Virus record (IMG/VR): IMGVR_UViG_3300048924_000100
Coordinates: 124,001 to 188,000 of that record
DNA length: 64,000 nt
Direction: 5' to 3' (one strand)
The translations under genes and the position numbers were made by a program. How positions within the stretch are numbered: the stretch's first letter is position 1; each line of letters starts with the position of its first letter. The notes beneath the pieces were generated by a model. The model worked only from the letters and a program-made list of their open reading frames with translations. It ran no database searches and had not been told where the DNA came from. Of this stretch, positions 1 through 64,000 are shown piece by piece.

Positions 1-1
1 G

Positions 2-163
2 AAATACTTCACCAGCTTTGTAACTTGCGTGGACAACCGTGGTTCGGGAACAACGGCAATCTTTGAACGCCAGCAGAACATCCTGAACCTTCCGAAAACC
101 TTCGCGGTTAAAGACCGTCAATCAAGTGTACTGGAATGTTTCCTCCAGCATGCGGTGTCATAA
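2..163 (+). CDS. 3' end of upstream gene, probably non-virion RNA polymerase beta'-like subunit (phiKZ gp74-like), partial
   Basis: Open frame from window edge: KYFTSFVTCVDNRGSGTTAIFERQQNILNLPKTFAVKDRQSSVLECFLQHAVS*. Product inferred from position directly upstream of the SF2 helicase, as in phiKZ. Confidence 0.5.
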   Translation, partial: KYFTSFVTCVDNRGSGTTAIFERQQNILNLPKTFAVKDRQSSVLECFLQHAVS

Positions 164-178
164 CTCGAAGTCCTCCTT

Positions 179-210
179 AGGGGGGACTTCGGTCCCCCTT
201 TAATGTTTTT
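179..210 (+). terminator. Hairpin with C(UUCG)G tetraloop, probable terminator
   Basis: AGGGGGGAC-TTCG-GTCCCCCTT followed by TAATGTTTTT, just after the stop at 163. An alternative overlapping hairpin GAAGTCCTCC/GGGGGACTTC is also present. Confidence 0.6.
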
Positions 211-223
211 GAGGCTTTTTGGT

Positions 224-2560
224 ATGAGGCATTCCGCCACTTTATCCTCAGGTCACACCTACCTGCGTATCTTTGGGTATTACGGCGATTTCTGTGCAAA
301 GGTTATTATTCCTTTCTGCCGTGCTCATTTGTACAAGACTGGTAAGGTTCCATTGCCGGGCACCAATAAACAGGTGTGGAAAGTGACTCACGTGTTCGCT
401 CAGTCTAACCACGACAAAACTGAGTACCGAATTCCTGTTAGTTTAATGAAAGAGTTCCTGGAGTTTGCACAGTACCGGGGCTACAATACTGCTCGTATTG
501 CTATTGAAACAGAACCTGAGATCGAAGGCGTAGACTGCGAGTTCGAGTTACGTCCCGAAATGTCCACACCTCTGGCTGAACAAGAGGAATGGATTGAGTA
601 CCAGTTAGCAGAAGGTGCGATCAAGATCAACAACGCCCCTACAGGCGGTGGTAAGGCTCTGGCTAACGATACACCGGTTAGAACTGTACACGGCTGGCGC
701 CCTATTGGTCAGATCAAGGTTAACGATCTGGTCATGGCTCCTGACGGCTCCCACACGTACGTTACAGGCGTTTTCCCACAAGGCAAGACCAAGACCTTCC
801 GTCTGACGTTTGAAGACGGCAGGAACGTTGTAGCGTGCCCTGAGCATCAATGGGAAGTGCGTGCTGAAGGCGAGACCGAATGGCAGGTATTGACAACACA
901 GCAGTTAGTGGACAGTCAGAAGAATTGGCAGATTCCGCTGACCGCCAGTGAACGCAATGTCGATCGTGGTGATATCATCGATTCTTACTTAATCGGTAAG
1001 ACAGATCGTATCCTGGGTGAGAAGTATCTAGAAGGTTCCCATTCACAACGGATGGGGTTAATACGCGGCTTACTGGATAACACCGGTGAACCACAGCCTG
1101 ATGGATCGATCATCTTCCGGACTGAATACGGTATAACAGCCAAGATGGTTCGTGATCTGGTCCGCAGTATCGGTGGTATCGCCAAGGCAAAGTTTGAAAA
1201 CTTCAACAACGTGGTCTGGATTAAACACCGAACTCCAGAGATCCTGTTTACTGATGAGGACAAGGTAGACAAGCTGTGTGGGAGTGAGAACCGTGACCTG
1301 GGACTGAAGATCTCGGCTATTGTACCTGCCCTGCCCACACATACCACTTGCATCGCTGTAGAACACCCGTCACACTGTTTTGTGATCAAGGACTACCTGG
1401 TCACCCACAACACCTACATGAGCCTCTATACTGCCGTTAAGCTCGGTAAGCGGATCCTCATTACAGTGCAGCCACGTTACATCACCACCTGGATCAACGA
1501 CATCGAGAAAACGTTGATCGTCAAACCAGGCGATATCGTGGTGTGGGAGAACACGTCATTGCCATTACTGGGAGAGAACATCGAGAAGGGACTCATTAAT
1601 CCCAAGATCGTTATCGTTCCGTTCTCCCGGATCTCGGGGTACTTGCGCAATAGTCGTAAGGATCCAACCGCAGTACCGCTTGGCAAGATCTTTGAACAGA
1701 TCAACCCGGGTCTCCGTATTGTGGACGAGGGACATGAATCGTTCCACGAGATCTGTCTGTCACTGTTCCATGGCAACGTTAAGAAGTTGATTACCAACTC
1801 GGCTACATTGAGTGGTGATGATCCATTCATGAACCGGATGTACAACTTGATGCTGCCAATCAGTCTCAGGCTTAAAGAACCTGATCCTGAGAACTACATT
1901 GACATTGTCGCTTACATGTATCACTTGTGTCAGCGCAAGTTCTTCTTGAAGACAATGCAGTTCGGCAGCTACAACGACATGGCGTTGGAGGCGTCCATTC
2001 TTCGCAGTCCTGTACTAACCCAGTTCTACTTCCAGATTGCCAACAACATGTTCGTCGAGTATTACATCGGCAAGGGCAGTCCAGGAGAGTACGGGTACAT
2101 TCCGCCTATCAGGGAGCCGGGTACCAAGTGTCTGTTCTTCTTCTCGCGTATTGAAATGTGCGAGACCATGCTGGCGATGTTCCAAAAGAAATACCCAGAC
2201 ATGGACTTCTGTACCTACCTTGGTACGAAAGATAAGAAGACTCCCACGAAGTATCTGGAGCATGAGATCGTCATTACCACACCAGGCAGTTGCGGTACGG
2301 GTAAGGACATCCCAGGATTGGTCAGGACGTTCTGTTTCCACACGGTCTTCTCGACCCAACGGAATAAACAGATGATCGGTCGTCTCCGGCAGTTCCGTGG
2401 TAAATTTGCGCACTTCATTGGGCGTATTACTCCAATGTTCATCTTCGCGTTCTGCAACGACATCGGTAAGCATCAGGAGTGTTTCCAGAAACGGCGAGTT
2501 GCCTTCGCTGCCAAGGAGAAGAGCTTCAAGCTTATTGAATCTAACTGCTCGCTCAATTAA
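224..2560 (+). CDS. Superfamily-2 (UvsW/Rad25-like) helicase, intein-containing (phiKZ gp75-like)
   Basis: After intein removal: Walker A NAPTGGGK/TYM, Walker B IVDEGHE, motif III NSATL, GTGKDIP and motif VI QMIGRLR. Start placed at ATG 224 (GAGG at 211-214) rather than 203. Confidence 0.9.
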   Translation: MRHSATLSSGHTYLRIFGYYGDFCAKVIIPFCRAHLYKTGKVPLPGTNKQVWKVTHVFAQSNHDKTEYRIPVSLMKEFLEFAQYRGYNTARIAIETEPEIEGVDCEFELRPEMSTPLAEQEEWIEYQLAEGAIKINNAPTGGGKALANDTPVRTVHGWRPIGQIKVNDLVMAPDGSHTYVTGVFPQGKTKTFRLTFEDGRNVVACPEHQWEVRAEGETEWQVLTTQQLVDSQKNWQIPLTASERNVDRGDIIDSYLIGKTDRILGEKYLEGSHSQRMGLIRGLLDNTGEPQPDGSIIFRTEYGITAKMVRDLVRSIGGIAKAKFENFNNVVWIKHRTPEILFTDEDKVDKLCGSENRDLGLKISAIVPALPTHTTCIAVEHPSHCFVIKDYLVTHNTYMSLYTAVKLGKRILITVQPRYITTWINDIEKTLIVKPGDIVVWENTSLPLLGENIEKGLINPKIVIVPFSRISGYLRNSRKDPTAVPLGKIFEQINPGLRIVDEGHESFHEICLSLFHGNVKKLITNSATLSGDDPFMNRMYNLMLPISLRLKEPDPENYIDIVAYMYHLCQRKFFLKTMQFGSYNDMALEASILRSPVLTQFYFQIANNMFVEYYIGKGSPGEYGYIPPIREPGTKCLFFFSRIEMCETMLAMFQKKYPDMDFCTYLGTKDKKTPTKYLEHEIVITTPGSCGTGKDIPGLVRTFCFHTVFSTQRNKQMIGRLRQFRGKFAHFIGRITPMFIFAFCNDIGKHQECFQKRRVAFAAKEKSFKLIESNCSLN
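656..1411 (+). mobile_element. Intein (252 aa, class 3 signature) with degenerate LAGLIDADG endonuclease
   Basis: Starts ALANDTPV after Walker A GK. Block B ACPEHQW, block F TTCIAVEHPSHCF, ends VTHN followed by Thr(+1). Remnant endonuclease blocks DSYLIG, GLIRGLLDNTG, VRDLVRSIGG. Confidence 0.9.
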
Positions 2561-2592
2561 TACGGGCGAGTGCCCCTAAACGGACAGTAGAC

Positions 2593-3033
2593 ATGCACAA
2601 GTTTGAAACTAAAGGCGCACGAACTGTCACCAAGGCTGTGATACTGGAATGTCCCGGCCTTGGTTTGGCCGGGGATCTGGTGACGACAGTTGTTGGTGAG
2701 TCCATCACTGACTTCCTGCTTAACCTGACAGACGTCGAAGCACGAATCGACGATGAGTGGTATTACTCGCTTCTAAGAGATCGTCTTTATAACGACGACG
2801 GTGAAGTGGTCTCCTGGTGGTATTCCGAACAGGAGAAGGTAATGTTTGAAAGAGACCCGTATGGGCACTTGATGTTGTACGGCCAACAGGTAAGCAATTA
2901 CCTAGAGGCTATCGCAAGACTGAATGAAGCCGACATTAATCTGTTGTATTCCAGCATGCACATGGAAGAGATTACCATAGGCCTCAGCCTGAAAGACAAA
3001 CTCATCCTACTTGTGAGAGGAAGAATGCCATGA
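2593..3033 (+). CDS. Hypothetical protein (146 aa)
   Basis: ORF in the helicase operon; ATGA overlap with the next gene; no recognisable motif. Confidence 0.7.
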   Translation: MHKFETKGARTVTKAVILECPGLGLAGDLVTTVVGESITDFLLNLTDVEARIDDEWYYSLLRDRLYNDDGEVVSWWYSEQEKVMFERDPYGHLMLYGQQVSNYLEAIARLNEADINLLYSSMHMEEITIGLSLKDKLILLVRGRMP

Positions 3034-3407
3034 CTACAAAAGCTCATTTCATCCCAACCCCAGGGATCGAACAGCTTCCCCACTTCTACGTGATTCAGAA
3101 GTTGATCGAAGAACGTATTCGGTCGATTCTCCAGAATGACAGCTTCGTTGACAAGTCGCACTTCCTGGTTAGTCAGTACATTGAAGTGCCGACCACCTTC
3201 ACCACTCCGGAGCAGGTGGGTAAGTACGTCAACGAAATGTCCAAGACGATTCTCCAGACGTTTAACGAGTACGAGAAGACGCCGGAATATCACGACGCGA
3301 TCATGCAGCTTAAGCCGTATGAAAACACCATGTTCCAGATCACCAGCACGACCTATGTAGGCGTTCAGGTCTTGTTGAGGTTCGAGGATAAGGAACTGGC
3401 GAGTTAA
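3030..3407 (+). CDS. Hypothetical protein (125 aa)
   Basis: GAGG RBS, ATGA overlap upstream and TAATG overlap downstream (translational coupling). Confidence 0.7.
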   Translation: MTTKAHFIPTPGIEQLPHFYVIQKLIEERIRSILQNDSFVDKSHFLVSQYIEVPTTFTTPEQVGKYVNEMSKTILQTFNEYEKTPEYHDAIMQLKPYENTMFQITSTTYVGVQVLLRFEDKELAS

Positions 3408-3946
3408 TGCTTTCCTTCATCCTTAAACTTGATCCAGAAACCCGCGAAGAACTCTATTCGGATGTTGCGTTAGAGTTCCTCGACTTGATCATGCTAGAGG
3501 CCATCTTCGTTATATTCCAGATGGCCAATCCCTATGACTATCCGCTGATTGACGATATTGAATATCTGTCGGATGATCCTGATTCCCAGTTCGAAGCCTC
3601 AGTGGAGTATCTGCTGGCGTATCTGGCTGAAAAGAATCCGCAAGATGGGGTGCAACTCCTGGACTCTGAGTTTGTTGAATACGACCCAGGGTACCGAGAT
3701 GCAGTTATGGTCAAGTTGGGTTGCGCGGTTGATGCGATCAACGCCTTCAACGACCAATCTGAAATGGAAGCTATCAAGAATGTCTTGAAGCAACCAGGCT
3801 TTCAGAAGCGGTTCAAGTTCTCCACCTTACACCTGAAAGACCGGGTGGTGTTTAACATCTCGCCGCAAGCCGACGAGTTGGGGTTACCCAGTATCGGCTC
3901 TGGTGGTCTGATGCTATCTGGGCTACCTACGTTGCCTCCATGCTGA
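3407..3946 (+). CDS. Hypothetical acidic protein (179 aa)
   Basis: TAATG-coupled to the previous gene; ends just before a bidirectional terminator. Confidence 0.7.
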   Translation: MLSFILKLDPETREELYSDVALEFLDLIMLEAIFVIFQMANPYDYPLIDDIEYLSDDPDSQFEASVEYLLAYLAEKNPQDGVQLLDSEFVEYDPGYRDAVMVKLGCAVDAINAFNDQSEMEAIKNVLKQPGFQKRFKFSTLHLKDRVVFNISPQADELGLPSIGSGGLMLSGLPTLPPC

Positions 3947-3952
3947 CAACTG

Positions 3953-4010
3953 TATAACCCTACCAACCCCTCAGTGGGGTTGGTAGGGTTATATAACAGC
4001 TTTATTTTTT
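3953..4010. terminator. Bidirectional terminator between convergent operons
   Basis: 18-bp stem TATAACCCTACCAACCCC-TCAGT-GGGGTTGGTAGGGTTATA, then a delayed T-tract on +. Confidence 0.85.
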
Positions 4011-4012
4011 TG

Positions 4013-5314
4013 CTACTTGACAGCAGTAGCCAGGTTCAACTTAACCCGCTTACGACCAGCCTGGTGGTGGGCCTTCATCCGTTGCAACATGAACTCTGTT
4101 GGTACACGTACAACTTCCGCAGAGAGACGGGAAGCAAACATCGCCAACCCTTCACCCAAGCAGATCTTGCAGTAGTTACCTTCAGTGGTCATGCAGAACT
4201 GAGGTACACGCATCAGTACAGGCTTGTTAAGGATCTTCGCCAACACTTCTGGAGTGATCAGTACAGGCTCTTTGCCCTGCATGTAGTAACCACCCACCCA
4301 GCTATTGCCGTTCTCCTTAACCAGGGTCATCTCTTCAGTACGAGGAGTGCCACAGTCAGTGCCTTCAACCTTACCACGACCAATCAGACGCAGCGTTTCT
4401 TTTACCTGGCTACCACCTTCACCGGTTGCCATGGAACGAGAGTACGCACCTGCTACCGCGGCGTTGGTCTGTACCACGACCTGCTCAGGGTCAAGACCTT
4501 CATCGAGAGAACGAGGCAATGCAACCCACTCACCGCTTTCTTCATCCAGTTCGATACCGAAAGCAATGAACATACGTTTACGCGCAGTGTTGATGAACTT
4601 GTCGTTGATGAAGAAGTTCTTGCTCTTCCCCTTCATCATTTCTTCACGGTCCATTTGAACCAGTTCGTCAACGGCCGCTGTAAAGGCTACAGGGTCGTTC
4701 ATCTTGCCTTCAGCCTTGAGCTTGCTGAAGAGTTCGTCCTTACGCTTAAGTACCGCCTGAGAGACCGACAGGGCGTCCAGACCACCAGGCTTAACGAAGA
4801 ACGAACCCAACCCTTCCAGGTAGTAGCTGTTCTCAGTAAACTTCAGGCAGTCGTCAACGGAAGCCTTATCGTCAGGAACAGTTTCGCCTTCCTTTGGATT
4901 GTCCACCATGAGTCGGTTGATATGCCCCTCAATCAACTTCTTGGTGAAGCCAGCGTTGACGTAATCCACCTTACCTTTGAACGGTTCCCACCACAGCACG
5001 ATGTTGAACAACATCAGACCGAAGGTAGAGTCAACCGCCTTGCCCTTGAGCATTGGGTGGAAGTCCGCAGGAAACGAGAACTTGTCGTCCATCACAGCAA
5101 AGGGTTCATCTACCTTGCCGTCCAGTACAACAGTTTCGCTGTCAATGATTGCGTGGAACTTGCCTTTCTCAACAAAGACAGTCCACGGGATCTTCTTGAA
5201 GGCGCCAGCAGACTCAGCATCTTCGAACTGGATCGAGATGATTGACTGCACCGCCGCCTTGTTGGCGTAACCCAGGTTATTAAACCAGAGCTTGAGGAAA
5301 TCGAGTTTAGTCAT
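4013..5314 (-). CDS. Virion RNA polymerase beta'-like subunit (phiKZ gp80-like)
   Basis: Bridge-helix-like AYSRSMATGEGGSQVKETLR, beta' zinc-site residues DCGT...RVPQFC...YCKICLG, and trigger-loop-like region EFMLQRMKAHH. Confidence 0.8.
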   Translation of the reverse strand: MTKLDFLKLWFNNLGYANKAAVQSIISIQFEDAESAGAFKKIPWTVFVEKGKFHAIIDSETVVLDGKVDEPFAVMDDKFSFPADFHPMLKGKAVDSTFGLMLFNIVLWWEPFKGKVDYVNAGFTKKLIEGHINRLMVDNPKEGETVPDDKASVDDCLKFTENSYYLEGLGSFFVKPGGLDALSVSQAVLKRKDELFSKLKAEGKMNDPVAFTAAVDELVQMDREEMMKGKSKNFFINDKFINTARKRMFIAFGIELDEESGEWVALPRSLDEGLDPEQVVVQTNAAVAGAYSRSMATGEGGSQVKETLRLIGRGKVEGTDCGTPRTEEMTLVKENGNSWVGGYYMQGKEPVLITPEVLAKILNKPVLMRVPQFCMTTEGNYCKICLGEGLAMFASRLSAEVVRVPTEFMLQRMKAHHQAGRKRVKLNLATAVK

Positions 5315-6213
5315 GGGTTAAGGTCCAGGAGGCCAATCATCTTCTCAACTGCCAAGAGGGCCAGGTGATCATGAATGACATCGTTAATGAAGACCAGGAG
5401 CTGTTCACGAAGGGTATCGTTGTTCAACTCACTGATGAGGTACAGGCCCATGACCTCCTTGCCGTAAGCAACCTGGTTGTCCATCGACGGGTAATCGAGG
5501 AGCTTAGCCAGATCCGGCTTAAAGAAGTTCATGAGCGTGTCCACAGGGCTGCCTACGCGGCCGTTGTGAATGACGTGCTCATACGCCAAGGTGTTATCGA
5601 TAAGGGCCTTGTTCGCTCTTACACGCTTAATCAGGTTAGCAGGGATACCATCCTCCACATCACCGGTCAGCAGGTTGTCGCGAACCGCCTTTAAAGTTAC
5701 CTCGCTAACATCTTGTAGTAGCAACTCGTAATTGACGAGGGATACACTGTCACCCATGTATTTCTGGAAAATCAGTAGGAACCGATCAACAGGGGGAATG
5801 TCAACAGAATCCAGAATGTTACCCAAACCAATGACGTCTTCATAGCGGTCCATCTCGTGGAAGAAGTTGCCAACATGGATAAGTTCCTCCAGTCGTTCGT
5901 GAGTGACCTCATCCAGGTTGATAATAAAACCAAGACGGGTCAGTACGTCGATTATATTGTTGGCGATCAATTCGTAGATTTGTTTCTTCTTGATGTACGT
6001 GTCGAAGTTCTCATCGACGATGATTTCGGTGATTACGTTCTGTAGCAACGACTCGGGGGTGTTCAACAGAATTAAATTGAACCCGTCGGTCAATATTTTA
6101 GCTTGGAGGTCGGGTATAGAGGCCTTGAAGTCAACCCAGATACCACCGATGAGAGTAGTAGCGAAGTCTTCTTCCGCTTCCATCATCACCACTTCGTCAG
6201 TCTCAGTAAGCAT
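5311..6213 (-). CDS. Conserved hypothetical, probable virion protein (phiKZ gp79-like by position)
   Basis: ORF co-oriented with and overlapping the vRNAP gene. Start moved to ATG 6213 (AGGA RBS). Confidence 0.6.
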   Translation of the reverse strand: MLTETDEVVMMEAEEDFATTLIGGIWVDFKASIPDLQAKILTDGFNLILLNTPESLLQNVITEIIVDENFDTYIKKKQIYELIANNIIDVLTRLGFIINLDEVTHERLEELIHVGNFFHEMDRYEDVIGLGNILDSVDIPPVDRFLLIFQKYMGDSVSLVNYELLLQDVSEVTLKAVRDNLLTGDVEDGIPANLIKRVRANKALIDNTLAYEHVIHNGRVGSPVDTLMNFFKPDLAKLLDYPSMDNQVAYGKEVMGLYLISELNNDTLREQLLVFINDVIHDHLALLAVEKMIGLLDLNP

Positions 6214-6254
6214 TGGGACTTTCCTAACGTTAGTTAAACAGGGAATCATAGCAT

Positions 6255-7040
6255 ATGTCTACTAAACAAGCGCAGAAGAAAGCCAAGCGGGCTGCGGCGT
6301 CCAAACAGAAAAAGAAAGTGGCCAACAAAGAACGCAACTTCACCCAGTTCCTGTTGGGCCGTCGTCAAGAGGCTCGTGATGCAGCTTCACCGGAAGGTGT
6401 CCAGGCTGCTGAGGCGCGTCTGCGTTACGACATCGCTACCAAGGGCGTGATCCAAACGGCACTCGACCTGAAGCAGAACAAGCAGGAAACCACCGAATCC
6501 CTGACCAACGTCATTGTGCTGCAAGGCATCAATGAAATGATCCCGATCCTGGGCAACATCCACGGCGTGATCGAAGTTGTTGAAAAACTGGTCGGTATGA
6601 AGAAGATCGTCCTGAGCGAGCCACAACAGGCAGTGATCGACGCTTTCGACCGCCAGATCGTTTCCGTCGCCGAAGACGTTAACGCGATCTTCGTGTTCAT
6701 CAACAAGGAACAACAAGTCGAAGAGTACATCGACCTGTACGTCCACTACACCAACACCCTGGCCGAGATCATGCAGTTCGATATCCCGGCGGTGATGGAA
6801 GAGACCCTGCGTCCTAACGAGCTGGTCATCAACGAATACGTGACCGAACACAAGCACGAAGCCGAAACCAACTACGACTTTGGCATGCGTCTGCACGGCG
6901 AGCGTATTGCTCGTGTGGCTTCGCTGTATCGCACCGTTCAACCGTCGGGTGACGTCATCCCTGAAGGCGCCAAGCCTCTGGAAGGCGAACTGGTAGACGA
7001 AGACGCGTACGAAGACATCGGCGCTAAAGAAATCAACTAA
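6255..7040 (+). CDS. Hypothetical protein with Lys/Arg-rich N-terminus (261 aa)
   Basis: Strong phage codon bias; N-terminus MSTKQAQKKAKRAAASKQKKKVANKE. Confidence 0.75.
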   Translation: MSTKQAQKKAKRAAASKQKKKVANKERNFTQFLLGRRQEARDAASPEGVQAAEARLRYDIATKGVIQTALDLKQNKQETTESLTNVIVLQGINEMIPILGNIHGVIEVVEKLVGMKKIVLSEPQQAVIDAFDRQIVSVAEDVNAIFVFINKEQQVEEYIDLYVHYTNTLAEIMQFDIPAVMEETLRPNELVINEYVTEHKHEAETNYDFGMRLHGERIARVASLYRTVQPSGDVIPEGAKPLEGELVDEDAYEDIGAKEIN

Positions 7041-7064
7041 TCACTTCACGCAAGGAAGTAGTAC

Positions 7065-8813
7065 ATGAGTACTGAGCTCCCCCCAATTGATCCGTTGGAA
7101 GACCAGCCACCAGCGGTACCAAACCCTGTACCGGCTCCAGCTCCGGTAGCTGTAGCTGCGCCTGCTCCAACTCACCGTGATCCGCACACTGCGGTGAACA
7201 CCACGATGAAACAAGTCCTGGTTCCGGAAGATGAGGTCGTTCGTGACCTTACCGCCGAAGAACAGAAGGATGGCGGTTTCATGACTGTCTTCTTGGGCAA
7301 CCGTAAAGAAGACATCATCGCAGCTCAGAACGTTATCGCCCGCTGGTTGGGTTACACCGGCACCAAGGCCATGTGGGACGAGGAGCGTATTCCTGAATCA
7401 GTCTTCCGTAAGGCTGAATCAGACTGGCTCCAGTACATCGAAACGTCATGGCCTGGCAAGACGTCGGATCAAGTGTCCAACCACGCCAGCGATCTCTACG
7501 CCTTCATGTCGGAGATCCAGGATGAGCTGAAGGTCCGTACCTCGGTTATGAACGAGCCTGGCATTGCCAACTCCTCGAACCGTGGTGGCGTGAACACCGG
7601 TGACATCATCGGTAAGAAACCTTCTGCTTCTACCAAGGGTTTCTCCCAGCGCGAAAACATGCGTCGCCGTGCTGCGCGTAAAACGGGTTCTGGTGCTGAC
7701 AAGCTGTCTTACGACGTGCTGTGCCGTGACTCGTTCGCTACGTTCGCCTTCTCGCGTACCAACCATACCGAGATGGGCGCACTGATCAACGACATCCGTC
7801 GCACGTTGACTGGTTACGTTCAACAGATCGGTAACAACAGTGCTGTGCTGGCGCGTATCGCCTCGCTGCGCGTGATCTGGAACTTCATCGCTAAGCGTAT
7901 CACCAACTCGAGCGTAACAGACCTGGCTGACTTCAATCAGCTGTCTAACGTTATCCTGTTGACTGATATGGAAGCGATCATCACTGCACTGATCGAGTCG
8001 ACCAACAGCAAGGGTATCAACCTGAACCTGCGTTGCCTCTCCGGTAACTGTGACTGGGAAGCCTTCAAGCTGGTACAGGCGAGCAAGCTGTTGCGTCATC
8101 GTCACCACATCACGTCTGACGAAGACTCGGCTATCTACGCCAACCTGCTGAACGGCCACGCCAAGTACAGCATGGAAGAAACCCGTGCGCTGAGCCGTGC
8201 TTCGACCTACGGCCTGGACAGCAACCGTGTGTACAACGATGAGAAGTCGATCTACCTGGAATGTGCTCCGCCTACCCTGGCTGAAGCGTTCGGGGCGTTT
8301 GACTTCTTCATCGGTGAAATCAACCCGCAGTTGGCTGAGCTGCGTACGAAGTTGATTGACCCGGCTGAGTATCAGACTCAGGTCACCATGACCTACAACA
8401 ACCTCGGTTCCACGGAGTTCATCCACTGGGTACAGGCACAAGTTGACCTGCCAGCGGAAAACACCGACGAGGAAGAAACTGTGTTCCGCCGTAGCGAGAT
8501 GGACGCCATCGAGTTCAACGGCGGTATCATGGACGTCCTGCGTGATCAGGAAGACCTTAACCGTAACCTGGTGAAGTTCATCCTCAACAAGACACCGTAC
8601 ATGTCGCGTTCCTTTATGGGTGTGCGTAACTACGTGTGTCCGAAGTGCCGGAAGAACATGGCCGACCTGGAAGACCCTGAAGGCCTGCTGGATCGGAAGT
8701 TGGGCTACACGCCAATTGACCCTGTGATGAGTTTTTTTACCCTCACCCAGTGGGCGATGCTCAAGCAAACGGCCGTCCAAAATCAAATCAAGTCCGAAGC
8801 CCTCTCGGAATAA
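7065..8813 (+). CDS. Putative tail/baseplate-hub assembly chaperone (582 aa, zero-frame product)
   Basis: AAGGA RBS. Two Cys pairs (NLRCLSGNC, YVCPKC) and C-terminal PIDPVMSFF resemble T4 gp26/gp51-type hub assembly proteins (inference, no search run). Confidence 0.5.
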   Translation: MSTELPPIDPLEDQPPAVPNPVPAPAPVAVAAPAPTHRDPHTAVNTTMKQVLVPEDEVVRDLTAEEQKDGGFMTVFLGNRKEDIIAAQNVIARWLGYTGTKAMWDEERIPESVFRKAESDWLQYIETSWPGKTSDQVSNHASDLYAFMSEIQDELKVRTSVMNEPGIANSSNRGGVNTGDIIGKKPSASTKGFSQRENMRRRAARKTGSGADKLSYDVLCRDSFATFAFSRTNHTEMGALINDIRRTLTGYVQQIGNNSAVLARIASLRVIWNFIAKRITNSSVTDLADFNQLSNVILLTDMEAIITALIESTNSKGINLNLRCLSGNCDWEAFKLVQASKLLRHRHHITSDEDSAIYANLLNGHAKYSMEETRALSRASTYGLDSNRVYNDEKSIYLECAPPTLAEAFGAFDFFIGEINPQLAELRTKLIDPAEYQTQVTMTYNNLGSTEFIHWVQAQVDLPAENTDEEETVFRRSEMDAIEFNGGIMDVLRDQEDLNRNLVKFILNKTPYMSRSFMGVRNYVCPKCRKNMADLEDPEGLLDRKLGYTPIDPVMSFFTLTQWAMLKQTAVQNQIKSEALSE

Positions 8814-9286
8814 TCCCCCGAGTAGACAATCGGATTGTCTTCAGCCCAGTGTTCAATCAGGTTAACAACCAGCTGCTGGGGAAGTCCATCAAAGGTCTTA
8901 CCCCAGAAGCCATGGTGTTTAACGAGGGCATGTTGCATGACTTGAACATGAACTACTACACCCCGGCTACCATGGACCCGTTCTCTTCAGTTGCTTACAT
9001 CCCTGAGGAGAACACGTTCTACCATGAGTGGTCAATTAAGTCTGTCGCTAAGAAGTATGGGTTCTACAAACTGCATGAGATTCTGCCTTTGCGGGATTAC
9101 ATGGAGATGCCCATGTTCCTTATCGATGACTTGATCAGTGGTGTGACTGAAGGACGTTCTGAGCGAGACAAGATTGACAACCCACCTGATGCCAGTGGTA
9201 ACCACAAACTGCCTAAGGTGGCGGACAGCAATAAAGACTTGGCTGAAATAATGCGTCAACTGGGTTTGGACAAGAAATTGGTCTAA
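8738..9286 (+). CDS. Downstream -1-frame ORF, probably translated as a frameshift extension of 7065..8813
   Basis: Frame is open from 8720 (after TGA 8717-8719) to 9286. The only early start is GTG 8750, with no RBS. Slippery T TTT TTT at 8732-8738. Confidence 0.6.
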   Translation, partial: YPHPVGDAQANGRPKSNQVRSPLGIIPRVDNRIVFSPVFNQVNNQLLGKSIKGLTPEAMVFNEGMLHDLNMNYYTPATMDPFSSVAYIPEENTFYHEWSIKSVAKKYGFYKLHEILPLRDYMEMPMFLIDDLISGVTEGRSERDKIDNPPDASGNHKLPKVADSNKDLAEIMRQLGLDKKLV

Positions 9287-9296
9287 TCACTGCTAG

Positions 9297-9332
9297 CCCC
9301 TAGGGTCCCAACGGGCCCTAGGGGTATAGCCG
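9297..9332 (+). terminator. Hairpin plus TATAGCCG
   Basis: CCCCTAGGGTCC-CAAC-GGGCCCTAGGGG, then TATAGCCG, 10 nt after the stop at 9286. Confidence 0.75.
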
Positions 9333-9333
9333 T

Positions 9334-9341
9334 ATTTTATG
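9334..9341 (+). promoter_or_regulatory. Candidate late (nvRNAP, TATG-type) promoter
   Basis: ATTTTATG, identical to 13149-13156 and 39040-39047, all upstream of genes in intergenic or gene-start regions. phiKZ late promoters carry TATG at the start site. Confidence 0.4.
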
Positions 9342-9391
9342 CTGAAACCATTATTTATGGTCTATCTAACTCTCTACGAAAGGGCCCTTTC

Positions 9392-10030
9392 ATGAGCACA
9401 CCAGAATACACGCCACCTGAGAGCGAAGATCTCAGTGGTAAAGCTACCAAGGAGACCACCGGTAAATCAGCCGCTAAAACTCCAGCCGTGGCCGCACCAG
9501 CCGCTACAAAGCAAGCACCAGCTGTGGTAGAGGCTACTTTCCAGGAACCGGTTATGGTAGTCGGTATTGGCAAGATGCTGAACGCCAAGGGCGACGCCAC
9601 TACTGACGTCATGGTTGCGCGCATTGAGCGCCACATGCAGTTCCTCTCCGGCAACAAGCGCTACAAGAACAAAGCCGAAGAACAGGAAGAGCAGATCAGT
9701 TTCATTGAAACGGTCGGTAACTCCCTGCGTCTCGACTTCGATCAGTTCGTTGTGGTAACTGACGACCTGCTCAACATCATCCGTCAGAACCGTGACGTCT
9801 TCGACGGTGGCCTGACGTTCCGCCACACCGTTGGTCTGGATCGTAAGTATCCTGTTCAGACCATCCGACTGTACCACACGTACATGTCGTTCCTGGCCAT
9901 GGTTGCCAAGAACTGGGAGTCGCGGTACAAGTTGCACACGCTCATCGATCTGGCCAGTGTCATTACTGACCTGAACAAGAAGGGTAAAGAAAACGTTACC
10001 CAGTACTTCCGCTACCTGACCAACGTCTAA
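9392..10030 (+). CDS. Conserved hypothetical protein (212 aa)
   Basis: Clean ORF with phage codon bias and a low-complexity T/A/K/P N-terminus. Confidence 0.75.
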   Translation: MSTPEYTPPESEDLSGKATKETTGKSAAKTPAVAAPAATKQAPAVVEATFQEPVMVVGIGKMLNAKGDATTDVMVARIERHMQFLSGNKRYKNKAEEQEEQISFIETVGNSLRLDFDQFVVVTDDLLNIIRQNRDVFDGGLTFRHTVGLDRKYPVQTIRLYHTYMSFLAMVAKNWESRYKLHTLIDLASVITDLNKKGKENVTQYFRYLTNV

Positions 10031-10080
10031 CCCACCGCCGTCAATTCACCAACCACCCCCTCCTTGCAAGGAAAGAAGAA

Positions 10081-11178
10081 ATGGAATATGTAGAAGGCTC
10101 CTACCAACCTGACGGCGCCGGTTTTGGCATTCCTGATGTCCCACACGTCGAGATCATGTTCGATGCTCTGAACGACACTGCTGAGCAGATGGACGTAGCA
10201 GGCACCGAATCCCTCAGCCTGACCGCCGCTCAACACTACGCCCAGGGCGTGCTGATGTCTGCTGGTATCGTTACTGGTTCGCAAGTAGCTGGTACCGAAG
10301 GCGTGTTCTCGGCCATCGGCGACGGTTTCAAAGCTGTCTGGGAATACATCACCAAAACCCTGAAGTCGATCTGGGACTTCTTCTTCAACCGTGACAGCGC
10401 CAAAGACGCTGAAGTGGCCAAAGAAGCCTGCGCCGAGAACGCCGCTGAGTTGCAAGCAGCTGCTGCCGGTACCCAGGACGAAGCCACTGCTGACAAGCAA
10501 CTGAACGCTATGGCGACAGCTGCTGGTGGCGAAGGTGGTGACAAGGGCGTGGCTGAAGAAATCGCCAAGGGCAAGAAAGGCACTCTCGCTGAGAAGCGTG
10601 CTGCGGTCAAGGCTGCTCTGAAAGAAATGCCGAAGATGAACAAGAAGGCAGCTGCCGTCTTGAAGAAAGCGGTTGACGCTGCTGTTAAGGCGAAGAAAGC
10701 GTTCCTCGTTGACTTCACTTCTGCTCAAGGCCCTAAAGGCGGTAAAGAAGCTGCTGCTCACATGGCCAGCAACCAGGAGTTCACCGACGTTATTGCCGAC
10801 ATGGGTTCGGAAACTCTGAAGTTCACTTCCCGTGACGCTCAGTTCCTGACCAAGCTGGAACACGCGATCGACATCAAAGATGCCAACGCCGCCATCCAGT
10901 TCAGCAAAGACTGCGCTGCCAACATCGTATCCCTGAAAGCGTTCTCCGACGTCTTCAAGGGCATGAAGGGCAAGATCGATAAACTTCTGTCCACTGCAGA
11001 AGCCAAGATGAAGAAAGCGAAAGAAGCCAAAGACAAGGCCGAATTGCAGAAAGACATCGCCGCGCTGCGTACCATCACTACCGGTCTGGTTCGTGTATCG
11101 AAACTGATCGAAGCGAACTACAGCCGCGTGACCGAAGCGTCCAAAGCACTGAACCATGTGTTCGGTATTGCTGCTTAA
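10081..11178 (+). CDS. Head ejection/inner-body family protein (365 aa)
   Basis: Acidic propeptide with AGTE sites, then amphipathic GVFSAIGDGFKAVWEYITKTLKSIWDFFF and an Ala/Lys-rich helical body. Paralogous to the C-terminal half of 29240..30667. Confidence 0.7.
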   Translation: MEYVEGSYQPDGAGFGIPDVPHVEIMFDALNDTAEQMDVAGTESLSLTAAQHYAQGVLMSAGIVTGSQVAGTEGVFSAIGDGFKAVWEYITKTLKSIWDFFFNRDSAKDAEVAKEACAENAAELQAAAAGTQDEATADKQLNAMATAAGGEGGDKGVAEEIAKGKKGTLAEKRAAVKAALKEMPKMNKKAAAVLKKAVDAAVKAKKAFLVDFTSAQGPKGGKEAAAHMASNQEFTDVIADMGSETLKFTSRDAQFLTKLEHAIDIKDANAAIQFSKDCAANIVSLKAFSDVFKGMKGKIDKLLSTAEAKMKKAKEAKDKAELQKDIAALRTITTGLVRVSKLIEANYSRVTEASKALNHVFGIAA

Positions 11179-11214
11179 TAACGTCTGTAAGGCGTTCTGA
11201 GCATCGATCGTGAA

Positions 11215-11262
11215 TAAACCCTCCTACTCCCCGTCAAAGGGAGTAGGAGGGTTTATAGCTGC
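11215..11262. terminator. Bidirectional terminator hairpin plus TATAGCTGC
   Basis: TAAACCCTCCTACTCCC-CGTCAAA-GGGAGTAGGAGGGTTTA between convergent genes. Confidence 0.85.
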
Positions 11263-11263
11263 T

Positions 11264-13135
11264 TTACGCCGCTTCTTTCAATACTTCTGGTAATACTTGT
11301 GCTTGTCGTGCTTCACGTTCTGCTTTGGCTTTCTCTGCACTTTCACGCAGTTGCTTCAACATGTCCCCCATACCCAGTTCTTCCAGACCTTTCTCGAAGT
11401 CGGATTGCAGGTTGTCTGCTTGTGGGAAACGGAACAGGTCATGACCCAAGCCCATGGCATTCGCCTGAGTACTGCTGGCATAGTTCACGGCTATCTCCCG
11501 GAACTTCATGTCGTTAGCACCCTGAATGGCATAGACCTCCATCTGAGTCGTTTTGTTACTGACGTTATCGGCCAGTGTACCTGTTGGGTAAGCACCTTCA
11601 ACGTCAAGGTCAGACGTGCTACCACGACCCGAACTGAGTACATCGTCCAGACCAATAAACATCGCTCGGCCCATGTCTGCGTTCTTCTCAGTATCGAGGA
11701 GGGCAATCCAGTTGTCGAGGGTTGGTAGACGATCAGTAAAGGTCTTGTCACGTTTAGACGGCGTACTGCCCCAGACGTAACCATGCTCACGTGCAAGGAA
11801 CGACAGGGTGTCCGAGATCAGACGTGGCTGTGAAACAAAGTTGAAGTATTCCGAATAACGCAACAGCATTGGAATCGACAGCGAGAAGTCAAGCGTTTTC
11901 TCGTTGATCTCTTCAATAGGCCAGTTGTCGGCGATGTTGTACATCGAATACAGGTAAGGATGGTCCTTCTGCATATATCGATGCCACTGACCCGAGCCTG
12001 GACCCTTGCTCATGCCCTCTTCGGTATACAGCTTACCCTTGACCTCTTCACGAGTAGCAATGGCCTCCAGCGAGTAACCCTCGAGCTTACCCGACGAGAA
12101 ACGTTTAATAGCATAACCCGACATAGCGTCAGCCCATTGCCACTTAGCCGGAGTACGAACCGTTGGAAACTTCTCTTGTGGTTCCAGAGGCGTCTTGTCG
12201 CCGTTCTCCTTGATCTTGTGCGTACGACCAAGGTTCAGCTCGTAACTGCGATACTCTTTCGGTACCGATGGATCACTGTAGACGTCTGCGAGGTTATAAC
12301 CTTCACACCTGAGAGCGCGTTCACAGGCTTCCATGTCATAACCAGCGTTCCAGCTCAGTACCCAGTCCGGCTCCCATTCGTGGAACTTCTGAATGCACGC
12401 AAAAGCAATCTGACCAGGAGTATCGAACAACTCATACTCGATCACACACTTGCGACGGTCAACGTGTTCCTGGAGGTATTTCTCTTCAGCTGCTTTTAAC
12501 CGAGCAATGATATCAGCATCAGTTAATTTAACCTTGGGGTCAATCCTGTCCTGACGACTCTGGAACCAGCTGCGTTGTCCTGCCCAGTAAGCTTTACCCT
12601 TCATAGTGACCGAGGCCATCATGATTGGCTTGACTTCACCCGGAAACTCCATATCCGCTTCAACGTCGAACGCTGCTACCGAATAGGGTTCCTTTTCCTG
12701 ATACTCTGCGTACTTCTTAAAGAACTGTTGCTTGAAGTGCACCGGTGTGGTCTGGTCCAAACCAAACACGTACTGGATACCCTTGCCCGACTTGACGTCA
12801 TAGATCGTTGCACCGCGGTCAGCTACCCCAAATAGCTGCTTGCGTACTTCAAACGGAATGTCACGACGGGTGCTGCGGTATTCACGGCAGTAACGTTCTT
12901 CCAGATAGTCTTTAGGCTGGTTGAACTTGCGATGCTGCTCTTTGACCAGGTGCCAAGGCTGCTTATAGTTCTCGTAAGACTGGAACACATTGCTGCGACT
13001 TCCGTCTTCGTGAATGTTGGTAATCTTTGCACTCAGCAAGTCTTTGCTCTTGTCAAAACGATGCTCTGTGTAGATGGCATGTTTGCAGACACGAGCAATA
13101 ATAGGTGATAGGTTTTCTGCGACAGTTTGTGTCAT
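11264..13135 (-). CDS. Split family-B DNA polymerase, 3'-5' exonuclease plus motif-A half (phiKZ gp82-like)
   Basis: ExoI FDVEAD, ExoII WNAGYD, ExoIII YNIAD and pol motif A SDLDVEGAYP. No motif B or C follows, as expected for the split PolB of phiKZ-like phages. Start ATG 13135 (AGGA RBS); 13150 is possible. Confidence 0.85.
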   Translation of the reverse strand: MTQTVAENLSPIIARVCKHAIYTEHRFDKSKDLLSAKITNIHEDGSRSNVFQSYENYKQPWHLVKEQHRKFNQPKDYLEERYCREYRSTRRDIPFEVRKQLFGVADRGATIYDVKSGKGIQYVFGLDQTTPVHFKQQFFKKYAEYQEKEPYSVAAFDVEADMEFPGEVKPIMMASVTMKGKAYWAGQRSWFQSRQDRIDPKVKLTDADIIARLKAAEEKYLQEHVDRRKCVIEYELFDTPGQIAFACIQKFHEWEPDWVLSWNAGYDMEACERALRCEGYNLADVYSDPSVPKEYRSYELNLGRTHKIKENGDKTPLEPQEKFPTVRTPAKWQWADAMSGYAIKRFSSGKLEGYSLEAIATREEVKGKLYTEEGMSKGPGSGQWHRYMQKDHPYLYSMYNIADNWPIEEINEKTLDFSLSIPMLLRYSEYFNFVSQPRLISDTLSFLAREHGYVWGSTPSKRDKTFTDRLPTLDNWIALLDTEKNADMGRAMFIGLDDVLSSGRGSTSDLDVEGAYPTGTLADNVSNKTTQMEVYAIQGANDMKFREIAVNYASSTQANAMGLGHDLFRFPQADNLQSDFEKGLEELGMGDMLKQLRESAEKAKAEREARQAQVLPEVLKEAA

Positions 13136-13148
13136 GATTTTATCCTGC

Positions 13149-13156
13149 ATTTTATG
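13149..13156 (+). promoter_or_regulatory. Candidate late promoter for the head operon
   Basis: ATTTTATG followed by palindrome TAGCGCTA, the same pairing seen upstream of the capsid gene. Confidence 0.4.
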
Positions 13157-13218
13157 CCCGCTTTTAGCGCTATATCAATGGCGTCCCAGTATTAAATATC
13201 TTTGAGGAGTACAGGTGC

Positions 13219-14598
13219 ATGATCTCAATGGACTTTTTGAAACGACCCGTCGGAGGGTTGGAGTTCATTAACTTCCAGTCTTCTGACTTTTATCGCAAGA
13301 TGGTGACATTCCTCGAAAGTCAGATTAGTCCCGACGGTGTTCTGAGTAAAGAAGCCATTCCTGGCATCAAATCCCTCATCGAGGAATACACTGGCTTCAA
13401 GAACATCGACATGAAGCTATCCAACAGCGGTAACTTCTCTGTTGACGTTGGCTACTTCTCCCCCAACCACGTGTTCAATCACCAGTTGGCGGATGAGCTG
13501 CTGAAACCTACTCAGTCGACCCTGTACCGCTGGTTTACCCAGAACAAGGACAAGGTGTTCAAAGGTGGGATTGATTACTCGACAGGTAAAGTACAAGGTA
13601 GCTTCCAGACCTTGCCTGTTACCTTCCTGATCAACCCGGATCTCAGCGCCACCTTCCCAGCCGACAAGATAAAGAAGTTCGGCGTTCCGTTGGCAGGTAT
13701 CTTGGCGGGTGCGATTGCCCACGAATGCGGTCACGTGTTCAGCGGTTGCATGATGCTGCTCACAGTCGCGTCTGACAACCTTTATCTGAAAGCCTCCCTG
13801 CAGTACTACCGTGGGGCCAACGACGCCTCAGATCGCGTTGTAGTGCTCAAGGACATCGCTTCGCTGCTGGACGTTCCGCCTGCTAAACAGGGTGAGCTGC
13901 AAAAGCTGGCACAAGACCAAGATGACAAAACCCTCTTCCTCTACTTCGACAAATTAATCGCCCAACGTAATATGCGACGCAGTTTGTCGGTTGGGGTAGA
14001 GGCCATGTCCTCTGAAGTTGTGGCCGATATGTACGCCATTCGTATGGGTTGCGAGAAGGGCGTTATCGCGGCTATCGGTATCCTGACTGACCAGGGTTGC
14101 ATCCAGACCGTGGTCAATGGCCTGCTGATCGCTGCTGTGGTAACCCTCGTTGCGCTGCCGGGTTGGATCGCTCTGACCGTCACCATGGGTATTGCAGGAG
14201 CACTGTTCACGGCGATGGTCTTCTACATGTTCATCTTCGTCATGAGCTACTTCAGTAAAGGCTACTCGGGTGTCTACAACGCCGACCATCGTCGTTTCGA
14301 AGATGCTGTGCGTCAGTTGATCCAGAAGCTGAAAGAAGACACCTCGATGCCAGAGAAAGACAAACTCGCTTTGGCAAACGAAGTGCAAGATCTGTTGGTG
14401 CATGCCAACAATCTGCGTCCTTGGTATGAGAGTACCGTGATCCACCGCTTCATGGGTTGGGTGTTCAGCCAGGCTGACTTCAAAGCCCAAGAAGTTGAAC
14501 ACTACACTTCCGTGATTGCCAACCACGAGGTGAATACCATTGCTGTCAAACTGGCCAACCTGAAAGCTCGTCGTGATCCGGAAGGTATCGAAGCTTAA
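13219..14598 (+). CDS. Virion-type membrane-associated zinc metallopeptidase (phiKZ gp84-like by position)
   Basis: HExxH (IAHECGHVF), distal SEVVADMYA third-ligand motif, long hydrophobic segment LLIAAVVTLVALPGWIALTVTMGIAGALFTAMVFYMFIFVMSYF, and GGLE near the N-terminus. Confidence 0.7.
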   Translation: MISMDFLKRPVGGLEFINFQSSDFYRKMVTFLESQISPDGVLSKEAIPGIKSLIEEYTGFKNIDMKLSNSGNFSVDVGYFSPNHVFNHQLADELLKPTQSTLYRWFTQNKDKVFKGGIDYSTGKVQGSFQTLPVTFLINPDLSATFPADKIKKFGVPLAGILAGAIAHECGHVFSGCMMLLTVASDNLYLKASLQYYRGANDASDRVVVLKDIASLLDVPPAKQGELQKLAQDQDDKTLFLYFDKLIAQRNMRRSLSVGVEAMSSEVVADMYAIRMGCEKGVIAAIGILTDQGCIQTVVNGLLIAAVVTLVALPGWIALTVTMGIAGALFTAMVFYMFIFVMSYFSKGYSGVYNADHRRFEDAVRQLIQKLKEDTSMPEKDKLALANEVQDLLVHANNLRPWYESTVIHRFMGWVFSQADFKAQEVEHYTSVIANHEVNTIAVKLANLKARRDPEGIEA

Positions 14599-14627
14599 CC
14601 ATTCCCCTCCTTGCAAGGAACTCTACC

Positions 14628-15023
14628 ATGTCGCACTTGATCCACGTTCTTGAATACAAGAAAGCCCTGACCGAAAAAGGTATCACCTGCCCGATCGAAC
14701 AGAGCAAGCTGCTGGCCGAACCTTTCGCTCGCGCACTGATCCGCCGTTCGTACCGTGTTGGTGGCTGGACCACCGAGATGGATGAGAAGGCTTGGGCTCA
14801 GCTCGACAAGTGGAACAACGTGTCGCCTATCCCAGCGCCTCTGATCCACAAGACCGCCCAGGTTCGCATCGGCATGATCAACGGTGCCATGATGACCACT
14901 GGTACCCTGCCGTGCAAGAGCGGCTTCACCACTGTCGTTAACGACGTTGACGTAGGCGAACTGCCTGCTTGCACCGTCCTGACCGATTACCTGGTAAAAG
15001 AGCTGGAGGCTAACCGTGAGTGA
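14628..15023 (+). CDS. Conserved hypothetical, probable virion protein (131 aa)
   Basis: AAGGA RBS; located in the structural operon. Confidence 0.7.
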   Translation: MSHLIHVLEYKKALTEKGITCPIEQSKLLAEPFARALIRRSYRVGGWTTEMDEKAWAQLDKWNNVSPIPAPLIHKTAQVRIGMINGAMMTTGTLPCKSGFTTVVNDVDVGELPACTVLTDYLVKELEANRE

Positions 15024-16530
15024 TCCAGCTACTACTAGCATCGACGAGTACCAACAGATCGGTAACTCGAGCCCAGTTGATTCCTATCAGCCAGGCGAAA
15101 ACAAACAACGGGTAGACCTGACGGAATACTACCAGGTCAGTGATCAGAACAACGCGACTGTTATGGTCATGGGTTCTGAAGAGCTGGCCCTCGGTCGTCT
15201 CTCCAAGCAGGTGGCTCGTCACCTTAAACTGCAGGGCGTTGAGAAGTATGACCCGTTTCCTTCGGAGCGTAATGCTCGCATGGGTGCTGAGGGTTTCTTC
15301 AGCGCTATCTACGAGGGCTTCAAGACCTTCGTTGAAACCATTATCAAATATATCCGTATGGCTATCGACTGGGTTGTCGACATGGTCAAGGGTATCTTTG
15401 GTTTCCGCAAAAGTGAGCGGATCACCAAGGCCATCGATGATTCACTGCCAGCACTGAAGAAAGAGTTCGAAGACACGCTGATCAGCTTCGGTTTCAACAT
15501 TGCTGAATACAACGTCGAGAACTTCCTCGGTAACCTACCGGCTGGCCAGGATCGCGTTGCCCAGGTCCACTTGCTGAAGAACAGGCTTGATGGCGATATC
15601 GAGCAGATCAAGAAACTGGAAATGGCTATCCCGCTGATCCAGCAGATCAACGCCAAGATACATCAGGCAGGTGACAAGGTTACCCAGGCTCAGAAGAGAC
15701 TGAAGAAGGTTATCCTCGACGAGTACAACCGTTCGCGCGTTCGCGGCAAAGCGGGTGATCGTGTAGGCGGTGGGGATTCCTCCGAAGTACAGCAACTCTT
15801 CAAGGTCATCCTGGAAACATCGTTGTCTCTGGACGTTAAAGAAATCGCTGGCCTGATGCAGAAACTGTATAAGGATCTGTACAGCCTTGATTTCGCAAAC
15901 GACGAGCTGGCTAACAAGTTTGACCAGGTCCAGAACCGTCTGAAGGCCGAAGTGCAGAATGCCACTGCAACGGTCAAGGGTATCACTGTTAGCGAGACGC
16001 TGGTAACGATCCAGGCGCTCAACGTACGCTACCAGGAGCTGGCTGGCGACGAGTACGACATCTCGAAGGTCGACTGGAAGGCTATCGGCGGAATCATCGT
16101 TAAAGATGATGCTGAGAAGATCTCCCACATGGCCGGGTACTACAACACACCAGGCTTGCTCGCTGCTTATCAGGAGTTGTCGGTTGATATCCGCAACTAC
16201 ACTCAGTGCTGCTACAGCATCAGCAAGGAAGTACTGCGTGTTGAGAAGCAGATCGTTAGTTTGGTTGAGTGGTACGGTCGCATTCACTGCTACTACTACA
16301 ACGGCGTGATAGGCGACATCGATGCGTGCCAGAAAGTGGCCGCTGAAGCTCGCGCCAAGGGCCTCAGCCCAATCGTCACTGCCCAGACCTTTATCAGGGA
16401 CGCGGACGCCAAAACGTTCTTCGAGAAACTGACAGCTAACGTTAACTTAGCCGTTGAACATGACATTGGTGGGTTGAAGACTAGCATCAACAACTTCACC
16501 AAACAAATCGGGGCAGGTAAATTGCTATGA
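15016..16530 (+). CDS. Head protein of ejection family (phiKZ gp86-like by position)
   Basis: GTG start with GGAGG RBS; RMGAE followed by amphipathic GFFSAIYEGFKTFVETIIKYIRMAIDWV. Confidence 0.7.
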   Translation: MSDPATTSIDEYQQIGNSSPVDSYQPGENKQRVDLTEYYQVSDQNNATVMVMGSEELALGRLSKQVARHLKLQGVEKYDPFPSERNARMGAEGFFSAIYEGFKTFVETIIKYIRMAIDWVVDMVKGIFGFRKSERITKAIDDSLPALKKEFEDTLISFGFNIAEYNVENFLGNLPAGQDRVAQVHLLKNRLDGDIEQIKKLEMAIPLIQQINAKIHQAGDKVTQAQKRLKKVILDEYNRSRVRGKAGDRVGGGDSSEVQQLFKVILETSLSLDVKEIAGLMQKLYKDLYSLDFANDELANKFDQVQNRLKAEVQNATATVKGITVSETLVTIQALNVRYQELAGDEYDISKVDWKAIGGIIVKDDAEKISHMAGYYNTPGLLAAYQELSVDIRNYTQCCYSISKEVLRVEKQIVSLVEWYGRIHCYYYNGVIGDIDACQKVAAEARAKGLSPIVTAQTFIRDADAKTFFEKLTANVNLAVEHDIGGLKTSINNFTKQIGAGKLL

Positions 16531-17273
16531 GCCGAGAAGCCATGTGGGAAGAGATCGTCAAACTGAAGGATGTGGCTATTGTCACTACCCAGACGTACAC
16601 CGACGAACTCGATGCTCTGATTGCAGCAATGGATGAGGAGGGTCTTCCTCTGCCTGTTGCAACAAAGATCATCCGGGGTATCTGGGGTACCAGCTCTCGC
16701 GCTAACGCTTTGATGGTGCGTTTGTCGGACTGTTTCCCTGAGACCAACAAGGAAGTGGTGCTGTACGCAGGTCTGCCTATCCAGGAGGCTCGCAAGCAGT
16801 TGGGTCAGTTGGATGAGTCTAAGGACTACTTCAAGCTGATCTACACCTACATCAGCGACGCGGTCAACACGACCATGCAGCAGTTGGTGGACGCTGGCTT
16901 TACTGTTGACGCTCAGGCACGACTGAACGAGTTCCGTTGCGAGGTATTGCAGTACGCCGCGTACACGGATAGCTACTTCTACGAGGTTGAACCGTCGCTG
17001 CGTGATGGCACGGTAACTTCGTGGGATCAGCTCACTCGTGTTCCGGATATCGTGATCAACGGGGACTACCTGTTCGTCAACGACTTCAAGGAAACCCTGG
17101 CTAAGGCCCACGATACCTATCTGGAGAGTGCTTTCTATCCAGATCTGAAGATGTCGGGCTACAGCCTCAAGGACTTCTCCTGGCGTACCAGCGACATGAC
17201 CAGCAAGATTCAGATGCCGTTCCTGTTCGCACAGCACCTCAACGCGAAGTACCCTGCTGTATCTGCTGAATAA
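16527..17273 (+). CDS. Hypothetical protein (248 aa)
   Basis: ATGA overlap with the previous gene; ends before a terminator. Confidence 0.75.
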   Translation: MSREAMWEEIVKLKDVAIVTTQTYTDELDALIAAMDEEGLPLPVATKIIRGIWGTSSRANALMVRLSDCFPETNKEVVLYAGLPIQEARKQLGQLDESKDYFKLIYTYISDAVNTTMQQLVDAGFTVDAQARLNEFRCEVLQYAAYTDSYFYEVEPSLRDGTVTSWDQLTRVPDIVINGDYLFVNDFKETLAKAHDTYLESAFYPDLKMSGYSLKDFSWRTSDMTSKIQMPFLFAQHLNAKYPAVSAE

Positions 17274-17279
17274 GCTGTA

Positions 17280-17337
17280 CCGGCCATACCTACCCTACTT
17301 CCTTTGCGGGAAGTAGGGTAGGGAGGCTTATAGCTGC
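17280..17337. terminator. Bidirectional terminator with TATRGC motifs on both sides
   Basis: Stem CCTACCCTACTTCC/GGAAGTAGGGTAGG (17289-17322); TATAGCTGC on + at 17329 and TATGGCCGG on - at 17288. Confidence 0.85.
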
Positions 17338-17338
17338 T

Positions 17339-20269
17339 TTACACCGGACCCATGTTTACCATGGACACATCATGCGGCAAGAAGACGATGTCAATGTCTT
17401 CCTTAATCGACAACAACCCATCCGAACTCTGTTGCAGCAGTTTACGGATACTGAAGCCTGTCAGGTCATCAGCGTTACTGATTACGTCCACAGTACTGTC
17501 ACCTGCCAACGCACTCAGTTTAACCGCCACCACTTCCCTGGAGGTCCCGTCTTTCAACTGGGTTACCAGGTCGTTGACACTGAATGTCTTAGCCCCGAAC
17601 AGACCTTCGTTAAGCGTCTGAGGAGTACTGGCCTCCAGCGAGTCCTTCAGGCTTGGGTTCTTCATGCCTGCCATGGTCAGGTAATAGGTAACCACGAAGC
17701 TCAAGTCTTGACGCAGATAACTGGTGTAGTTGCTGTTGACCACTACCTTCTGATAACCCAGCTTGTTGCGCGGCTGGTAAACCAGGCTGGTCTGATCAAG
17801 TGCAGACGATGCAAAGTAAGCCATGTCCTGACTGATCACATCCACGAAGTAGTCTTTGGTCTCTTGAGCAAACTGCACGTCATACGCATCATGACTGAAG
17901 TAGTAGGCACCATCAAACCCGATGAAGTCCCAGTGGTACAGCAAGTCACGCGGGGCTACAGTGATGTAGTTACCCTGACCATCCAACTGGTAGTCGTCCT
18001 TGGTGTATTCCAACATGACACGAGGAGGTACGTTGTTATCGTACATCATGTCACCTGCCTGGTGCTCTACCTGCGCTACACCGTCAATGAAGATGATCTC
18101 CCCATTGGTGTCACGCTTGTAAAGGGTTTCCAGGAAGCGCAGCGGAACATCCACACCATACTTCTTGTACTGTGCCTCACCCACCAACGGACGGATACGG
18201 CTGTACAGGTTACCCATCTTCTTGCCAATCGTTACCGCGTACTGGGTTTCGATAATGGCAACCATAGGTACACTGAACAGGCTCTGGTCGATCTTGCGAT
18301 CCGAGTCAGTACCTGTGTTAGCCTTATCACCCTGGAAGGTGAAGATGAACGTCATGTCCAGATCCAGAGGCACACCCGTTGTAGACTGGGTACTACCGAA
18401 CTGGCTGAAGTTGGTGAAGTAGATCACGTCGTTGACGTCTACGTCGAAGCGGCTGTCCAGAGTGAACTGCCAGATACGCTCACCATCCTCAGTAAGGCCG
18501 TACAGGGTCCCCGCTATGCTCGCCAGGCTGTTGGTGTCTTCAGGCTGTACCGACAGCTGGACACCCAGTGTGGAGTCGTCCAGTTCCTGATAGCTCTTAC
18601 CAGAAGCAGTAACCACCGTGATCAGGTAACCGTTGTCGTTCTGCTCAATAGCCACAGAACCCACACCCACATCAATACCCAGCGTGCCGTTGGCATCTTG
18701 GAACGTCTGGCTCTTGAACTTAGGTGCATCCAGGTGATAGGTGCGCAACACCGCTTGGGTGTTGGTCAGGTCCATCACATAGTAGAACGGTGTATACACC
18801 AACGTAGTGCCAGCAATCAGGTCAACCTTGCCTTCGTTGCTTTTGGCTTCGAAGCTGTTCTTGGTCACCTGGTTGATCAGCACCGTACTTGGCTGACTGA
18901 TGTCGAACAGGACGTTATGCGGGATGGTAATACGCGGACCGTTGTCGATCACCACACCGCTACCGATCAGGCTGTTAACCGAAGCCAGGTAGCTACCCAC
19001 GAAACACGCCATAGGGGCGAACAGCTTCTTGTTGTCCTGGATCCGAAGTTCCTTGGTCACCGAGTAGCTACGCTTGGTCATGTAGTCGATAGTTTTAACC
19101 GAGTTGTAACCGTAGTTCTCCACGGTACCAACCAGGTTGTTTTCAGTGATCGGCAGATTACGCTGACGACGACCCGAGATAAAGGAAGCCTTCATCTGAG
19201 CGAATGGAATAGCGTTGCTACCACCCGACGTAGGCGTCATTGCCATCCATGCCATACCACCCGACGACTTCAGGGCGCTGGAGTAAGGACCCAGGGTCCC
19301 TGCACCAAAGCGATAGTCCTGGTAGTTAACGCCCACATCACCGATTGCTGTTTGGGTGAAGTCTTTCAGCAACTCACCCTTGGTGGTGTAGGTGTAGATG
19401 TCAACTGTGCCGACACCCAGGCCGTTGGCGATATAGACGTCAGGAATCTTGAAGTTGAACTGCTGGTTGCTAACATCCAGGCTCAACGCCAAGGTAACCG
19501 TATTCGGATCGAACACGTCCTGGTCATAGCTCACCAGCATCTCGCTCTTGACACCACCGACTGTCTGGAACGCCCGCACGGAGTACAGGTAGTCAGCGAA
19601 GACGATATTACCACTGCAACCCGAACTCTGGTTAGACGTCAGGTTCTCAGTAGGCAGGCAAGATAACTGACGGCACGGGATGGTGATGGTCAGGTAGCCG
19701 TTCGGCGTAACACGACGGTCCAGCAGGTTGTTGGAGATTGGGTTCAGAGGACTGTTGGTCGAGTCGTCGTAAACCACCTGGTAACCTGTTTGCTCGCTGT
19801 AACGGATTTCAATACCGTTCTCGATTGCAAAGGTATAACCGCCGAAGGTCAATTCACTGTCTTTAGGCAACAGCAGCATCTTGTATGTAAAGGTGCTCTT
19901 ACCCAGGGTTACCGTCACATCCTTGGCCAGGCTGGCGTACGTCTGAGTGCTGATCGCGTATTGCAGGTCCATGATCGACGGCGTGCCGAACATACCAACC
20001 TGCTCTTCCTCGGACATGTGACGGCTGAGGTCAGCGGTCGTACGAGCGTGAGCAGGGAACAGCTTAGCGATGCTGTCGTCGATCCGGTTAAGGATACCGT
20101 ATGCAGTACCGAGGATAATGTCAGTACCGAAGACAAACGGGTGAGTCTTGCTGTTGAGCTTTACCGAGCGACCGAAGTAATCATTTTCGATCTGGTTAAC
20201 AACCCGGTTAACCCCGCGGATGGGGTTGTTGGCTAGCGCTATCAATTCGCTTTGAGTAATGTCGGCCAT
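17339..20269 (-). CDS. Large virion structural protein, probable baseplate component (phiKZ gp87-like)
   Basis: 976 aa, beta-rich; position next to the gp88/gp89/gp90-like genes. Confidence 0.6.
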   Translation of the reverse strand: MADITQSELIALANNPIRGVNRVVNQIENDYFGRSVKLNSKTHPFVFGTDIILGTAYGILNRIDDSIAKLFPAHARTTADLSRHMSEEEQVGMFGTPSIMDLQYAISTQTYASLAKDVTVTLGKSTFTYKMLLLPKDSELTFGGYTFAIENGIEIRYSEQTGYQVVYDDSTNSPLNPISNNLLDRRVTPNGYLTITIPCRQLSCLPTENLTSNQSSGCSGNIVFADYLYSVRAFQTVGGVKSEMLVSYDQDVFDPNTVTLALSLDVSNQQFNFKIPDVYIANGLGVGTVDIYTYTTKGELLKDFTQTAIGDVGVNYQDYRFGAGTLGPYSSALKSSGGMAWMAMTPTSGGSNAIPFAQMKASFISGRRQRNLPITENNLVGTVENYGYNSVKTIDYMTKRSYSVTKELRIQDNKKLFAPMACFVGSYLASVNSLIGSGVVIDNGPRITIPHNVLFDISQPSTVLINQVTKNSFEAKSNEGKVDLIAGTTLVYTPFYYVMDLTNTQAVLRTYHLDAPKFKSQTFQDANGTLGIDVGVGSVAIEQNDNGYLITVVTASGKSYQELDDSTLGVQLSVQPEDTNSLASIAGTLYGLTEDGERIWQFTLDSRFDVDVNDVIYFTNFSQFGSTQSTTGVPLDLDMTFIFTFQGDKANTGTDSDRKIDQSLFSVPMVAIIETQYAVTIGKKMGNLYSRIRPLVGEAQYKKYGVDVPLRFLETLYKRDTNGEIIFIDGVAQVEHQAGDMMYDNNVPPRVMLEYTKDDYQLDGQGNYITVAPRDLLYHWDFIGFDGAYYFSHDAYDVQFAQETKDYFVDVISQDMAYFASSALDQTSLVYQPRNKLGYQKVVVNSNYTSYLRQDLSFVVTYYLTMAGMKNPSLKDSLEASTPQTLNEGLFGAKTFSVNDLVTQLKDGTSREVVAVKLSALAGDSTVDVISNADDLTGFSIRKLLQQSSDGLLSIKEDIDIVFLPHDVSMVNMGPV

Positions 20270-21346
20270 TTACTTATTGCCCCAGTATTCCATTTCCATC
20301 GAGTTCAGGTTGATCCAGGGATAACACAACGCGTAGTTCGCTGCGTAATACTCACTGAACTTCAACTTACGGTAGTTGTTGTCCCGAACACTTGGGTTCA
20401 TGTTTGGATTGAAGAACAACGTGGTACGGTTAAACATGTCCGCAACACGCAGGTTGTTGTAACGGAAGATCACACTTGGGAAGTTGATCTCTACTTCGTC
20501 TTGCCCTTGGCCACGCAAACTGTTCTGCGTACGGTCGATGGTACTGAAAGCACCCGACGGATAGGTGTTAGGCCAGGAGTAGCCGTTGCAGTAGATCCCT
20601 TCGATACTGCGCATGTTCTTGTTCATGATGATGTGATAGACACGCATGTCATAATCGCGGTAGTTCTGAATCAAGGCATCCGCGTACGGCTCCATGCCTT
20701 CGTCACCCAGCGTCACCGCTTCGATGTAATGGTTCCACACGTCGAAGATAAACGGGACGATACCCGGCTTGGTGTTGTGGAAGGTCAACCGCATCTCGTA
20801 GTCGTAGTTAACCTTCAGAATCCCGTTGGGGTACTGATAGACTTCCTTACGAATACCCGGAGTAGATTTCTCCACTGGCATGGTGACGTCAGGGAAACCC
20901 GAGGACACCTTAACCAGGTTGGTCAAACAGGCCATCCACGGATAGAGTGGATCGAGCATGGAACTGTTACCGCTGTTGGCTCTTCCCCACACCGGATCCA
21001 GCAACCCCTTAACGTAATGTTGTAGGGTATTTCGATCAGGGTTATATAACGGCAACATTTGTGGGTGAAGTATCACGTTTTCATCGGATAAGTTCAACAA
21101 CGGCCGGTTAATAAAGACTAATCCTATGGTGTCGTCGGGGATGGGAGCCAACTGGTTCCCAGGGCCTAGAATTCGTACCCCTTTCAACATGTTGATCAGA
21201 GCGCTAGAGTAACCGGGTCCACCGTTTTCTCGGAACGCATACTCAAGCCAATCCTCATACGACTGGCCGGTCAGATCGCTTGCGGGTTCTTCATTCCCTG
21301 GGGTCTTGTCGTACCACCCGTTATACTGATTCGGATTATCTGCCAT
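20270..21346 (-). CDS. Virion structural protein (phiKZ gp88-like, tail/baseplate tube-like)
   Basis: Abuts 17339..20269; divergent from the inner-body genes. Start ATG 21346 (GGGAG RBS). Confidence 0.55.
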   Translation of the reverse strand: MADNPNQYNGWYDKTPGNEEPASDLTGQSYEDWLEYAFRENGGPGYSSALINMLKGVRILGPGNQLAPIPDDTIGLVFINRPLLNLSDENVILHPQMLPLYNPDRNTLQHYVKGLLDPVWGRANSGNSSMLDPLYPWMACLTNLVKVSSGFPDVTMPVEKSTPGIRKEVYQYPNGILKVNYDYEMRLTFHNTKPGIVPFIFDVWNHYIEAVTLGDEGMEPYADALIQNYRDYDMRVYHIIMNKNMRSIEGIYCNGYSWPNTYPSGAFSTIDRTQNSLRGQGQDEVEINFPSVIFRYNNLRVADMFNRTTLFFNPNMNPSVRDNNYRKLKFSEYYAANYALCYPWINLNSMEMEYWGNK

Positions 21347-21379
21347 TTCTCTGGCTCCCATTAATGAAGGAATTACAAA

Positions 21380-22501
21380 ATGATTGGCAACTTTCTAGGT
21401 TTGGGGTCTTACCTGCTGGACGTCGCAGCTAAGTTTTATCCCGATAGCAAAGACATAAACTCCGCCGCCAAGGTGGCGGGCCAGGTTCAACGTTCATACA
21501 ATGTGGTCTCGACCACCTCGGTGCATGAGAGTGCTAACCGCGCCATCATTGCTCCAATGGTAGGGATCGAACAAGGTCTTCTGCATCAAGAATTCATGAC
21601 AGACCTCATGCAGATCATTATGCTGCGTGACGTGGTTGCCACCCTGACTCACTTGGCGCTGGAAGGCACCGTGGCAATGGGTGTGCAGATCAAGGATGTC
21701 ATCGGTTCGATCAACCCGAACCGTGCCGGCATGTTGGCGCTCCAGGGCTGCGAAGCCTACGACAATAACATCCCGAACGGCGACAAGGCCGACAAAGAAG
21801 ACAAGGAAGACAAGAAACCCGACCAACACTTCGTCCAGGTTGGCGGCAAATCCATGCCAGACCTGAACGAGTACACTCCGCTGGCCGTGGGTAAAGTGGT
21901 TAACGCCACCCTCACCACCGAGCGTGGTAACAAGATCGACTTCCCGCTGACCTTCCGTCAGATCCCGGTCCCAATGTCGTTCAAAGATCTGAAGCGTACC
22001 TTCTCGGCCGCCAAGATCGAAGAAGGCTTCTTTGCTCGCCTGACCATGGCGAAGACCCGTGAGATCACTTACCCTGAATTCCTCAGCGGCAAGGACATCA
22101 TCAAAGAACGCTTCAACATCAAGAACGAAGAGATGTCGGGCTACTACAAAGAAGCCCTGCGTCGTGAAACCGGCAACAAGCTTACCGCCGTGCGTACTGG
22201 CGTGGTCAGCTTCAACAGCCTGGCGAACTCGTTCATCATCTCCCAGGAATCGGCTACCCAGCTGGAACTGGACCTCGGCAAACGTTTCCGCGACCCACGG
22301 TCCCGTGAAGGCATCTTCAAGGCTGTAGTGGCGAACACCATCGTGGTCTGCAACGAAGACCGCGGCATCTACACCTTCTACACCCACGGTAGCGACATGC
22401 CTGAGGTTTACACCCGCAAGGACATCGCTGTTAAATCCAAGAAAGATTCCGGCTCCAACACTCTGGCGGATCTGGTCAAGTTGCTTAACGGAGGCATGTG
22501 A
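21380..22501 (+). CDS. Inner-body/head protein (phiKZ gp89-like)
   Basis: AAGGA RBS, internal QGCE site followed by an acidic/basic linker; synteny. Confidence 0.65.
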   Translation: MIGNFLGLGSYLLDVAAKFYPDSKDINSAAKVAGQVQRSYNVVSTTSVHESANRAIIAPMVGIEQGLLHQEFMTDLMQIIMLRDVVATLTHLALEGTVAMGVQIKDVIGSINPNRAGMLALQGCEAYDNNIPNGDKADKEDKEDKKPDQHFVQVGGKSMPDLNEYTPLAVGKVVNATLTTERGNKIDFPLTFRQIPVPMSFKDLKRTFSAAKIEEGFFARLTMAKTREITYPEFLSGKDIIKERFNIKNEEMSGYYKEALRRETGNKLTAVRTGVVSFNSLANSFIISQESATQLELDLGKRFRDPRSREGIFKAVVANTIVVCNEDRGIYTFYTHGSDMPEVYTRKDIAVKSKKDSGSNTLADLVKLLNGGM

Positions 22502-23382
22502 TGGATATTTTCTCCTACATCGGGAAAGTAAAGGCAGTAAAGAAGAATGAAATCCTGTCTGCTATCCTGAACATCAAGGTAGCGGGCGACGACCTCAAGG
22601 CCGGTCTGGAAAACCTCCAGAGCAACGACATCGACCTGAGCGATCAGATTGAGCACTGGGTCATTACCAAGAGCCTGAAGAAAGCAGTAACGGCGCAGGG
22701 CTTCGGTGGTGCTGATCTGGTGGGCGTTAGCAAGCATGGTCTGGGCGCTATCGATGCGCTGACCACTGAGCTGACCAAGGCCGTGAACAGCTACAAGGAA
22801 AGCCTGTGGGACGGTCACACCATGACTGTTAAACAAGCCAACCTGCTGAACGTCATCGAGTACCTGAACTTCTGGCTGCGTTACACCCGCATGGTCTACG
22901 ATGTACTGCTGACCATGAACAACCAGAAAGTCGACCCAACCCGTTACCTGAACGGCGTTGACCTGCGCTGGATCAACGGTACTGCCTCGTTCTACAACAA
23001 CTTCACCATCGACCTGCTGCGCGGTGCAGCAACGATCATGAAGAACATGAACGACCTGCCGGACATCGAAGTCACTCAGACCTCGCTGGACGTCATGGAA
23101 AGCACCGGCGGTAAGGGTAAAGTTGACCTGTTGCAAAAGGGCTTCGGCATCCACCTGGTTAACCCGCTGTTCTGGCTGGGTGTTGGTATCAGCAAGCTCC
23201 AGGGTGTTCGTATCGAGCGCATGCGCCGTGACAACGAATACTTCGCTATGAAGATCTCGCAAGCGATCAACAAGCGCAACGGCACGAATGACCCTGAACT
23301 CGATCGTCGTATCGAGATCTATCAGGACAAGATCATTCGCAACGACCACACCATTTCCGAGATCGAGGCCGACTATGCCTGA
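22498..23382 (+). CDS. Inner-body/head protein (phiKZ gp90-like)
   Basis: GGAGG RBS, ATGA overlap; C-terminal GIHLVNPLFWLG followed by a coiled coil; synteny. Confidence 0.65.
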   Translation: MMDIFSYIGKVKAVKKNEILSAILNIKVAGDDLKAGLENLQSNDIDLSDQIEHWVITKSLKKAVTAQGFGGADLVGVSKHGLGAIDALTTELTKAVNSYKESLWDGHTMTVKQANLLNVIEYLNFWLRYTRMVYDVLLTMNNQKVDPTRYLNGVDLRWINGTASFYNNFTIDLLRGAATIMKNMNDLPDIEVTQTSLDVMESTGGKGKVDLLQKGFGIHLVNPLFWLGVGISKLQGVRIERMRRDNEYFAMKISQAINKRNGTNDPELDRRIEIYQDKIIRNDHTISEIEADYA

Positions 23383-23893
23383 ATTCCGCCGGGGTAACAA
23401 CGGGTACGTCAGCGCTCACCTCGGTGATGGCGAGCTGGCGGCGATGTTCAAGAACCTCAAGTACCTCCGTCAGGATGCGTACCAGGACTTCGCGTTGATC
23501 ATGAAAGGCGACGTCACCATCGAAACCCTGCGTGAAGTGAAGGCCCTTACCGGCACCTCTTTCGCAGGGTGGATGGAAGTCAACTTCGACAGTGGCAAAG
23601 GGCCATTGGCTGACCTGGTCCGTGACATCATTCATTACTTGAATGGTCGTTGTGGTCATCGTCAGTTGATCACCTCGGTGGGTATCCAGGAGAACAAACT
23701 CGTGGATGCCAACACCACCCGTTACGGAACATACACCCCCACCACTCGCTCAGGCGGCCATGCGGCTTTCTTGCAGGATGGGGACACGGTCTTTGACAAC
23801 GACCTCTATCGTCTCATGGCTGGCGTAGGAGCGGGCGTCGTAGGGCGCATCTTCCTGCTCCTCGGAGGAGAGTCCTACTATGGGCCAAATTAA
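23375..23893 (+). CDS. Conserved hypothetical, probable virion protein (172 aa, phiKZ gp91-like)
   Basis: Start moved to ATG 23375 (GAGG RBS), overlapping the upstream stop. Confidence 0.65.
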   Translation: MPEFRRGNNGYVSAHLGDGELAAMFKNLKYLRQDAYQDFALIMKGDVTIETLREVKALTGTSFAGWMEVNFDSGKGPLADLVRDIIHYLNGRCGHRQLITSVGIQENKLVDANTTRYGTYTPTTRSGGHAAFLQDGDTVFDNDLYRLMAGVGAGVVGRIFLLLGGESYYGPN

Positions 23894-25193
23894 CCAACAG
23901 CTACAGTTGGCGGCTGAAATGGCGGCAATCTCTGCGGTTAAGTCTGCTGAGATTGTTAGCCTGGCTAAAGACACCGGTGACCTCGATCGTTTCCAGAACC
24001 GTTTGGAAGACTCTCGAGACCGTGTCAACATGGTGAAGGCGGTGCTGGAAGGCTCTGAACCGCATCATGTCACGCCAGAGCTGGCTAACGCCATGGATGC
24101 CTCCCTGGCACGCTCCAATGTCGACATTCCTCCTGCAAGCGGCTTGGACGCTGTAGAAGGCGCGGAAGCACTCGGACGCACTCTGATGCCGGAAGATTAC
24201 CTCATGACCCGCCTGATGGGCTGTGAGAGCTTCCTGGCTGACTTCTTCCGTAAGTCCAAGGAAGTGGTTGTTCGCATCGACGTTGGCTTTAAAGAAGCTT
24301 ACATCGTGTTCACGCAGAACCAGGACAGTCTGCTGGAAGCGGTAGAGGCCCTGGAACACGGGATCGACGCCACTCCCAAGTTCGATGAGAACCGTGAATA
24401 CCTGTTGCTGGGTGCTCGTCTGTTTAACCTGTTCAAGGTAAACGGTCAGATCAGCGGCGACTGGACAGGTGACGTCAGCAAGCTGAGTCGCACTATCTCG
24501 GCTCTGAGTTCCAACTACTACCTGAACAGCAAAAACAACATGAATGCAGTCCTGAGCTATTTCGGCGGGTTTGCAGGCATGGATCAGGCTCTGGGGTTGG
24601 ATCGCTACCTGTCGCTGCCTTCTGCGCTGCCGTCGACGCCGTTCAAGGAATGCAACAAGCCTAACAAAGACTTCACCACTGGTCGTGTTACAGCGAAGCA
24701 GTCGGTTGAGTTGATGGGCGGTGCTTACTTCATTGACATCCGTCAGACCAAGCCGAACTACCGCATGCATACGGCGGAAGATGTCGAGCAGTTCCTCCAG
24801 ATCTACCTCAATGAGGAAATGACTGGTTTCGAGAACAGCTCCGAGATCGTCTATCCGAAGCTCGGTAACGAAGTGAAGAGTCTTTCTTCTCAGCAGATCA
24901 AGGTGATTGCGAAACACCTGAAAGAACTGTTGAAGGAATGGAGCAAGGTCTTCGAAGCCGGCGATAAGTTCAAGCTTACGGACAACGATTACAACGATGT
25001 TGCCAAGGGCATCTACGAGTCGCAGATGGATGACGATCTGAAGGATAAAGTCCTGACGGCGTTCTCGCAGATCGTGCGCAAGAACCAGATGGAGCTGCTC
25101 GCACTGCGGGCTACCCTGACCAGCTACCTGACCCTGGTGATTCACGGCTTGATTGAGCTGTCGAACCTCTCGGTTAAGGCCAACACTCCGTAA
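23880..25193 (+). CDS. Head protein (phiKZ gp92-like)
   Basis: GGAG RBS; propeptide with EGAE and MGCE sites followed by SFLADFFRKSKEVVVRI. Confidence 0.65.
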   Translation: MGQINQQLQLAAEMAAISAVKSAEIVSLAKDTGDLDRFQNRLEDSRDRVNMVKAVLEGSEPHHVTPELANAMDASLARSNVDIPPASGLDAVEGAEALGRTLMPEDYLMTRLMGCESFLADFFRKSKEVVVRIDVGFKEAYIVFTQNQDSLLEAVEALEHGIDATPKFDENREYLLLGARLFNLFKVNGQISGDWTGDVSKLSRTISALSSNYYLNSKNNMNAVLSYFGGFAGMDQALGLDRYLSLPSALPSTPFKECNKPNKDFTTGRVTAKQSVELMGGAYFIDIRQTKPNYRMHTAEDVEQFLQIYLNEEMTGFENSSEIVYPKLGNEVKSLSSQQIKVIAKHLKELLKEWSKVFEAGDKFKLTDNDYNDVAKGIYESQMDDDLKDKVLTAFSQIVRKNQMELLALRATLTSYLTLVIHGLIELSNLSVKANTP

Positions 25194-25212
25194 GGAGCAA
25201 AGGAGTCTGGTT

Positions 25213-26223
25213 ATGAGTACGAAGCAGCTGTATCGCAACTGCCTGGAGAATCGGCTCGAGTCTGTGACCACCGAGAACGAACTCTGGGTAGTGGGTCGTC
25301 AACTGATCGCTGCCCCTAACCGGGTAACGGTTCGTGTTGATGGCAACGAAGAGTTCATGGATAACGTCAAGGAGTTAGGCTCTGGTCTGCTCTCGGCTAG
25401 CAAATGGGTAGGTGGTAAAACTATCGACCTGTTCGGCAAGGCCCTTGGCGCTGCTGGTTCTGGGTTGTATCGCGCTTTCAGTGACAACGATACTTTGATT
25501 CGCAAGCTGATGCAGAACTTCAGCAAGGTCGAAGATCATGAGCTGGAACTCAGTAAAACCACGATTGCCCTGTTGACTGCTAATGGTGACATTGGCCATA
25601 TTGGGCATGATATGGACACTTTGCTGAGTGCGTTGGATTCGCTGGACAAGCACAGCAAAGATATTCTGAGTTACCTGGACAAGCAACTTCTCGTTGCCCG
25701 CAAACTCAAGGGGGTCTCCTCTGCTGAAAACATCTTCGCTATCGTGGAGGAGTTCGAGGCGGTTAAGTACCCTACGTTCAAGCTGCCGCATTCAAAGGGC
25801 ACTTCGACGTACTCGGATACCCTGCCAGGTGGCAAGGTCTGGGAATGCGTGTACGGTGATGGCGCCAGCCCGAAATATGTTATAGGTGGAGACGCACCTG
25901 CTGAGGCTGGGTCCTCTGTGACGTTGTCCAAGTCTGAGGTCAGTGCAATCCTGACCAAACTGGACAAAATCAACTCTATGCACAAACGCTTGAAATCGTC
26001 CTACGACGGCTACTTGAGCTTTATCAAGAGCTGGGGTGAGATGGTTAAGTCTGTCGACGCTAACCTGAGTAAGCTGGATAAGGTTAGCTCAAGCGCTATG
26101 TCAGAGGCTGAGAAACTCCTCGGCGGTGAGGCAAATGCCTTGGCATTCTATAGCGGATTCACTCCTCGGGTGGTCAGCTACACCGACAGGTACATTCATG
26201 GTGTGCTTGGTGTTTTCGCTTGA
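25213..26223 (+). CDS. Head/ejection family protein (336 aa)
   Basis: Start ATG 25213 (AGGAG RBS); DGNE site followed by an amphipathic helix. Confidence 0.65.
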   Translation: MSTKQLYRNCLENRLESVTTENELWVVGRQLIAAPNRVTVRVDGNEEFMDNVKELGSGLLSASKWVGGKTIDLFGKALGAAGSGLYRAFSDNDTLIRKLMQNFSKVEDHELELSKTTIALLTANGDIGHIGHDMDTLLSALDSLDKHSKDILSYLDKQLLVARKLKGVSSAENIFAIVEEFEAVKYPTFKLPHSKGTSTYSDTLPGGKVWECVYGDGASPKYVIGGDAPAEAGSSVTLSKSEVSAILTKLDKINSMHKRLKSSYDGYLSFIKSWGEMVKSVDANLSKLDKVSSSAMSEAEKLLGGEANALAFYSGFTPRVVSYTDRYIHGVLGVFA

Positions 26224-26275
26224 TGTTTAATTAAACACTCAAATTTCCTTCGTTAACGAAAAAGGATACAACGTA

Positions 26276-27547
26276 ATGAGCCTGAATCTTCTTGATATGT
26301 ACGCCGGTGCCGAAGAACTGGAACTGGAAGGTGGCGCTGGTGGCGCCGCAGTGGTTGACGCCGTTGAAGACGTCGTTAAAACCGAAATCGCCGAAGTGAC
26401 CGTCGCTATCGAAGAGCAATCCCAGCAGGTTGAACAGCTGGTTGCCAAGGTCGACGAGCTGGAAGAAGCCGTTGAAGAAGCGACTGAAGTCGTGGAAGGC
26501 ATGGAGTCGCTGATCAACTCCGGCAACTTCAACAGCCTGGCATTCGCCAACCTGTACAACCGCGGCGTGAAGCTCGGTAACAAGCTGGGCGCAAACATCG
26601 GCGGCGAGCGCATGGGCGCTGAGTCCATCACCGACGCTTCGACCGCTCAGATGTATGCTCGTCAGGGCATCGAAAGCATCATGGACTCCATCAAGGAATA
26701 CGGCCGTAAGGCTGTAGAGTTCATCAAGCACATCTTCAACACCGTCATCAACTTCTTCGTGTCGATCTTCGACAAGGCCGCGGCCATCGAGAAGCGTGCT
26801 GACCAGCTGAAGAAACGTCTGGAAGACGGCGCCAAGATCAAAGAGCAAGTTAAACTGGGCAGCTGGAACGTCTGGGTTGACTACGCCAAGAACGGTCTGG
26901 CCGGCGTTAAGCCAAAAGGCTTCGACGCTTCGCAGGGCGCTCTGGCCAAACTGACCGAGCTGGGCAAGAACGTCAACGGTATCGAACTGGAAGACTTCAA
27001 GTCGGCTTACAGCGGCGTGATCGCTGCCATCAAGTCTGACGCCAAGTCGGCTGGCAAGTACAACGAGAAGAAAGCTGGTACTCACGACGTGCTGATCGGC
27101 GTCTTGAACGGTATCCGCATCCAGGCTTCTTACATCGACAGCGACATCAAAACCATGGCCGACGCAGCTAACGCCGCTCGTTCCCTGAAGTTCGTTGTGA
27201 TGAAAGACCCGGAAGCCAAGAAACTGACCAGCGGTTCCGACGTCAAAGCCAAGGCCGACAAGTCTGCCCTGCTGAAAGAAATCGGCGAAATCCGTGCTAT
27301 CAGCAAGACCCTGCGCGAAGGCAAAGTGGCCAAAGCTTTCAGCGCTGCTGAACGCGACCGCGTGATCGGTTCCCTGAACGCGATCAAAGCTGGCGACAAC
27401 GACAAAGCGTCGGAAGTCAACGGCAAAGTGACCCTGGTTAAGGCAGTGTACAGCTCGACTTCGAGCGTCGGCACCAACCTGACCAAAGTCATCGTCAACG
27501 CTGCTGGCGCTGCGCTGGACTGCGTTGCGGCTCACATCTCCTTCTAA
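26276..27547 (+). CDS. Abundant inner-body/ejection protein (phiKZ gp93/95/97 family)
   Basis: Very strong codon bias; acidic propeptide with AGAE, MGAE and QGIE sites followed by SIMDSIKEYGRKAVEFIKHIFNTVINFF. Confidence 0.75.
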   Translation: MSLNLLDMYAGAEELELEGGAGGAAVVDAVEDVVKTEIAEVTVAIEEQSQQVEQLVAKVDELEEAVEEATEVVEGMESLINSGNFNSLAFANLYNRGVKLGNKLGANIGGERMGAESITDASTAQMYARQGIESIMDSIKEYGRKAVEFIKHIFNTVINFFVSIFDKAAAIEKRADQLKKRLEDGAKIKEQVKLGSWNVWVDYAKNGLAGVKPKGFDASQGALAKLTELGKNVNGIELEDFKSAYSGVIAAIKSDAKSAGKYNEKKAGTHDVLIGVLNGIRIQASYIDSDIKTMADAANAARSLKFVVMKDPEAKKLTSGSDVKAKADKSALLKEIGEIRAISKTLREGKVAKAFSAAERDRVIGSLNAIKAGDNDKASEVNGKVTLVKAVYSSTSSVGTNLTKVIVNAAGAALDCVAAHISF

Positions 27548-27581
27548 GGCGATGTTGCTGCGGCTGTAACACCGTAAGGTA

Positions 27582-27624
27582 GCTACTAAGGGCGAGCAAT
27601 CGCCCTTAGTAGTCTTATGGCTGC
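27582..27624 (+). terminator. GCAA-tetraloop hairpin plus TATGGCTGC
   Basis: GCTACTAAGGGCGA-GCAA-TCGCCCTTAGTAGT, then TATGGCTGC and a T-rich tract. Confidence 0.85.
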
Positions 27625-27688
27625 ATTTTGTTTTTTCAAGGGATGCTATAGGTTTTGCTACATATCCTTTTTAACAGGTACTTTTACC

Positions 27689-28741
27689 ATGACGCAACCA
27701 GTGCTTGCTCGTCGTTTTATCAATACACCTACTGTTGAAGCACTCTACAACGCCGAGAATCCTGAAAGCGTTGTGGAAGCCTCGGATGACAAGATCGATG
27801 ATCTGTCGGATGAATACAACAAGGTGTCTGGAACTGAATCACTCTACTACCAGTACGTCTTCTCACACATCCCTCGCCAGCATGATCTTAACCGTGCGGG
27901 CAACGAAGGTTTCGTGAGCTGGATCGGTGATATGGTGAATGCTCTAATCACTGCTGTGAAGAACTTCTTCAAGTGGGTGTTCAGTTTCTTCACCGGTAAG
28001 AAAGAAGTAGCCGCTCGTCAGAATAAGGACCTCTTGGCACAACTGGATAAGAGTGGTGTGCGGAAACACTTCACCCACTACCCCAACGGTTACATGACCC
28101 TGTGGGCCAGTAAGGCCAAGGTGCCTAACAACCTGGACTGGGTACTCAAGTCGGTTGACGACCTCGAGAAAGCCGCAGCTAAGGTTAAGGCTTACGTTAA
28201 GGAAGTCGGCGACGTCGTAGAGAAGGCCGAAGCAGCCTTTGTGGGCAAACAACTGAGCACGGCCAAGGAGAAGTTCGATAAACTCTTCAAGGATCACCAC
28301 GCTAATCTGGTGAAGATCTTTGGTGGCGATCCAGCTGCCTTTGTAGGCGGGACAACTGTCTCTGTCAACGCACACGGTAAGGTGGTAATGAAGGTAGACC
28401 CTGATCTACTGGAAGCTGAGAAGAACGCCGGCTACCTGCCTAACGAAACCAAGACCCGTGAGATCGCCAAGGCATTGGACGGTACCAACAAGGTCTTCGC
28501 TGACGTTATCAATGATGCAGTCAAGTTGGAGAACGTGTTCGTCAAGAACCTGCAAGGGAGCCTGGCATTCGCCAAGAGCACAGAACTCGAGAATGAGGCT
28601 GTTGCTAAATCCATGGCAAGCGATCTGAACGAACTCATCCGAAACGGCATGGCCGGTATCAAGATTCTGGAGACCCTGATCTTTAAGGTCTATCAGTCTG
28701 TGTACCTGATTGCCAAGTCCAGCATCGAGACCAAAGGGTAA
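27689..28741 (+). CDS. Head/ejection family protein (350 aa)
   Basis: Start moved to ATG 27689; SGTE and AGNE sites followed by GFVSWIGDMVNALITAVKNFFKWVFSFF. Confidence 0.7.
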   Translation: MTQPVLARRFINTPTVEALYNAENPESVVEASDDKIDDLSDEYNKVSGTESLYYQYVFSHIPRQHDLNRAGNEGFVSWIGDMVNALITAVKNFFKWVFSFFTGKKEVAARQNKDLLAQLDKSGVRKHFTHYPNGYMTLWASKAKVPNNLDWVLKSVDDLEKAAAKVKAYVKEVGDVVEKAEAAFVGKQLSTAKEKFDKLFKDHHANLVKIFGGDPAAFVGGTTVSVNAHGKVVMKVDPDLLEAEKNAGYLPNETKTREIAKALDGTNKVFADVINDAVKLENVFVKNLQGSLAFAKSTELENEAVAKSMASDLNELIRNGMAGIKILETLIFKVYQSVYLIAKSSIETKG

Positions 28742-28747
28742 GCCACT

Positions 28748-29230
28748 ATGCGCTTGAATTGCTTTAATAAAACGCTGTTGGTCGCTAAGGTCATGGAGCA
28801 ACAAGGCATCCAAGGAATGAACCCTCGTTTCGGGGCTGGTCGTTCTGTTAGCGATACCGTGTTCAGCTATCTTGAACTGGGTAGCAGCGGCACCGGGTTG
28901 CTTATTGACAAGGTTGACCTGGGCGAACTGTTTAAAGGTATCCCTCAGGACATCTCTGGTCTGACCTTCGATACTCCAGAACAAGTGAGCCTGGATGCGT
29001 TGCAGGTATTGGTAGACGACAAGGTAGAAGAATGCATTGTTGTCGGCGAAAGCCCCCTTACCGGTCAGGCAGATGACTTGTCGGTCCATTTCTACAACTG
29101 GTTACGTCTCGTTGGTTTAAGCGACCTGTCCATCTTCGAAGTAGAGCTGGGTACGAGTGAGGGCAACCTCTACGTAACGGCTCGTCGGGCTGCGTACTAC
29201 TGCGGTACCGTGATCATCAAGTATCAATGA
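28748..29230 (+). CDS. Hypothetical protein (up to 160 aa)
   Basis: ORF fills the gap in the operon; start uncertain. Confidence 0.6.
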   Translation: MRLNCFNKTLLVAKVMEQQGIQGMNPRFGAGRSVSDTVFSYLELGSSGTGLLIDKVDLGELFKGIPQDISGLTFDTPEQVSLDALQVLVDDKVEECIVVGESPLTGQADDLSVHFYNWLRLVGLSDLSIFEVELGTSEGNLYVTARRAAYYCGTVIIKYQ

Positions 29231-29239
29231 GGTGTGAGC

Positions 29240-30667
29240 ATGAATTTGTACTTTGAGCTGGGGCTGGTCAGTCTGCTGCTGTCCGGCAAAGCTGGAAAGC
29301 TGGACGCTGAAAAGAATCCAGTGATGGTTGAGTTACTCCGTTCCATGGGTCTCGACTACGTTGTTGACGCTGATAGCACTGACGAGAGTTCTGCTAAAGA
29401 ACGTCTCTTCCGTATCGTGGCTGCGCTGGAAGACCGTCTGGCGTATTACGACGGCAGCGAGCTGCTGGTTAACTGGCCGGTGAATCAGTACCTCAATGAG
29501 TTGCTGCAGAACGTTCACACCGGTGACTTCACTCCAGAACGCAATGTGGCCATGCAGGTCTGTGCGTTGGGTAACAAGTCGTCTGACAATATGTCGGGCA
29601 GTGCGGTTACCGAGTGGATCGAGTTCTCTCACAAGAACCTGCGCTACTTCATTGATCTCTACGAGGGCCATGAACAGCCTAACATCGTAGCGATCCAGTC
29701 GCAGATCCGTTCGATCGAATACGCCGAGAAGGTGTTGAACATCGTTGACGTATTTGTGACCAGCCGCTTGGGTATGTTCATGGGTGTGGAGGAGTTTCAT
29801 CCTTCGCAACTGGAAGACTTGCCTGAGCCATCTGAGCCGGACTTCGAGCCACCGGAAGACTGCCAGAAGAATGCTGACTGCGACTGCGGTTGTATTGCGG
29901 ATCACACGCTTCAGCTGATTCAAGGTATGGAAGACTACCTGAACGGTGTAAACAGTTATGCGGCTAACTACCTCATCGGTGCCGCCAGTGGCCACAATGC
30001 CCGTATGAGCGCTGTAGAAGGCACAGAAGGCGCAATCCTTGATGGTATCAAGGAAATGGCAATGAAGGCCTGGGACATGATCACAGAGTCCTTTAAAGCC
30101 ATCCAGGGGTGGTTCTCCTCTAACGAGAGCACCTCTGATACCAAAGCGGTAGCCGAAGCAGCGGAATCCAACAAGAAGGACCTAGTAGCGGCCAAGGAAG
30201 GCAGCGGGGATCAAATCAACCCTCAGGCCAAAGCTAGCCTGGTAAAGCTGGCAGCTGAAGCAGATCCATCGGGTGCGTTCAGCGCCATTGTGGGTAGCCT
30301 CAACACCAAGGCTGACGCAGCATCCTGCCTGGACAAGCTCCTGGGTCTGTTGAAAAAGCAAGAGGGCCCAGCAGGTGGTTTGGACGCTCTCCTGGATCTG
30401 GCAAAGGATAAGCTTGCCGAACTGAAGACTGCCGCCAGCAATGTGACTGGTAAAGATGAAAAGAACAAGGAAGTTGTGGGTACTGCTAAGAAGGGTACAC
30501 AGGAAAGTATTGCGGCGGCCAAAGAAGCGGTTGCACGAGTGAAAGAGAAAGTTACCGCGCACAAGAAACTGGTGTCTGGTATCCGCAAAGCAGTTAGCGG
30601 GATCAACACCAAGATCTTCCCAGCTGTAGAGCCTAAAGAAGCGCCTAAAGGCGATAAGAAGGAGTAA
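29240..30667 (+). CDS. Head/ejection family protein with long N-terminal pro-region (475 aa)
   Basis: GAGGTG RBS; EGTE followed by GAILDGIKEMAMKAWDMITESFKAIQGWF and an Ala/Lys-rich C-terminal half similar to 10081..11178. Confidence 0.7.
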   Translation: MNLYFELGLVSLLLSGKAGKLDAEKNPVMVELLRSMGLDYVVDADSTDESSAKERLFRIVAALEDRLAYYDGSELLVNWPVNQYLNELLQNVHTGDFTPERNVAMQVCALGNKSSDNMSGSAVTEWIEFSHKNLRYFIDLYEGHEQPNIVAIQSQIRSIEYAEKVLNIVDVFVTSRLGMFMGVEEFHPSQLEDLPEPSEPDFEPPEDCQKNADCDCGCIADHTLQLIQGMEDYLNGVNSYAANYLIGAASGHNARMSAVEGTEGAILDGIKEMAMKAWDMITESFKAIQGWFSSNESTSDTKAVAEAAESNKKDLVAAKEGSGDQINPQAKASLVKLAAEADPSGAFSAIVGSLNTKADAASCLDKLLGLLKKQEGPAGGLDALLDLAKDKLAELKTAASNVTGKDEKNKEVVGTAKKGTQESIAAAKEAVARVKEKVTAHKKLVSGIRKAVSGINTKIFPAVEPKEAPKGDKKE

Positions 30668-30672
30668 CGGTA

Positions 30673-31377
30673 ATGGCCTTGGAAAACGTTCACCCGGTGG
30701 TTCTCGAGCGTATCAAGAACCAGCTACCCGACGGCTTCACGGTTCTGAGCGCTGTTGCTGAATCCGAAAGCAAAACTGCGTTCTTGGTTGAACAGAACGG
30801 TATTACTCAAAAGGCCTACATGCTCAAGGGTAATCTCTTGCAGGTGATGGCTCACAAGGCGCCTGAGGTCTCAGCCAAAGAAGGGGATCTCCTGGGCGCT
30901 GTCGTGCAAGAACTGTCTGATGCGTACCAGCTCCACCTGTTGGATAAGGTGGACTACAACGTCGACGACCTGTTGGTCGAGTTCGTGGGTAAAGATCAGG
31001 TCCAGGTTTCTGTTTCGATCCTGCCCACCAGTACCAGTCTCAGCGGTGTGCTGATCTTCACCGTCAGGAACAAGGATGCGGCTGCTCGTCCTCTGAAGCA
31101 GAGCACCCTCGATCTGGAAGAGCATCGTGTCCGGTTAGCCCTGGCAGGTAAAGTGTTTGAAGTTACTGACCCTGAACCGGTTAACCCCGACAAGACTCTT
31201 ACGCAAGAGTTCGCTGAACAGCTGGAAGAGTTTGTAGGCTCGCTGGGTTTCACAACACCGCCTACGGCTGATGACTTCCAGTTGGCTGACGTGCTCAGCC
31301 AGTTGCATGACGGTATCTCGGCTCTGGTGATTATCAAGTTGCCAAGTGACCTGGTTGTTCCTGTGCGCTGGAAGTAA
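30673..31377 (+). CDS. Hypothetical, probable virion protein (234 aa)
   Basis: GGAG RBS; last gene before a terminator. Confidence 0.7.
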   Translation: MALENVHPVVLERIKNQLPDGFTVLSAVAESESKTAFLVEQNGITQKAYMLKGNLLQVMAHKAPEVSAKEGDLLGAVVQELSDAYQLHLLDKVDYNVDDLLVEFVGKDQVQVSVSILPTSTSLSGVLIFTVRNKDAAARPLKQSTLDLEEHRVRLALAGKVFEVTDPEPVNPDKTLTQEFAEQLEEFVGSLGFTTPPTADDFQLADVLSQLHDGISALVIIKLPSDLVVPVRWK

Positions 31378-31390
31378 CCCTTACTGATCG

Positions 31391-31435
31391 GTAATGGAAG
31401 GTAACCCCTTCCATTACTTATCTTTTTATTTTCAT
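31391..31435 (+). terminator. Intrinsic terminator
   Basis: GTAATGGAAGG-TAACC-CCTTCCATTAC followed by TTATCTTTTTATTTTC. Confidence 0.75.
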
Positions 31436-31451
31436 TATTGAGCATACACCC

Positions 31452-32972
31452 ATGATGCTGAAATCAATGGTAATGTCTGAAGATGACTATGCATCGTTCT
31501 TTCGCCCTGCGGTGTTGGATTCTCTCAGACAAGTTCTAAAGTTCTACAGCTTGGACAATGCCTCGCAAATCATTTATAACGGCGAGAATGATGTTGCCAA
31601 GTTGATTGGCAGTAACTCTGATGACGGTCTGCGTGGTGACATGTACACCGATGGCGTCTTCCGTAACAAACTGTTCATCGTGGTAGAGAAAGAAGACACC
31701 CCATTTAACACCGGTTATTCCAACCAGCGTCGTGAACCGACCGAACGCCCGGTATGGTTAACCGATGACGAAGAGCCTATGGGGCTGTACCCAGCCTTCT
31801 CTGGCGTAAAGGTTAACGTCTCTGTAGTGGCCTCGTTTAACAGCAGCAAGCTGGCAGACCACTACGTGCGCCGTATCAACCGTGTTCGTGATAACCAGAT
31901 GGCTGACATGGCGTTCAGTGCTACGGTCCACCTGGGCGTTAACAACGGTATCCTGGCGTGCATGCAGGATATCCATACACTACTGCTCAAGAACGATCCG
32001 ACTACTCCTGAGTTTGGTGAGTGGTTCAACAAGTATTGCCAAGTACCGTTCACTACCATCTCCAACGTGGCAGGTAAGAACAAACGTCTGGTAGTTCCAC
32101 AGCGTTTGGACTTCATCGGTATTCAGTTCTCTGATCCAGAGATCCAGCGTTCTCGTAAAGGTTCCACTATCGGTAAGTATGAAGTCGAGTTCAAATACTT
32201 CTTCTACTTCAACGAGTTCACCAACTGGGAGTTCTTCTACCCATTGGACGTTTATCAGGATGAGATTCCTGAGAAGTGGATCCCTATCCCTAACGAGCAG
32301 TTTGTTCGACCGTTCAACGTACGGGTGGCCCCTGAAGTAGCCTGGGGTCTGTCTAACCAGACCACCCGTCAGCAGGAAGCCCCTTACTTCATGAAGTTGC
32401 CTAAGCATGATCCTTGGGTAATGAAGCGAGTACCTTTCGTACAGCCTATCATTCAGGCACGGTTGTCGGTGGATAACATCGAGAACCAGGAGCTGGTCAA
32501 CATCTTCGAGATTCCAGGCTTTAAATGGAATGAGCAAGTCAAGGCTTACATGCTTCGTCGTCGCGATGTGGCGTTCACTCAATACGCTACGCCGTTCCTG
32601 GTCTGGGTGTACAGCAACAACCTGCGTATTCTGCCTACTCAGTTGAGTATGGACGAGACAGGCTCTGTAAGGCTCTCCAGGCTGCCTACGATGAAAAATG
32701 TGCACCACATCGTGGTAACCCTCGATTATGCGATCCGGGACTACACAGACGCTTTCTGGGAGGATCTGTATCAGAACCCTCAGGACCTCAATCTGTTGCC
32801 GGCCATTTTCCCGTGGTATCGCTGGGACAAGTTGCCTGAACCTTGGCTGGATCATATCCACCAGATCCGCAAAGACATCGATAAGGGCTTAGGGCTGCCG
32901 GGGGATAATCCAACCCGGTACATGATGAACCTCGGTCTTAACAGTTACGTATTGGTAGAGGACAAACGCTAA
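31452..32972 (+). CDS. Virion structural protein (506 aa, phiKZ gp98-like region)
   Basis: Long clean ORF, TAATG-coupled to the next gene; synteny. Confidence 0.6.
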   Translation: MMLKSMVMSEDDYASFFRPAVLDSLRQVLKFYSLDNASQIIYNGENDVAKLIGSNSDDGLRGDMYTDGVFRNKLFIVVEKEDTPFNTGYSNQRREPTERPVWLTDDEEPMGLYPAFSGVKVNVSVVASFNSSKLADHYVRRINRVRDNQMADMAFSATVHLGVNNGILACMQDIHTLLLKNDPTTPEFGEWFNKYCQVPFTTISNVAGKNKRLVVPQRLDFIGIQFSDPEIQRSRKGSTIGKYEVEFKYFFYFNEFTNWEFFYPLDVYQDEIPEKWIPIPNEQFVRPFNVRVAPEVAWGLSNQTTRQQEAPYFMKLPKHDPWVMKRVPFVQPIIQARLSVDNIENQELVNIFEIPGFKWNEQVKAYMLRRRDVAFTQYATPFLVWVYSNNLRILPTQLSMDETGSVRLSRLPTMKNVHHIVVTLDYAIRDYTDAFWEDLYQNPQDLNLLPAIFPWYRWDKLPEPWLDHIHQIRKDIDKGLGLPGDNPTRYMMNLGLNSYVLVEDKR

Positions 32973-34261
32973 TGGGCCTAAAGACCACTCCCTTGGGGCA
33001 GGAACTTCCTCCAGAACCGGAACGTCCCAAGATTTATAGCAACACGTACAAGCACACCATTGTAGACTCGGCCTATACGCCTGAGACGTCGTTACTGACA
33101 ATGGTAGACGGTACTCCGCGGTTGATGGAGTACTATCGTCGGGAACTGGGACCTGACGAAGAGTTGAGTACCTTCCAACCGGATAACTCGGCTGTCTATC
33201 AGAGCTACGCCCGCATCAAGAACCTGGTCGGTAAACAGGACGGTGCCGGCGCTTACGCCTTCGACCCGACTACCGGTCAATCCAGCGGTACGTTCGAGAT
33301 GTGGTTGGCGTTCGATCTGAACCCGTTGCAGTATGACGTGGCGATCATGGACATCGGTGAGGGCCGCGCAGGTCTGTTCCACATCACCCAGCAACCAGAG
33401 ATCCGTAACGACACCTCCAACAAGGTCTACCTCTGTACCTTTGAGAAACTCGGTATCCTTACCGAAGATCTCTTTGCGCAGTTGGATATCCGTGTTGTTA
33501 AGGAATGGGTCTACTCGAAGGACTCGGCGCTGCACGGTGGTATCGCTATCATTACTGATAACGAGTTCACTACGGCCAAGGAGTTGTTCGACTGGCGTCT
33601 GACGATTGCTAACTGGTTGATGAACACCTTCTACTGGAACCCTGAGCGGACAATTGCCTGGGAAGACGGTAACGGGCGGAAGATCTACGACCAATACCTG
33701 GTGAAGTTCCTGGCGGCTCAAATGCCGGCTGACCTCAGAACCTCCTATCCTCCAATTAACCTGTTCTCTACGCAGTACGGTGGACGGGAATACGGTGGCT
33801 TTGGTGATATCACCATCTGGGAGATTCTGATGCGCGGAGACTTCAATCTCCTGCCCATGGTCAAGAACTCCGAGATAACGATCGTCTCCACCAACCGTCT
33901 GATCAATACCCGTCAATACGGTAACTTGCGTTCCAGCAAGTTCGATTGGGTGGTTGTAGCGGATCCCGAACGTTACCAGATCCAACGGGCGTATTTCAAC
34001 ATGGATGGCTTCCCACTGTTAGCCTCCAGCCCGGAATACAAAACGACCTACTTGTTCACCCCTCAGTTCTACGAAGGCCTACCCCAGAATGAGTTTGAAC
34101 ACCTGGTGGTAGATGCCCTGAAGAACCAGATGGTAGACCGGGAGAAACTCCTCGCTTATTGCAAGGGGTACTTCGCTCTGGACAAGTGGCAACAACTCTA
34201 CCACGGCGCGATCCTGTTGCTGTTGATTCAGGTGAGCCGTAAGTTCGGACCTCCGATATGA
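32972..34261 (+). CDS. Virion structural protein (429 aa, phiKZ gp99-like)
   Basis: Coupled ORF; synteny. Confidence 0.6.
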   Translation: MGLKTTPLGQELPPEPERPKIYSNTYKHTIVDSAYTPETSLLTMVDGTPRLMEYYRRELGPDEELSTFQPDNSAVYQSYARIKNLVGKQDGAGAYAFDPTTGQSSGTFEMWLAFDLNPLQYDVAIMDIGEGRAGLFHITQQPEIRNDTSNKVYLCTFEKLGILTEDLFAQLDIRVVKEWVYSKDSALHGGIAIITDNEFTTAKELFDWRLTIANWLMNTFYWNPERTIAWEDGNGRKIYDQYLVKFLAAQMPADLRTSYPPINLFSTQYGGREYGGFGDITIWEILMRGDFNLLPMVKNSEITIVSTNRLINTRQYGNLRSSKFDWVVVADPERYQIQRAYFNMDGFPLLASSPEYKTTYLFTPQFYEGLPQNEFEHLVVDALKNQMVDREKLLAYCKGYFALDKWQQLYHGAILLLLIQVSRKFGPPI

Positions 34262-34998
34262 AAATGCTTTATCCTCGTTACGGCGCTGTGCGGAATCGGT
34301 TGATTGAACTGCACGGCGTGTTGAACCATCGGGTCTATGGAGTCTGGGTGGCTCCTAAGTCCCTGATGTCGATGGATGACCTCCGCGAACGTTACCACAA
34401 TAACCAGCAGGGGTTTGCCAACGATACCAACTACTACGACGAACCCCAGCTGCGGCAAATGAAGGTTCCACAGATCCTGAGCTTCATGGGTAATCTGTTG
34501 GGACCCGAGGACATCGGCTTCCAGAAGGCTAACGATGCAATCCCAGGTATTTACGAATCCATTCAAGAGTACCTGGCGTTGTGGTGTGAGATGATCCGGA
34601 CGGTACCAGAGTTCAAGGCCCCTCCTCGTGAGGAGCTACGACAGCTGGAGAGTCTGGCGTACATGCTGTTTCCTACGTATGCGAAGATCAAGCCCTTTGT
34701 GGTTAACCAGGCTATCCGTGATGCTGGTAAGGATAACAAGGCTCAGGAAGGCATGGGTCTGGCATCGCTTGGTATGCTGTTTACCATGACCCCTATGCTG
34801 AACAAGGGTGTTGGTCAGGATATCAGCTTTGTGAGCCACCTGGACGAGCTGGACAACCACGAGCAGCATCAGTACCAGGTCGACCACCAACAACCGGCTC
34901 CAGGTAACTTCTTCCCAACGCTGAAGATCTCCACTGACAGCTTACGGGACCTGGATACTTCAACCGACACTAACGACTGGATCTTCAAAGGAGACTAA
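34258..34998 (+). CDS. Conserved hypothetical protein (246 aa, phiKZ gp100-like)
   Basis: ATGA overlap; synteny. Confidence 0.6.
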   Translation: MKMLYPRYGAVRNRLIELHGVLNHRVYGVWVAPKSLMSMDDLRERYHNNQQGFANDTNYYDEPQLRQMKVPQILSFMGNLLGPEDIGFQKANDAIPGIYESIQEYLALWCEMIRTVPEFKAPPREELRQLESLAYMLFPTYAKIKPFVVNQAIRDAGKDNKAQEGMGLASLGMLFTMTPMLNKGVGQDISFVSHLDELDNHEQHQYQVDHQQPAPGNFFPTLKISTDSLRDLDTSTDTNDWIFKGD

Positions 34999-35000
34999 TC

Positions 35001-36359
35001 ATGGAGATGCCAAAGCCAATAGCCAACATCATCGCTCACGCTAATGCCCTTGATCAAGTGGGTAATGAGCGGATCTTTACTGTTGACGCCATGGTGGTCA
35101 CTCCTACTGAGCAGATCCCCTTGTTGATCCCTAACGGGTTTGCCTGCTTGTCGTTGTTCGGACCTGCCCATGGGGGTGGTATCTCCCACAGCGACAACGC
35201 GCGTATCAAGGCACAGATCCAACCGGGTGTCTACATGCGTAAGGTATTGCCCAATAAGGATAACCTCTTCATTGAGGTGACCGAGCGGGTAGGCTTCCAG
35301 CAGGTGATGCGCCGCTGGCGTGCAGTGCCCCTGGGTGACTCTGATCCAGAGATGCAGGGTGGTAACTCGGCAATGGCTGACTTGTCAACCAAAGACGACA
35401 CCAACATGATTACCGTATCCTTCCAGTTGTTTGAGACAGGTTATGCCTTGCTCAAGAACGAGTTGGTTTCGGATACCCTGTTGATGGCCACGCTTAAGGA
35501 TGTGCTGCATGGCATTCTGACGGATTACGGTAGTCGACTTACCCTGACAGGTGGTGATGCGTTTAAGGGCGTGAACATCGAAGAGCCTGTGGACAATGCT
35601 CGGGTCTTCAGTCATGTGGCTATTCCTGCTGCCGTACCTCTGGTTAAACTGGGGATGTGGATGCAGGAGCATGACGAGTTCGGGTTCTACAACACGGGCT
35701 TGGGGATGTACTACAGGAAGGGTATGTGGTGGGTTTACCCACAGTACCGCACAGGACGGTATGAGACGGCTCCTAAGGTACTTAACGTGTACCGGGTGCC
35801 TGAAGACGTGATACCCACTCTGAAGCGCTCCTACTTCCAGGAAGGGAAGGCTCTGACGGTTCTGTCTACTGGTGGTGGGGTTACCAAAGACGGATCCGAC
35901 ATCAAGAAGCAGAACGTGGGTACGGGTAAGCGGATTGTTACCGCAGATGCGGCTATGGCTGAGACTGGGGTGTACTACAACAAAGGTCAGGCCATGACCA
36001 CCCGTGCTGACTCCCTGTCCGAGTACCAGACCTCTAAGCGTGCCAGTGGCGAAGAGATGGTGAGCTATCATGCAGAGCCTACCAACAACCTCTGTAAGCA
36101 CCTGACAGAGAACGCAAAGAACGACGGTAACCTGGTGCAGGTATCTTGGCACAACTCTGACGCTTCGCTGATTGATCCGGCTATGCCTGTTCGTTACTTC
36201 TACATGAGCGGTAGTAACAACCTCGTGTACAAGGAAGGCACTGTGCATGTAATCAAGTCAGAGTGGCAGATGGATACCCAAAGCACTGGGCAACCTACCT
36301 TCAGGGAGATTTCTCTTTTGGGGCTGTTCATCTCCGATGACGAGATACTGGTGGAATAA
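35001..36359 (+). CDS. Virion structural protein, probable baseplate hub/tail component (452 aa, phiKZ gp101-like)
   Basis: GGAG RBS; beta-rich sequence; synteny. Confidence 0.55.
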   Translation: MEMPKPIANIIAHANALDQVGNERIFTVDAMVVTPTEQIPLLIPNGFACLSLFGPAHGGGISHSDNARIKAQIQPGVYMRKVLPNKDNLFIEVTERVGFQQVMRRWRAVPLGDSDPEMQGGNSAMADLSTKDDTNMITVSFQLFETGYALLKNELVSDTLLMATLKDVLHGILTDYGSRLTLTGGDAFKGVNIEEPVDNARVFSHVAIPAAVPLVKLGMWMQEHDEFGFYNTGLGMYYRKGMWWVYPQYRTGRYETAPKVLNVYRVPEDVIPTLKRSYFQEGKALTVLSTGGGVTKDGSDIKKQNVGTGKRIVTADAAMAETGVYYNKGQAMTTRADSLSEYQTSKRASGEEMVSYHAEPTNNLCKHLTENAKNDGNLVQVSWHNSDASLIDPAMPVRYFYMSGSNNLVYKEGTVHVIKSEWQMDTQSTGQPTFREISLLGLFISDDEILVE

Positions 36360-36455
36360 ATCTTCAGCCAGTTCCCTATGCCTATGCTCGAAAGAGTAGA
36401 ACTCTTGGGAAACCAGGGGGGAGGGAAGGTGGGAAATTCACGATATAGACTAAGC

Positions 36456-36485
36456 CCCTTACCGTAGGTAAGGGTTTCATTCTTC
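36456..36485 (+). terminator. Probable terminator
   Basis: CCCTTACC-GTA-GGTAAGGG followed by TTTCATTCTT. Confidence 0.55.
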
Positions 36486-36507
36486 TGCTGTGGGGAGTAG
36501 GCGTCAA

Positions 36508-36705
36508 ATGAAAAGAACATTAAGTATCATTCCACCATCATTGTTGCGAAGCCATGTTAAACAAAATGGTCTGGTGCCGGTACCTGAACCTTTTAACCGT
36601 GAACTGTTGCCTTCGACAGCAACCCTGCTCGGTTTCATGCGTACTTGGGTTCAAAATGCTGAGGCCACGACCAAAGGACTGGAGGAACTGGGAAATGCTA
36701 AATAA
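36508..36705 (+). CDS. Small accessory hypothetical protein (65 aa)
   Basis: GGGGAG RBS before ATG 36508. Confidence 0.5.
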   Translation: MKRTLSIIPPSLLRSHVKQNGLVPVPEPFNRELLPSTATLLGFMRTWVQNAEATTKGLEELGNAK

Positions 36706-36838
36706 CCTTACCAAGAAAAAACTGACCATACTTGGCCTGATCTTCCCAAAGCCCTCCAAAAAGCAGCAAGAGGCGCGAGCGGAACTTGCCAAGGCAGATC
36801 ACGACAAATTGATTGAAAGCGCTCTACGCGTGTTGTAG
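36695..36838 (+). CDS. Small basic accessory peptide (47 aa)
   Basis: GGAGG RBS before ATG 36695; overlaps the previous stop. Confidence 0.5.
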   Translation: MLNNLTKKKLTILGLIFPKPSKKQQEARAELAKADHDKLIESALRVL

Positions 36839-36847
36839 CTCGTTGTA

Positions 36848-36896
36848 GCGGCTATATTAATACCCTAACCGCTCGTAGGAGCGGTTAGGGTATTAA
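36848..36896. terminator. Bidirectional terminator; TATAGCCGC on the - strand
   Basis: 18-bp stem TTAATACCCTAACCGCTC-GTAG-GAGCGGTTAGGGTATTAA between convergent genes. Confidence 0.85.
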
Positions 36897-36913
36897 GCTC
36901 CATTATATTTTCT

Positions 36914-38458
36914 TTATGCGGCTACACCGAAGTGATCGAAGTCATTCTCTAATTCGCCATTCTCATTTAGTCGTTGTGTCAAGCTACGACGGAAAGCAGG
37001 TTTCTTGTTAATGTCGTGAATCAAGCCTTGGTCAGGATGGAGATCATAGATCCCGAACCGTTCCTCTGGCAGACAACCCTCGCCCCGTTGTTTACCTACG
37101 CAATAGGTGAAGTAAACTTTGAAGGTTGTTTTGGCCACATGGATGGTGATGACCACATCCACTTCGTTGGTAATCTTGGTCGATGTTTCAGTAAGCGACT
37201 TACCAGAAACCTCTCGAGCAAAATATACCTCAGACTCTTCGTCAGATTCCTGTAGCTTCATCTTGGCTGCTGGAGACAATTGATGAGGAGTAAGGAAGCT
37301 GATACCGCGAGCAATAATGAAACCCCTGATCTTCCGGAAGTGCATTTGCAGCTTGTCGGACTTTGTTTCGCCAGGGATCTTGTCGATGTTTTGCAGACCG
37401 CAGTAGTCGTAGGCCCAGAAGATAATCTCGTGACCTTTGAGTTCCAGTTGACGGCAACGGGCGAACATGGTGTTAGCCGAGTCTTTACTGGAATCAATTT
37501 GGTTGATGATGAGATACCAACCATTTTCTTTAAAGCAACCCACAATAGCGCTAACGATATCGTCGTTGGCAGCCAGTTGGAAGTCAGACGTCTCGCCATG
37601 ACGTGCAGAGAGCGCCAACTTGTACATGCGCATGATGATCAGGTCCATGGTGTCTTCAGCAGACTCCAGGAGGATCGTAGGGATCTTGGCTTTGTCCCTG
37701 AGCATTGGTTTGTTGTACAGTCCAATACTCGCTACCATGTGACTTGTTGCCAAAGACTTACCTCGGTTAGTAAGTGCTTCGATCATGTACATCTTGCCAC
37801 GGCGGAAACCACCGTCAGGATTCAGGGCAATGTTCAAACCCTGGATACCGGTCTTCATGATACCTTCCAGACTGTTCTCACGCTTAGCCATGTCAATGAC
37901 TGCGTTAAACGAATCAGGAGTTTCAGAAGTAACTTGAGCAACTACTTCAGACTGTCGCTCTTCAAAGCCTTGGTTAACACCAGACTGTACCAGATCGATC
38001 AGGTTAGCCCAATCGTCTTTGCCCATGTCATTCAGATCTTTGAAGTAGAAGTCCTTAATAGCCTTCTTGAACTTCTTGGAGAACTCTTCACCTTCTGAGT
38101 TCAAACGGATCTCAGAGATGTGCTGATAGATCAGTTTGCGGGTCTGTTCATCCGTCGCTTGATCTTCCAACCCGTGAGTGATGGCCTCTTTCAGACCGTC
38201 ATCGTTCTTGATGAACATGTTCACACGTTGCAACAATGCTGATTTTATGACCGGTTCATCTTCAGGCTGTTTTAACAGCCAGTGGATAGTTGCGCGAATG
38301 CTGTCTCGAATACCTTTGTCTTGTGTGAAAACATCAGCATTGGGTACAGGCAACTCGTTTAACGTATCTACCAGTTCCGTGATTAGGTTAGTGTCCTTCA
38401 GCTTCTTAGCCTGATACAACGCGGACAACAACTTAACCAGTACCAATAAATCGTTCAT
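36914..38458 (-). CDS. dnaB: Replicative DnaB-like (SF4) helicase (phiKZ gp118-like)
   Basis: Walker A EALTNRGKS, catalytic LESAED, Walker B WAYDY, LTPHQLS and arginine-finger GKQRG. Confidence 0.85.
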   Translation of the reverse strand: MNDLLVLVKLLSALYQAKKLKDTNLITELVDTLNELPVPNADVFTQDKGIRDSIRATIHWLLKQPEDEPVIKSALLQRVNMFIKNDDGLKEAITHGLEDQATDEQTRKLIYQHISEIRLNSEGEEFSKKFKKAIKDFYFKDLNDMGKDDWANLIDLVQSGVNQGFEERQSEVVAQVTSETPDSFNAVIDMAKRENSLEGIMKTGIQGLNIALNPDGGFRRGKMYMIEALTNRGKSLATSHMVASIGLYNKPMLRDKAKIPTILLESAEDTMDLIIMRMYKLALSARHGETSDFQLAANDDIVSAIVGCFKENGWYLIINQIDSSKDSANTMFARCRQLELKGHEIIFWAYDYCGLQNIDKIPGETKSDKLQMHFRKIRGFIIARGISFLTPHQLSPAAKMKLQESDEESEVYFAREVSGKSLTETSTKITNEVDVVITIHVAKTTFKVYFTYCVGKQRGEGCLPEERFGIYDLHPDQGLIHDINKKPAFRRSLTQRLNENGELENDFDHFGVAA

Positions 38459-38481
38459 TAGGAAACCCCTAGGAGCTGAAA

Positions 38482-39030
38482 ATGATTCTTAAGACCCCCC
38501 AAGGGAAGTCAGTCCGTATTTTTTACCTGACCAGCGATATGCAACAGTTGCTGGCCCGTCAAGCAATTCCTGGCAGCGAGATCGCAAAGCTGTCAACATA
38601 TCATCAGAAGTTGACCTTCGGTGAAATCGCTAGCATCCTGAAGTTCCAATATATTGTGGCTCAACAGCTCGGCGTGTTGATGATCGATCCTAAACATCTG
38701 TTCGGTGAAGGTTACAACGCCGGCATGGTCGAGGCTGCATTTAATAGCCTGGACGGTGAAAGCTTATCCGCGATTGCTAAGGATACAAAGTCCTTCAGTT
38801 GCATCGATGCGGGCATGAATACCATTATCTTTCTATTTAATGGGGAGAACGCTCCTAAGGCTCCTGGCTTCGACACGCTGGAGTGTGTCACTTTCTCTAG
38901 CGCTTTGCTGGAAACAATTTTTGCTAAGGTGGGGTACATGGAATCCCACAATGGCAAAATCCCAAAACCTAACCAGGGTGAATTTACCTTGGCAGAGGTT
39001 TACAAACTGGTTAGTATCCAAAACCCGTAA
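38482..39030 (+). CDS. Conserved protein preceding the capsid gene (182 aa, phiKZ gp119-like)
   Basis: AGGAG RBS; lies between DnaB and the capsid gene. Confidence 0.65.
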   Translation: MILKTPQGKSVRIFYLTSDMQQLLARQAIPGSEIAKLSTYHQKLTFGEIASILKFQYIVAQQLGVLMIDPKHLFGEGYNAGMVEAAFNSLDGESLSAIAKDTKSFSCIDAGMNTIIFLFNGENAPKAPGFDTLECVTFSSALLETIFAKVGYMESHNGKIPKPNQGEFTLAEVYKLVSIQNP

Positions 39031-39039
39031 CTTCACTGT

Positions 39040-39099
39040 ATTTTATGTGTAGCGCTAATACACAGACAAATATATTTGTTCACATCCTCAGTAAAGGAT
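39040..39099 (+). promoter_or_regulatory. Candidate late promoter and structured leader of the capsid gene
   Basis: ATTTTATG, hairpin TGTGT..ACACA, palindrome ACAAATATATTTGT and RBS hairpin ATCCT-CAGTAA-AGGAT. Confidence 0.5.
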
Positions 39100-39106
39100 T
39101 CGAGTC

Positions 39107-41287
39107 ATGGCCTTTAAACAAGTCACCGCGTCTCTGAAGAATACCGGAAACCTCTTCAGCGCCGTTCGTCAAGCCCTGGGCAACCAACAACTCAACACCG
39201 TCATTGGTGCTGAGAGCTTCGAAGTGTTCCAAGACGGCGTCAATCAGATCACTGGCGTCGAAAGCCACCAACTGACCACGCTGTTCAAGTCGGTCACTCC
39301 GAAGTCCTACGACGCGTTCTCTGGTTCCCTGAACCGTGCCTCTGTTCCTGGCACCGAAATGGCAATCATGAACGAAGCCGCTAAGGCTCTGGCCGAAGTA
39401 ACTGGTATCGAGGGTTTCTCGCTCCAGAACTTCAAAGGCAGCGAGATGGACATCAAGGCAGCTAACCTGACCTTGAACGCCCAGTCGCACCTGCAGACTC
39501 CAGCCGCCGAAGCACTGTTCTCCACCATCACCGTTCGTTACGAAGACGAAGGCGCTAACCTGGTAGTCCGCGCTGCGGGTATCGGTTCGTACGCCTACGG
39601 TAACAGCGCATGGCAGTCGGCTTCCGAGCTGCGTCCGATCTTCGGTCTGCTGCGCTCCGGCGAAATGTTCAAGGACGAAGTTCTGGCCGTGCATCCGGTA
39701 TATCCGGACGACGCTGGTGACGACAACCGCGACTTCTTCGTTGATACCGCGATCATCGCCGCTTCCACCGCTACCTACCCAGAAGCCGACGCTTATGGCC
39801 GTAGCAGCCACGCCACCCAGTACCTGAAAGTTCCGAACACCATTCCGAACCTTCTGGCTCTGACTCAGGTTCCTGGCCAGCGTCCATGGACCAGCACCGA
39901 TGAACTCGAGTCCAACTCGCTGGTCATCAAAGAAGTTCTGGCTTCGGCTAAGTTGGGTAACACCAACATCAACTTCTTCATCAACACCATTTCGATCTCG
40001 AACAACACCTTCGGCCCTACCAGCCAAGGCCAGTCGTCCGACGACCGTGAAGTGAACCTGCACCTGCGCGCTCTGCCAGGCTTCAGCGTGCTGGACAAAA
40101 CCGGCGCTACCGTCGGCGAAACCCTGTTCGCTTCGTTCAAGACCGCTGGTTACGAGCCTCTGCTCAACATCAGCATGAACGGCAACTACCAGCGTCAGAC
40201 CAACGAAATGCGTCTGAACTCTGGCCAGGTGACCGTCCACGGTCTGCGTGACCTGACCAACGGCAACGTTGTCACCATGCACAAAGCTGACGCAACTCAG
40301 AAAGCGCTGATCAAGTCCCTGACTCTGGGTGCTGTGACCGGTATCGATCTGGGCGGCAACGTCTCCAACACCTCCCGCGGTAACTTCGGCTACCGTATCG
40401 AAGTGTTCGATGCTGACAAGCGTCTGTCCGTTCGTCGCAACAGCCCAGTGTCGGTGAAATACCCGGTATCGGCTGACGACGTTAACCAGGGTTCCCTGGA
40501 CTTCGCGATTCAGCAAATGTCGATCGCGATCAACAACCAGTGCTCGAAGAAAGCTTTCGATGTGGCTCAGGAACACCTGAAGTACATCACTTCGATCGAC
40601 GGCTCCCCAGTTGTCGGCAACCAACAGGGCTCCAACGTCCTGCCAGGTCAGCACTACGTTTCGGCTGCAGCTGTTAACCGTTCGTTCAAGATCAAGGACC
40701 GTGTATCGTCCCTGGACTCGATCGACGTGTTCGACAACGTTGCTGCTGTGTTCCTGAACGAAATCAGCGACATCACTGCTGCCCTGAACACCAAGTCGGG
40801 TCTGGCTGCGATCGCTGAATACGGCGGCACTGACAAGATCGAATGGACCGTCGTGGTTCACCAGAACTTGGCGCGCTTCCTGATGCGTTCGGGCGATGCT
40901 CGTTCCCTGGGTCCGGTCACTCCAATGACCATCGTTGAGACCAACTTCGACAGCCAAATCGGCCAACTGCTGATCGTTCCGAAGAACACGTCCACCAACG
41001 ACTTCATCAACCCACTGGGCGGCATCGGCGTGAACATCTCGAAAGAGAACATCGTCGTGCAAGGCAACGTGACTCGTGACCAACAGGACTTCGGTGTGGT
41101 TATGACCATGCCTACCTACCGTCACTGGCCACTGAACGTTATCATCGGCTCGCTGACCATCGAAGATGCTCACGAGTTCCTGGGTGATGACGGTCTGCTG
41201 ACCAAGCTGGCTAAACAGGTTGTTGAAGTCCAAGGTATGAGCGATCTGATCGCTGCTACCGAAGGCAACGCGCCAGTAACCCCGTAA
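39107..41287 (+). CDS. Major capsid protein (phiKZ gp120-like)
   Basis: 726 aa; among the strongest codon bias in the window; propeptide ending TGIE/GFSLQ; located between the DnaB and gp123-like genes. Confidence 0.85.
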   Translation: MAFKQVTASLKNTGNLFSAVRQALGNQQLNTVIGAESFEVFQDGVNQITGVESHQLTTLFKSVTPKSYDAFSGSLNRASVPGTEMAIMNEAAKALAEVTGIEGFSLQNFKGSEMDIKAANLTLNAQSHLQTPAAEALFSTITVRYEDEGANLVVRAAGIGSYAYGNSAWQSASELRPIFGLLRSGEMFKDEVLAVHPVYPDDAGDDNRDFFVDTAIIAASTATYPEADAYGRSSHATQYLKVPNTIPNLLALTQVPGQRPWTSTDELESNSLVIKEVLASAKLGNTNINFFINTISISNNTFGPTSQGQSSDDREVNLHLRALPGFSVLDKTGATVGETLFASFKTAGYEPLLNISMNGNYQRQTNEMRLNSGQVTVHGLRDLTNGNVVTMHKADATQKALIKSLTLGAVTGIDLGGNVSNTSRGNFGYRIEVFDADKRLSVRRNSPVSVKYPVSADDVNQGSLDFAIQQMSIAINNQCSKKAFDVAQEHLKYITSIDGSPVVGNQQGSNVLPGQHYVSAAAVNRSFKIKDRVSSLDSIDVFDNVAAVFLNEISDITAALNTKSGLAAIAEYGGTDKIEWTVVVHQNLARFLMRSGDARSLGPVTPMTIVETNFDSQIGQLLIVPKNTSTNDFINPLGGIGVNISKENIVVQGNVTRDQQDFGVVMTMPTYRHWPLNVIIGSLTIEDAHEFLGDDGLLTKLAKQVVEVQGMSDLIAATEGNAPVTP

Positions 41288-41381
41288 TAAGGGTTGCCGC
41301 AGCTTACTACGGAGTCTTGACTCCCGAGTAGACTCCGTTGTTGCGTCTGCTGTTGTAACCCCTTTCACAAGGGACTAAATG

Positions 41382-41425
41382 TAAACCCCTCTCCTGCCTT
41401 CGGGTGGGGGAGGGGTTTATGTTGC
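41382..41425 (+). terminator. Capsid operon terminator (UUCG loop) plus TATGTTGC
   Basis: TAAACCCCTCTCCTGCC-TTCG-GGTGGGGGAGGGGTTTA. Confidence 0.85.
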
Positions 41426-41520
41426 TTTTAGATAATTTGCTAAGATATTTCAAACCTACATTATCAAAAGGATAAGTAACTACGAATTGGCTTTTAAGGA
41501 AGCCGGAAGAGGTTCTCAAC

Positions 41521-42657
41521 ATGACTACTGAACTCAATTGCTTCCAACTCAACTACCGTATCACCAATATCTCCAGCAAAGAGATCATTGTCAAGATCAA
41601 AGGCGGGTTGAGTTACATTGTGCAGCGTGGGAGTGAAGCCACCTACATCAATGAACAACAGATCCACGTGGTCATCGAGAACGTCTATCTGGACAACCTC
41701 AGGATCGATCACAACGCTGCTCTGACTAAGCTGGACAAATTCATCTTGGTGGAGTTGTCTAAGGAACATGAGCGGCTGAAGAAAAGCAACACTGAATACC
41801 ACATCCGTATGCCGGTGACCATGCGTGTCCAATTGGACCTGGTTAAAAGCATGGTGGAGCGTAATAACGCAATCCACAGCGAACTGCTCGGCATTACCAT
41901 GTACCTGGGTAGCGAGAACTTGGATCAACCTTGTCTCAATACTCCAGCCTTCACTATGAAGGAACTCTTCGAGAATCCTGGCGATGAGTCTGTACAAGGT
42001 AAAGCAGCACTGCACTACTTTGTTTACGTAAATGACCCACAACGGGTTAACAAACCACTCTACACGAACATCATGGGTAAATCGACTGAGGTACCGGTTG
42101 ACTGTGATGTAAACAAACAACCCGGATTGTATGTTGGCATTTCCCGCGGTATTGAACCACGGGGGACCCAATATTACGCCTTCGGCGAATTGGATGACCA
42201 GAAACTAACACATCTGGGTCTATTCAAGACTAAAGCCGAGTGTGATGCAGGAGGTAATACAGAACGGTTCTTGACGGCAGAGAGCAAGAACCGAGACCTT
42301 AATAAAGACGCCAACAGCATGCGTACCCAGATTGAAAACCTTACTGAGGCATTGGGTAAGTCTGAAACCAATGTCTTCCGCCTTAGCAATGATTTGACTA
42401 AATTGAAAGACGAGCACAAGCTCGAGATGAATGCTGTCAAGATGGAGCACCGTATGGAAGCTAACACCTTGAAGCATTCTGGCAAGATGGCATCGGACTT
42501 GTTTAAGTTCGAGACCCGTATTAAGGATACAGTGAACAAGGCGAACACTGATCTGGTAAAACAAAAGGGCGCCCAAAATTCCTGGGGGGATTTCGCTAAG
42601 GCTGTAGGTACCTTGGCGGGCGTAGCAATCACGGGGTATAAATTGCTAACTGCATAA
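41521..42657 (+). CDS. Conserved protein with coiled coil and C-terminal hydrophobic tail (phiKZ gp122-like)
   Basis: Heptad-rich C-terminal third ending WGDFAKAVGTLAGVAITGYKLLTA; located upstream of the nvRNAP subunit. Confidence 0.65.
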   Translation: MTTELNCFQLNYRITNISSKEIIVKIKGGLSYIVQRGSEATYINEQQIHVVIENVYLDNLRIDHNAALTKLDKFILVELSKEHERLKKSNTEYHIRMPVTMRVQLDLVKSMVERNNAIHSELLGITMYLGSENLDQPCLNTPAFTMKELFENPGDESVQGKAALHYFVYVNDPQRVNKPLYTNIMGKSTEVPVDCDVNKQPGLYVGISRGIEPRGTQYYAFGELDDQKLTHLGLFKTKAECDAGGNTERFLTAESKNRDLNKDANSMRTQIENLTEALGKSETNVFRLSNDLTKLKDEHKLEMNAVKMEHRMEANTLKHSGKMASDLFKFETRIKDTVNKANTDLVKQKGAQNSWGDFAKAVGTLAGVAITGYKLLTA

Positions 42658-42667
42658 CGGAGCATCC

Positions 42668-44329
42668 ATGTCACTGAAATTAGCCAAGGCCATCGATAAC
42701 TCAATGGCGCGGTTTAACACCACCATCACGGAAGGGTTCCACCAGAACGAATTTGAAGGTGCTGTTCACTATTACGAGAATGCTCTGCGGATGATTTTTA
42801 AGAGCATCGAAAAACGTGGCGTGTTCTTCAAATGTGTGAAAGAGGTATCTCCGGATGAGTACATCAGTCACCTGATCCAAAGTAGCACCAAGCTGTTCGA
42901 TATCCACAAGGAAACCTTGTACCCGGTCAAGTTGATGTTTGAATACGTCAACCGAGCTGGTGAGATCATCGAGATGCAGCAGTACACCATGCTACCGTAT
43001 ACCGATGTCTATGGTGACTTGTGGTTGCGCGGTACCCAGTACAGCTTGCAGTTTGTATTGGCGGAACGTGGATTGCCGGTAACAAAAGAGAATGCCTTGT
43101 TTGTCAAGGTGTTGGGCTTCAAGTTCAAGATCGGTACTGAGCACTTCAAGTTCTCCCAGGTCCTCACCGACACGGGTAACCTGACGTACAAGACCACTGA
43201 GTTGAACCTGGCTGCTAACCGGTTCTACAGTCCTACCGAGTCACGCAAGATCAGCGACACCAAAACCCCTATGCCGTTGCTGGCATGGTACACCTTTGCT
43301 GATATGGGCTTCAGCAAGGCGATTGATCTCTTTGGGGAATGTGACTATGAGATCGCGCCTATCGAGGTGTTGGTAGCTGAATGCAGTCCTGAGGATCGTT
43401 GGGAGATCTTTACCCGCGCTTCTCGCTCCGGCAACGCTAAGTACTTGGGAGAGTTTGTCCCCCACGACTACGGCATCGCCATCCGTAACAAAAGCAGTAA
43501 GCGTAAAGAACTCAGCGCAATGGGCTTGCAGTATGCCAGTGCCCTGCTGTTCGTAGTAGATTGCCTTTCGTCGTACTTCGATATTGACAACATCGATAAC
43601 CCGGATTACTGGAAACTCATTATCGGTCGTTGCTCGGTTAAATCCGGTGACAGTAATGAGTACATCATGCGCTTGATGAATGAGCACTTTGATTCCATTA
43701 ACGAGTACCTCGACGAAGATTCGATCAAGAAGTTTGCCAGTCAGTCAATTGTAGTCAGCAACATGTTCGAGTTGTTTAACTACATCATTGCTAACCGCAG
43801 TGAGATTGTGCAAACCACGGATCGCGCAGACATGTTCCACAAGGAACTGGCGAGTCTGGAGTTTACGTTGGACAAGCTGATTACAGCCGCCAACAAGTTC
43901 AAGCACGAGATCAAAAACAACTCCGAGCTCAACCAGAAAAAGGTTGCTCGTTTCCTGACTAACAACTTTCACATTAAGGAGATTGACAATTCGCGCACAA
44001 CCAATCTCATTCAGGAAGCGACGCCAACCGATAACCCGTATGTGGACTATGTGTTGGGTTGTATGCCTCAGCATCGTGTTTATACGAATTCGACTAAAGC
44101 GAAGAAGCGTGGGGAGTTTGATCCCACGGACAGTGCAGGCAGCGCGCATGCGTCTATTGCATTCGTCAACAGCTTCCTTCGGGTAACTGGACCCTACCCG
44201 GATGGTCGAGGTTATCTCAACCCATGTGTATATTTGATTCAGGGCAAAACAACAGCGTTGGATCCTTCGCTGAAGTGGTTGTATCTGAAAACGGATAAGC
44301 GCCTACGCCACCGTGAACCCTTTGCTTAA
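42668..44329 (+). CDS. Non-virion RNA polymerase beta-like subunit (phiKZ gp123-like)
   Basis: beta N-terminal motif MLPYTDVYGDLWLRGTQYSLQFVL and C-terminal GPYPDGRGYLNP; synteny after the capsid gene. Confidence 0.75.
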   Translation: MSLKLAKAIDNSMARFNTTITEGFHQNEFEGAVHYYENALRMIFKSIEKRGVFFKCVKEVSPDEYISHLIQSSTKLFDIHKETLYPVKLMFEYVNRAGEIIEMQQYTMLPYTDVYGDLWLRGTQYSLQFVLAERGLPVTKENALFVKVLGFKFKIGTEHFKFSQVLTDTGNLTYKTTELNLAANRFYSPTESRKISDTKTPMPLLAWYTFADMGFSKAIDLFGECDYEIAPIEVLVAECSPEDRWEIFTRASRSGNAKYLGEFVPHDYGIAIRNKSSKRKELSAMGLQYASALLFVVDCLSSYFDIDNIDNPDYWKLIIGRCSVKSGDSNEYIMRLMNEHFDSINEYLDEDSIKKFASQSIVVSNMFELFNYIIANRSEIVQTTDRADMFHKELASLEFTLDKLITAANKFKHEIKNNSELNQKKVARFLTNNFHIKEIDNSRTTNLIQEATPTDNPYVDYVLGCMPQHRVYTNSTKAKKRGEFDPTDSAGSAHASIAFVNSFLRVTGPYPDGRGYLNPCVYLIQGKTTALDPSLKWLYLKTDKRLRHREPFA

Positions 44330-44353
44330 GCCAGGGGGTGTTAGGAGTGTGTA

Positions 44354-46672
44354 ATGATTAAACCAACAAACCCAGCTGCTGTGCAGATCCCGGACGGGCC
44401 TAACAACTCGATGAATCCGATGGGTCGGCCAGGTTACAACATGAACCAACAGCAAATGAACACCGCCCAGCAGTCTCCGGGTGATGTCATTCGCAACATT
44501 CTGTCGCAAAACCTGAACAACACCAATGCTGCAACTGGTGGTGGTTTTAACTGGGGCGCTGCGGGCGGTAGTCTTTACGAAGACGATGCACTCCGCTCGT
44601 TGCGTACCAGTCAGGAAAACGATCCAACCAGCAACGCCTACTTGATTGACCGGGTAGCCGGTGCAATGCAAATGTTCCTGCAACAGATCTATCACCGTGC
44701 TGGACCTTTCTTTGAAGAGTACCGTAAAGCGCGCGAAGACTTCCGCATGAACGAGATGCAGCAAGTCGATGAGATTCGCAATGCATTTATTGATGACGTT
44801 AACAAGCAGCACGAGTTCACCCGCATCATCGCGATTAACTCCATGCCGTTCTTCGGTAAGGGTCTGATCGAGCTGTTGCGTACTGGCAACCGTGATCAGC
44901 TGCAACAGGCTGAATATCTGAACACGGCGTTTATTGCCTGTCGTAACGTGCTGTTCTTTGAAATGATTAACTGGTTGATGAAGTCGCCTAACGGCCGCCG
45001 TTATACCAACCGGTTGACTAAAGCTATCCAGTCGCGTATCAGCAACCTGGAGAACTTTAAGGAAGCTGCCGCAGCGGTATACGAAGTCTTTAACCAGACC
45101 TCGCCGTACAACAACCTGGAGTTCAAGCGACCTGAATCGACCCGTACCGATTACAACATGCTTTACGGTCCGGCGTCAGATTACATTCAGCGTTCGTTCG
45201 AGCCCCAAGCTGTGCCGTCAGCAGCGTATCAGGATGAAGCCATGCGTGATATTTACAACATGGTAAACCAGAACGCAAACAACCGGGGCCAGTTCCAGCG
45301 TCCCCCTCAGGATAGATCACTTGTGATTGGAGGTGAGGTTATGCAAAGTTGGGATGAGGTGCGTAAAGACTTCAACAATCTGAAACCCGATAACCGTGGT
45401 GAGTTCCGGCTTAACCGGTTCTTCTACAGCATCGGGAAACCAAATCACTACTTCATCCCGGAGAGTGACTGGAAGAAGATTCAACACGCTTACCACCGTC
45501 ACGAGGAACAGAAGGCAGAAGAAACAGTTCTCAAGGACTGCTTCCGTATTGTCATCATCGACCTCGAGAACGACGACGGCTGGTTCAGTACAATCGTCCG
45601 TAAAGAGGGCCTCGATATGCAAAGTGTCCTCACGGACCCGGCTAAGTTATTGCCGCTGTTGGAAAACCCAGACGAGTTGGATGACTCCTGGGTGGTTAAG
45701 CCTTATCCGTTGGCAGACGTCGTGGTTGAGAAAACCATGGACATCCCAATCGAAACCGTCGAGAAGATGGAACAGGCTGTACCGGTTATCGCAGTTGATG
45801 ATGCTGTTATCGGCAACTCTAGCGAAGGCCTGCTGACCACAATCAACACTGTTAACGATCGACTGACGTCCCGCTTCACCAAAATTAACGCCGTTGGTTT
45901 CAACGCTGTTAACTGGGACACTTACACCTGCAAGTCGAAAGAAGAGAAAGACCTGCTGCACGAAGACCTGGCGTTCCTGTTCAAGGACAACGACGGTCGC
46001 GCAAGCTTTGTCAATGCTGTTGCTGCTGTTGCTCGTTACGAACTCCAGAAAAAGGTTAGCCCTGACCTGATCAAGTTCATTGGTGGTCATCTGACTCAGG
46101 TGGTCAACAACTGGCTGATTAACTGTGCGGGCTACAACCCGAACAAGAACGGTAAGGGTCACCTGTCGGTTAGCAACATCCTGACTGACTATCGCGAGCT
46201 GATTGATTGGCTGAAACAACGCGATCCTGAAACCATGCTGCACCTGGTAGAAATGGAAAAAGCCAACTACCTCAACGAATCGGTCCGTATGTTCGACTTC
46301 GTCAACCCTTACACGTTGACTGAAGGCAAAGAACCGACGGCTATCGATCTGTTGAAAGCAGAACTGGAACTGACCGTAGGTCGCCGCATGTATGTTAATG
46401 TGGTGAACAAGCGTACTGGTCCAGCGTATACCGAAGCTAATGTTCCAGTGCGTATCAAGCGCAGCAAGTGGCCGGAATACTTCAAGATGATTGAAGACGG
46501 CTTCGATGAAACCATGGGTGAACTCGGCGACGTAACTGTCACTGACAAACTGCTGCGCTTCTCTGAAAGTGGCGGGCTGTGGTTGTTCAGTTACTCCATC
46601 ATCGATCGTAACGTTGCTACACTGCGCTTCGTGTCTCATGATAAGCCACTGTGCTTGCTGGGACTCTGCTAA
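44354..46672 (+). CDS. Conserved hypothetical protein (772 aa) with Q/N/M/G-rich N-terminus
   Basis: AGGAG RBS; long clean ORF. Confidence 0.75.
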   Translation: MIKPTNPAAVQIPDGPNNSMNPMGRPGYNMNQQQMNTAQQSPGDVIRNILSQNLNNTNAATGGGFNWGAAGGSLYEDDALRSLRTSQENDPTSNAYLIDRVAGAMQMFLQQIYHRAGPFFEEYRKAREDFRMNEMQQVDEIRNAFIDDVNKQHEFTRIIAINSMPFFGKGLIELLRTGNRDQLQQAEYLNTAFIACRNVLFFEMINWLMKSPNGRRYTNRLTKAIQSRISNLENFKEAAAAVYEVFNQTSPYNNLEFKRPESTRTDYNMLYGPASDYIQRSFEPQAVPSAAYQDEAMRDIYNMVNQNANNRGQFQRPPQDRSLVIGGEVMQSWDEVRKDFNNLKPDNRGEFRLNRFFYSIGKPNHYFIPESDWKKIQHAYHRHEEQKAEETVLKDCFRIVIIDLENDDGWFSTIVRKEGLDMQSVLTDPAKLLPLLENPDELDDSWVVKPYPLADVVVEKTMDIPIETVEKMEQAVPVIAVDDAVIGNSSEGLLTTINTVNDRLTSRFTKINAVGFNAVNWDTYTCKSKEEKDLLHEDLAFLFKDNDGRASFVNAVAAVARYELQKKVSPDLIKFIGGHLTQVVNNWLINCAGYNPNKNGKGHLSVSNILTDYRELIDWLKQRDPETMLHLVEMEKANYLNESVRMFDFVNPYTLTEGKEPTAIDLLKAELELTVGRRMYVNVVNKRTGPAYTEANVPVRIKRSKWPEYFKMIEDGFDETMGELGDVTVTDKLLRFSESGGLWLFSYSIIDRNVATLRFVSHDKPLCLLGLC

Positions 46673-46699
46673 ATATCTGCATGGATATTTAAGGTAAGT

Positions 46700-46744
46700 A
46701 ACCTAACAGGGGTGACGCCCTGTTAGGTTGCACCTATGGTGTGC
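46700..46744 (+). terminator. Terminator hairpin plus TATGGTGTGC
   Basis: AACCTAACAGGG-GTGACG-CCCTGTTAGGTT, then a delayed T-tract. Confidence 0.8.
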
Positions 46745-46750
46745 TTTGTT

Positions 46751-46784
46751 TTTTAAGATACAGTTAATCTCACGTCTATATTAC
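46751..46784 (+). promoter_or_regulatory. Early (virion RNAP) promoter
   Basis: Exact phiKZ early consensus TATATTAC at 46777-46784, with upstream TTTTAA. It is the only exact copy I found in the window. Confidence 0.75.
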
Positions 46785-46839
46785 TTGGGTGATTAAGACA
46801 ATAAAGTCTTTCATACTTATCCCAGCTGGAGTAATAAAC

Positions 46840-47172
46840 ATGACTTCTTTGAATCAAACAGAACGCGCCGCAATCGAAAAATCTTTCCGTGGCGACCGCA
46901 ACGACGGCGTGAGTGTTGGTCAAATCGCCGGCGTAGCTGGTGCTCTGATTGGCGCAGCAGCATGTGTATCTCAGGGCAGTTCCCTGGGTGCTGGTATCGC
47001 AGGCGGTATCGCAGGCGGCGTTGCCGGCTATGCAGTAGGTACCTGCTGGGGTCTGGTAGAAGTAAACACCACTGGCAAGATCATCAGTGGCACCATGTCC
47101 GGTCTGTTCGGCGCTGGTGTCGCCAGTTCCATCTGCTCCATCGTTGATTGTTTCGTAAACGAGCCTAAGTAA
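46840..47172 (+). CDS. Small glycine-zipper membrane protein (110 aa), early gene
   Basis: GGAG RBS before ATG 46840; repeated GxxxG helices (GVAGALIGAAA; GAGIAGGIAGGVAGYAVG; GTMSGLFGAGVASSI). Confidence 0.75.
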   Translation: MTSLNQTERAAIEKSFRGDRNDGVSVGQIAGVAGALIGAAACVSQGSSLGAGIAGGIAGGVAGYAVGTCWGLVEVNTTGKIISGTMSGLFGAGVASSICSIVDCFVNEPK

Positions 47173-47182
47173 TCTAGGCTGC

Positions 47183-47217
47183 AAATAAAGGAGAGTGTGA
47201 ACTCTCCTTTATTTTTT
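47183..47217 (+). terminator. Canonical intrinsic terminator
   Basis: AAATAAAGGAGAGT-GTGA-ACTCTCCTTTATTT followed by TTT. Confidence 0.85.
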
Positions 47218-47232
47218 GTCTCCTAAGAGGAA

Positions 47233-47604
47233 ATGGCCATGCTCCTGAAACTCCATCCGCAACACGTAATGGGTTTGTCTATTGTTGACCAAATCCTTGA
47301 CCACCTTCAAGAGATGATTGTGGCAGGTGACTGGCCGGAAAACATTCGGCCCACCAAAGATATTATCACTGAGCTAGGTATTGTAGTAAGCGGGGATGAT
47401 TTTTCTAATACTCTCAATAGGTATCACGCGTTCCTTTACGTAGGAGCGCCTGAGGGTCTTCCCCGTACGTTTGCAAGCTTCTACCGTAGTCAGCCCTTCA
47501 AGGATTGGATCATCCTCCTTAAACCGAAGGATAACCACCTAGCTGACCCGGTGTATGTTTTCTCTGCCGCCAGCTCAGTAGCTTATTCCCCAACTCTTCA
47601 CTAA
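47233..47604 (+). CDS. Hypothetical protein (123 aa)
   Basis: GAGG RBS. Confidence 0.65.
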   Translation: MAMLLKLHPQHVMGLSIVDQILDHLQEMIVAGDWPENIRPTKDIITELGIVVSGDDFSNTLNRYHAFLYVGAPEGLPRTFASFYRSQPFKDWIILLKPKDNHLADPVYVFSAASSVAYSPTLH

Positions 47605-47615
47605 AGGACATTATT

Positions 47616-48170
47616 GTGAAAGACAACGACTTCAAGAATTTGACCGGCGAAGATCTCGGTGCTCTTCTTGGTGTTTACCTGACTACCCGTAGTGACATCA
47701 CCCCGGCAATCTTCAAGGGTGCTGAAACTCCTCGTGGTCAGGAGCTCGTTGAAGAGGTCCAACGCCGTTTGAAACTGTATGAGCCTAACCCACAGGGTAG
47801 TCGTGACACACTGCCGCATCCGCCTTTCACATACCCTCTTGATGCATGCTTTAATCTAGTCGGCATTAATGCTGCAATCAAGGAAGTCCATGACCTAATG
47901 CAAGCCATGGTGAGTGCTGGTAAGTACCCGACCTGGTGGCCACCTCTTATAACAGCACAGCTCATGTTCGAAGACGTCATCCGGTGGCAACGGAGTGGCT
48001 TATGCGAAAGAGGCGCAATGTTTGCTGAATACATGGTTGTTTTCCCCACCCAAAATAACAAGGTGTTAAAAGCGGTTAACACTGAGAAGCCGAATACCCG
48101 CTACACCTATCCAGCGTTCTTCTTTATAGCAATGAAGAAGGATAAGGCCGATGTATTGGAAACCGAGTAA
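47616..48170 (+). CDS. Hypothetical protein (184 aa)
   Basis: AAGGA RBS, GTG start. Confidence 0.65.
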   Translation: MKDNDFKNLTGEDLGALLGVYLTTRSDITPAIFKGAETPRGQELVEEVQRRLKLYEPNPQGSRDTLPHPPFTYPLDACFNLVGINAAIKEVHDLMQAMVSAGKYPTWWPPLITAQLMFEDVIRWQRSGLCERGAMFAEYMVVFPTQNNKVLKAVNTEKPNTRYTYPAFFFIAMKKDKADVLETE

Positions 48171-48174
48171 TACG

Positions 48175-48215
48175 TACCCCGCCTAGGCGGGGTAGTAACA
48201 CCCATTTATTTTTTT
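48175..48215 (+). terminator. Palindromic terminator
   Basis: Perfect 20-nt palindrome TACCCCGCCTAGGCGGGGTA, then a delayed T-tract. Confidence 0.7.
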
Positions 48216-48290
48216 GTGTTAAAGAATCTATGGGAGAGAACGTTATGTTCTTTTATAGTACAACTTCCAGAAACCAAAGAGAGTGTAATA

Positions 48291-48938
48291 ATGAGCATCC
48301 TTAAAGAATACGAACACCTCAGCAACAGCGACGTGGCTGAACACCTGGCCGGTCACCGTCTGGTTCAGGAAGGTCAACGTCAGAAGCGTTTCGAAGGCGT
48401 TGCACTGCCGTTCGGCGAGAAGCTCATCAAGCTGGTCCGTGAGCGTCTGACCGCTCTGACTGGCGATCAGCCTGCTGAACCAGAACAACCGGTACTGGCT
48501 CCGCTGGAACAAACCCTGGCCACCGTATCCGCCATCGGCACTCTGGACGACCTGGTTAACGCCTACGTGACTCTGTTGGCCGCTACCGCTGATCTGGGCA
48601 CCGACGAGCAGGTAGACACCGCTCTGGCCGAGATGAAAGACCGTGTTCATGCTGCCGTGGCAGCTACCATCGAACCAGTCCAGGTTGAAGTCCCAGGCCC
48701 AGCTCCAACCGACGAGCAACTGATCGAGCAATTCAGCGCTATCAACAACCTCGCCGACCTGGAAACTGAACTGGCCGGTAGCAACGGCGAAACCGTAGTG
48801 GCTGCTGTTACTGCCATGACCGGTCGTGTGCGTGATGCGGTTATCCGTGATCTGCCAGCTCCAGTAGTTGCAGAAGCAGCACCAGCACCAGAAGCCAAAG
48901 CTGCTAAAACCAGCAAAGAAAAACCAGCTGCACAGTAA
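48291..48938 (+). CDS. Acidic Ala-rich protein with internal repeat (215 aa)
   Basis: Start moved to ATG 48291; strong codon bias. Confidence 0.75.
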   Translation: MSILKEYEHLSNSDVAEHLAGHRLVQEGQRQKRFEGVALPFGEKLIKLVRERLTALTGDQPAEPEQPVLAPLEQTLATVSAIGTLDDLVNAYVTLLAATADLGTDEQVDTALAEMKDRVHAAVAATIEPVQVEVPGPAPTDEQLIEQFSAINNLADLETELAGSNGETVVAAVTAMTGRVRDAVIRDLPAPVVAEAAPAPEAKAAKTSKEKPAAQ

Positions 48939-48939
48939 T

Positions 48940-49006
48940 CAACCATAAGGCTAACCCTCCACTCCCGTAAAGGAGTGGAGGGTTAGTTATAGCTGTTTCT
49001 TTTTTG
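48940..49006. terminator. Bidirectional terminator with TATRG motifs on both sides
   Basis: GCTAACCCTCCACTCC-CGTAAA-GGAGTGGAGGGTTAGT; TATAGCTG on + and TATGGTTG on -. Confidence 0.85.
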
Positions 49007-49013
49007 CTACTTA

Positions 49014-52000
49014 CTAGAACGGGTCAAACTTCTTACCACCAGGGGCATCATCCGCCGGAGGAGCATCGTCGTCTTTCGCTGTGTCATCAGCATCAGGCTC
49101 CGCATCATCCGCAACAGTCGGTGCATCATCATCCCCAGGAGGATTGTCACCAGCACCAGAATCATCGATAGGAGCATCAATGTCTTGATCACCGGTATCC
49201 GCGCCCGTATCCAGAGAAGCATCATCAGTTCCGCCACCAGCGCTAGCATCAGGAATAACCCCATCACCACCTTCCTCGCCTTCGACAGGTTCTTCAGGTG
49301 GCGCAAGTTTCTTCGCCAACTTATCCCCGTACTGTTTCTTAAGCTTCTTGTTGGAGTCCGTGATCCCGTCAATGAGATCAGCCACAAAGCCAGCAGTGTT
49401 GATACGCTGATGCAGCATCTGCTGAACCAGAGACGCAATACCACCACCTTTACCCTCGTTAACAATGTCATCAAATGGCATCGGCAAGTTAAACCGACGG
49501 AAGGCTTCAGACGTCAACGCAGATTTGACCATGGCCTTAATCTCTACGTCAGTGAAGTCTTCGTTTTCGATGGCCAGTGCCTTCAAGATCTGAGGGAGTA
49601 CGCCATTGTTGCCCGCAGCCTCTTCCCAAGCCTGTACAAGCGCAGTTACGGCTTCCAAGCTATCCTTCAGCTTGTTAGTCGACTCGGTGCTTGTAGGCAC
49701 TGGTAGGTAGCAATAAACCGAACTGAAGAAGTCTGCCAAGATAACCTTGACTTTATCCTCGTCGCTGCCTTCCAGAGCTTCTTTACTGTCAGGACCCCAC
49801 AGCTTCTTGTTGTCCAGGATGTACTGAACAAGGTCTTGCATCAGAGGACCGTTAACCCGCGCGTGTTTACGCATGAAGTCAATCAAGAATTCGCAGATCA
49901 TTTCCTGCCAGTTAACAGCCTGGTTAAACACCATCTCGTATTCCGTCACAGCTTCGATCTTGAAGTTGTTCTGGTCATCCGCTACGTCCAGCCATGCACG
50001 AGGCAGGTTGAAGTAGTTGGAGATAGAGTTCATTACTGCGTCACGGCTATCCTTGTCTACCGGATGGAAGTTATCCTTCTGTTTACCCTGAGTGCTGATA
50101 TCCGGTGTAGGCAAGTGAACGTTGTCACCAGCGTTAACCTTAACCGACAGAGAGGCCTCCCGCAAAGCATCCACTACCTGAGGAACCGACAGTTGAGCCG
50201 TCGACAGGATAGAGTGAAGCTTGGGGTTGCAGTCAAAGAAGGTAGCACGGGCAATCGCAATGGTTTGTTCTGGGTCCGAGTCCTCCTTCTCGATGTTAAT
50301 AACCATCTCGGTATGAGGCTGAGCAGCTTCCAGGTTAGCCAAGGCGTCGGCCAGGTCATAGGCCGCCAGACGAGCGATGTGCATCTTGGCCGCTTGAGTA
50401 AGGGATTGACCAATACCCAGGCGGTTGAACTTGATAGCGCCGTAGGAGACAGCCTCACCCGGTACGTACAAGCAACGCACACCCTGCTTCTTGAAGATAC
50501 GGGACAGGAAGATCTTGTTGACCTCCTCATCCAGCGTGATACTGATGTTCTTGCCCTTGTCGCTATAAACAGCAGAGATGAATTGACGAACAATACTCTT
50601 CTGAGCCATGTCCGCAAACTCCGACATATCGAAGTCACAAGGATTACCGGACTGTACCGCACGCAAGCTGGAGATCAGCGAGTTATCGCTACCCATCTTG
50701 TTCTTGTTGCCGATGCTTTCCTTGTTCTTCGCCAGCGACTGGTAGAACTCTGGATCATCAGTGTTCTTGAGGAACTCACCGGTCTCTGGGTCGAGCAGGA
50801 TGATGTAGTCATCGATCTTGCCGTTACTACCGTTGAAGTGGATCGGGAAGATCGCTTCAGAAGGAATGTGCCAGCTCAGACCACGACCGTAAGGGGCTAC
50901 ACTCAACGAGTCATTGGACTTGATGAATTGCAGCGACTGAGAACGAATGTTGCGCGACTTGAACACAGTAGCGTTCAGGTGGTTCAACTGGTCTTCAGTC
51001 AGGTTCTGGGTAGTGGCGTGTGGCTGACCTTTCTTGTCACCCTTAGGCTCTTTATCGTCCTTAGGTGTCTTCTTGTCCTTACCGCCCTTCTTGCTCTCTT
51101 CTTCCTCAGCCTTAGCTGCTTCAGCGTCACGACCCTTCTGGGACTGCATAGCAGAGGAGATGATGTTATCAAAACTCTCTGCACCCATCACCGATGTGAT
51201 ATCTCGATTGCGCTTGGCCTCCTGGAACTTCTGGAGGTACAGCACAGACGGGTTATCGGTAATGGTAATGCCGAACAGGTTCTCGGTATCTTCCTTAGGG
51301 TCGAAGATCGGGAACTCTTCCTCAGTGGTTTCAGCACTGGAGGTAAAGAGGGATTCCAGACCGCTGATTGCAGCAGCCTTAGTTGGGTTGTAAGGGTTGC
51401 GAACAAAACGACCTTTGTTACGCACTTTGTTCTTGCCGTCGGCACCAACAACGAACTCAGCATTGAGTGCTGAACAAGCCTTGGTGTACTCTTCGTTACC
51501 TGTCCGTTTGGAAGGGTCAACTTCAGAGCCGTTGATCAAGTAATCCAGGCCAGGACGGCTCAGGTTAAAGATCGCATAGGACCCGGTATTCCACATGATA
51601 TCGTCGAGCATCTTCTTAAGAAGCGACTCGATCTTATAGTCATTGGTGTAATAATCGTCCCAGATGGACAGCAGACCGGTGTGCATGGCTGCGTTTTTAA
51701 TTTTGGTACTCTGGGAATCGTAGGTCAACATCTTGTCCTGTTTCCCGTTAGGGTAGAGGATGATCGTGTTCCAGATCAAGTTGGCCTTATCGATCATCGG
51801 TGTGATGGCCCGTAGGTCATACGCCGAGTTGATGTTATTGCTGATAATGTTGCTCAGCCGTGTAAGCTTGTATTCGTTGATGGTCTTAGTCCCACCAACT
51901 TCCTCACGATCAGGAGCGACCCCATTCTTAGGCGTCGCGTTGCGCAAGGTAGCCTGGACTGCTGGCGACACATTCTTGATGTTCTCACGAATCTTGGTGT

Positions 52001-52049
52001 AGTCGACCGACTTGTTACCGCTAGTCGCTGCGCGCGTTTCGAACCCCAT
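49014..52049 (-). CDS. Portal protein (phiKZ gp129-like), 1011 aa
   Basis: Start MGFET at 52049 (GAGGT RBS); head-to-head with a gp128-like gene as in phiKZ; G-x-E sites and an acidic C-terminal tail. Identification rests mainly on synteny and size. Confidence 0.65.
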   Translation of the reverse strand: MGFETRAATSGNKSVDYTKIRENIKNVSPAVQATLRNATPKNGVAPDREEVGGTKTINEYKLTRLSNIISNNINSAYDLRAITPMIDKANLIWNTIILYPNGKQDKMLTYDSQSTKIKNAAMHTGLLSIWDDYYTNDYKIESLLKKMLDDIMWNTGSYAIFNLSRPGLDYLINGSEVDPSKRTGNEEYTKACSALNAEFVVGADGKNKVRNKGRFVRNPYNPTKAAAISGLESLFTSSAETTEEEFPIFDPKEDTENLFGITITDNPSVLYLQKFQEAKRNRDITSVMGAESFDNIISSAMQSQKGRDAEAAKAEEEESKKGGKDKKTPKDDKEPKGDKKGQPHATTQNLTEDQLNHLNATVFKSRNIRSQSLQFIKSNDSLSVAPYGRGLSWHIPSEAIFPIHFNGSNGKIDDYIILLDPETGEFLKNTDDPEFYQSLAKNKESIGNKNKMGSDNSLISSLRAVQSGNPCDFDMSEFADMAQKSIVRQFISAVYSDKGKNISITLDEEVNKIFLSRIFKKQGVRCLYVPGEAVSYGAIKFNRLGIGQSLTQAAKMHIARLAAYDLADALANLEAAQPHTEMVINIEKEDSDPEQTIAIARATFFDCNPKLHSILSTAQLSVPQVVDALREASLSVKVNAGDNVHLPTPDISTQGKQKDNFHPVDKDSRDAVMNSISNYFNLPRAWLDVADDQNNFKIEAVTEYEMVFNQAVNWQEMICEFLIDFMRKHARVNGPLMQDLVQYILDNKKLWGPDSKEALEGSDEDKVKVILADFFSSVYCYLPVPTSTESTNKLKDSLEAVTALVQAWEEAAGNNGVLPQILKALAIENEDFTDVEIKAMVKSALTSEAFRRFNLPMPFDDIVNEGKGGGIASLVQQMLHQRINTAGFVADLIDGITDSNKKLKKQYGDKLAKKLAPPEEPVEGEEGGDGVIPDASAGGGTDDASLDTGADTGDQDIDAPIDDSGAGDNPPGDDDAPTVADDAEPDADDTAKDDDAPPADDAPGGKKFDPF

Positions 52050-52070
52050 ATAAACCTCACGAGTTAAACT

Positions 52071-54248
52071 ATGAATAGTGTCGATCTGGATAAGTATCAC
52101 ACGGACACTTTCAGCCTAGTTCGAACCATGGTTATCAAAATCGAGGCCTTGGCCGAACGAGATAACCTGGTGTTAACTAACGCTGGGCATTCCGTTTCTT
52201 CCGACAAAACGACATGGCGTTATTACATGAACCTCAATGGGGATTACCACCCCACTGATGAAGTAATGTGGATCAACTCCATTGATACTGGCGAACAGAT
52301 TGTTTTCAACAAAGACAATCTGAAGTTGCACCTCGCGACGAATCGAGAGTACAGCAAAGGCGGGTATTGGTTTAACCGTCTTGCCGACGTATACCCAGGG
52401 CAGACTGCCTTGATTAACGGCATACTTGCACCGATCCCGTACTCCGAAACCATCGAGGCCAAAGACTATAAGATTCTGCGCTACAATAAGAATCTAGTGC
52501 TGTGGAACGAAGATCAGCTGATCCCTAAATTGCAACAGTTTGTCAACAGTGATGTGCAGCAATCGATCAAAAACGATTACGTCACAACAGACGACCTGTT
52601 CCTAACCTGGATGATCGAAAAGCTGTACGCCATGCTCATCGGGGCCATCCATGCGATCCGCCTGGAAGACTGCTACACCCGTCATACCCATGAGTTCTTT
52701 ATCTGGAGCCACATTGACTCCTTTGGCGAATTCTCGCAGTACAAGGCCAGTCTGAACCGCGCTCAAACAATGTGGTTGTTTCGTAATATTGCATGGGTGC
52801 GTAACAATCCAGGCCAGCAACACACGTTTGACAAGCTGATGAAGAACCTGCTGACCACAGCCAGGATTCCATTGGCGCGGTTTGATGTGGTGAGTTCCAC
52901 TGAGAACCAGCTGGAAGATCTGACGCCCACTCCGCTGTATCGTCGTATGCAAATGAACCTGGTAGAGACCTATGGTCGCACTGCTACGTTTATTGACACT
53001 TTAGCCATGATCAACAAGCAACAGGTTATGGCCAAGGATAACTACGACCAGACGGCGTTCTATCTGGATGATGCCCTGGTCAAGGGTAAGTACAGTTTGC
53101 ACTCTGAGCTGCCCACCAAGGCGCTTGAATCGTCCATGATGGACTACACCAACCGACACATCGATACATTGATGAAGGTGGTGTACAACGAGTGGATCTA
53201 TCTGGCGGGTAACAAGGTCTTCAACGGCAAGGTAATCACGGTAGACCCCAAGAGCGGTAAGCAGTACAGACTGCCTGTTGGCGATGCGTTCTACATCTGG
53301 AAATACCTGGTAGAGTTTGCCAAGGGTAAAAACCCCCTGGAGATCGAACCGGCTTATTACCAGAACGTGATGAAGCTCAAGCCACCGACCATTGAGGAGA
53401 TCATTGAGATCGGCGGTCCCGATTTCATTCGTCCTTATGTAGCTGCTGATATTCAGAAGCTGTGGATCCCCATCGCACCCTTCCTGGCACCGGATTACCT
53501 GATCCAGTACGCCACTGAAGTCTACACCGCCATGTGGAAGCACAAGAAGCTTTATAGCAAGTGGTATGACCTCAACCTAAGGGCTCGGGCCAAGAACAGC
53601 TGTAAGCTGATGTACGACTCGGGTATTGTTAGCCTGAGCAACTTCACTGATTACGACTCGCTGCTTAAAAGCTACGAGTTGGACTTCACTGACTACACAG
53701 CTGAAGAAGCCCGCAACTTCTCCTGGGATATCTTTAAACGGGTAACCGGGTGGGATACCAACGCTAAGCCGTCGACACGGGTTAAACAGAGCGATCTGAT
53801 TGACATCATGTCTGAGTTGTCGTCCTACACGATTCACATCGTGAAGAACATCAATGACGGTACGGATCAAACCGAACTGATCAACGAGACCTTTGTAGGG
53901 GACTCCCGTTGGGTAGGTGTCGGCAACGGTAGTTTTGGCGATTTCAAGAATGTCATGATTACCCAGCATTCCAACATGGATACGATCCATGCCCTGGAAG
54001 CCAACATCCCGATTATCATGAATGACGATCCGGTATTGGTTGCTGACAGCGAGATGAAGATTGATATCATCACGCACGACATCTTTGAATCAGTTAACCT
54101 GAGCAACAGCCTGGCGACCTATGCGGTTAAACTATATGACAACAGTTACCTGCGCATGCTGCCGGATGGTGCTTTGCCACAACTGGTTATCCCAGCAACC
54201 TATTACGGGGAGCTCGCGCCTGACGTCGACTCTACGGTCCAGCCATGA
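52071..54248 (+). CDS. Virion structural protein, probable baseplate (phiKZ gp128-like)
   Basis: 725 aa; divergent from the portal gene. Confidence 0.6.
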   Translation: MNSVDLDKYHTDTFSLVRTMVIKIEALAERDNLVLTNAGHSVSSDKTTWRYYMNLNGDYHPTDEVMWINSIDTGEQIVFNKDNLKLHLATNREYSKGGYWFNRLADVYPGQTALINGILAPIPYSETIEAKDYKILRYNKNLVLWNEDQLIPKLQQFVNSDVQQSIKNDYVTTDDLFLTWMIEKLYAMLIGAIHAIRLEDCYTRHTHEFFIWSHIDSFGEFSQYKASLNRAQTMWLFRNIAWVRNNPGQQHTFDKLMKNLLTTARIPLARFDVVSSTENQLEDLTPTPLYRRMQMNLVETYGRTATFIDTLAMINKQQVMAKDNYDQTAFYLDDALVKGKYSLHSELPTKALESSMMDYTNRHIDTLMKVVYNEWIYLAGNKVFNGKVITVDPKSGKQYRLPVGDAFYIWKYLVEFAKGKNPLEIEPAYYQNVMKLKPPTIEEIIEIGGPDFIRPYVAADIQKLWIPIAPFLAPDYLIQYATEVYTAMWKHKKLYSKWYDLNLRARAKNSCKLMYDSGIVSLSNFTDYDSLLKSYELDFTDYTAEEARNFSWDIFKRVTGWDTNAKPSTRVKQSDLIDIMSELSSYTIHIVKNINDGTDQTELINETFVGDSRWVGVGNGSFGDFKNVMITQHSNMDTIHALEANIPIIMNDDPVLVADSEMKIDIITHDIFESVNLSNSLATYAVKLYDNSYLRMLPDGALPQLVIPATYYGELAPDVDSTVQP

Positions 54249-54258
54249 GGACAACACC

Positions 54259-54660
54259 TTGAACAGACGAGTCTTGGCGTTGGTCAAACAACGCTACTGC
54301 GAAGACAAAAGGATTAAGGATCGTGATTCAGTTAACTTGTCCTTTACCCAAGTGCAGACTAACGGCGACCCCGTGTTCTATGTTGAAGATGGCAAGGCTG
54401 GCGAGGTGTATGTCTACCCGCGCACGGACCTGAGCGGGTTAACCGCTCACCGTGCGCTGGACATCCCTAAAGAGTACCGGCAACAGTTGGAGAGCAACCC
54501 CAGTAAAGACTTTATCGCTGACTGGGTGCATCGTTTTACCGGCCACCGGCTCTTGGCCCTTGACATCCGCTATTTAACCCTGGAAAGAAGCGCAGTGGAG
54601 GTTACCTTAGCCCCAGATTCTATGCGCTTTAAAAACAGTTTCCGTATTACCCGACTATAG
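54259..54660 (+). CDS. Small probable tail/baseplate protein (133 aa)
   Basis: TTG start 54259 with GAGG RBS right after the previous stop. The upstream ATG at 54121 lies deep inside the previous gene. Confidence 0.55.
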   Translation: MNRRVLALVKQRYCEDKRIKDRDSVNLSFTQVQTNGDPVFYVEDGKAGEVYVYPRTDLSGLTAHRALDIPKEYRQQLESNPSKDFIADWVHRFTGHRLLALDIRYLTLERSAVEVTLAPDSMRFKNSFRITRL

Positions 54661-54672
54661 GGATTTTTGATT

Positions 54673-55602
54673 ATGGCTCTTTCTGCAACCGAACTTCAAG
54701 ACCAGAACCGTTCTGAGGTTCCTACTCAGTCGGTGACCAACACAGCCTGGGGCGGGCTGATTGCAAAGTGCTCCAATACCAAACAGAACTTCGTCCTGCC
54801 ACAGTACACCACCCTCAACGAGTTCCACGACATCCTGGCTACGGAATCCATCGGCCTGAAGAACGGTAACGACTTCAGCCTGAAGTACTTCGGTGTGGGT
54901 ATTCGTGGTGCTGACGCTATCGGCAAGACCCCGCTGGGCACCACCCTGTTGAAGGTCAACCAGCACCAGCCGAAAGACGGCAACCTGTTCGTGCCGATCC
55001 CTTTCGCCTGCCGTCCAGTAGACAGCGACTTCGACAACATCAACCGTGCGAAGTATCGCATGCGTACTGTTGAAGACGTCAATGGCGTGGCTTACGCGTT
55101 CTACTGGTTGAAGCTGATCAGCTTTGCCAATTACAACCCACAGGTTGTGGTCATTACCCGTGACGACAACAACAACGAAGACCCAGTGCCGTATATCCCG
55201 GTTAAGGATGACTTGTTCAATCCTCAGCCTGTGGACTTCACCAGCACCGGCTCTGTGCCGATCAGCAACCAGTACATGAACAACTCGGCTATCCTGGACT
55301 GCTCGTTGGATCAAACCGACCTGCGTGAAATGGAAAATGCCTGCCGCATCAAGTTTGGCGACGCCAGCCTGGCTGCTCCAAACGAAGTGGGTATTGCCTA
55401 CGGCGTGGATACCAAGACTGATGGTTCTATCGGTCAAGGCGCCACCATCCGTTACGACGAAGTGCTGAGCGCTGTGTATGCTCACTACGTCACCGAGCGC
55501 GATGCCCGTGCTGCACTGAACAACGTGCGCATCCAATACGCCTTCGACCACGGTGCCAGCGAACCAATGCTGCTCCACACCCAGTCGACCACCACGGCTT
55601 AA
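54673..55602 (+). CDS. Conserved virion structural protein (309 aa)
   Basis: Strong codon bias; motifs KYFGVGIRG, LFVPIPF and YAFYWLK recognised as typical of phiKZ-like tail/baseplate proteins. Confidence 0.6.
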   Translation: MALSATELQDQNRSEVPTQSVTNTAWGGLIAKCSNTKQNFVLPQYTTLNEFHDILATESIGLKNGNDFSLKYFGVGIRGADAIGKTPLGTTLLKVNQHQPKDGNLFVPIPFACRPVDSDFDNINRAKYRMRTVEDVNGVAYAFYWLKLISFANYNPQVVVITRDDNNNEDPVPYIPVKDDLFNPQPVDFTSTGSVPISNQYMNNSAILDCSLDQTDLREMENACRIKFGDASLAAPNEVGIAYGVDTKTDGSIGQGATIRYDEVLSAVYAHYVTERDARAALNNVRIQYAFDHGASEPMLLHTQSTTTA

Positions 55603-55611
55603 GGAGGCTCC

Positions 55612-56235
55612 ATGGAGTTTCCCGAAATCCTTAAAGGTGCTCACGTTCCACTGACATCCAGCATGACCAGTGACGACGCAATTAAACTGGCGAACGGATT
55701 CTATCAGACCGACGTAGACCCTGATCAGTTCAAGAAGTCGCAAGCCTTCTGGAATCCTGACAGTGAACTGCAAATTGATTTGATCGATCCTTACACCGGT
55801 GAAGTGTTTACTAGCTTCGTCAACAAGGCCTCCAAGGTTAATACCGCAGCTGTAGCTGCGCCAGAGTTAATGCTGGCCAACCCTCTGTTGTTAAGCACTG
55901 CTGAATCCGTCGCTCTGATGGGTCCTGTTATTGTGCTGGGGTCTGCGGTAGAGATCGAGTTCCTGGATGCGGTAGGTTCGGGTGCTACCTACCCTACTAC
56001 CGGTACCGACAACAATGCAGCCTTCGACCTGAAGAACCTGCTCAACGCGTATCAGTTCCTCGGTGGCTGGGTTTCCGGCACACTTGGTGACTATGCGGTG
56101 GGTGGCTTCCGACTGGTCTATAAAGGACCGAGTGACTCTTTGCCTGAAGGGTTCCCAATGGATCCGTCGCCTATGGTGGCTGTCATTGAGATCCTCCACG
56201 GTCAACAGAAAGGATACATATGCCTGAGGACGTAA
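55612..56235 (+). CDS. Hypothetical, probable virion protein (207 aa)
   Basis: GGAGG RBS; located in the structural operon. Confidence 0.7.
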   Translation: MEFPEILKGAHVPLTSSMTSDDAIKLANGFYQTDVDPDQFKKSQAFWNPDSELQIDLIDPYTGEVFTSFVNKASKVNTAAVAAPELMLANPLLLSTAESVALMGPVIVLGSAVEIEFLDAVGSGATYPTTGTDNNAAFDLKNLLNAYQFLGGWVSGTLGDYAVGGFRLVYKGPSDSLPEGFPMDPSPMVAVIEILHGQQKGYICLRT

Positions 56236-56807
56236 AGTCCCCCAATGCGGTACGGGTCCAAGGAAACGACCCGTCCACAACGAATATGGGGGCGTTTATC
56301 GTAGATGTCAATATCGCCGAGCCTGCCCCTTTTAAACTGGTGTATGCGAACACGATCTATGGTGACAAAGTCATCTACGATATTCCCACGCAATACGACG
56401 ACACGTCTGGTACGAGTGTCTTGGCCCGCAGCTATGGATTGGCACGTGCTAACAATACCCTGATCGACATCTTCCAACCAGACACGGGTATCTGTGAAGA
56501 TAACTTCCTGGGGATGTCGGCATTGACCTTCAAGCAGTTGATTCAGTTTGTAGGTCTGTTAACCGGCGGCTATATTGAACGCGGTATCCATGTCAGCATG
56601 GTACTTCCCAATCTGGCCAAAGGTGCTGTGGGTGCTAACTTCAAGGGCACTCAAAAGGAAGACGTGCGCAAAGGGTTGTTGGAATTCCCTTTGCTGGACT
56701 GGAATGGCATTGACCTCACGTTAGCGGATGAGCACACCATCGATGCTGGTGCTGTTACCATCTACCGTGCGATCCAGATTGCCAAGAACTTTGGGGTATG
56801 GAAATGA
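56220..56807 (+). CDS. Hypothetical, probable virion protein (195 aa)
   Basis: AAGGA RBS; overlaps its neighbours. Confidence 0.7.
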   Translation: MPEDVKSPNAVRVQGNDPSTTNMGAFIVDVNIAEPAPFKLVYANTIYGDKVIYDIPTQYDDTSGTSVLARSYGLARANNTLIDIFQPDTGICEDNFLGMSALTFKQLIQFVGLLTGGYIERGIHVSMVLPNLAKGAVGANFKGTQKEDVRKGLLEFPLLDWNGIDLTLADEHTIDAGAVTIYRAIQIAKNFGVWK

Positions 56808-57532
56808 CCACCAGCGATACTGCTGTACCAGAGGAAGGTGCACAGGTGGAGCCCGCACCTTCCTTTGAGGAAAGAATAGAGCAGCGACTCACCAACATGG
56901 ACCAGCGAGTTACCCAGCTGGTTTGTGAACTTATCAGCCGTGTTGACGCTACCAGTGGTCGTAATCGTGCTTCTGTGACCAAGACGGTAACTGAAGAGAC
57001 GCAGCCAGGGCCTCTGGAAGAGTACACAGGGTCTCAGGATGAGTCAGGTGCAATGACATCAGTCCTGGACAACCAAGACCCCTCTGCGATCCTTGCAGAC
57101 GCTCAGTCGTCCACTGTGGTAAAGAAGGTTACTCGTACAGTCACTCCTGTAGGGATTGAACGTGAAGTCTTTGGTATGTGGTCGGTTATGCTGCGCAACG
57201 CTGGCGGTATTCTCGCTGCAACCACCACCTGCATCATTGCTATTGTAAACGCCTACACCACTTACATGTCGGTAACCAGCGGACACGGATGGCCTTCCGA
57301 GACCACTATGTTCATTGCCAACATCGGCCCTATTGTGGTGGCGTGGACGTTTATGAACTCCAGTAAGACTATCTCTACCATCATGCAAGTGCGTGGTGTA
57401 CAAGACCGTCTGAAGAACGCCATGTCAGGGTTCCTCTCGAACCAGGATAACAACCGCCGGTCTACTGATGTTGACAGACCGGATACACCGCCTCCTGCTC
57501 CACCGCCTGGACCTGTACCACCGCAATACTGA
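56798..57532 (+). CDS. Two-TM membrane protein, holin/antiholin candidate (244 aa)
   Basis: Hydrophobic segments AGGILAATTTCIIAIVNAY and TTMFIANIGPIVVAWTFM; convergent with the spanin pair. The holin function is inference. Confidence 0.45.
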   Translation: MEMTTSDTAVPEEGAQVEPAPSFEERIEQRLTNMDQRVTQLVCELISRVDATSGRNRASVTKTVTEETQPGPLEEYTGSQDESGAMTSVLDNQDPSAILADAQSSTVVKKVTRTVTPVGIEREVFGMWSVMLRNAGGILAATTTCIIAIVNAYTTYMSVTSGHGWPSETTMFIANIGPIVVAWTFMNSSKTISTIMQVRGVQDRLKNAMSGFLSNQDNNRRSTDVDRPDTPPPAPPPGPVPPQY

Positions 57533-57536
57533 TAAA

Positions 57537-57581
57537 GCAACCATATACCTAACCAGGAGCCCGCAAAGGCTCCTGGTTAGG
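57537..57581. terminator. Bidirectional terminator; TATGGTTGC on the - strand
   Basis: CCTAACCAGGAGCC-CGCAAA-GGCTCCTGGTTAGG. Confidence 0.85.
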
Positions 57582-57583
57582 CT

Positions 57584-57635
57584 ATTACGCATTACATCCC
57601 ATTACTACCCATTACTTCCGTTGTTACTGCGTTAC
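57584..57635. repeat. Short imperfect (A/G)TTAC repeat array
   Basis: ATTAC at 57584, 57591, 57601 and 57611; GTTAC at 57623 and 57631. Confidence 0.6.
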
Positions 57636-58222
57636 TGCGGTGGTCTATCCGGGGGAGGCCCCTGAACAGGAGGTGGCGGGGACGGCATAATCGCTTTCTG
57701 AATAGCAACCTTTACCCCATCGGGTTTTAGGGAGTCACTCTTTTTCTCCAGTCCGGAGATAATAAAGTTGATATTAGAAACCAACTGTGCGATCGTTTGT
57801 TTGGCAGCCCAGTCATCCAGGTTTTGTTGATCCAACTTCTGTGTAGTAAGAATGAGTTGGGTCACTGTCATCTGGTAACAATACTTCTTGTCAGTTGCCT
57901 TCAGACAGTTATTGTCGTCCAGAAACGCTGCCAGGGGTACCGTCAGGCTAGTGGGTGGGTTCGGGGACACCTGTTGGAACCGGGGTAACACTGCCGTTAA
58001 GTCCGTCCTGGTTCTTTCCAGCTGCATTCGGTAACTGTCGATCTCTACTTGTATTGCCTGAGCCTGTAGATACGTCGACGCTTCGTTTACCGTTGTCTGG
58101 TGGGAGCACCCCAACATTAATAATAGTGGAACCAGGAGCAGCACTCTGATAACCAGCTCCAGGGGCGTCCATTTGCGTAGGGTCCAACCCATACCGTTGA
58201 AGCATTTTAACGTAAACATCAT
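57632..58222 (-). CDS. Outer-membrane spanin (o-spanin, Rz1-like lipoprotein)
   Basis: Basic n-region, hydrophobic LVIRVLLLVPLLLMLG and lipobox Cys (LGC-S); 5' part overlaps the i-spanin gene. Start 58222 (AAGGTG RBS) or 58192. Confidence 0.65.
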   Translation of the reverse strand: MMFTLKCFNGMGWTLRKWTPLELVIRVLLLVPLLLMLGCSHQTTVNEASTYLQAQAIQVEIDSYRMQLERTRTDLTAVLPRFQQVSPNPPTSLTVPLAAFLDDNNCLKATDKKYCYQMTVTQLILTTQKLDQQNLDDWAAKQTIAQLVSNINFIISGLEKKSDSLKPDGVKVAIQKAIMPSPPPPVQGPPPDRPPQ

Positions 58223-58496
58223 CACGTTCACCTTTTTGCAATTCAAGCGTTCGGCTTAGGGTATCCCTGAGCTGAGCCGACTCGTTAGCCTGCCGTTCAA
58301 AATTGTCAGCGGCACTCTTAAGCTGCTTACTGACTTCCTGGAGAGTGGAAAGCGACTTCTCGTCGAGGTTGCTGGAAGTCTGGCGAGGGAAAGCCCAGCT
58401 ACCCGCAATAAGGACGACAATGATCAGCATGAATAATGCACTGACGATACTTCGTAGCTTATCCGTGAAGAACATATCTTTGATCTCCGCACCCAT
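57948..58496 (-). CDS. Inner-membrane spanin (i-spanin, Rz-like)
   Basis: GAGGA RBS; single N-terminal TM (IVSALFMLIIVVLIAGSWAF) followed by a coiled coil; 3' end overlaps the lipoprotein gene in another frame. Confidence 0.65.
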   Translation of the reverse strand: MGAEIKDMFFTDKLRSIVSALFMLIIVVLIAGSWAFPRQTSSNLDEKSLSTLQEVSKQLKSAADNFERQANESAQLRDTLSRTLELQKGERDDVYVKMLQRYGLDPTQMDAPGAGYQSAAPGSTIINVGVLPPDNGKRSVDVSTGSGNTSRDRQLPNAAGKNQDGLNGSVTPVPTGVPEPTH

Positions 58497-58501
58497 GTGG
58501 T

Positions 58502-59740
58502 TTAGTCCTCTTGAATCAGACCACGTATATAAAGAAGATACCCTGTGTGTAGAGCACTTGGCTTAAACCGGTTGGTATACCCGTGGAAGACACTACCTTC
58601 ATTGTAGGGACCGGTCGTTTCGTTGAGGTACTTCCGTTGTGTTCCGATGTCTATGTCGAGCAACCTCCTGTTGATGATCTTGCGAGTCCAGTACTTAGGG
58701 AAGAGCCCACCGCCGGTAAGGAAAGGAAGCGGACGGGTTTCTTCTGTGTGGTACGTGAATGGATACTGGTAGACTACCAGCGGTTTAATCTCTGTATAGA
58801 GATGTGGGTTGTCCAACACAATCAAGAAGCTTGAAGGGTCGGTCAGAAGTTTCGTGAAGAAGTCATCAGTGCTGAAGAAGTCGTCTGGAACCACTTGACG
58901 TTCTTGGGCGATAATAGACGACAGGTCGATGTAGTCCTTGGAATCGAAGATCCGAGAGAACCAGTCCACCATCTCCGTATTAACAACCAAGGAGTCCTCA
59001 CCACGAGCTTGCAGGATGTCGTTTAAGTACAGACGACCCCCAATGGAAGCCCACACCGTCTTACCTACCAGAGACACCGGAGAGGTGATGTGCAGGAAAC
59101 GGAAACGGTCGTGTGTTTCCAGTTGCAGCATGTCAGCGGTAATCGGGTAGCACTTCAACTTGGAGACGGTGTTGAAGTTCAGGTTGTTGACGTGGATGTT
59201 GTCATTGACCCGGAAGTGTTTACCGGCACCTAACAAGTACACACACTCAGTGCCTTCAACAGCACGCACCAGATGGTTGTTCACCACCCACAGCGAGCTA
59301 TCCACCAGCTTGTCGTATTCAACCGCCGAACCATCGGTCTTGGTAACCCGAATGTCGTTGGCGTTATGAACAGTCAATAGATCCTGGTGGTCATCACCGC
59401 GGGTAACATCACCGGGCTTCAGGGAGAACCATTGGTACTGGATGTCATGCGACGTCACATAACGGTATTCACCGCCAGGCAGTGTGTTCGAGGTGATCAG
59501 TGGGACACTAGCGTTAGCGGTCAACCAATCCTGAATCACCCCAGTAAAAGAAGTGAGCTGATTCTGATAGTAAGAAGCATCCAGTGCCACGTCCTGAAAG
59601 GCCAACTCATCAGTAATCACAATGATCAGATTATCAAACTTAGTGAAGAGGTCCTTAGTTTGAATAGTGCTGATGTCTAAAAGTTCTTCTCCTCTGGGAT
59701 TCAGTCGGCTGATCCCGACCGCCCTTTTATACGTATACAT
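58502..59740 (-). CDS. Conserved virion structural protein (412 aa, phiKZ gp139-like)
   Basis: AAGGAG RBS; N-terminus MYTYKRAVG; position. Confidence 0.6.
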   Translation of the reverse strand: MYTYKRAVGISRLNPRGEELLDISTIQTKDLFTKFDNLIIVITDELAFQDVALDASYYQNQLTSFTGVIQDWLTANASVPLITSNTLPGGEYRYVTSHDIQYQWFSLKPGDVTRGDDHQDLLTVHNANDIRVTKTDGSAVEYDKLVDSSLWVVNNHLVRAVEGTECVYLLGAGKHFRVNDNIHVNNLNFNTVSKLKCYPITADMLQLETHDRFRFLHITSPVSLVGKTVWASIGGRLYLNDILQARGEDSLVVNTEMVDWFSRIFDSKDYIDLSSIIAQERQVVPDDFFSTDDFFTKLLTDPSSFLIVLDNPHLYTEIKPLVVYQYPFTYHTEETRPLPFLTGGGLFPKYWTRKIINRRLLDIDIGTQRKYLNETTGPYNEGSVFHGYTNRFKPSALHTGYLLYIRGLIQED

Positions 59741-59775
59741 TGGGCTAGACTCCTTGCGATTCTATGAAAAAACTA

Positions 59776-59799
59776 GCCTCTACAGGCTACTGTAGAGGC
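59776..59799. other. Strong hairpin in a divergent intergenic region
   Basis: GCCTCTACAG-GCTA-CTGTAGAGGC, flanked by TATG motifs at 59763 and 59810. Confidence 0.6.
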
Positions 59800-59859
59800 C
59801 GGTATCACTATGTGGGGCAGGTCATAAGATGCCCTTTTATTGCACCTTGGAGCTCTGAA

Positions 59860-60642
59860 ATGGCCAACATTGTTTACCAATGGAACCCCTTCCAACAAAA
59901 CATCAACAACCGCATTACGGATGAGACCATCAAGACCGCCGACTTCGCGACCGGTCGGGTGGAGTTCGTTCCCCGTGCAGCTCCTTTCTTCAGCCGTAAC
60001 TTCGAACTCTACCGTCAGGGCAGTGTTGATCCTCTGATCCTGGGCTACGACTACTGCTTCGCCCACGCCTTCGACAGGTTCATTGGCGGCTACCTTACAG
60101 TGGACGGCGCTGCGGTACCGGGCTACAACCGTAACGCCTTCGGTTCTATCATCATGCTGCGTCCTATGGCCGGTGATGTGCTGCTTCCGAAGTATGACAC
60201 CATTGGCGGTCCTTTCACGCTGGATGAAGTGGCGTTCGCTGAGCTGGTAGCCAACATCGTTAACTCCCCTCGTGTGTCTGACTGGGCGGATCTCGATCCA
60301 GCTACTATCCCTGTGGACTTCCCGGCTGATCCTCATGATCACCCTGCTGGCCAGACCTACGACTACTACGAGATGATGACTCAGTTGAAGAGTCTTATCC
60401 TGTCGGTTACTGACAACAGCCAAAGCGTTACGCTGAAGTCGCTGTTGGAAGAACACATCTCGTTGCCACTGATCGAAGCTCACTTGGCACAGAAGTCTGA
60501 CATCGGTCTTCCGTTGACCCCGAACATGGCCCCTGCTGAGAAAGATGACCTTTCCGGCAACAGTGCCAACCTCATCGTTACTGTGGATGTCTTGAAAGAA
60601 GCGTTCCGTCAGCTGGCTCAAGGCACCCTGAACCTCAACTAA
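59860..60642 (+). CDS. Tail/baseplate-associated protein (260 aa)
   Basis: Start moved to ATG 59860 (GGAG RBS); FPADPHDH motif; paralogous to the N-terminal module of the next gene. Confidence 0.65.
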   Translation: MANIVYQWNPFQQNINNRITDETIKTADFATGRVEFVPRAAPFFSRNFELYRQGSVDPLILGYDYCFAHAFDRFIGGYLTVDGAAVPGYNRNAFGSIIMLRPMAGDVLLPKYDTIGGPFTLDEVAFAELVANIVNSPRVSDWADLDPATIPVDFPADPHDHPAGQTYDYYEMMTQLKSLILSVTDNSQSVTLKSLLEEHISLPLIEAHLAQKSDIGLPLTPNMAPAEKDDLSGNSANLIVTVDVLKEAFRQLAQGTLNLN

Positions 60643-60652
60643 GGAACTGGAT

Positions 60653-63600
60653 ATGCATTTCCCTATTGTCCGTGAATATCAAGAGGACCTTGAAGGGCTT
60701 AATCCGGAAAACAAAATTACGGACGAGCCTAAATCCACGCCCGCCGGTATCTGGACGCGGATCATTGTTCCTGAACATGCACCCTTCTTCACCAAGTCGC
60801 TGACGGTTAAAGCATCCAACGGTCAACCCCTTGACCTGGGTGTGCATTACCAGATCTTTAGCATCATGCCACGCCTCACTGATCTGGCCGGTCAACCGGT
60901 AGCCTGCTTCATCGAGCTGTTGGACCCGGACCTCACCGACGTGCTGCTTGATTATCATGTCGTGGGGGAATACTCGTTAATTGACAACCGCATGCTGCAA
61001 ATGATCTTCTCGGCTGTCAATGACGATCGTCCAGTGTTCTGGGAGAACCTGAAAGACAAGCCTGTGGTCTTCCCGCCACACCTGCACAGTCACAGCCTGA
61101 TCCGTACGGTTATCTGCTGGCAGGACACGCTGGACGTCATGGACCTCTACCTGGCCATGAAGGCGGCTAACGGTCGGGAACCCACCCAGATCCGTATCGA
61201 CCACTTCTACGACCTGCTGACGAACTACATCCACGTCTACAGCGACATGTTGACCGAGTTCTTGACCCGCCATATGCGGACCAACAATGAACACGGTTTG
61301 ACTGCTGCTCAGGTGAACCTGGAAAAGGTCGACAACTTCGAAACCGCTAACAGCGGTAACGTGTTGCAGGCACGGTCTGACCAACATCTGACCCCACAAG
61401 GGTTGGAAACCATTATCGAGACCTTTGGTTTCGACAGCTCGCAATACCTGAAGACTGGTCTGTTGCCTATCTCGCGATTCGGTAACACCAACTTCATTCC
61501 TGCCAACATCGACGGTTCGTTCGAAGGTTTCGGTGGGTTCAGTGAAGCAGCCGCAATCACGTTGGAGTCTGATGGTTCGCTGGCCTATCTGTGGAACCGT
61601 TTCGACGGACGCACGACTGGCCTGTACTACTCAGTGCTGACTGACTCCGATGACCAGGCTAACGGTAAGTTGCTGTACACTGGCTACAAGTACGTTCACC
61701 CTCGTATCGCAATTGACGGTGCTAACGTTAACTTGATTGCACAGGGTAGCGGTGAGGAAGTTATCCTGGTTGGCGACAAGGCACGTGAACTCTATTACAT
61801 CGGTGTAACCAACGGTTCGCTGGATCCAGCGAAACACGTGTACTCGCCGATTGATTTGAGACCGCTGGTTAACGCTATCTTCACCAACCCTGGTGCTCAC
61901 GGTGTTAGTGATGTATTCGATTGGGTTAGTGTCGCTCTGATCGGGCAGTGGATCTACATTTTCCATAGCGCGTCAACAGGCGTACCGGCAGCGACCCCGT
62001 TCCTTGAGCAGGACATGCGCTTCAAGTTCTTCTACCGGGTTCCGCTGGCCAGTGTTAAGGCACAGGTTGCTGTAACGGCGACTCGACAGAACATTACGTT
62101 TCAGGATGCCGAGGGTGTTCAGTGGAATAACTCCCCTTACCACCGCTGGTGTGACAAGCTTGTAGACGGCAATGGTTTTGTGACCAAGTGCCTTTTCCCG
62201 TTTGTCCAACCCTGCAACAACATGATCGGGTTCTACCGTTCTGCGTTGACTCTGGTGGCGGAGAACCCAGCTGTACCTGGGCAGTTCGCGATGAAGTTCC
62301 TGACCGCGTTCTATGGAGCTTTAACAGGACCAACCCTCAACACGCAGTTCAGTTACGTGCCGGAGTTGAATTATAACTTCGATCCAAACACTGGGGTCTT
62401 GTCGCTGACCAGTAAGACTGCGGTCTTCCCTGTTGATTTCTCGCTGCCGGATCCTGCTGTCGCACACAAGCAGAATTACGCGATATACCTCATGGCGTTC
62501 TACTACTCCGGGCAGGGCGCTAACGTTTTGGCCGATGGACGGGTAGCGGGGTCTGGTTCTCCTGGGTTCGCTGGCTTCCCACGTGCAGCAATCGTGGCTA
62601 CAATCCCGGGTTCCCATACTCGGTATACAACCATCTCGAGACTGTTCGGGTTGGGCGACAACTTCACACAGAAGTCATGGAACGAGGTGCTCACAAGTCC
62701 GTTGGCATCGTCGATTAGTCCACGTGGTCATGTCTATACGCCAACAGGTGAGTTCTTTATTGCCGGTGGTAAGACTCAGCAGATCAACTCTAAGCTGTTC
62801 TTCAAGACCATTGCTGGGCGATTTGCGGTAAGGCCTGAAGTAACCAACCTCAACGTTGGTACGGTGGTGTCGCGTCCACTAACTGGGGATATTCGGCCAG
62901 TGAACGCATTGCCGGGTATGGGCATGGCGACTGTGGTGTTTGACACAGCGTCCTTGTCAGCCTACGGCGTGGATGTGGGGGACGGTGCGTTCTGCATGAG
63001 TTCTCAGACCAAGCACTTCGACAGATCACTGGTTGGGACGGCTTGGCCAGCTAACACTGCTAACCCAAATGACGTACTGTTGGTGGCTAACCACAACAAC
63101 CGCATTGAACCAGACGGGTCGATAACCATCGTACCTACTCTCGAGATCCTCTACCCAGAGGCTATCGTCAATGTACTGCTTGCACAGATCCAGTTCCCGG
63201 GGATGGCAACGCGGTTCAAGTTCATTACGATCTGTGACCCGACCTACTCTGCAATGTCTGCTCGAGCTGGTTGGTTACCAGTCTGTGTGTCGATTCAGTA
63301 CGGCCCTCCAGGCGGTGCGGACGTCAACACGCTGTACACAACGTTCATGACCATCCAGCCAACCTACGCGGCTGTTAATGGACGGTATCAGGTTACCGGA
63401 TTCACGGTGCTTGACATTGTTCACAACATCGGTCAAGGGCAGGCTGTTTACACCACCCAGCGTATCTACGGGGCCGTTGATGACTATGAGTCCGTATCGT
63501 CGATGCACTGCCCAATGCGCTGCCGCTATTACCTGAGCGGTAACAACTTGCAAGTGTACATGGGTGCGGGGATCTTCTCGTATACGGCTGGCGATGCGTA

Positions 63601-64000
63601 CATGCAGGACTGGATCTTCTCCTACAACGATCGTAACACTCGGCGTTGGAGTTCGAACCTCAGGCAGGACACCAGTACTGGCTACCCAACGGTCTGCATT
63701 ACACCAGATAACGGGATCAGTCGTTCCTTTGGCTGGGCGGAGTCTACAGGTGCCGCGGCTACCATCCAGGCGGGTCCAGTTAACAACGCGGTAGTGGGTT
63801 CGGTTTATCCACAAACGGGTTGGGTGGTGTTCTTCAAAACTGATATCAACGTGATCTTCAATGGTCGGCCATTTGTACTGGCTGCAGGTTCCATTGACTT
63901 GCGTGATATCGACCCTGCTCCGCAAAACAAGACGTTCTACATTTATGCGTTCTTGAGAGACGGTGCTGCACAGTACGAGATCACCACGCTCAAGCGGTTG
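60653..64000 (+). CDS. Large tail fibre/baseplate protein (phiKZ gp145/gp146-like), partial, runs off the window
   Basis: Not in the ORF track because it has no stop in the window. AAGGA RBS; begins MHFPIVREYQEDLEGLNPENKITDE; frame spot-checked open at 61922, 62942 and the end (DGAAQYEITTLKRL), not codon by codon. Confidence 0.75.
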   Translation, partial: MHFPIVREYQEDLEGLNPENKITDEPKSTPAGIWTRIIVPEHAPFFTKSLTVKASNGQPLDLGVHYQIFSIMPRLTDLAGQPVACFIELLDPDLTDVLLDYHVVGEYSLIDNRMLQMIFSAVNDDRPVFWENLKDKPVVFPPHLHSHSLIRTVICWQDTLDVMDLYLAMKAANGREPTQIRIDHFYDLLTNYIHVYSDMLTEFLTRHMRTNNEHGLTAAQVNLEKVDNFETANSGNVLQARSDQHLTPQGLETIIETFGFDSSQYLKTGLLPISRFGNTNFIPANIDGSFEGFGGFSEAAAITLESDGSLAYLWNRFDGRTTGLYYSVLTDSDDQANGKLLYTGYKYVHPRIAIDGANVNLIAQGSGEEVILVGDKARELYYIGVTNGSLDPAKHVYSPIDLRPLVNAIFTNPGAHGVSDVFDWVSVALIGQWIYIFHSASTGVPAATPFLEQDMRFKFFYRVPLASVKAQVAVTATRQNITFQDAEGVQWNNSPYHRWCDKLVDGNGFVTKCLFPFVQPCNNMIGFYRSALTLVAENPAVPGQFAMKFLTAFYGALTGPTLNTQFSYVPELNYNFDPNTGVLSLTSKTAVFPVDFSLPDPAVAHKQNYAIYLMAFYYSGQGANVLADGRVAGSGSPGFAGFPRAAIVATIPGSHTRYTTISRLFGLGDNFTQKSWNEVLTSPLASSISPRGHVYTPTGEFFIAGGKTQQINSKLFFKTIAGRFAVRPEVTNLNVGTVVSRPLTGDIRPVNALPGMGMATVVFDTASLSAYGVDVGDGAFCMSSQTKHFDRSLVGTAWPANTANPNDVLLVANHNNRIEPDGSITIVPTLEILYPEAIVNVLLAQIQFPGMATRFKFITICDPTYSAMSARAGWLPVCVSIQYGPPGGADVNTLYTTFMTIQPTYAAVNGRYQVTGFTVLDIVHNIGQGQAVYTTQRIYGAVDDYESVSSMHCPMRCRYYLSGNNLQVYMGAGIFSYTAGDAYMQDWIFSYNDRNTRRWSSNLRQDTSTGYPTVCITPDNGISRSFGWAESTGAAATIQAGPVNNAVVGSVYPQTGWVVFFKTDINVIFNGRPFVLAAGSIDLRDIDPAPQNKTFYIYAFLRDGAAQYEITTLKRL

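Follow-up and report, generated by a model that had tools for sequence, protein, structure and literature searches.

A run of seven T's near the end of a 582-residue gene is very probably a programmed -1 frameshift site that is conserved across the phiKZ-like nucleus-forming phages, including phiKZ itself, and that yields a short and a 740-residue long form of a protein whose core has the predicted fold of the T4 baseplate-hub assembly proteins gp26 and gp51. The site is not annotated in any of the records that we opened, and full-text literature searches, together with several targeted look-ups, found no mention of this frameshift or of phiKZ gp77/gp76.4. The window analyzed here is a 64,000-nucleotide stretch of a metagenome assembly (positions 124,001 to 188,000 of IMG/VR record IMGVR_UViG_3300048924_000100), and all features described below lie on its plus strand. 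The first-pass annotation, made from the sequence alone, proposed a -1 ribosomal frameshift producing a G/GT-like chaperone pair; each of its statements on the sequence holds, and each of the tests it suggested that could be performed by computation came out in favor, although, as discussed below, the G/GT comparison is valid only as an analogy of arrangement.

The first of the two open reading frames, ORF1 (7065-8813, 582 aa), is the ortholog of phiKZ gp77 (phrog_4585). Its codons read ATG (8727) AGT TTT TTT ACC, so that T TTT TTT (8732-8738) is an X XXY YYZ heptamer in phase with ORF1, with the P-site TTT at 8733-8735 and the A-site TTT at 8736-8738. A TGA at 8717-8719 closes the -1 frame, which is then open from 8720 to the stop at 9284-9286. 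Slippage at the heptamer would join residues 1-558 of ORF1 to a trans-frame extension of 182 codons plus stop (8738-9286), giving 740 aa with the junction VMSFF-YPHPVGDAQ (junction peptide ...MSFFYPHPVGDAQ... in the window; ...LSTFFYFGGLEVK... and, for junction-spanning peptides, ...STFFYFGGLEVK... in phiKZ). In the dual-coding overlap (8738-8813), frame 0 encodes the last 24 residues of the short form, a C-terminal helix, whereas frame -1 encodes YPHPVGD..RSPL. The stretch that follows (8814-8911) is usually annotated as intergenic but is open and coding in the -1 frame only, and the remainder (8912-9286) is a conserved helical C-terminal domain (phrog_19747, the equivalent of phiKZ gp76.4) that gene callers report as a separate small ORF. 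A GC-rich inverted repeat (9297-9324), located 11 nt after the stop of the extension, may mark the end of the transcription unit; it was not called by a simple terminator scan, but in phiKZ, a nanopore cDNA contig ends within about 35 nt after the gp76.4 stop, where a GC-rich hairpin lies.

The conservation of this arrangement is far beyond chance. We examined 57 related loci, many of them near-duplicates but representing about 25 lineages below 60% ORF1 identity, down to about 20%, including those of EL, OBP, RisingSun, Vibrio, Aeromonas and Klebsiella phages, phiEaH2, 201phi2-1 and phiKZ (gp77 and gp76.4). In all 57, the second ORF is in the -1 frame and open from before the site to its stop, and in 55, an in-phase T TTT TTN is retained, as T TTT TTT, TTC or TTA; the exception is a single 201phi2-1-like lineage (two loci, L063/L064) with the imperfect heptamer G TTT TTT. 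The extension is 159-182 codons long in every locus where it is complete, one locus running off the end of its contig. A tblastn search with the -1 translation produced single-piece alignments that begin at the slip site and span both annotated genes in about 50 GenBank phages. The 686-aa ortholog in phiEaH2 initially resembled an in-frame fusion, but the extra length is N-terminal, and the gene has the same frameshift arrangement. The phrog_4585 family was not detected in the non-chimallin jumbo phages phiR1-37 and AR9, so that its spread beyond Chimalliviridae was not shown.

Selection on the site is apparent at synonymous positions. The codon preceding the two Phe codons is AGT, AAT, GCT, ACT or GTT, such that the amino acid varies but the third base is T, although T-ending synonymous codons make up only 12-66% elsewhere in ORF1. 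The first Phe codon is always TTT, even though TTT accounts for 0-36% of Phe codons in the window's clade, and outside the site, ORF1 of the window uses TTT twice and TTC 18 times. Immediately after the slip, the -1 frame contains a PxP motif that is invariant outside the phiKZ/201phi2-1 clade, while the frame-0 residues vary; mean pairwise identity is 0.31 in frame -1, compared with 0.23 in frame 0 and 0.22 in the +1 control. The stretch 8861-8911, upstream of ATG 8912, varies by -1 codon position as 0.30/0.19/0.51, much like the domain itself at 0.25/0.17/0.38. By contrast, no conserved initiation signal for the second ORF was found. In the window, the only early start is GTG 8750, with no Shine-Dalgarno-like motif upstream; across genomes, start codons are not conserved, several genomes having none until codon +56 to +68 and phiKZ none up to +75, and Shine-Dalgarno-like motifs are mostly absent. 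The 71 homologs of the extension among 1.84 billion representative proteins are all 61-172 aa long, their called N-termini scatter over profile positions 1-115, and none is fused in frame to anything.

RNA stimulators, which are common but not obligatory at such sites, were not found. RNAalifold, applied to three clades, detected no conserved pairs in the window's clade and only weak pairs in the others, single-sequence folds compared with shuffled sequences gave z-scores from -0.7 to +1.5, and no upstream Shine-Dalgarno-like stimulator was detected in any clade. The efficiency of frameshifting, therefore, may be low or may depend on an unknown stimulator.

The predicted structure of ORF1 provides a functional lead. 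The model (pLDDT 84, pTM 0.84) shows a disordered P/A-rich N-terminus followed by a confidently folded body, of which residues 196-564 align with 257 of the 260 residues of a T4_baseplate (PF12322; gp26/gp51) cluster model at TM 0.73. In BFVD, a 'Baseplate hub assembly protein, T4-like' entry matches at probability 1.0 and E 1.7e-3, and in a feature search of the ESM Atlas, 47 of 100 hits fall in clusters carrying PF12322. This connection, which was surmised in the first-pass annotation, rests on structure only, with both sides of the comparisons being predicted models. The PF12322 HMM, which does find T4 genes 26 and 51, has no hit for ORF1, for 25 orthologs or for the whole phage genome, and Pfam scans of ORF1, the extension and the 25 orthologs recovered nothing. 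A Foldseek search of solved structures found no relative (best E 4.4), and a wide VIA-align search yielded only generic helical hairpins (best Z 6.8). The full-length ORF1 profile aligned by hhalign to gp26 and gp51 with only insignificant local matches. Four Cys residues of ORF1 (C324, C329, C525 and C528) are invariant, and T4 gp26 (CTC plus CPEC) and gp51 (CPKC plus CC) could carry a similar two-knuckle site, but hhalign aligns the ORF1 CPKC with the gp26 CPEC near its C-terminus at only 59% probability. The extension modeled alone is of low confidence (pLDDT 59), and co-folding it with ORF1 gave no answer.

Taking these findings together, we consider the following scenario likely, although it is not yet supported by protein-level data. 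Most ribosomes translating ORF1 would terminate at 8811-8813 and make the 582-aa protein, whereas a fraction would slip back one base when the two tRNA-Phe sit on TTT TTT (8733-8738), re-pair on T TTT TT (8732-8737), and read on from TAC 8738 in the -1 frame to 9283. The resulting 740-aa protein would share residues 1-558 with the short form but replace its last 24-residue helix with the 182-residue extension, consisting of a PxP linker, a short beta hairpin and a small helical domain. Under this scenario, what databases list as a separate small gene (phiKZ gp76.4, EL gp048 and others) is the C-terminal part of the long isoform. Given the predicted gp26/gp51-like fold of the shared body, the pair most likely acts as non-virion tail or baseplate-hub assembly factors made in a fixed ratio, as lambda G/GT are; that the slip is ribosomal, its efficiency, and the assembly function are all inferences.

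Of the alternatives, transcriptional slippage, whereby the phage multisubunit RNA polymerase adds one U in the run of 6-7 U and ribosomes read the edited mRNA normally to make the same long protein, seems unlikely but is not excluded. The site is a homopolymer run, the conserved T before TTT TTT lengthens this run as well as completing the heptamer, no RNA stimulator of ribosomal frameshifting was found, and chimallivirus RNA polymerases are highly divergent, with unknown slippage behavior. However, runs of 6-7 appear short for productive polymerase slippage, which is typically efficient at 8-9 or more, and most clades have only six T followed by C, whereas T TTT TTC and T TTT TTA are classical ribosomal heptamers. 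RNA-library contigs from four phiKZ runs span gp77 to gp76.4 with the T7 run unchanged, although contigs can hide a minority of transcripts with an extra U. Still less likely is that the second ORF is an ordinary gene with its own start (GTG 8750, ATG 8912 or similar), the heptamer and the -1 overlap being by-products of a conserved Phe-Phe. Every GenBank record that we opened annotates it this way, in EL an AAGGA motif precedes the annotated TTG, and a Met is common around codons +60 to +68; nevertheless, the 56-75 codons that lack any ATG, GTG or TTG in several genomes are conserved as protein with a coding signature, and a conserved Phe-Phe does not explain the choice of TTT against codon bias, the T in the preceding wobble position under five different amino acids, or the PxP in the -1 frame. 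Finally, although homopolymer runs are error-prone and the window comes from a metagenome assembly, a sequencing artifact or decayed gene is refuted by the comparative data, given that the same break occurs at the same codon in more than 50 independently sequenced genomes and contigs from many laboratories and platforms, that no in-frame version exists among the 1.84 billion representative proteins or among 22 ORF1 homologs, and that the frame-0 tail after the site is itself partly conserved (TQ ... EALS) and ends at a conserved distance.

The arrangement is reminiscent of the lambda G/GT and P2 E/E' tail assembly chaperone pairs (Xu, Hendrix and Duda 2004), where a slippery heptamer likewise lies near the 3' end of the first ORF, the second ORF is in the -1 frame without a start of its own, the two products share an N-terminal body but differ at the C-terminus, and no in-frame fusion occurs in nature, which implies that a ratio of short to long form is needed; a link to tail morphogenesis is likely. 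However, ORF1 is an analog rather than a member of this group: at 582 aa, against about 100-150 for G-like proteins, it is four times larger than G, and it matches no tail-assembly-chaperone family, the only hint being a weak TM 0.55 match of PF08748 over 103 residues of an ortholog's model. Furthermore, it does not lie between the tube and tape-measure genes but beside genes for replication and transcription, the neighbors in the window, EL, phiKZ and phiEaH2 being the virion RNA polymerase beta subunit, a head protein, DNA polymerase and a helicase. Escherichia coli dnaX tau/gamma and IS elements similarly employ tandem slippage on an X XXY YYZ heptamer, but those sites have strong stimulators, an upstream SD-like element and a downstream hairpin or pseudoknot, none of which was detected here, and in dnaX the shift shortens the product, whereas here it lengthens it.

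Neither ORF1 nor T4 gp26/gp51 appear to be part of the solved virion: phiKZ gp77 is not named in the text of the phiKZ structural atlas (PMC13250141), and T4 gp26/gp51 are regarded as chaperones or cofactors (PMC9024508). T4 also makes a short and a long version, but from two paralogous genes and without a frameshift, with gp51 carrying an extra C-terminal domain, phrog_634. ORF1 is more than twice as long, with an added N-terminal region and insertions, and the extension profile showed no similarity to the gp51 C-terminal domain. It is conceivable, although at present this is no more than a tentative hypothesis, that the frameshift pair is the chimallivirus counterpart of the gp26 (short) and gp51 (long) pair, such that hub or tail assembly in these large contractile-tail phages needs a short and a C-terminally extended form of one T4_baseplate-fold protein in a set ratio, supplied in T4 by two genes and in phiKZ-like phages by one gene through recoding placed exactly at the end of the shared fold. 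Such a scenario would extend the rule of a conserved frameshift in tail assembly genes to the lineage where it was thought to be missing and would give the long-obscure gp26/gp51 proteins a testable chaperone model.

phiKZ and its relatives, which form a phage nucleus, are candidates for therapy and now have whole-virion cryo-EM atlases, are among the most intensively studied phages. If the frameshift is real, this is a clean natural case of a -1 site kept, without a detectable RNA stimulator, in every lineage examined, the heptamer being imperfect in one, which is useful for studying minimal frameshift signals and for tuning frameshift predictors. In that case, too, one gene conserved in every lineage examined here makes two proteins, the long one missing from the annotation of every record that we opened; the small 'hypothetical protein' gene listed in those records (phiKZ gp76.4, EL gp048 and others) is not a gene of its own, and its annotated starts are arbitrary; and knock-down, transposon and proteomic screens that treat gp77 and gp76.4 as separate genes need re-reading. 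A protein of unknown function would gain a concrete hypothesis, namely, baseplate-hub or tail assembly, through its predicted T4 gp26/gp51 fold.

In the frame of ORF1 (7065-8813, 582 aa), the window reads ...CCT GTG ATG AGT TTT TTT ACC CTC..., with the seven T's at 8732-8738, so that T TTT TTT is an X XXY YYZ heptamer in phase. The -1 frame is closed by a TGA at 8717-8719 and is then open from 8720 to the stop at 9284-9286. A tandem -1 slip after Phe557-Phe558 would continue with TAC 8738 and yield 558 + 182 = 740 residues with the junction ...VMSFF-YPHPVGDAQ, as proposed in the first-pass annotation, all the descriptive statements of which proved correct. These include the preference of ORF1 for TTC, used 18 times outside the site against two for TTT, and the absence of an SD-like motif upstream of GTG 8750, the only early start in the -1 frame. 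A 446-codon antisense ORF (7446-8786, minus strand) covers most of ORF1 but is probably a mechanical by-product of codon usage.

The arrangement is conserved far beyond the window. A tblastn search of GenBank phages with the -1 translation (8720-9283) gave 58 records, in about 50 of which one uninterrupted alignment starts at query residues 1-5, that is, at the slip site, and spans two annotated genes. We compared 16 annotated loci and 34 IMG/VR loci, the latter found through a protein pattern that does not constrain codon choice; in all 50 loci, plus the window, the second ORF is in the -1 frame, which is open from upstream of the site to the ORF2 stop. The extension is 159-182 codons long in every locus where it is complete (one locus runs off its contig end), and the site is T TTT TTT, T TTT TTC or, in Kc263, T TTT TTA, always in phase. 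Many of these loci are near-duplicates, but by our estimate from the identity lists, they represent about 25 lineages with less than 60% ORF1 identity, and ORF1 identity to the window falls to about 20%. A profile search then identified the phiKZ orthologue, gp77 (PHIKZ077; phrog_4585 at E 9e-196), which ends ...TCA ACT TTT TTT ACT TTG... and the -1 frame of which runs through the 218-nt 'intergenic' gap into PHIKZ076.4. The same arrangement holds in 201phi2-1 and in the very distant phiEaH2 (GTT TTT TTC). The only deviation is a pair of 201phi2-1-like metagenome contigs (L063 and L064, about 2868-2876) with ACG TTT TTT, where the base preceding TTT TTT is G and the P-site tRNA could not re-pair perfectly; nevertheless, their -1 frame is still open and conserved; this might be a natural low-efficiency variant or a sign that single-tRNA slippage is enough.

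Both the site and the -1 frame show evidence of selection. The codon before Phe-Phe is AGT, AAT, GCT, ACT or GTT, such that the amino acid changes but the third base stays T, whereas T-ending synonymous codons make up only 12-66% of those amino acids elsewhere in ORF1. Likewise, the first Phe codon is always TTT, although TTT is the minor Phe codon in most of these genes. Immediately after the site, the bases NNC CNN NNC CNN are fixed, so that the -1 frame reads x-P-x-P in every member outside the phiKZ/201phi2-1 clade, while the frame-0 residues at these positions vary (T/I/D/A/V, then L/H/R/Q). Mean pairwise identity over the 22 overlap codons is 0.31 in frame -1, 0.23 in frame 0 and 0.22 in the +1 control. 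In the window's clade, the variability by -1 codon position is flat in the overlap (0.24/0.22/0.22), consistent with dual coding, but is 0.30/0.19/0.51 in 8861-8911, upstream of the first ATG, which matches the coding pattern of the downstream domain (0.25/0.17/0.38). At the end of ORF1, the highly conserved block GAAGCCCTCTC, which is nearly invariant at the nucleotide level in the window's clade, EL and RisingSun, encodes EALS in frame 0 and RSPL in frame -1; a simple scan calls a terminator-like hairpin (TCCGAGAGGGCTTCGGA) over it on the minus strand (8793-8809).

With respect to the mechanism, T TTT TTY and T TTT TTA are classical tandem-slippage heptamers for tRNA-Phe (and tRNA-Leu), but we found no stimulator. 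RNAalifold gave no conserved pairs for 17 sequences of the window's clade and only weak pairs for two other clades, single-sequence folds of the 60 nt after the spacer were no more stable than shuffles (z from -0.7 to +1.5), and by eye, no SD-like element precedes the site in the window sequence. Polymerase slippage on the same run would give the same protein and cannot be excluded, but it is less likely because most clades have only six T's. In addition, contigs from four RNA libraries of phiKZ infections cross gp77-gp76.4 in one piece with T7 intact, although contigs hide minority species. One nanopore cDNA contig ends within about 35 nt after the gp76.4 stop, followed by an A tail, which fits a transcript 3' end after the extension. 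phiKZ has a hairpin after gp76.4, where this contig ends, comparable to a GC-rich inverted repeat (CCCCTAGGGTCCC / GGGCCCTAGGGG, 3-nt loop) that lies in the window at 9297-9324, 11 nt after the stop of the extension; the latter has no immediate T run and was not called by a simple terminator scan.

Independent initiation of the second ORF appears very unlikely to explain the data. The ATG, GTG and TTG codons in the -1 frame are not conserved in position, and several genomes, namely RisingSun, Aeromonas D3, CF8, pEt-SU, Kc263 and those represented by our loci L027, L047 and L049, have none before codon +56 to +68, whereas phiKZ has none up to +75; SD-like motifs are mostly missing. Annotators placed the ORF2 start anywhere from 9 to 237 nt after the ORF1 stop. 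A profile of the extension finds 71 proteins among 1.84 billion representatives, all 61-172 aa long, with called N-termini scattered over profile positions 1-115 and none fused in frame to ORF1 or to anything else; the 22 ORF1 homologues found are all 535-589 aa. The complete absence of in-frame fusions, despite a single-base distance, suggests that both the short and the long form are needed, the same argument that is used for lambda G/GT.

The identity of the protein is less clear. Neither part matches Pfam, and the PHROG families are of unknown function. AlphaFold2 with 36 sequences gives a confident ORF1 model (pLDDT 84, pTM 0.84), with disordered residues 1-30 and a final helix at 553-581 that begins at the slip site. 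The disordered, proline- and alanine-rich N-terminus (7065-7200, ORF1 residues 1-45) probably explains the 'putative ZipA-like cell division protein' label on the orthologues in RisingSun, Joad, LAh10 and ZPAH34, a name that nothing else supports. No solved structure resembles the model, but three independent comparisons with predicted structures point to the T4 gp26/gp51 family (PF12322 T4_baseplate): BFVD 'Baseplate hub assembly protein, bacteriophage T4-like' matches at probability 1.0, E 1.7e-3; in the ESM Atlas feature search, 47 of 100 neighbours are in PF12322-bearing clusters; and in the Atlas shape search, a 260-residue PF12322 cluster model aligns over 257 residues to ORF1 196-564 with TM 0.73. 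The shared predicted fold therefore ends within a few residues of Phe557-Phe558. Sequence support is weak: the PF12322 HMM does not hit, and hhalign of the last 100 residues reaches only 59% probability, aligning CPKC (525-528) with the C-terminal CPEC knuckle of gp26. The four Cys of ORF1 are invariant, and gp26 and gp51 each have two Cys pairs about 100 residues apart. phiKZ gp77 is not named in the text of the phiKZ structural atlas, which reports 40 virion proteins (PMC13250141), and this fits a non-virion assembly factor, the role proposed for T4 gp26/gp51 (PMC9024508). The extension alone models poorly (pLDDT 59, although a helical region at residues 100-150 scores 75-83), and co-folding it with ORF1 gave no answer.

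The arrangement works like lambda G/GT or P2 E/E', with one body and two C-termini set by a -1 slip. However, it is not a member of those families, failing on size, on family membership and on genomic position, given that its neighbours are the virion RNA polymerase beta subunit, a head protein, DNA polymerase and a helicase. In the window, which comes from a 214-kb EL-like chimallivirus assembled from a root metagenome (completeness estimate 93%), the gene order at 4013-6249 (-), 6255-7040 (+) and 11264-13150 (-) matches phiKZ gp80 (virion RNA polymerase beta), gp79 (head protein), gp78 and gp77, followed here by a DNA polymerase. Structurally, as far as the predicted models show, the protein is an enlarged relative of T4 gp26/gp51. 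T4 provides a short form (gp26) and a longer form (gp51, with an extra C-terminal domain, phrog_634) from two paralogous genes; the idea that the chimallivirus frameshift pair is the one-gene equivalent is attractive but speculative, and the two C-terminal domains show no similarity. T4 gene 26 (NC_000866, 115802-116428) is itself annotated with a second product, 26', from the 3' part of the gene (115802-116089), so that the T4 member of the fold family also makes two related proteins, apparently by internal initiation.

Taken together, these findings confirm the initial observation and make a recoding event that fuses ORF1 to the downstream ORF very likely, albeit still without protein-level proof; if so, the event is most probably ribosomal, whereas an assembly-factor function related to T4 gp26/gp51 is plausible. 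None of the annotated records that we examined marks a slippage or a joined CDS here, and within the incomplete literature searched, we found no paper mentioning PHIKZ077 or gp76.4, or a frameshift in Chimalliviridae at this locus, nor the term 'ribosomal frameshifting' in the papers on the phage nucleus or chimallin that were screened. The mechanism is of a well-known kind; what is new is the gene family, its family-wide conservation, and the correction of the annotation of a model phage.

What the first reader, a model, noticed from the sequence alone, without database searches (positions are those of the whole stretch)
9297..57581. Recurrent TATRGYYG motif replaces the U-tract immediately after terminator hairpins
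Seen in sequence: strong hairpins are followed within 0-6 nt by TATAGCCG (9325+), TATAGCTGC (11254+), TATAGCTGC (17329+), TATGGCCGG (17288-), TATGGCTGC (27616+), TATAGCCGC (36856-), TATGTTGC (41418+), TATGGTGTGC (46735+), TATAGCTG (48988+), TATGGTTG (48947-) and TATGGTTGC (57545-). T-tracts, when present, come later. Several copies lie between convergent genes, where a promoter would have no gene to drive. In contrast, the early cassette terminator at 47183 is a canonical hairpin plus U-tract. Inference: a termination or processing signal specific to the phage non-virion RNAP or a phage factor.
Basis: partly seen in the sequence, partly recalled or inferred. Interest (0 to 1): 0.65.

Follow-up and report, generated by a model that had tools for sequence, protein, structure and literature searches.

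The report
U-poor terminator tail in jumbo phage
In this phiKZ-like jumbo phage many gene-end hairpins are followed by a fixed 12-letter tail (TTAT-R-GCY-GCTT) instead of a run of U's; this is a clade-specific version of a terminator motif already mapped in phiKZ and 201phi2-1, so it is real and tidy but not a new kind of signal.

Summary
In the whole 214-kb genome, 15 of 48 TATRGYYG hits (12 of 16 TATRGYYGC) start within a few bases of the 3' end of a strong hairpin, against 0.17 expected (P about 1e-24). The hairpins lie 0-64 nt past stop codons. The motif occurs only on the strand with an incoming gene, mostly in convergent gaps.

It is the tail of a transcription terminator. phiKZ and 201phi2-1 have a published hairpin + TTAT-K-YY-G motif. 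Their mapped RNA 3' ends fall inside or at the end of that tail, 4-9 nt after the stem, before the G and before any later T tract. None of 59 listed phiKZ start sites sits on a hairpin-adjacent TATG.

The form here carries one extra purine (TTAT-R-G-Y-Y|G-C) and keeps the 8-nt tail. It is shared by two uncultivated relatives and absent from EL, RisingSun and phiKZ. Orthologous terminators keep the tail while stems change by compensatory substitutions; at some loci the tail swaps with a T run.

Specificity for the non-virion polymerase or a phage factor is not supported. Eight 201phi2-1 terminators of this type work in uninfected host cells. One hint remains: motif-only terminators never close early-promoter units.

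The parts
9297..9333 (+). Terminator: hairpin 9297-9324, tail TATAGCCG from 9325. It follows gene 8849-9286; the next gene, 9392, is on the same strand.
   Evidence: (upstream dG -25.0). The G001 ortholog has TTAAGCCG in the tail.
11214..11262 (+). Terminator: GC core 11219-11251 flanked by ATAAA/TTTAT, tail TATAGCTGC 11254-11262. Convergent gap; the stop codon of the DNA polymerase gene (11264-13135, minus strand) abuts the motif.
   Evidence: (phrog_3011 DNA polymerase). TTATAGCTGCTTTA is kept in G001 and G003 while the stem differs.
17280..17337 (.). Bidirectional terminator: hairpin 17289-17322; plus-strand tail TATAGCTGC 17329-17337; minus-strand tail TATGGCCGG from 17288 down to 17280. 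Lies between convergent genes 16542-17273 (+) and 17339-20269 (-).
   Evidence: In G001 the R position flips (A<->G) on both strands and the rest is kept.
27583..27637 (+). Terminator: hairpin 27583-27612, tail TATGGCTGC 27616-27624, then GCATTTTG and a T run. Genes on both sides are on the same strand.
   Evidence: G001 has TATGGCCGC; G003 has the phiKZ-type TATGCCGC.
36848..36895 (-). Terminator for the DnaB-like helicase gene (36914-38458, minus strand): hairpin 36858-36895, tail TATAGCCGC from 36856 down to 36848. Convergent gap.
   Evidence: (PF20307).
41386..41425 (+). Major-capsid-gene terminator: GC core 41386-41415 with a UUCG loop, tail TTTATGTT then GC (TATGTTGC from 41418; phiKZ-type spacing).
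   Evidence: In 22 relatives, 9 of 10 stem pairs show compensatory changes, and the tail alternates between (T)TAT..YYGC forms and T runs.
41456..41463 (+). Core CTACATTA of a phiKZ-type early promoter (TTTCAAAC-CTACATTAT), about 35 nt after the capsid terminator. It drives genes 41521-46672.
   Evidence: (annotated 'putative phage promoter' in EL); phiKZ early promoters.
42668..44329 (+). Homolog of PHIKZ123, the beta-like non-virion RNAP subunit that binds the TATG promoter core in phiKZ.
   Evidence: 7ogp_E, E 4.6e-11; phrog_2943; PMC12809450.
46698..46755 (+). Composite terminator: hairpin 46698-46731, tail TATGGTGTGC 46735-46744, then a T run that joins the next early promoter (core at 46776).
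   Evidence: G001 has TATTACGC here; G003 has a plain T run.
47183..47220 (+). Canonical terminator used as the contrast: A-tract/hairpin/T-run after early-unit gene 46840-47172.
48940..49005 (.). Bidirectional terminator: hairpin 48951-48986; plus-strand tail TATAGCTG 48988-48995 followed by a T run; minus-strand tail TATGGTTG from 48947 down to 48940. Lies between 48291-48938 (+) and virion protein gene 49014-52049 (-).
57537..57581 (-). Terminator: hairpin 57548-57581, tail TATGGTTGC from 57545 down to 57537. The plus strand has no motif and no T tract.

Best explanation
These are transcription terminators of the phiKZ-like (chimallivirus) type. A GC-rich stem-loop has a pyrimidine-rich 5' arm and a purine-rich 3' arm, often closed by ATAA/TTAT pairs. 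It is followed by a fixed tail, (T)TAT-R-G-Y-Y, and then an invariant G, usually GC. The roughly 8-nt tail stands where a U tract would stand, as the last RNA:DNA hybrid. By analogy with the mapped ends in phiKZ and 201phi2-1, the RNA is released at or just before the YY|G step, 7-9 nt after the stem. My inference on mechanism is as follows. The U/A-rich half next to the stem (UUAU) gives the weak pairs the hairpin must melt first. The distal part resembles the elemental pause consensus of multisubunit RNAPs: a G-rich stem end at -10/-11, a pyrimidine at -1 and a G at +1. That would supply the pause a U tract normally provides. The element works in both directions when both flanks carry a tail, which fits its frequent place between convergent genes. 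The TATRG form is a clade-specific sequence variant of the published TTAT-K-YY-G tail (one T fewer, one purine more, same tail length). It probably needs no phage-specific factor. Shown: the anatomy, statistics, gene context and conservation. Inferred from relatives: the position of the 3' end and factor independence. Inferred from general knowledge: the pause logic.
For: Enrichment and tight coupling to hairpin 3' ends. Hairpins sit 0-64 nt after stop codons; the motif occurs only on the strand with an incoming gene; 14 of 19 scored sites are in convergent gaps. The genome is a chimallivirus with a PHIKZ123 homolog, a phiKZ-type capsid protein and internal head proteins. A published phiKZ motif is a stem-loop plus TTATKYYGT in 61 ONT-mapped terminators, and 201phi2-1 motif A is the same (PMC10914365, PMC11512511). 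For 31 phiKZ termination sites with a hairpin, the 3' end lies up to 8 nt after the GC core as my finder set it, typically at ..TTAT|G or ..TTATGYY|G. The last nucleotide is C or T in 31 of 31, and the end precedes any later T tract. Eight 201phi2-1 sites are hairpin + (T)TAT-type tails (six read TTTATxYY), with the end 6-8 nt after the stem; all work in uninfected host cells. The GC core to YY|G distance here is mostly 7-9 nt. About 14 of 17 G001 orthologs keep TATRGYYG while stems vary; at G003 and the capsid locus the tail alternates with K-type tails or T runs. TATRGYYGC after hairpins: 13 of 19 in G001 and 9 of 13 in G003.
Against: ONT 3' ends in relatives can be trimmed or off by a few nt, and a second cluster at TTAT|G, only 4-6 nt from the stem, is too close for a classical release point. 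The terminator-trap assays in 201phi2-1 cannot fully separate termination from RNA cleavage, and they tested the K-type tail, not the RG-type. Conservation runs 3-4 nt past the presumed 3' end (G+1, C+2, T+3, T+4). A simple hybrid-weakness model does not explain this, although the stop codons of convergent genes account for part of it.
Confidence: 0.7

Rival explanations
1. Polymerase-selective stop signal. The motif-only tail stops the non-virion RNAP (middle and late transcription). The injected virion RNAP needs a T tract, so motif + T-tract composites are dual terminators. [quoted passage not shown]
For: In this genome motif-only terminators close 0 of 14 units that start at a phiKZ-type early promoter, against 10 of 42 other units. 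Of 5 motif + T-tract composites, 4 close early units; of about 15 motif-only sites, none does (plus manual list). In phiKZ, 0 of 6 termination sites of early-promoter units are motif-only, 2 are motif + T run and 1 is a T run. A PHIKZ123 homolog is encoded in the window. gp123 binds non-template TATG sequence-specifically (PMC12809450). One cluster of phiKZ 3' ends lies at TTAT|G, the register TATG occupies in the promoter complex.
Against: Eight tails of this type terminate in uninfected cells with host RNAP, so no phage polymerase is needed. The fourth tail position is G/T in phiKZ and A/G/T in EL and RisingSun, whereas every TATG position is essential for the promoter. Early units all lie in plus-strand tandem arrays, so context is confounded with class. 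Numbers are small, and the early-promoter assignment is by motif only. Which polymerase made the mapped ends is unknown.
Confidence: 0.17
2. RNA processing or 3'-end protection site. Transcription runs on, an endoribonuclease cuts in the single-stranded tail (for example at GC|UUU or Y|G), and the hairpin protects the new 3' end.
For: A 12-nt conserved single-stranded block beside a hairpin, with conservation beyond the presumed end. GC|UUU resembles the RNase E preference (my own knowledge). Mapped ends and reporter assays in relatives cannot distinguish cleavage from termination.
Against: 3' ends in relatives lie mostly 4-9 nt after the stem, the classical termination distance. At orthologous loci the tail is exchangeable with a plain T run, which fits equivalent terminator tails better than a nuclease site. 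phiKZ is known to inhibit the host degradosome (my own knowledge).
Confidence: 0.07
3. TATG/TATRG-type non-virion-RNAP promoters that merely abut terminator hairpins. In tandem gaps they restart transcription; in convergent gaps they make antisense RNA.
For: The phiKZ late promoter core is TATG with +1 at G (PMC4666361). TATAG/CTATAG boxes without hairpins lie upstream of several genes, and some are conserved in relatives. About five to seven motif sites (four of the 19 scored, plus three found by hand) are followed by a co-directional gene 58-105 nt away.
Against: 14 of 19 scored sites face the 3' end of an opposing gene. Coupling to the hairpin end within 0-6 nt, and the extended GCYGCTT part, are absent from non-hairpin TATAG sites. 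In phiKZ 0 of 59 listed start sites is on a hairpin-adjacent TATG; the nearest is 11 nt after the stem. Non-hairpin TATAG in intergenic DNA is near compositional expectation (55 observed including 11 at hairpins, 35-40 expected). Two tandem sites are followed by their own early promoter.
Confidence: 0.05
4. A family of selfish or neutral palindromic repeats (REP/MITE-like) that happens to sit between genes.
For: Stems resemble each other (TAACCCCTCC-type arms), and the flanks are conserved.
Against: Positions are orthologous in relatives, with compensatory stem changes. Placement is strictly after stop codons, and the tail's strand follows the incoming gene.
Confidence: 0.01

Closest known systems
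Conserved phiKZ terminator motif (Putzeys et al. 2024, Microlife, PMC10914365): stem-loop + TTAT region, consensus BCCYCCCCHWWDGGGRRGGBYTTATKYYGT
   Same: A GC-rich stem with CCCTCC/GGAGGG-type arms right after genes. The tail starts with TTAT, then YY, then G. The tail is 8 nt. Some elements are bidirectional between convergent genes. The host is a chimallivirus with two phage RNAPs.
   Different: The tail here is TAT-R-G-Y-Y-G-C (one T fewer, one extra purine, C instead of T after the G). TATKYYG is almost absent after hairpins here (2 of 103). TATRGYYG is absent after hairpins in phiKZ (0 of 58), EL and RisingSun. Stems here are longer (10-18 bp). No RNA ends are mapped for this phage.
201phi2-1 terminator motif A (PMC11512511), eight terminators validated in P. 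chlororaphis
   Same: A hairpin plus a (T)TAT-type tail (six of eight read TTTATxYY), with the 3' end 6-8 nt after the stem and seven of eight ending before a G. There is no U tract before the end.
   Different: K-type spacing. Function there was shown by 3'-end mapping and a reporter trap; here it is only inferred.
Canonical bacterial intrinsic (Rho-independent) terminator
   Same: A GC-rich hairpin, a 7-9 nt tail, upstream A-rich and downstream U-rich pairing, and bidirectional use in convergent gaps.
   Different: Only 3-4 U in the 8-nt tail. The tail has a fixed sequence rather than a composition bias, and positions +1 to +4 are conserved.
phiKZ non-virion RNAP late promoter core TATG (Yakunina 2015, PMC4666361; PMC12809450)
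   Same: It shares the letters TAT(R)G, and the G is the reference point in both.
   Different: The promoter needs no hairpin and has a gene downstream. The sites here follow genes, mostly face opposing genes, and carry the extra GCYGCTT. In phiKZ no start site maps on hairpin-adjacent TATG.
Elemental pause consensus of multisubunit RNAPs (G-10, Y-1, G+1; Larson 2014 and Vvedenskaya 2014, recalled from my own knowledge)
   Same: G-rich stem end at -10/-11 (G in 34 of 43 at -11), a pyrimidine at -1 (43 of 43) and G at +1 (by construction of the pattern).
   Different: This is a resemblance only. No pausing was measured, and the consensus was defined for E. coli RNAP.

Membership tests
Chimallivirus (phiKZ-like) hairpin + TTAT terminator motif | GC-rich stem-loop directly downstream of a stop codon | tested here: met
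   42 of 44 perfect-stem hairpins are intergenic, 3-36 nt past a stop. With the tolerant finder there are 61 co-oriented intergenic hairpin strands.
Chimallivirus (phiKZ-like) hairpin + TTAT terminator motif | TTAT/TAT begins within a few nt of the stem end | tested here: met
   TAT at -2..+5 in 31 of 50 terminator hairpins, against 6% expected. The same holds in EL (40 of 71), RisingSun (32 of 68) and phiKZ (28 of 52). TTAT lies in the hairpin zone 35 times, against 3.5 expected.
Chimallivirus (phiKZ-like) hairpin + TTAT terminator motif | Tail continues K-YY-G-T (published consensus TTATKYYGT) | tested here: not met
   TATKYYG lies in the hairpin zone in 2 of 103 hits here, against 40 of 381 in phiKZ. 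Here the continuation is R-G-YY-G-C. For this reason it is filed as a variant, not a plain member.
Chimallivirus (phiKZ-like) hairpin + TTAT terminator motif | RNA 3' ends map in or at the end of the tail | not testable with these tools
It is shown only for phiKZ and 201phi2-1.
Chimallivirus (phiKZ-like) hairpin + TTAT terminator motif | The host genome is a phiKZ-like phage with its own multisubunit RNAP | tested here: met
   PHIKZ123 homolog, capsid protein 59-61% identical to EL and RisingSun, phiKZ_IP domains, phiKZ-type early promoters.
Canonical intrinsic terminator | U tract (at least 5-6 U in 8) immediately after the stem | tested here: not met
   The tail TTATRGCY has 3-4 T. T runs, where present, start 7-13 nt after the stem.
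Canonical intrinsic terminator | Termination without accessory factor | not testable with these tools
   Only indirect evidence: K-type tails of 201phi2-1 work in uninfected host cells.
phiKZ-type late (non-virion RNAP) promoter | TATG core with a co-directional gene downstream | tested here: not met
   Half the sites read TATAG rather than TATG. 14 of 19 scored sites face an opposing gene.
phiKZ-type late (non-virion RNAP) promoter | Primary 5' end at the G | not testable with these tools
   No reads are available. In phiKZ 0 of 59 listed start sites is on a hairpin-adjacent TATG.

The most novel reading that the evidence does not exclude
The two phage RNA polymerases read different stop signals. 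[quoted passage not shown] The virion RNAP would ignore motif-only tails and need a T tract. Terminator type would then set which transcription units are insulated early and which late. The extra purine in this clade would reflect co-evolution with its gp123 homolog.
Probability: 0.12. Interest if true: 0.7.

Novelty: new variant of a known kind. Interest (0 to 1): 0.33.

Why it matters
How the non-canonical jumbo-phage RNA polymerases terminate is not known; I found no biochemical study in two literature searches. This clade provides a second, cleaner version of the family's U-poor terminator tail. It has the same 8-nt length and the same pyrimidine|G end as the phiKZ form, but a shifted TAT and an added purine. 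Comparing the two forms shows what is constrained (tail length, the UUAU next to the stem, Y|G, the following C/T) and what is free. That gives a concrete mutagenesis design for in vitro termination assays. The absence of motif-only tails from early-promoter units is a cheap, testable hint that the two phage polymerases may differ in what stops them. In practice, annotation tools that require a U tract will miss about a third of the terminators in such genomes. These short elements are also candidates for strong, compact synthetic terminators.

Tried and rejected
- Megablast of the window against the phage collection found nothing; relatives came from protein searches.
- TATAG as an avoided or selected word: inside genes it is at its Markov-3 expectation on both strands. 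In intergenic DNA, non-hairpin copies are near the compositional expectation. I therefore make no claim that TATAG is the promoter core.
- Stem extension through the whole tail: pairing of the 9-nt tail with the upstream flank is not above a shuffled-partner null (6.1 against 5.5 of 9). Only the ATAA/TTAT part is mirrored.
- Unconstrained folding to measure tail length was uninformative, because tails pair with upstream sequence.
- The first sliding-window fold timed out. The first seed-based finder missed imperfect stems and was replaced. Even the final finder misses or mis-bounds a few true sites (w9325, w41418, w46735, w48947, 91932), which were added by hand.
- Pfam found no RNAP domain in the candidate subunits; a PDB sequence search did, and two neighbouring proteins gave nothing.
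- Supplements of the two journal versions are not held as text; the bioRxiv supplement was used instead.
- A paper on LUZ7 and LUZ100 terminators has no phiKZ data.

Full report
**What the window is.** The window is bases 124001-188000 of a single 214,198-bp virus record with 51% G+C. It encodes several phiKZ-type proteins:
- a major head protein, 61% identical to Erwinia phage RisingSun and 59% to Pseudomonas phage EL;
- two phiKZ-type internal head proteins;
- a homolog of PHIKZ123, the beta-like subunit of the phiKZ non-virion RNA polymerase (w42668-44329; E 4.6e-11 to PDB 7ogp chain E).

It is therefore a chimallivirus of the EL/RisingSun branch. IMG/VR holds closer, uncultivated relatives with capsid identity of 92-93%, 80% and 73%. 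I fetched two of them whole: G001 (224 kb) and G003 (219 kb).

**The observation.** Site 47183 is a classical hairpin plus T run.

Counted over the whole genome, both strands:

| Pattern | Hits starting -6 to +8 of the 3' end of a hairpin (dG <= -16) | Expected |
|---|---|---|
| TATRGYYG | 15 of 48 | 0.17 (P 2e-24) |
| TATRGYYGC | 12 of 16 | 0.06 |
| TATRGYTGC | 10 of 11 | 0.04 |

A few true sites are missed by the hairpin finder, so the real number is about 22.

The hairpins are almost all intergenic and begin 0-64 nt after a stop codon. Among the 19 automatically scored sites, 18 have a co-directional gene arriving from upstream, and 14 point into the end of a convergent gene. The one exception is not a YYG site. 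On the antisense strand of tandem-gene hairpins the motif does not occur.

Aligned over 43 sites from this genome, G001 and G003, the conserved block is T-T-A-T-R-G-C-Y-G-C-T-T, preceded by a G-rich 3' stem arm. In convergent gaps the opposing gene's stop codon abuts the block 9-15 nt after TAT. This explains part of the trailing TT(A).

**What is already known in relatives.** ONT-cappable-seq of phiKZ defined 133 termination regions. For 61 of them it reported a conserved stem-loop 'followed by a 5'-TTAT-3' region', with consensus ending GGBYTTATKYYGT (PMC10914365). The 201phi2-1 study found the same motif in 59 terminators (PMC11512511).

I took the listed phiKZ termination coordinates from the bioRxiv supplement and placed them on the genome:
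- For the 31 sites with a hairpin, the 3' end lies no more than 8 nt past the GC core as my finder set it (where the finder's stem takes in part of the tail the offset reads as 0 or -1), typically at ..TTAT|G or ..TTATGYY|G.
- The last nucleotide is C or T in 31 of 31.
- Where a T run follows (for example at 70298 and 25242), the end lies before it.

Of 59 listed phiKZ start sites, none is on a hairpin-adjacent TATG. Six merely have a terminator within 50 nt upstream.

The eight 201phi2-1 terminators that were cloned between two reporters terminated in uninfected P. chlororaphis; six did so as well as or better than lambda T0. I fetched them. Six are hairpin + TTTATxYY with the mapped end exactly 8 nt after the stem; the other two have ATATGC and AATATGTT tails. 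Seven of the eight ends precede a G. None has a U tract before the end.

**How the local form relates to the published one.** The published K-type tail is rare after hairpins here, and the local RG-type is absent from the named relatives:

| Genome | TATKYYG after hairpins | TATRGYYG after hairpins |
|---|---|---|
| This phage | 2 of 103 | 15 of 48 |
| phiKZ | 40 of 381 | 0 of 58 |
| EL | 8 of 201 | 0 of 20 |
| RisingSun | 4 of 193 | 0 of 24 |
| G001 | 2 of 124 | 14 of 42 (9-mer 13 of 19) |
| G003 | 4 of 135 | 14 of 45 (9-mer 9 of 13) |

What all these genomes share is TAT within a few bases of the stem end: 47-62% of terminator hairpins, against 6-21% expected.

The two forms have the same geometry. 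In phiKZ and 201phi2-1 the arrangement is stem|TTTATGYY|G. Here it is stem|TTATRGYY|G. Both give an 8-nt tail ending in pyrimidine|G. The capsid-gene terminator in the window (TTTATGTT|GC) is still of the phiKZ type.

**Evidence of selection.**
- At orthologous terminators, about 14 of 17 G001 copies keep TATRGYYG. The stems differ by paired substitutions, and the R position flips freely between A and G.
- In G003 roughly half keep the RG form, several have the K form, and one has a plain T run.
- Downstream of the capsid gene in 22 relatives, 9 of 10 predicted stem pairs show compensatory changes. The tail alternates between (T)TAT..YYGC forms and runs of 8-10 T.

This interchange at one locus is the best local evidence that the tail and a U tract are functional equivalents.

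**Promoter or terminator.** A phiKZ-type early promoter family is easy to recognise: TTTAAGATACA, a spacer, then CTAYATTAC. There are 18-19 copies, all but one on the plus strand. It is annotated as a putative promoter in EL and is identical in core to mapped phiKZ early promoters. Two window terminators (w41418, w46735) are followed by such promoters, so their TATG is not needed to drive the next gene.

TATAG boxes without hairpins do lie upstream of several genes, for example the DNA polymerase gene, and some are conserved in G003. However, their number in intergenic DNA is close to compositional expectation, and they are not avoided inside genes. I therefore do not claim them as promoters. 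They also lack the GCYGCTT extension. Together with the convergent-gap placement and the phiKZ start-site data, the promoter reading is unlikely, except perhaps as a secondary role in a few tandem gaps.

**Polymerase specificity.** The host-cell assays in 201phi2-1 argue against a need for a phage polymerase or factor.
- Units whose nearest upstream signal is an early promoter end at T-tract terminators (8), motif + later T run (3) or other hairpins (3). They never end at a motif-only terminator (0 of 14, against 10 of 42 for other units).
- In the hand-completed list, 4 of 5 motif + T-run composites close early units, and none of about 15 motif-only sites does.
- In phiKZ the six termination sites of early-promoter units show the same pattern: 0 motif-only, 2 motif + T run, 1 T run.

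The numbers are small. Early units are all tandem plus-strand arrays, so context is confounded with class. The promoter class is assigned by motif only. I treat this as a lead, not a finding.

**Mechanism, and what is inferred.** The anatomy, statistics, context and conservation are shown here. The position of the 3' end and factor independence are taken from relatives. The following is inferred from general knowledge of intrinsic termination and of the elemental pause consensus (G-10, Y-1, G+1), which I cite from memory. The UUAU next to the stem supplies the weak pairs the hairpin must melt first. The G-rich stem end, together with the pyrimidine|G step, supplies the pause that a U tract normally provides.

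Two things remain unexplained by this simple model:
- conservation of +1 to +4 beyond the presumed end in tandem gaps;
- the second cluster of phiKZ ends at TTAT|G, only 4-6 nt from the stem. This could be trimming, or a pause in the register that TATG occupies in the promoter complex.

**Verdict.** The element is a clade-specific sequence variant of a terminator motif already described and experimentally mapped in phiKZ and 201phi2-1. 'Specific to the non-virion RNAP or a phage factor' is not supported by the available data, though a polymerase preference is not excluded.

Noticed in passing
window 41430-41470 and 46745-46790; genome-wide list: A phiKZ-type early promoter family (TTTAAGATACA, about 12 nt, CTAYATTAC). 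It has 18-19 copies, all but one on the plus strand, 46-184 nt before start codons. The core is the same as in mapped phiKZ early promoters and the 'putative phage promoter' annotated in EL.
   Followed up: partly
window 42668-44329 (+): The homolog of PHIKZ123, the non-virion RNAP subunit that binds the TATG promoter core, lies two genes after the capsid gene. It sits inside a unit that starts at an early-type promoter (w41456) and ends at the composite terminator w46698-46755.
   Followed up: partly
window 13136-13218 (divergent gap before the DNA polymerase gene); also genome 40113-40271 and 43052-43155: CTATAG/TATAG boxes without hairpins occur in divergent intergenic regions. Those before the DNA polymerase gene and at 43052 are conserved in G001 and G003. 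They are candidate middle/late promoter cores, but their overall count is near chance.
   Followed up: partly
all terminator hairpins, e.g. window 11219-11251, 17289-17322, 48951-48986: The 5' arms are pyrimidine-rich and the 3' arms purine-rich (CCCTCC...GGAGGG type) on whichever strand is read, as in phiKZ. Loops are often UUCG or TTTGCG/CGCAAA (a GCAA-type loop on the other strand). Stems of different terminators resemble each other.
   Followed up: no
window 27621-27630; L043, L044, L045, L047, L050, L053, L060, L063 downstream of the capsid gene: A GCATTTTG box directly after the tail (or after a T run) recurs at the capsid terminator of many relatives and at w27616. Its role is unknown; it may belong to the following promoter region.
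   Followed up: no
window 11264, 17339 and other convergent gaps: Stop codons of convergent genes abut the terminator tail at a nearly fixed distance (9-15 nt after TAT). The two coding regions are thus separated by little more than the palindrome and its two tails.
   Followed up: partly
window 57586-57947: A 362-nt stretch between the w57548 terminator and the next called minus-strand gene has no confident gene call. Two overlapping minus-strand ORFs (57632-58246 and 57948-58496) compete there.
   Followed up: no
genome 95240-95865 and 47560-48206 (outside the window): Two intergenic gaps of more than 600 nt in my gene calls. The second is conserved in G001 and G003 and looks like an uncalled gene. 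The first contains low-complexity AT-rich repeats and has no match in the relatives.
   Followed up: no
window 23880-25193 and 26276-27547: Two paralogous phiKZ-type internal head protein genes (PF12699) lie in one plus-strand late cluster that ends at the w27583 terminator.
   Followed up: no
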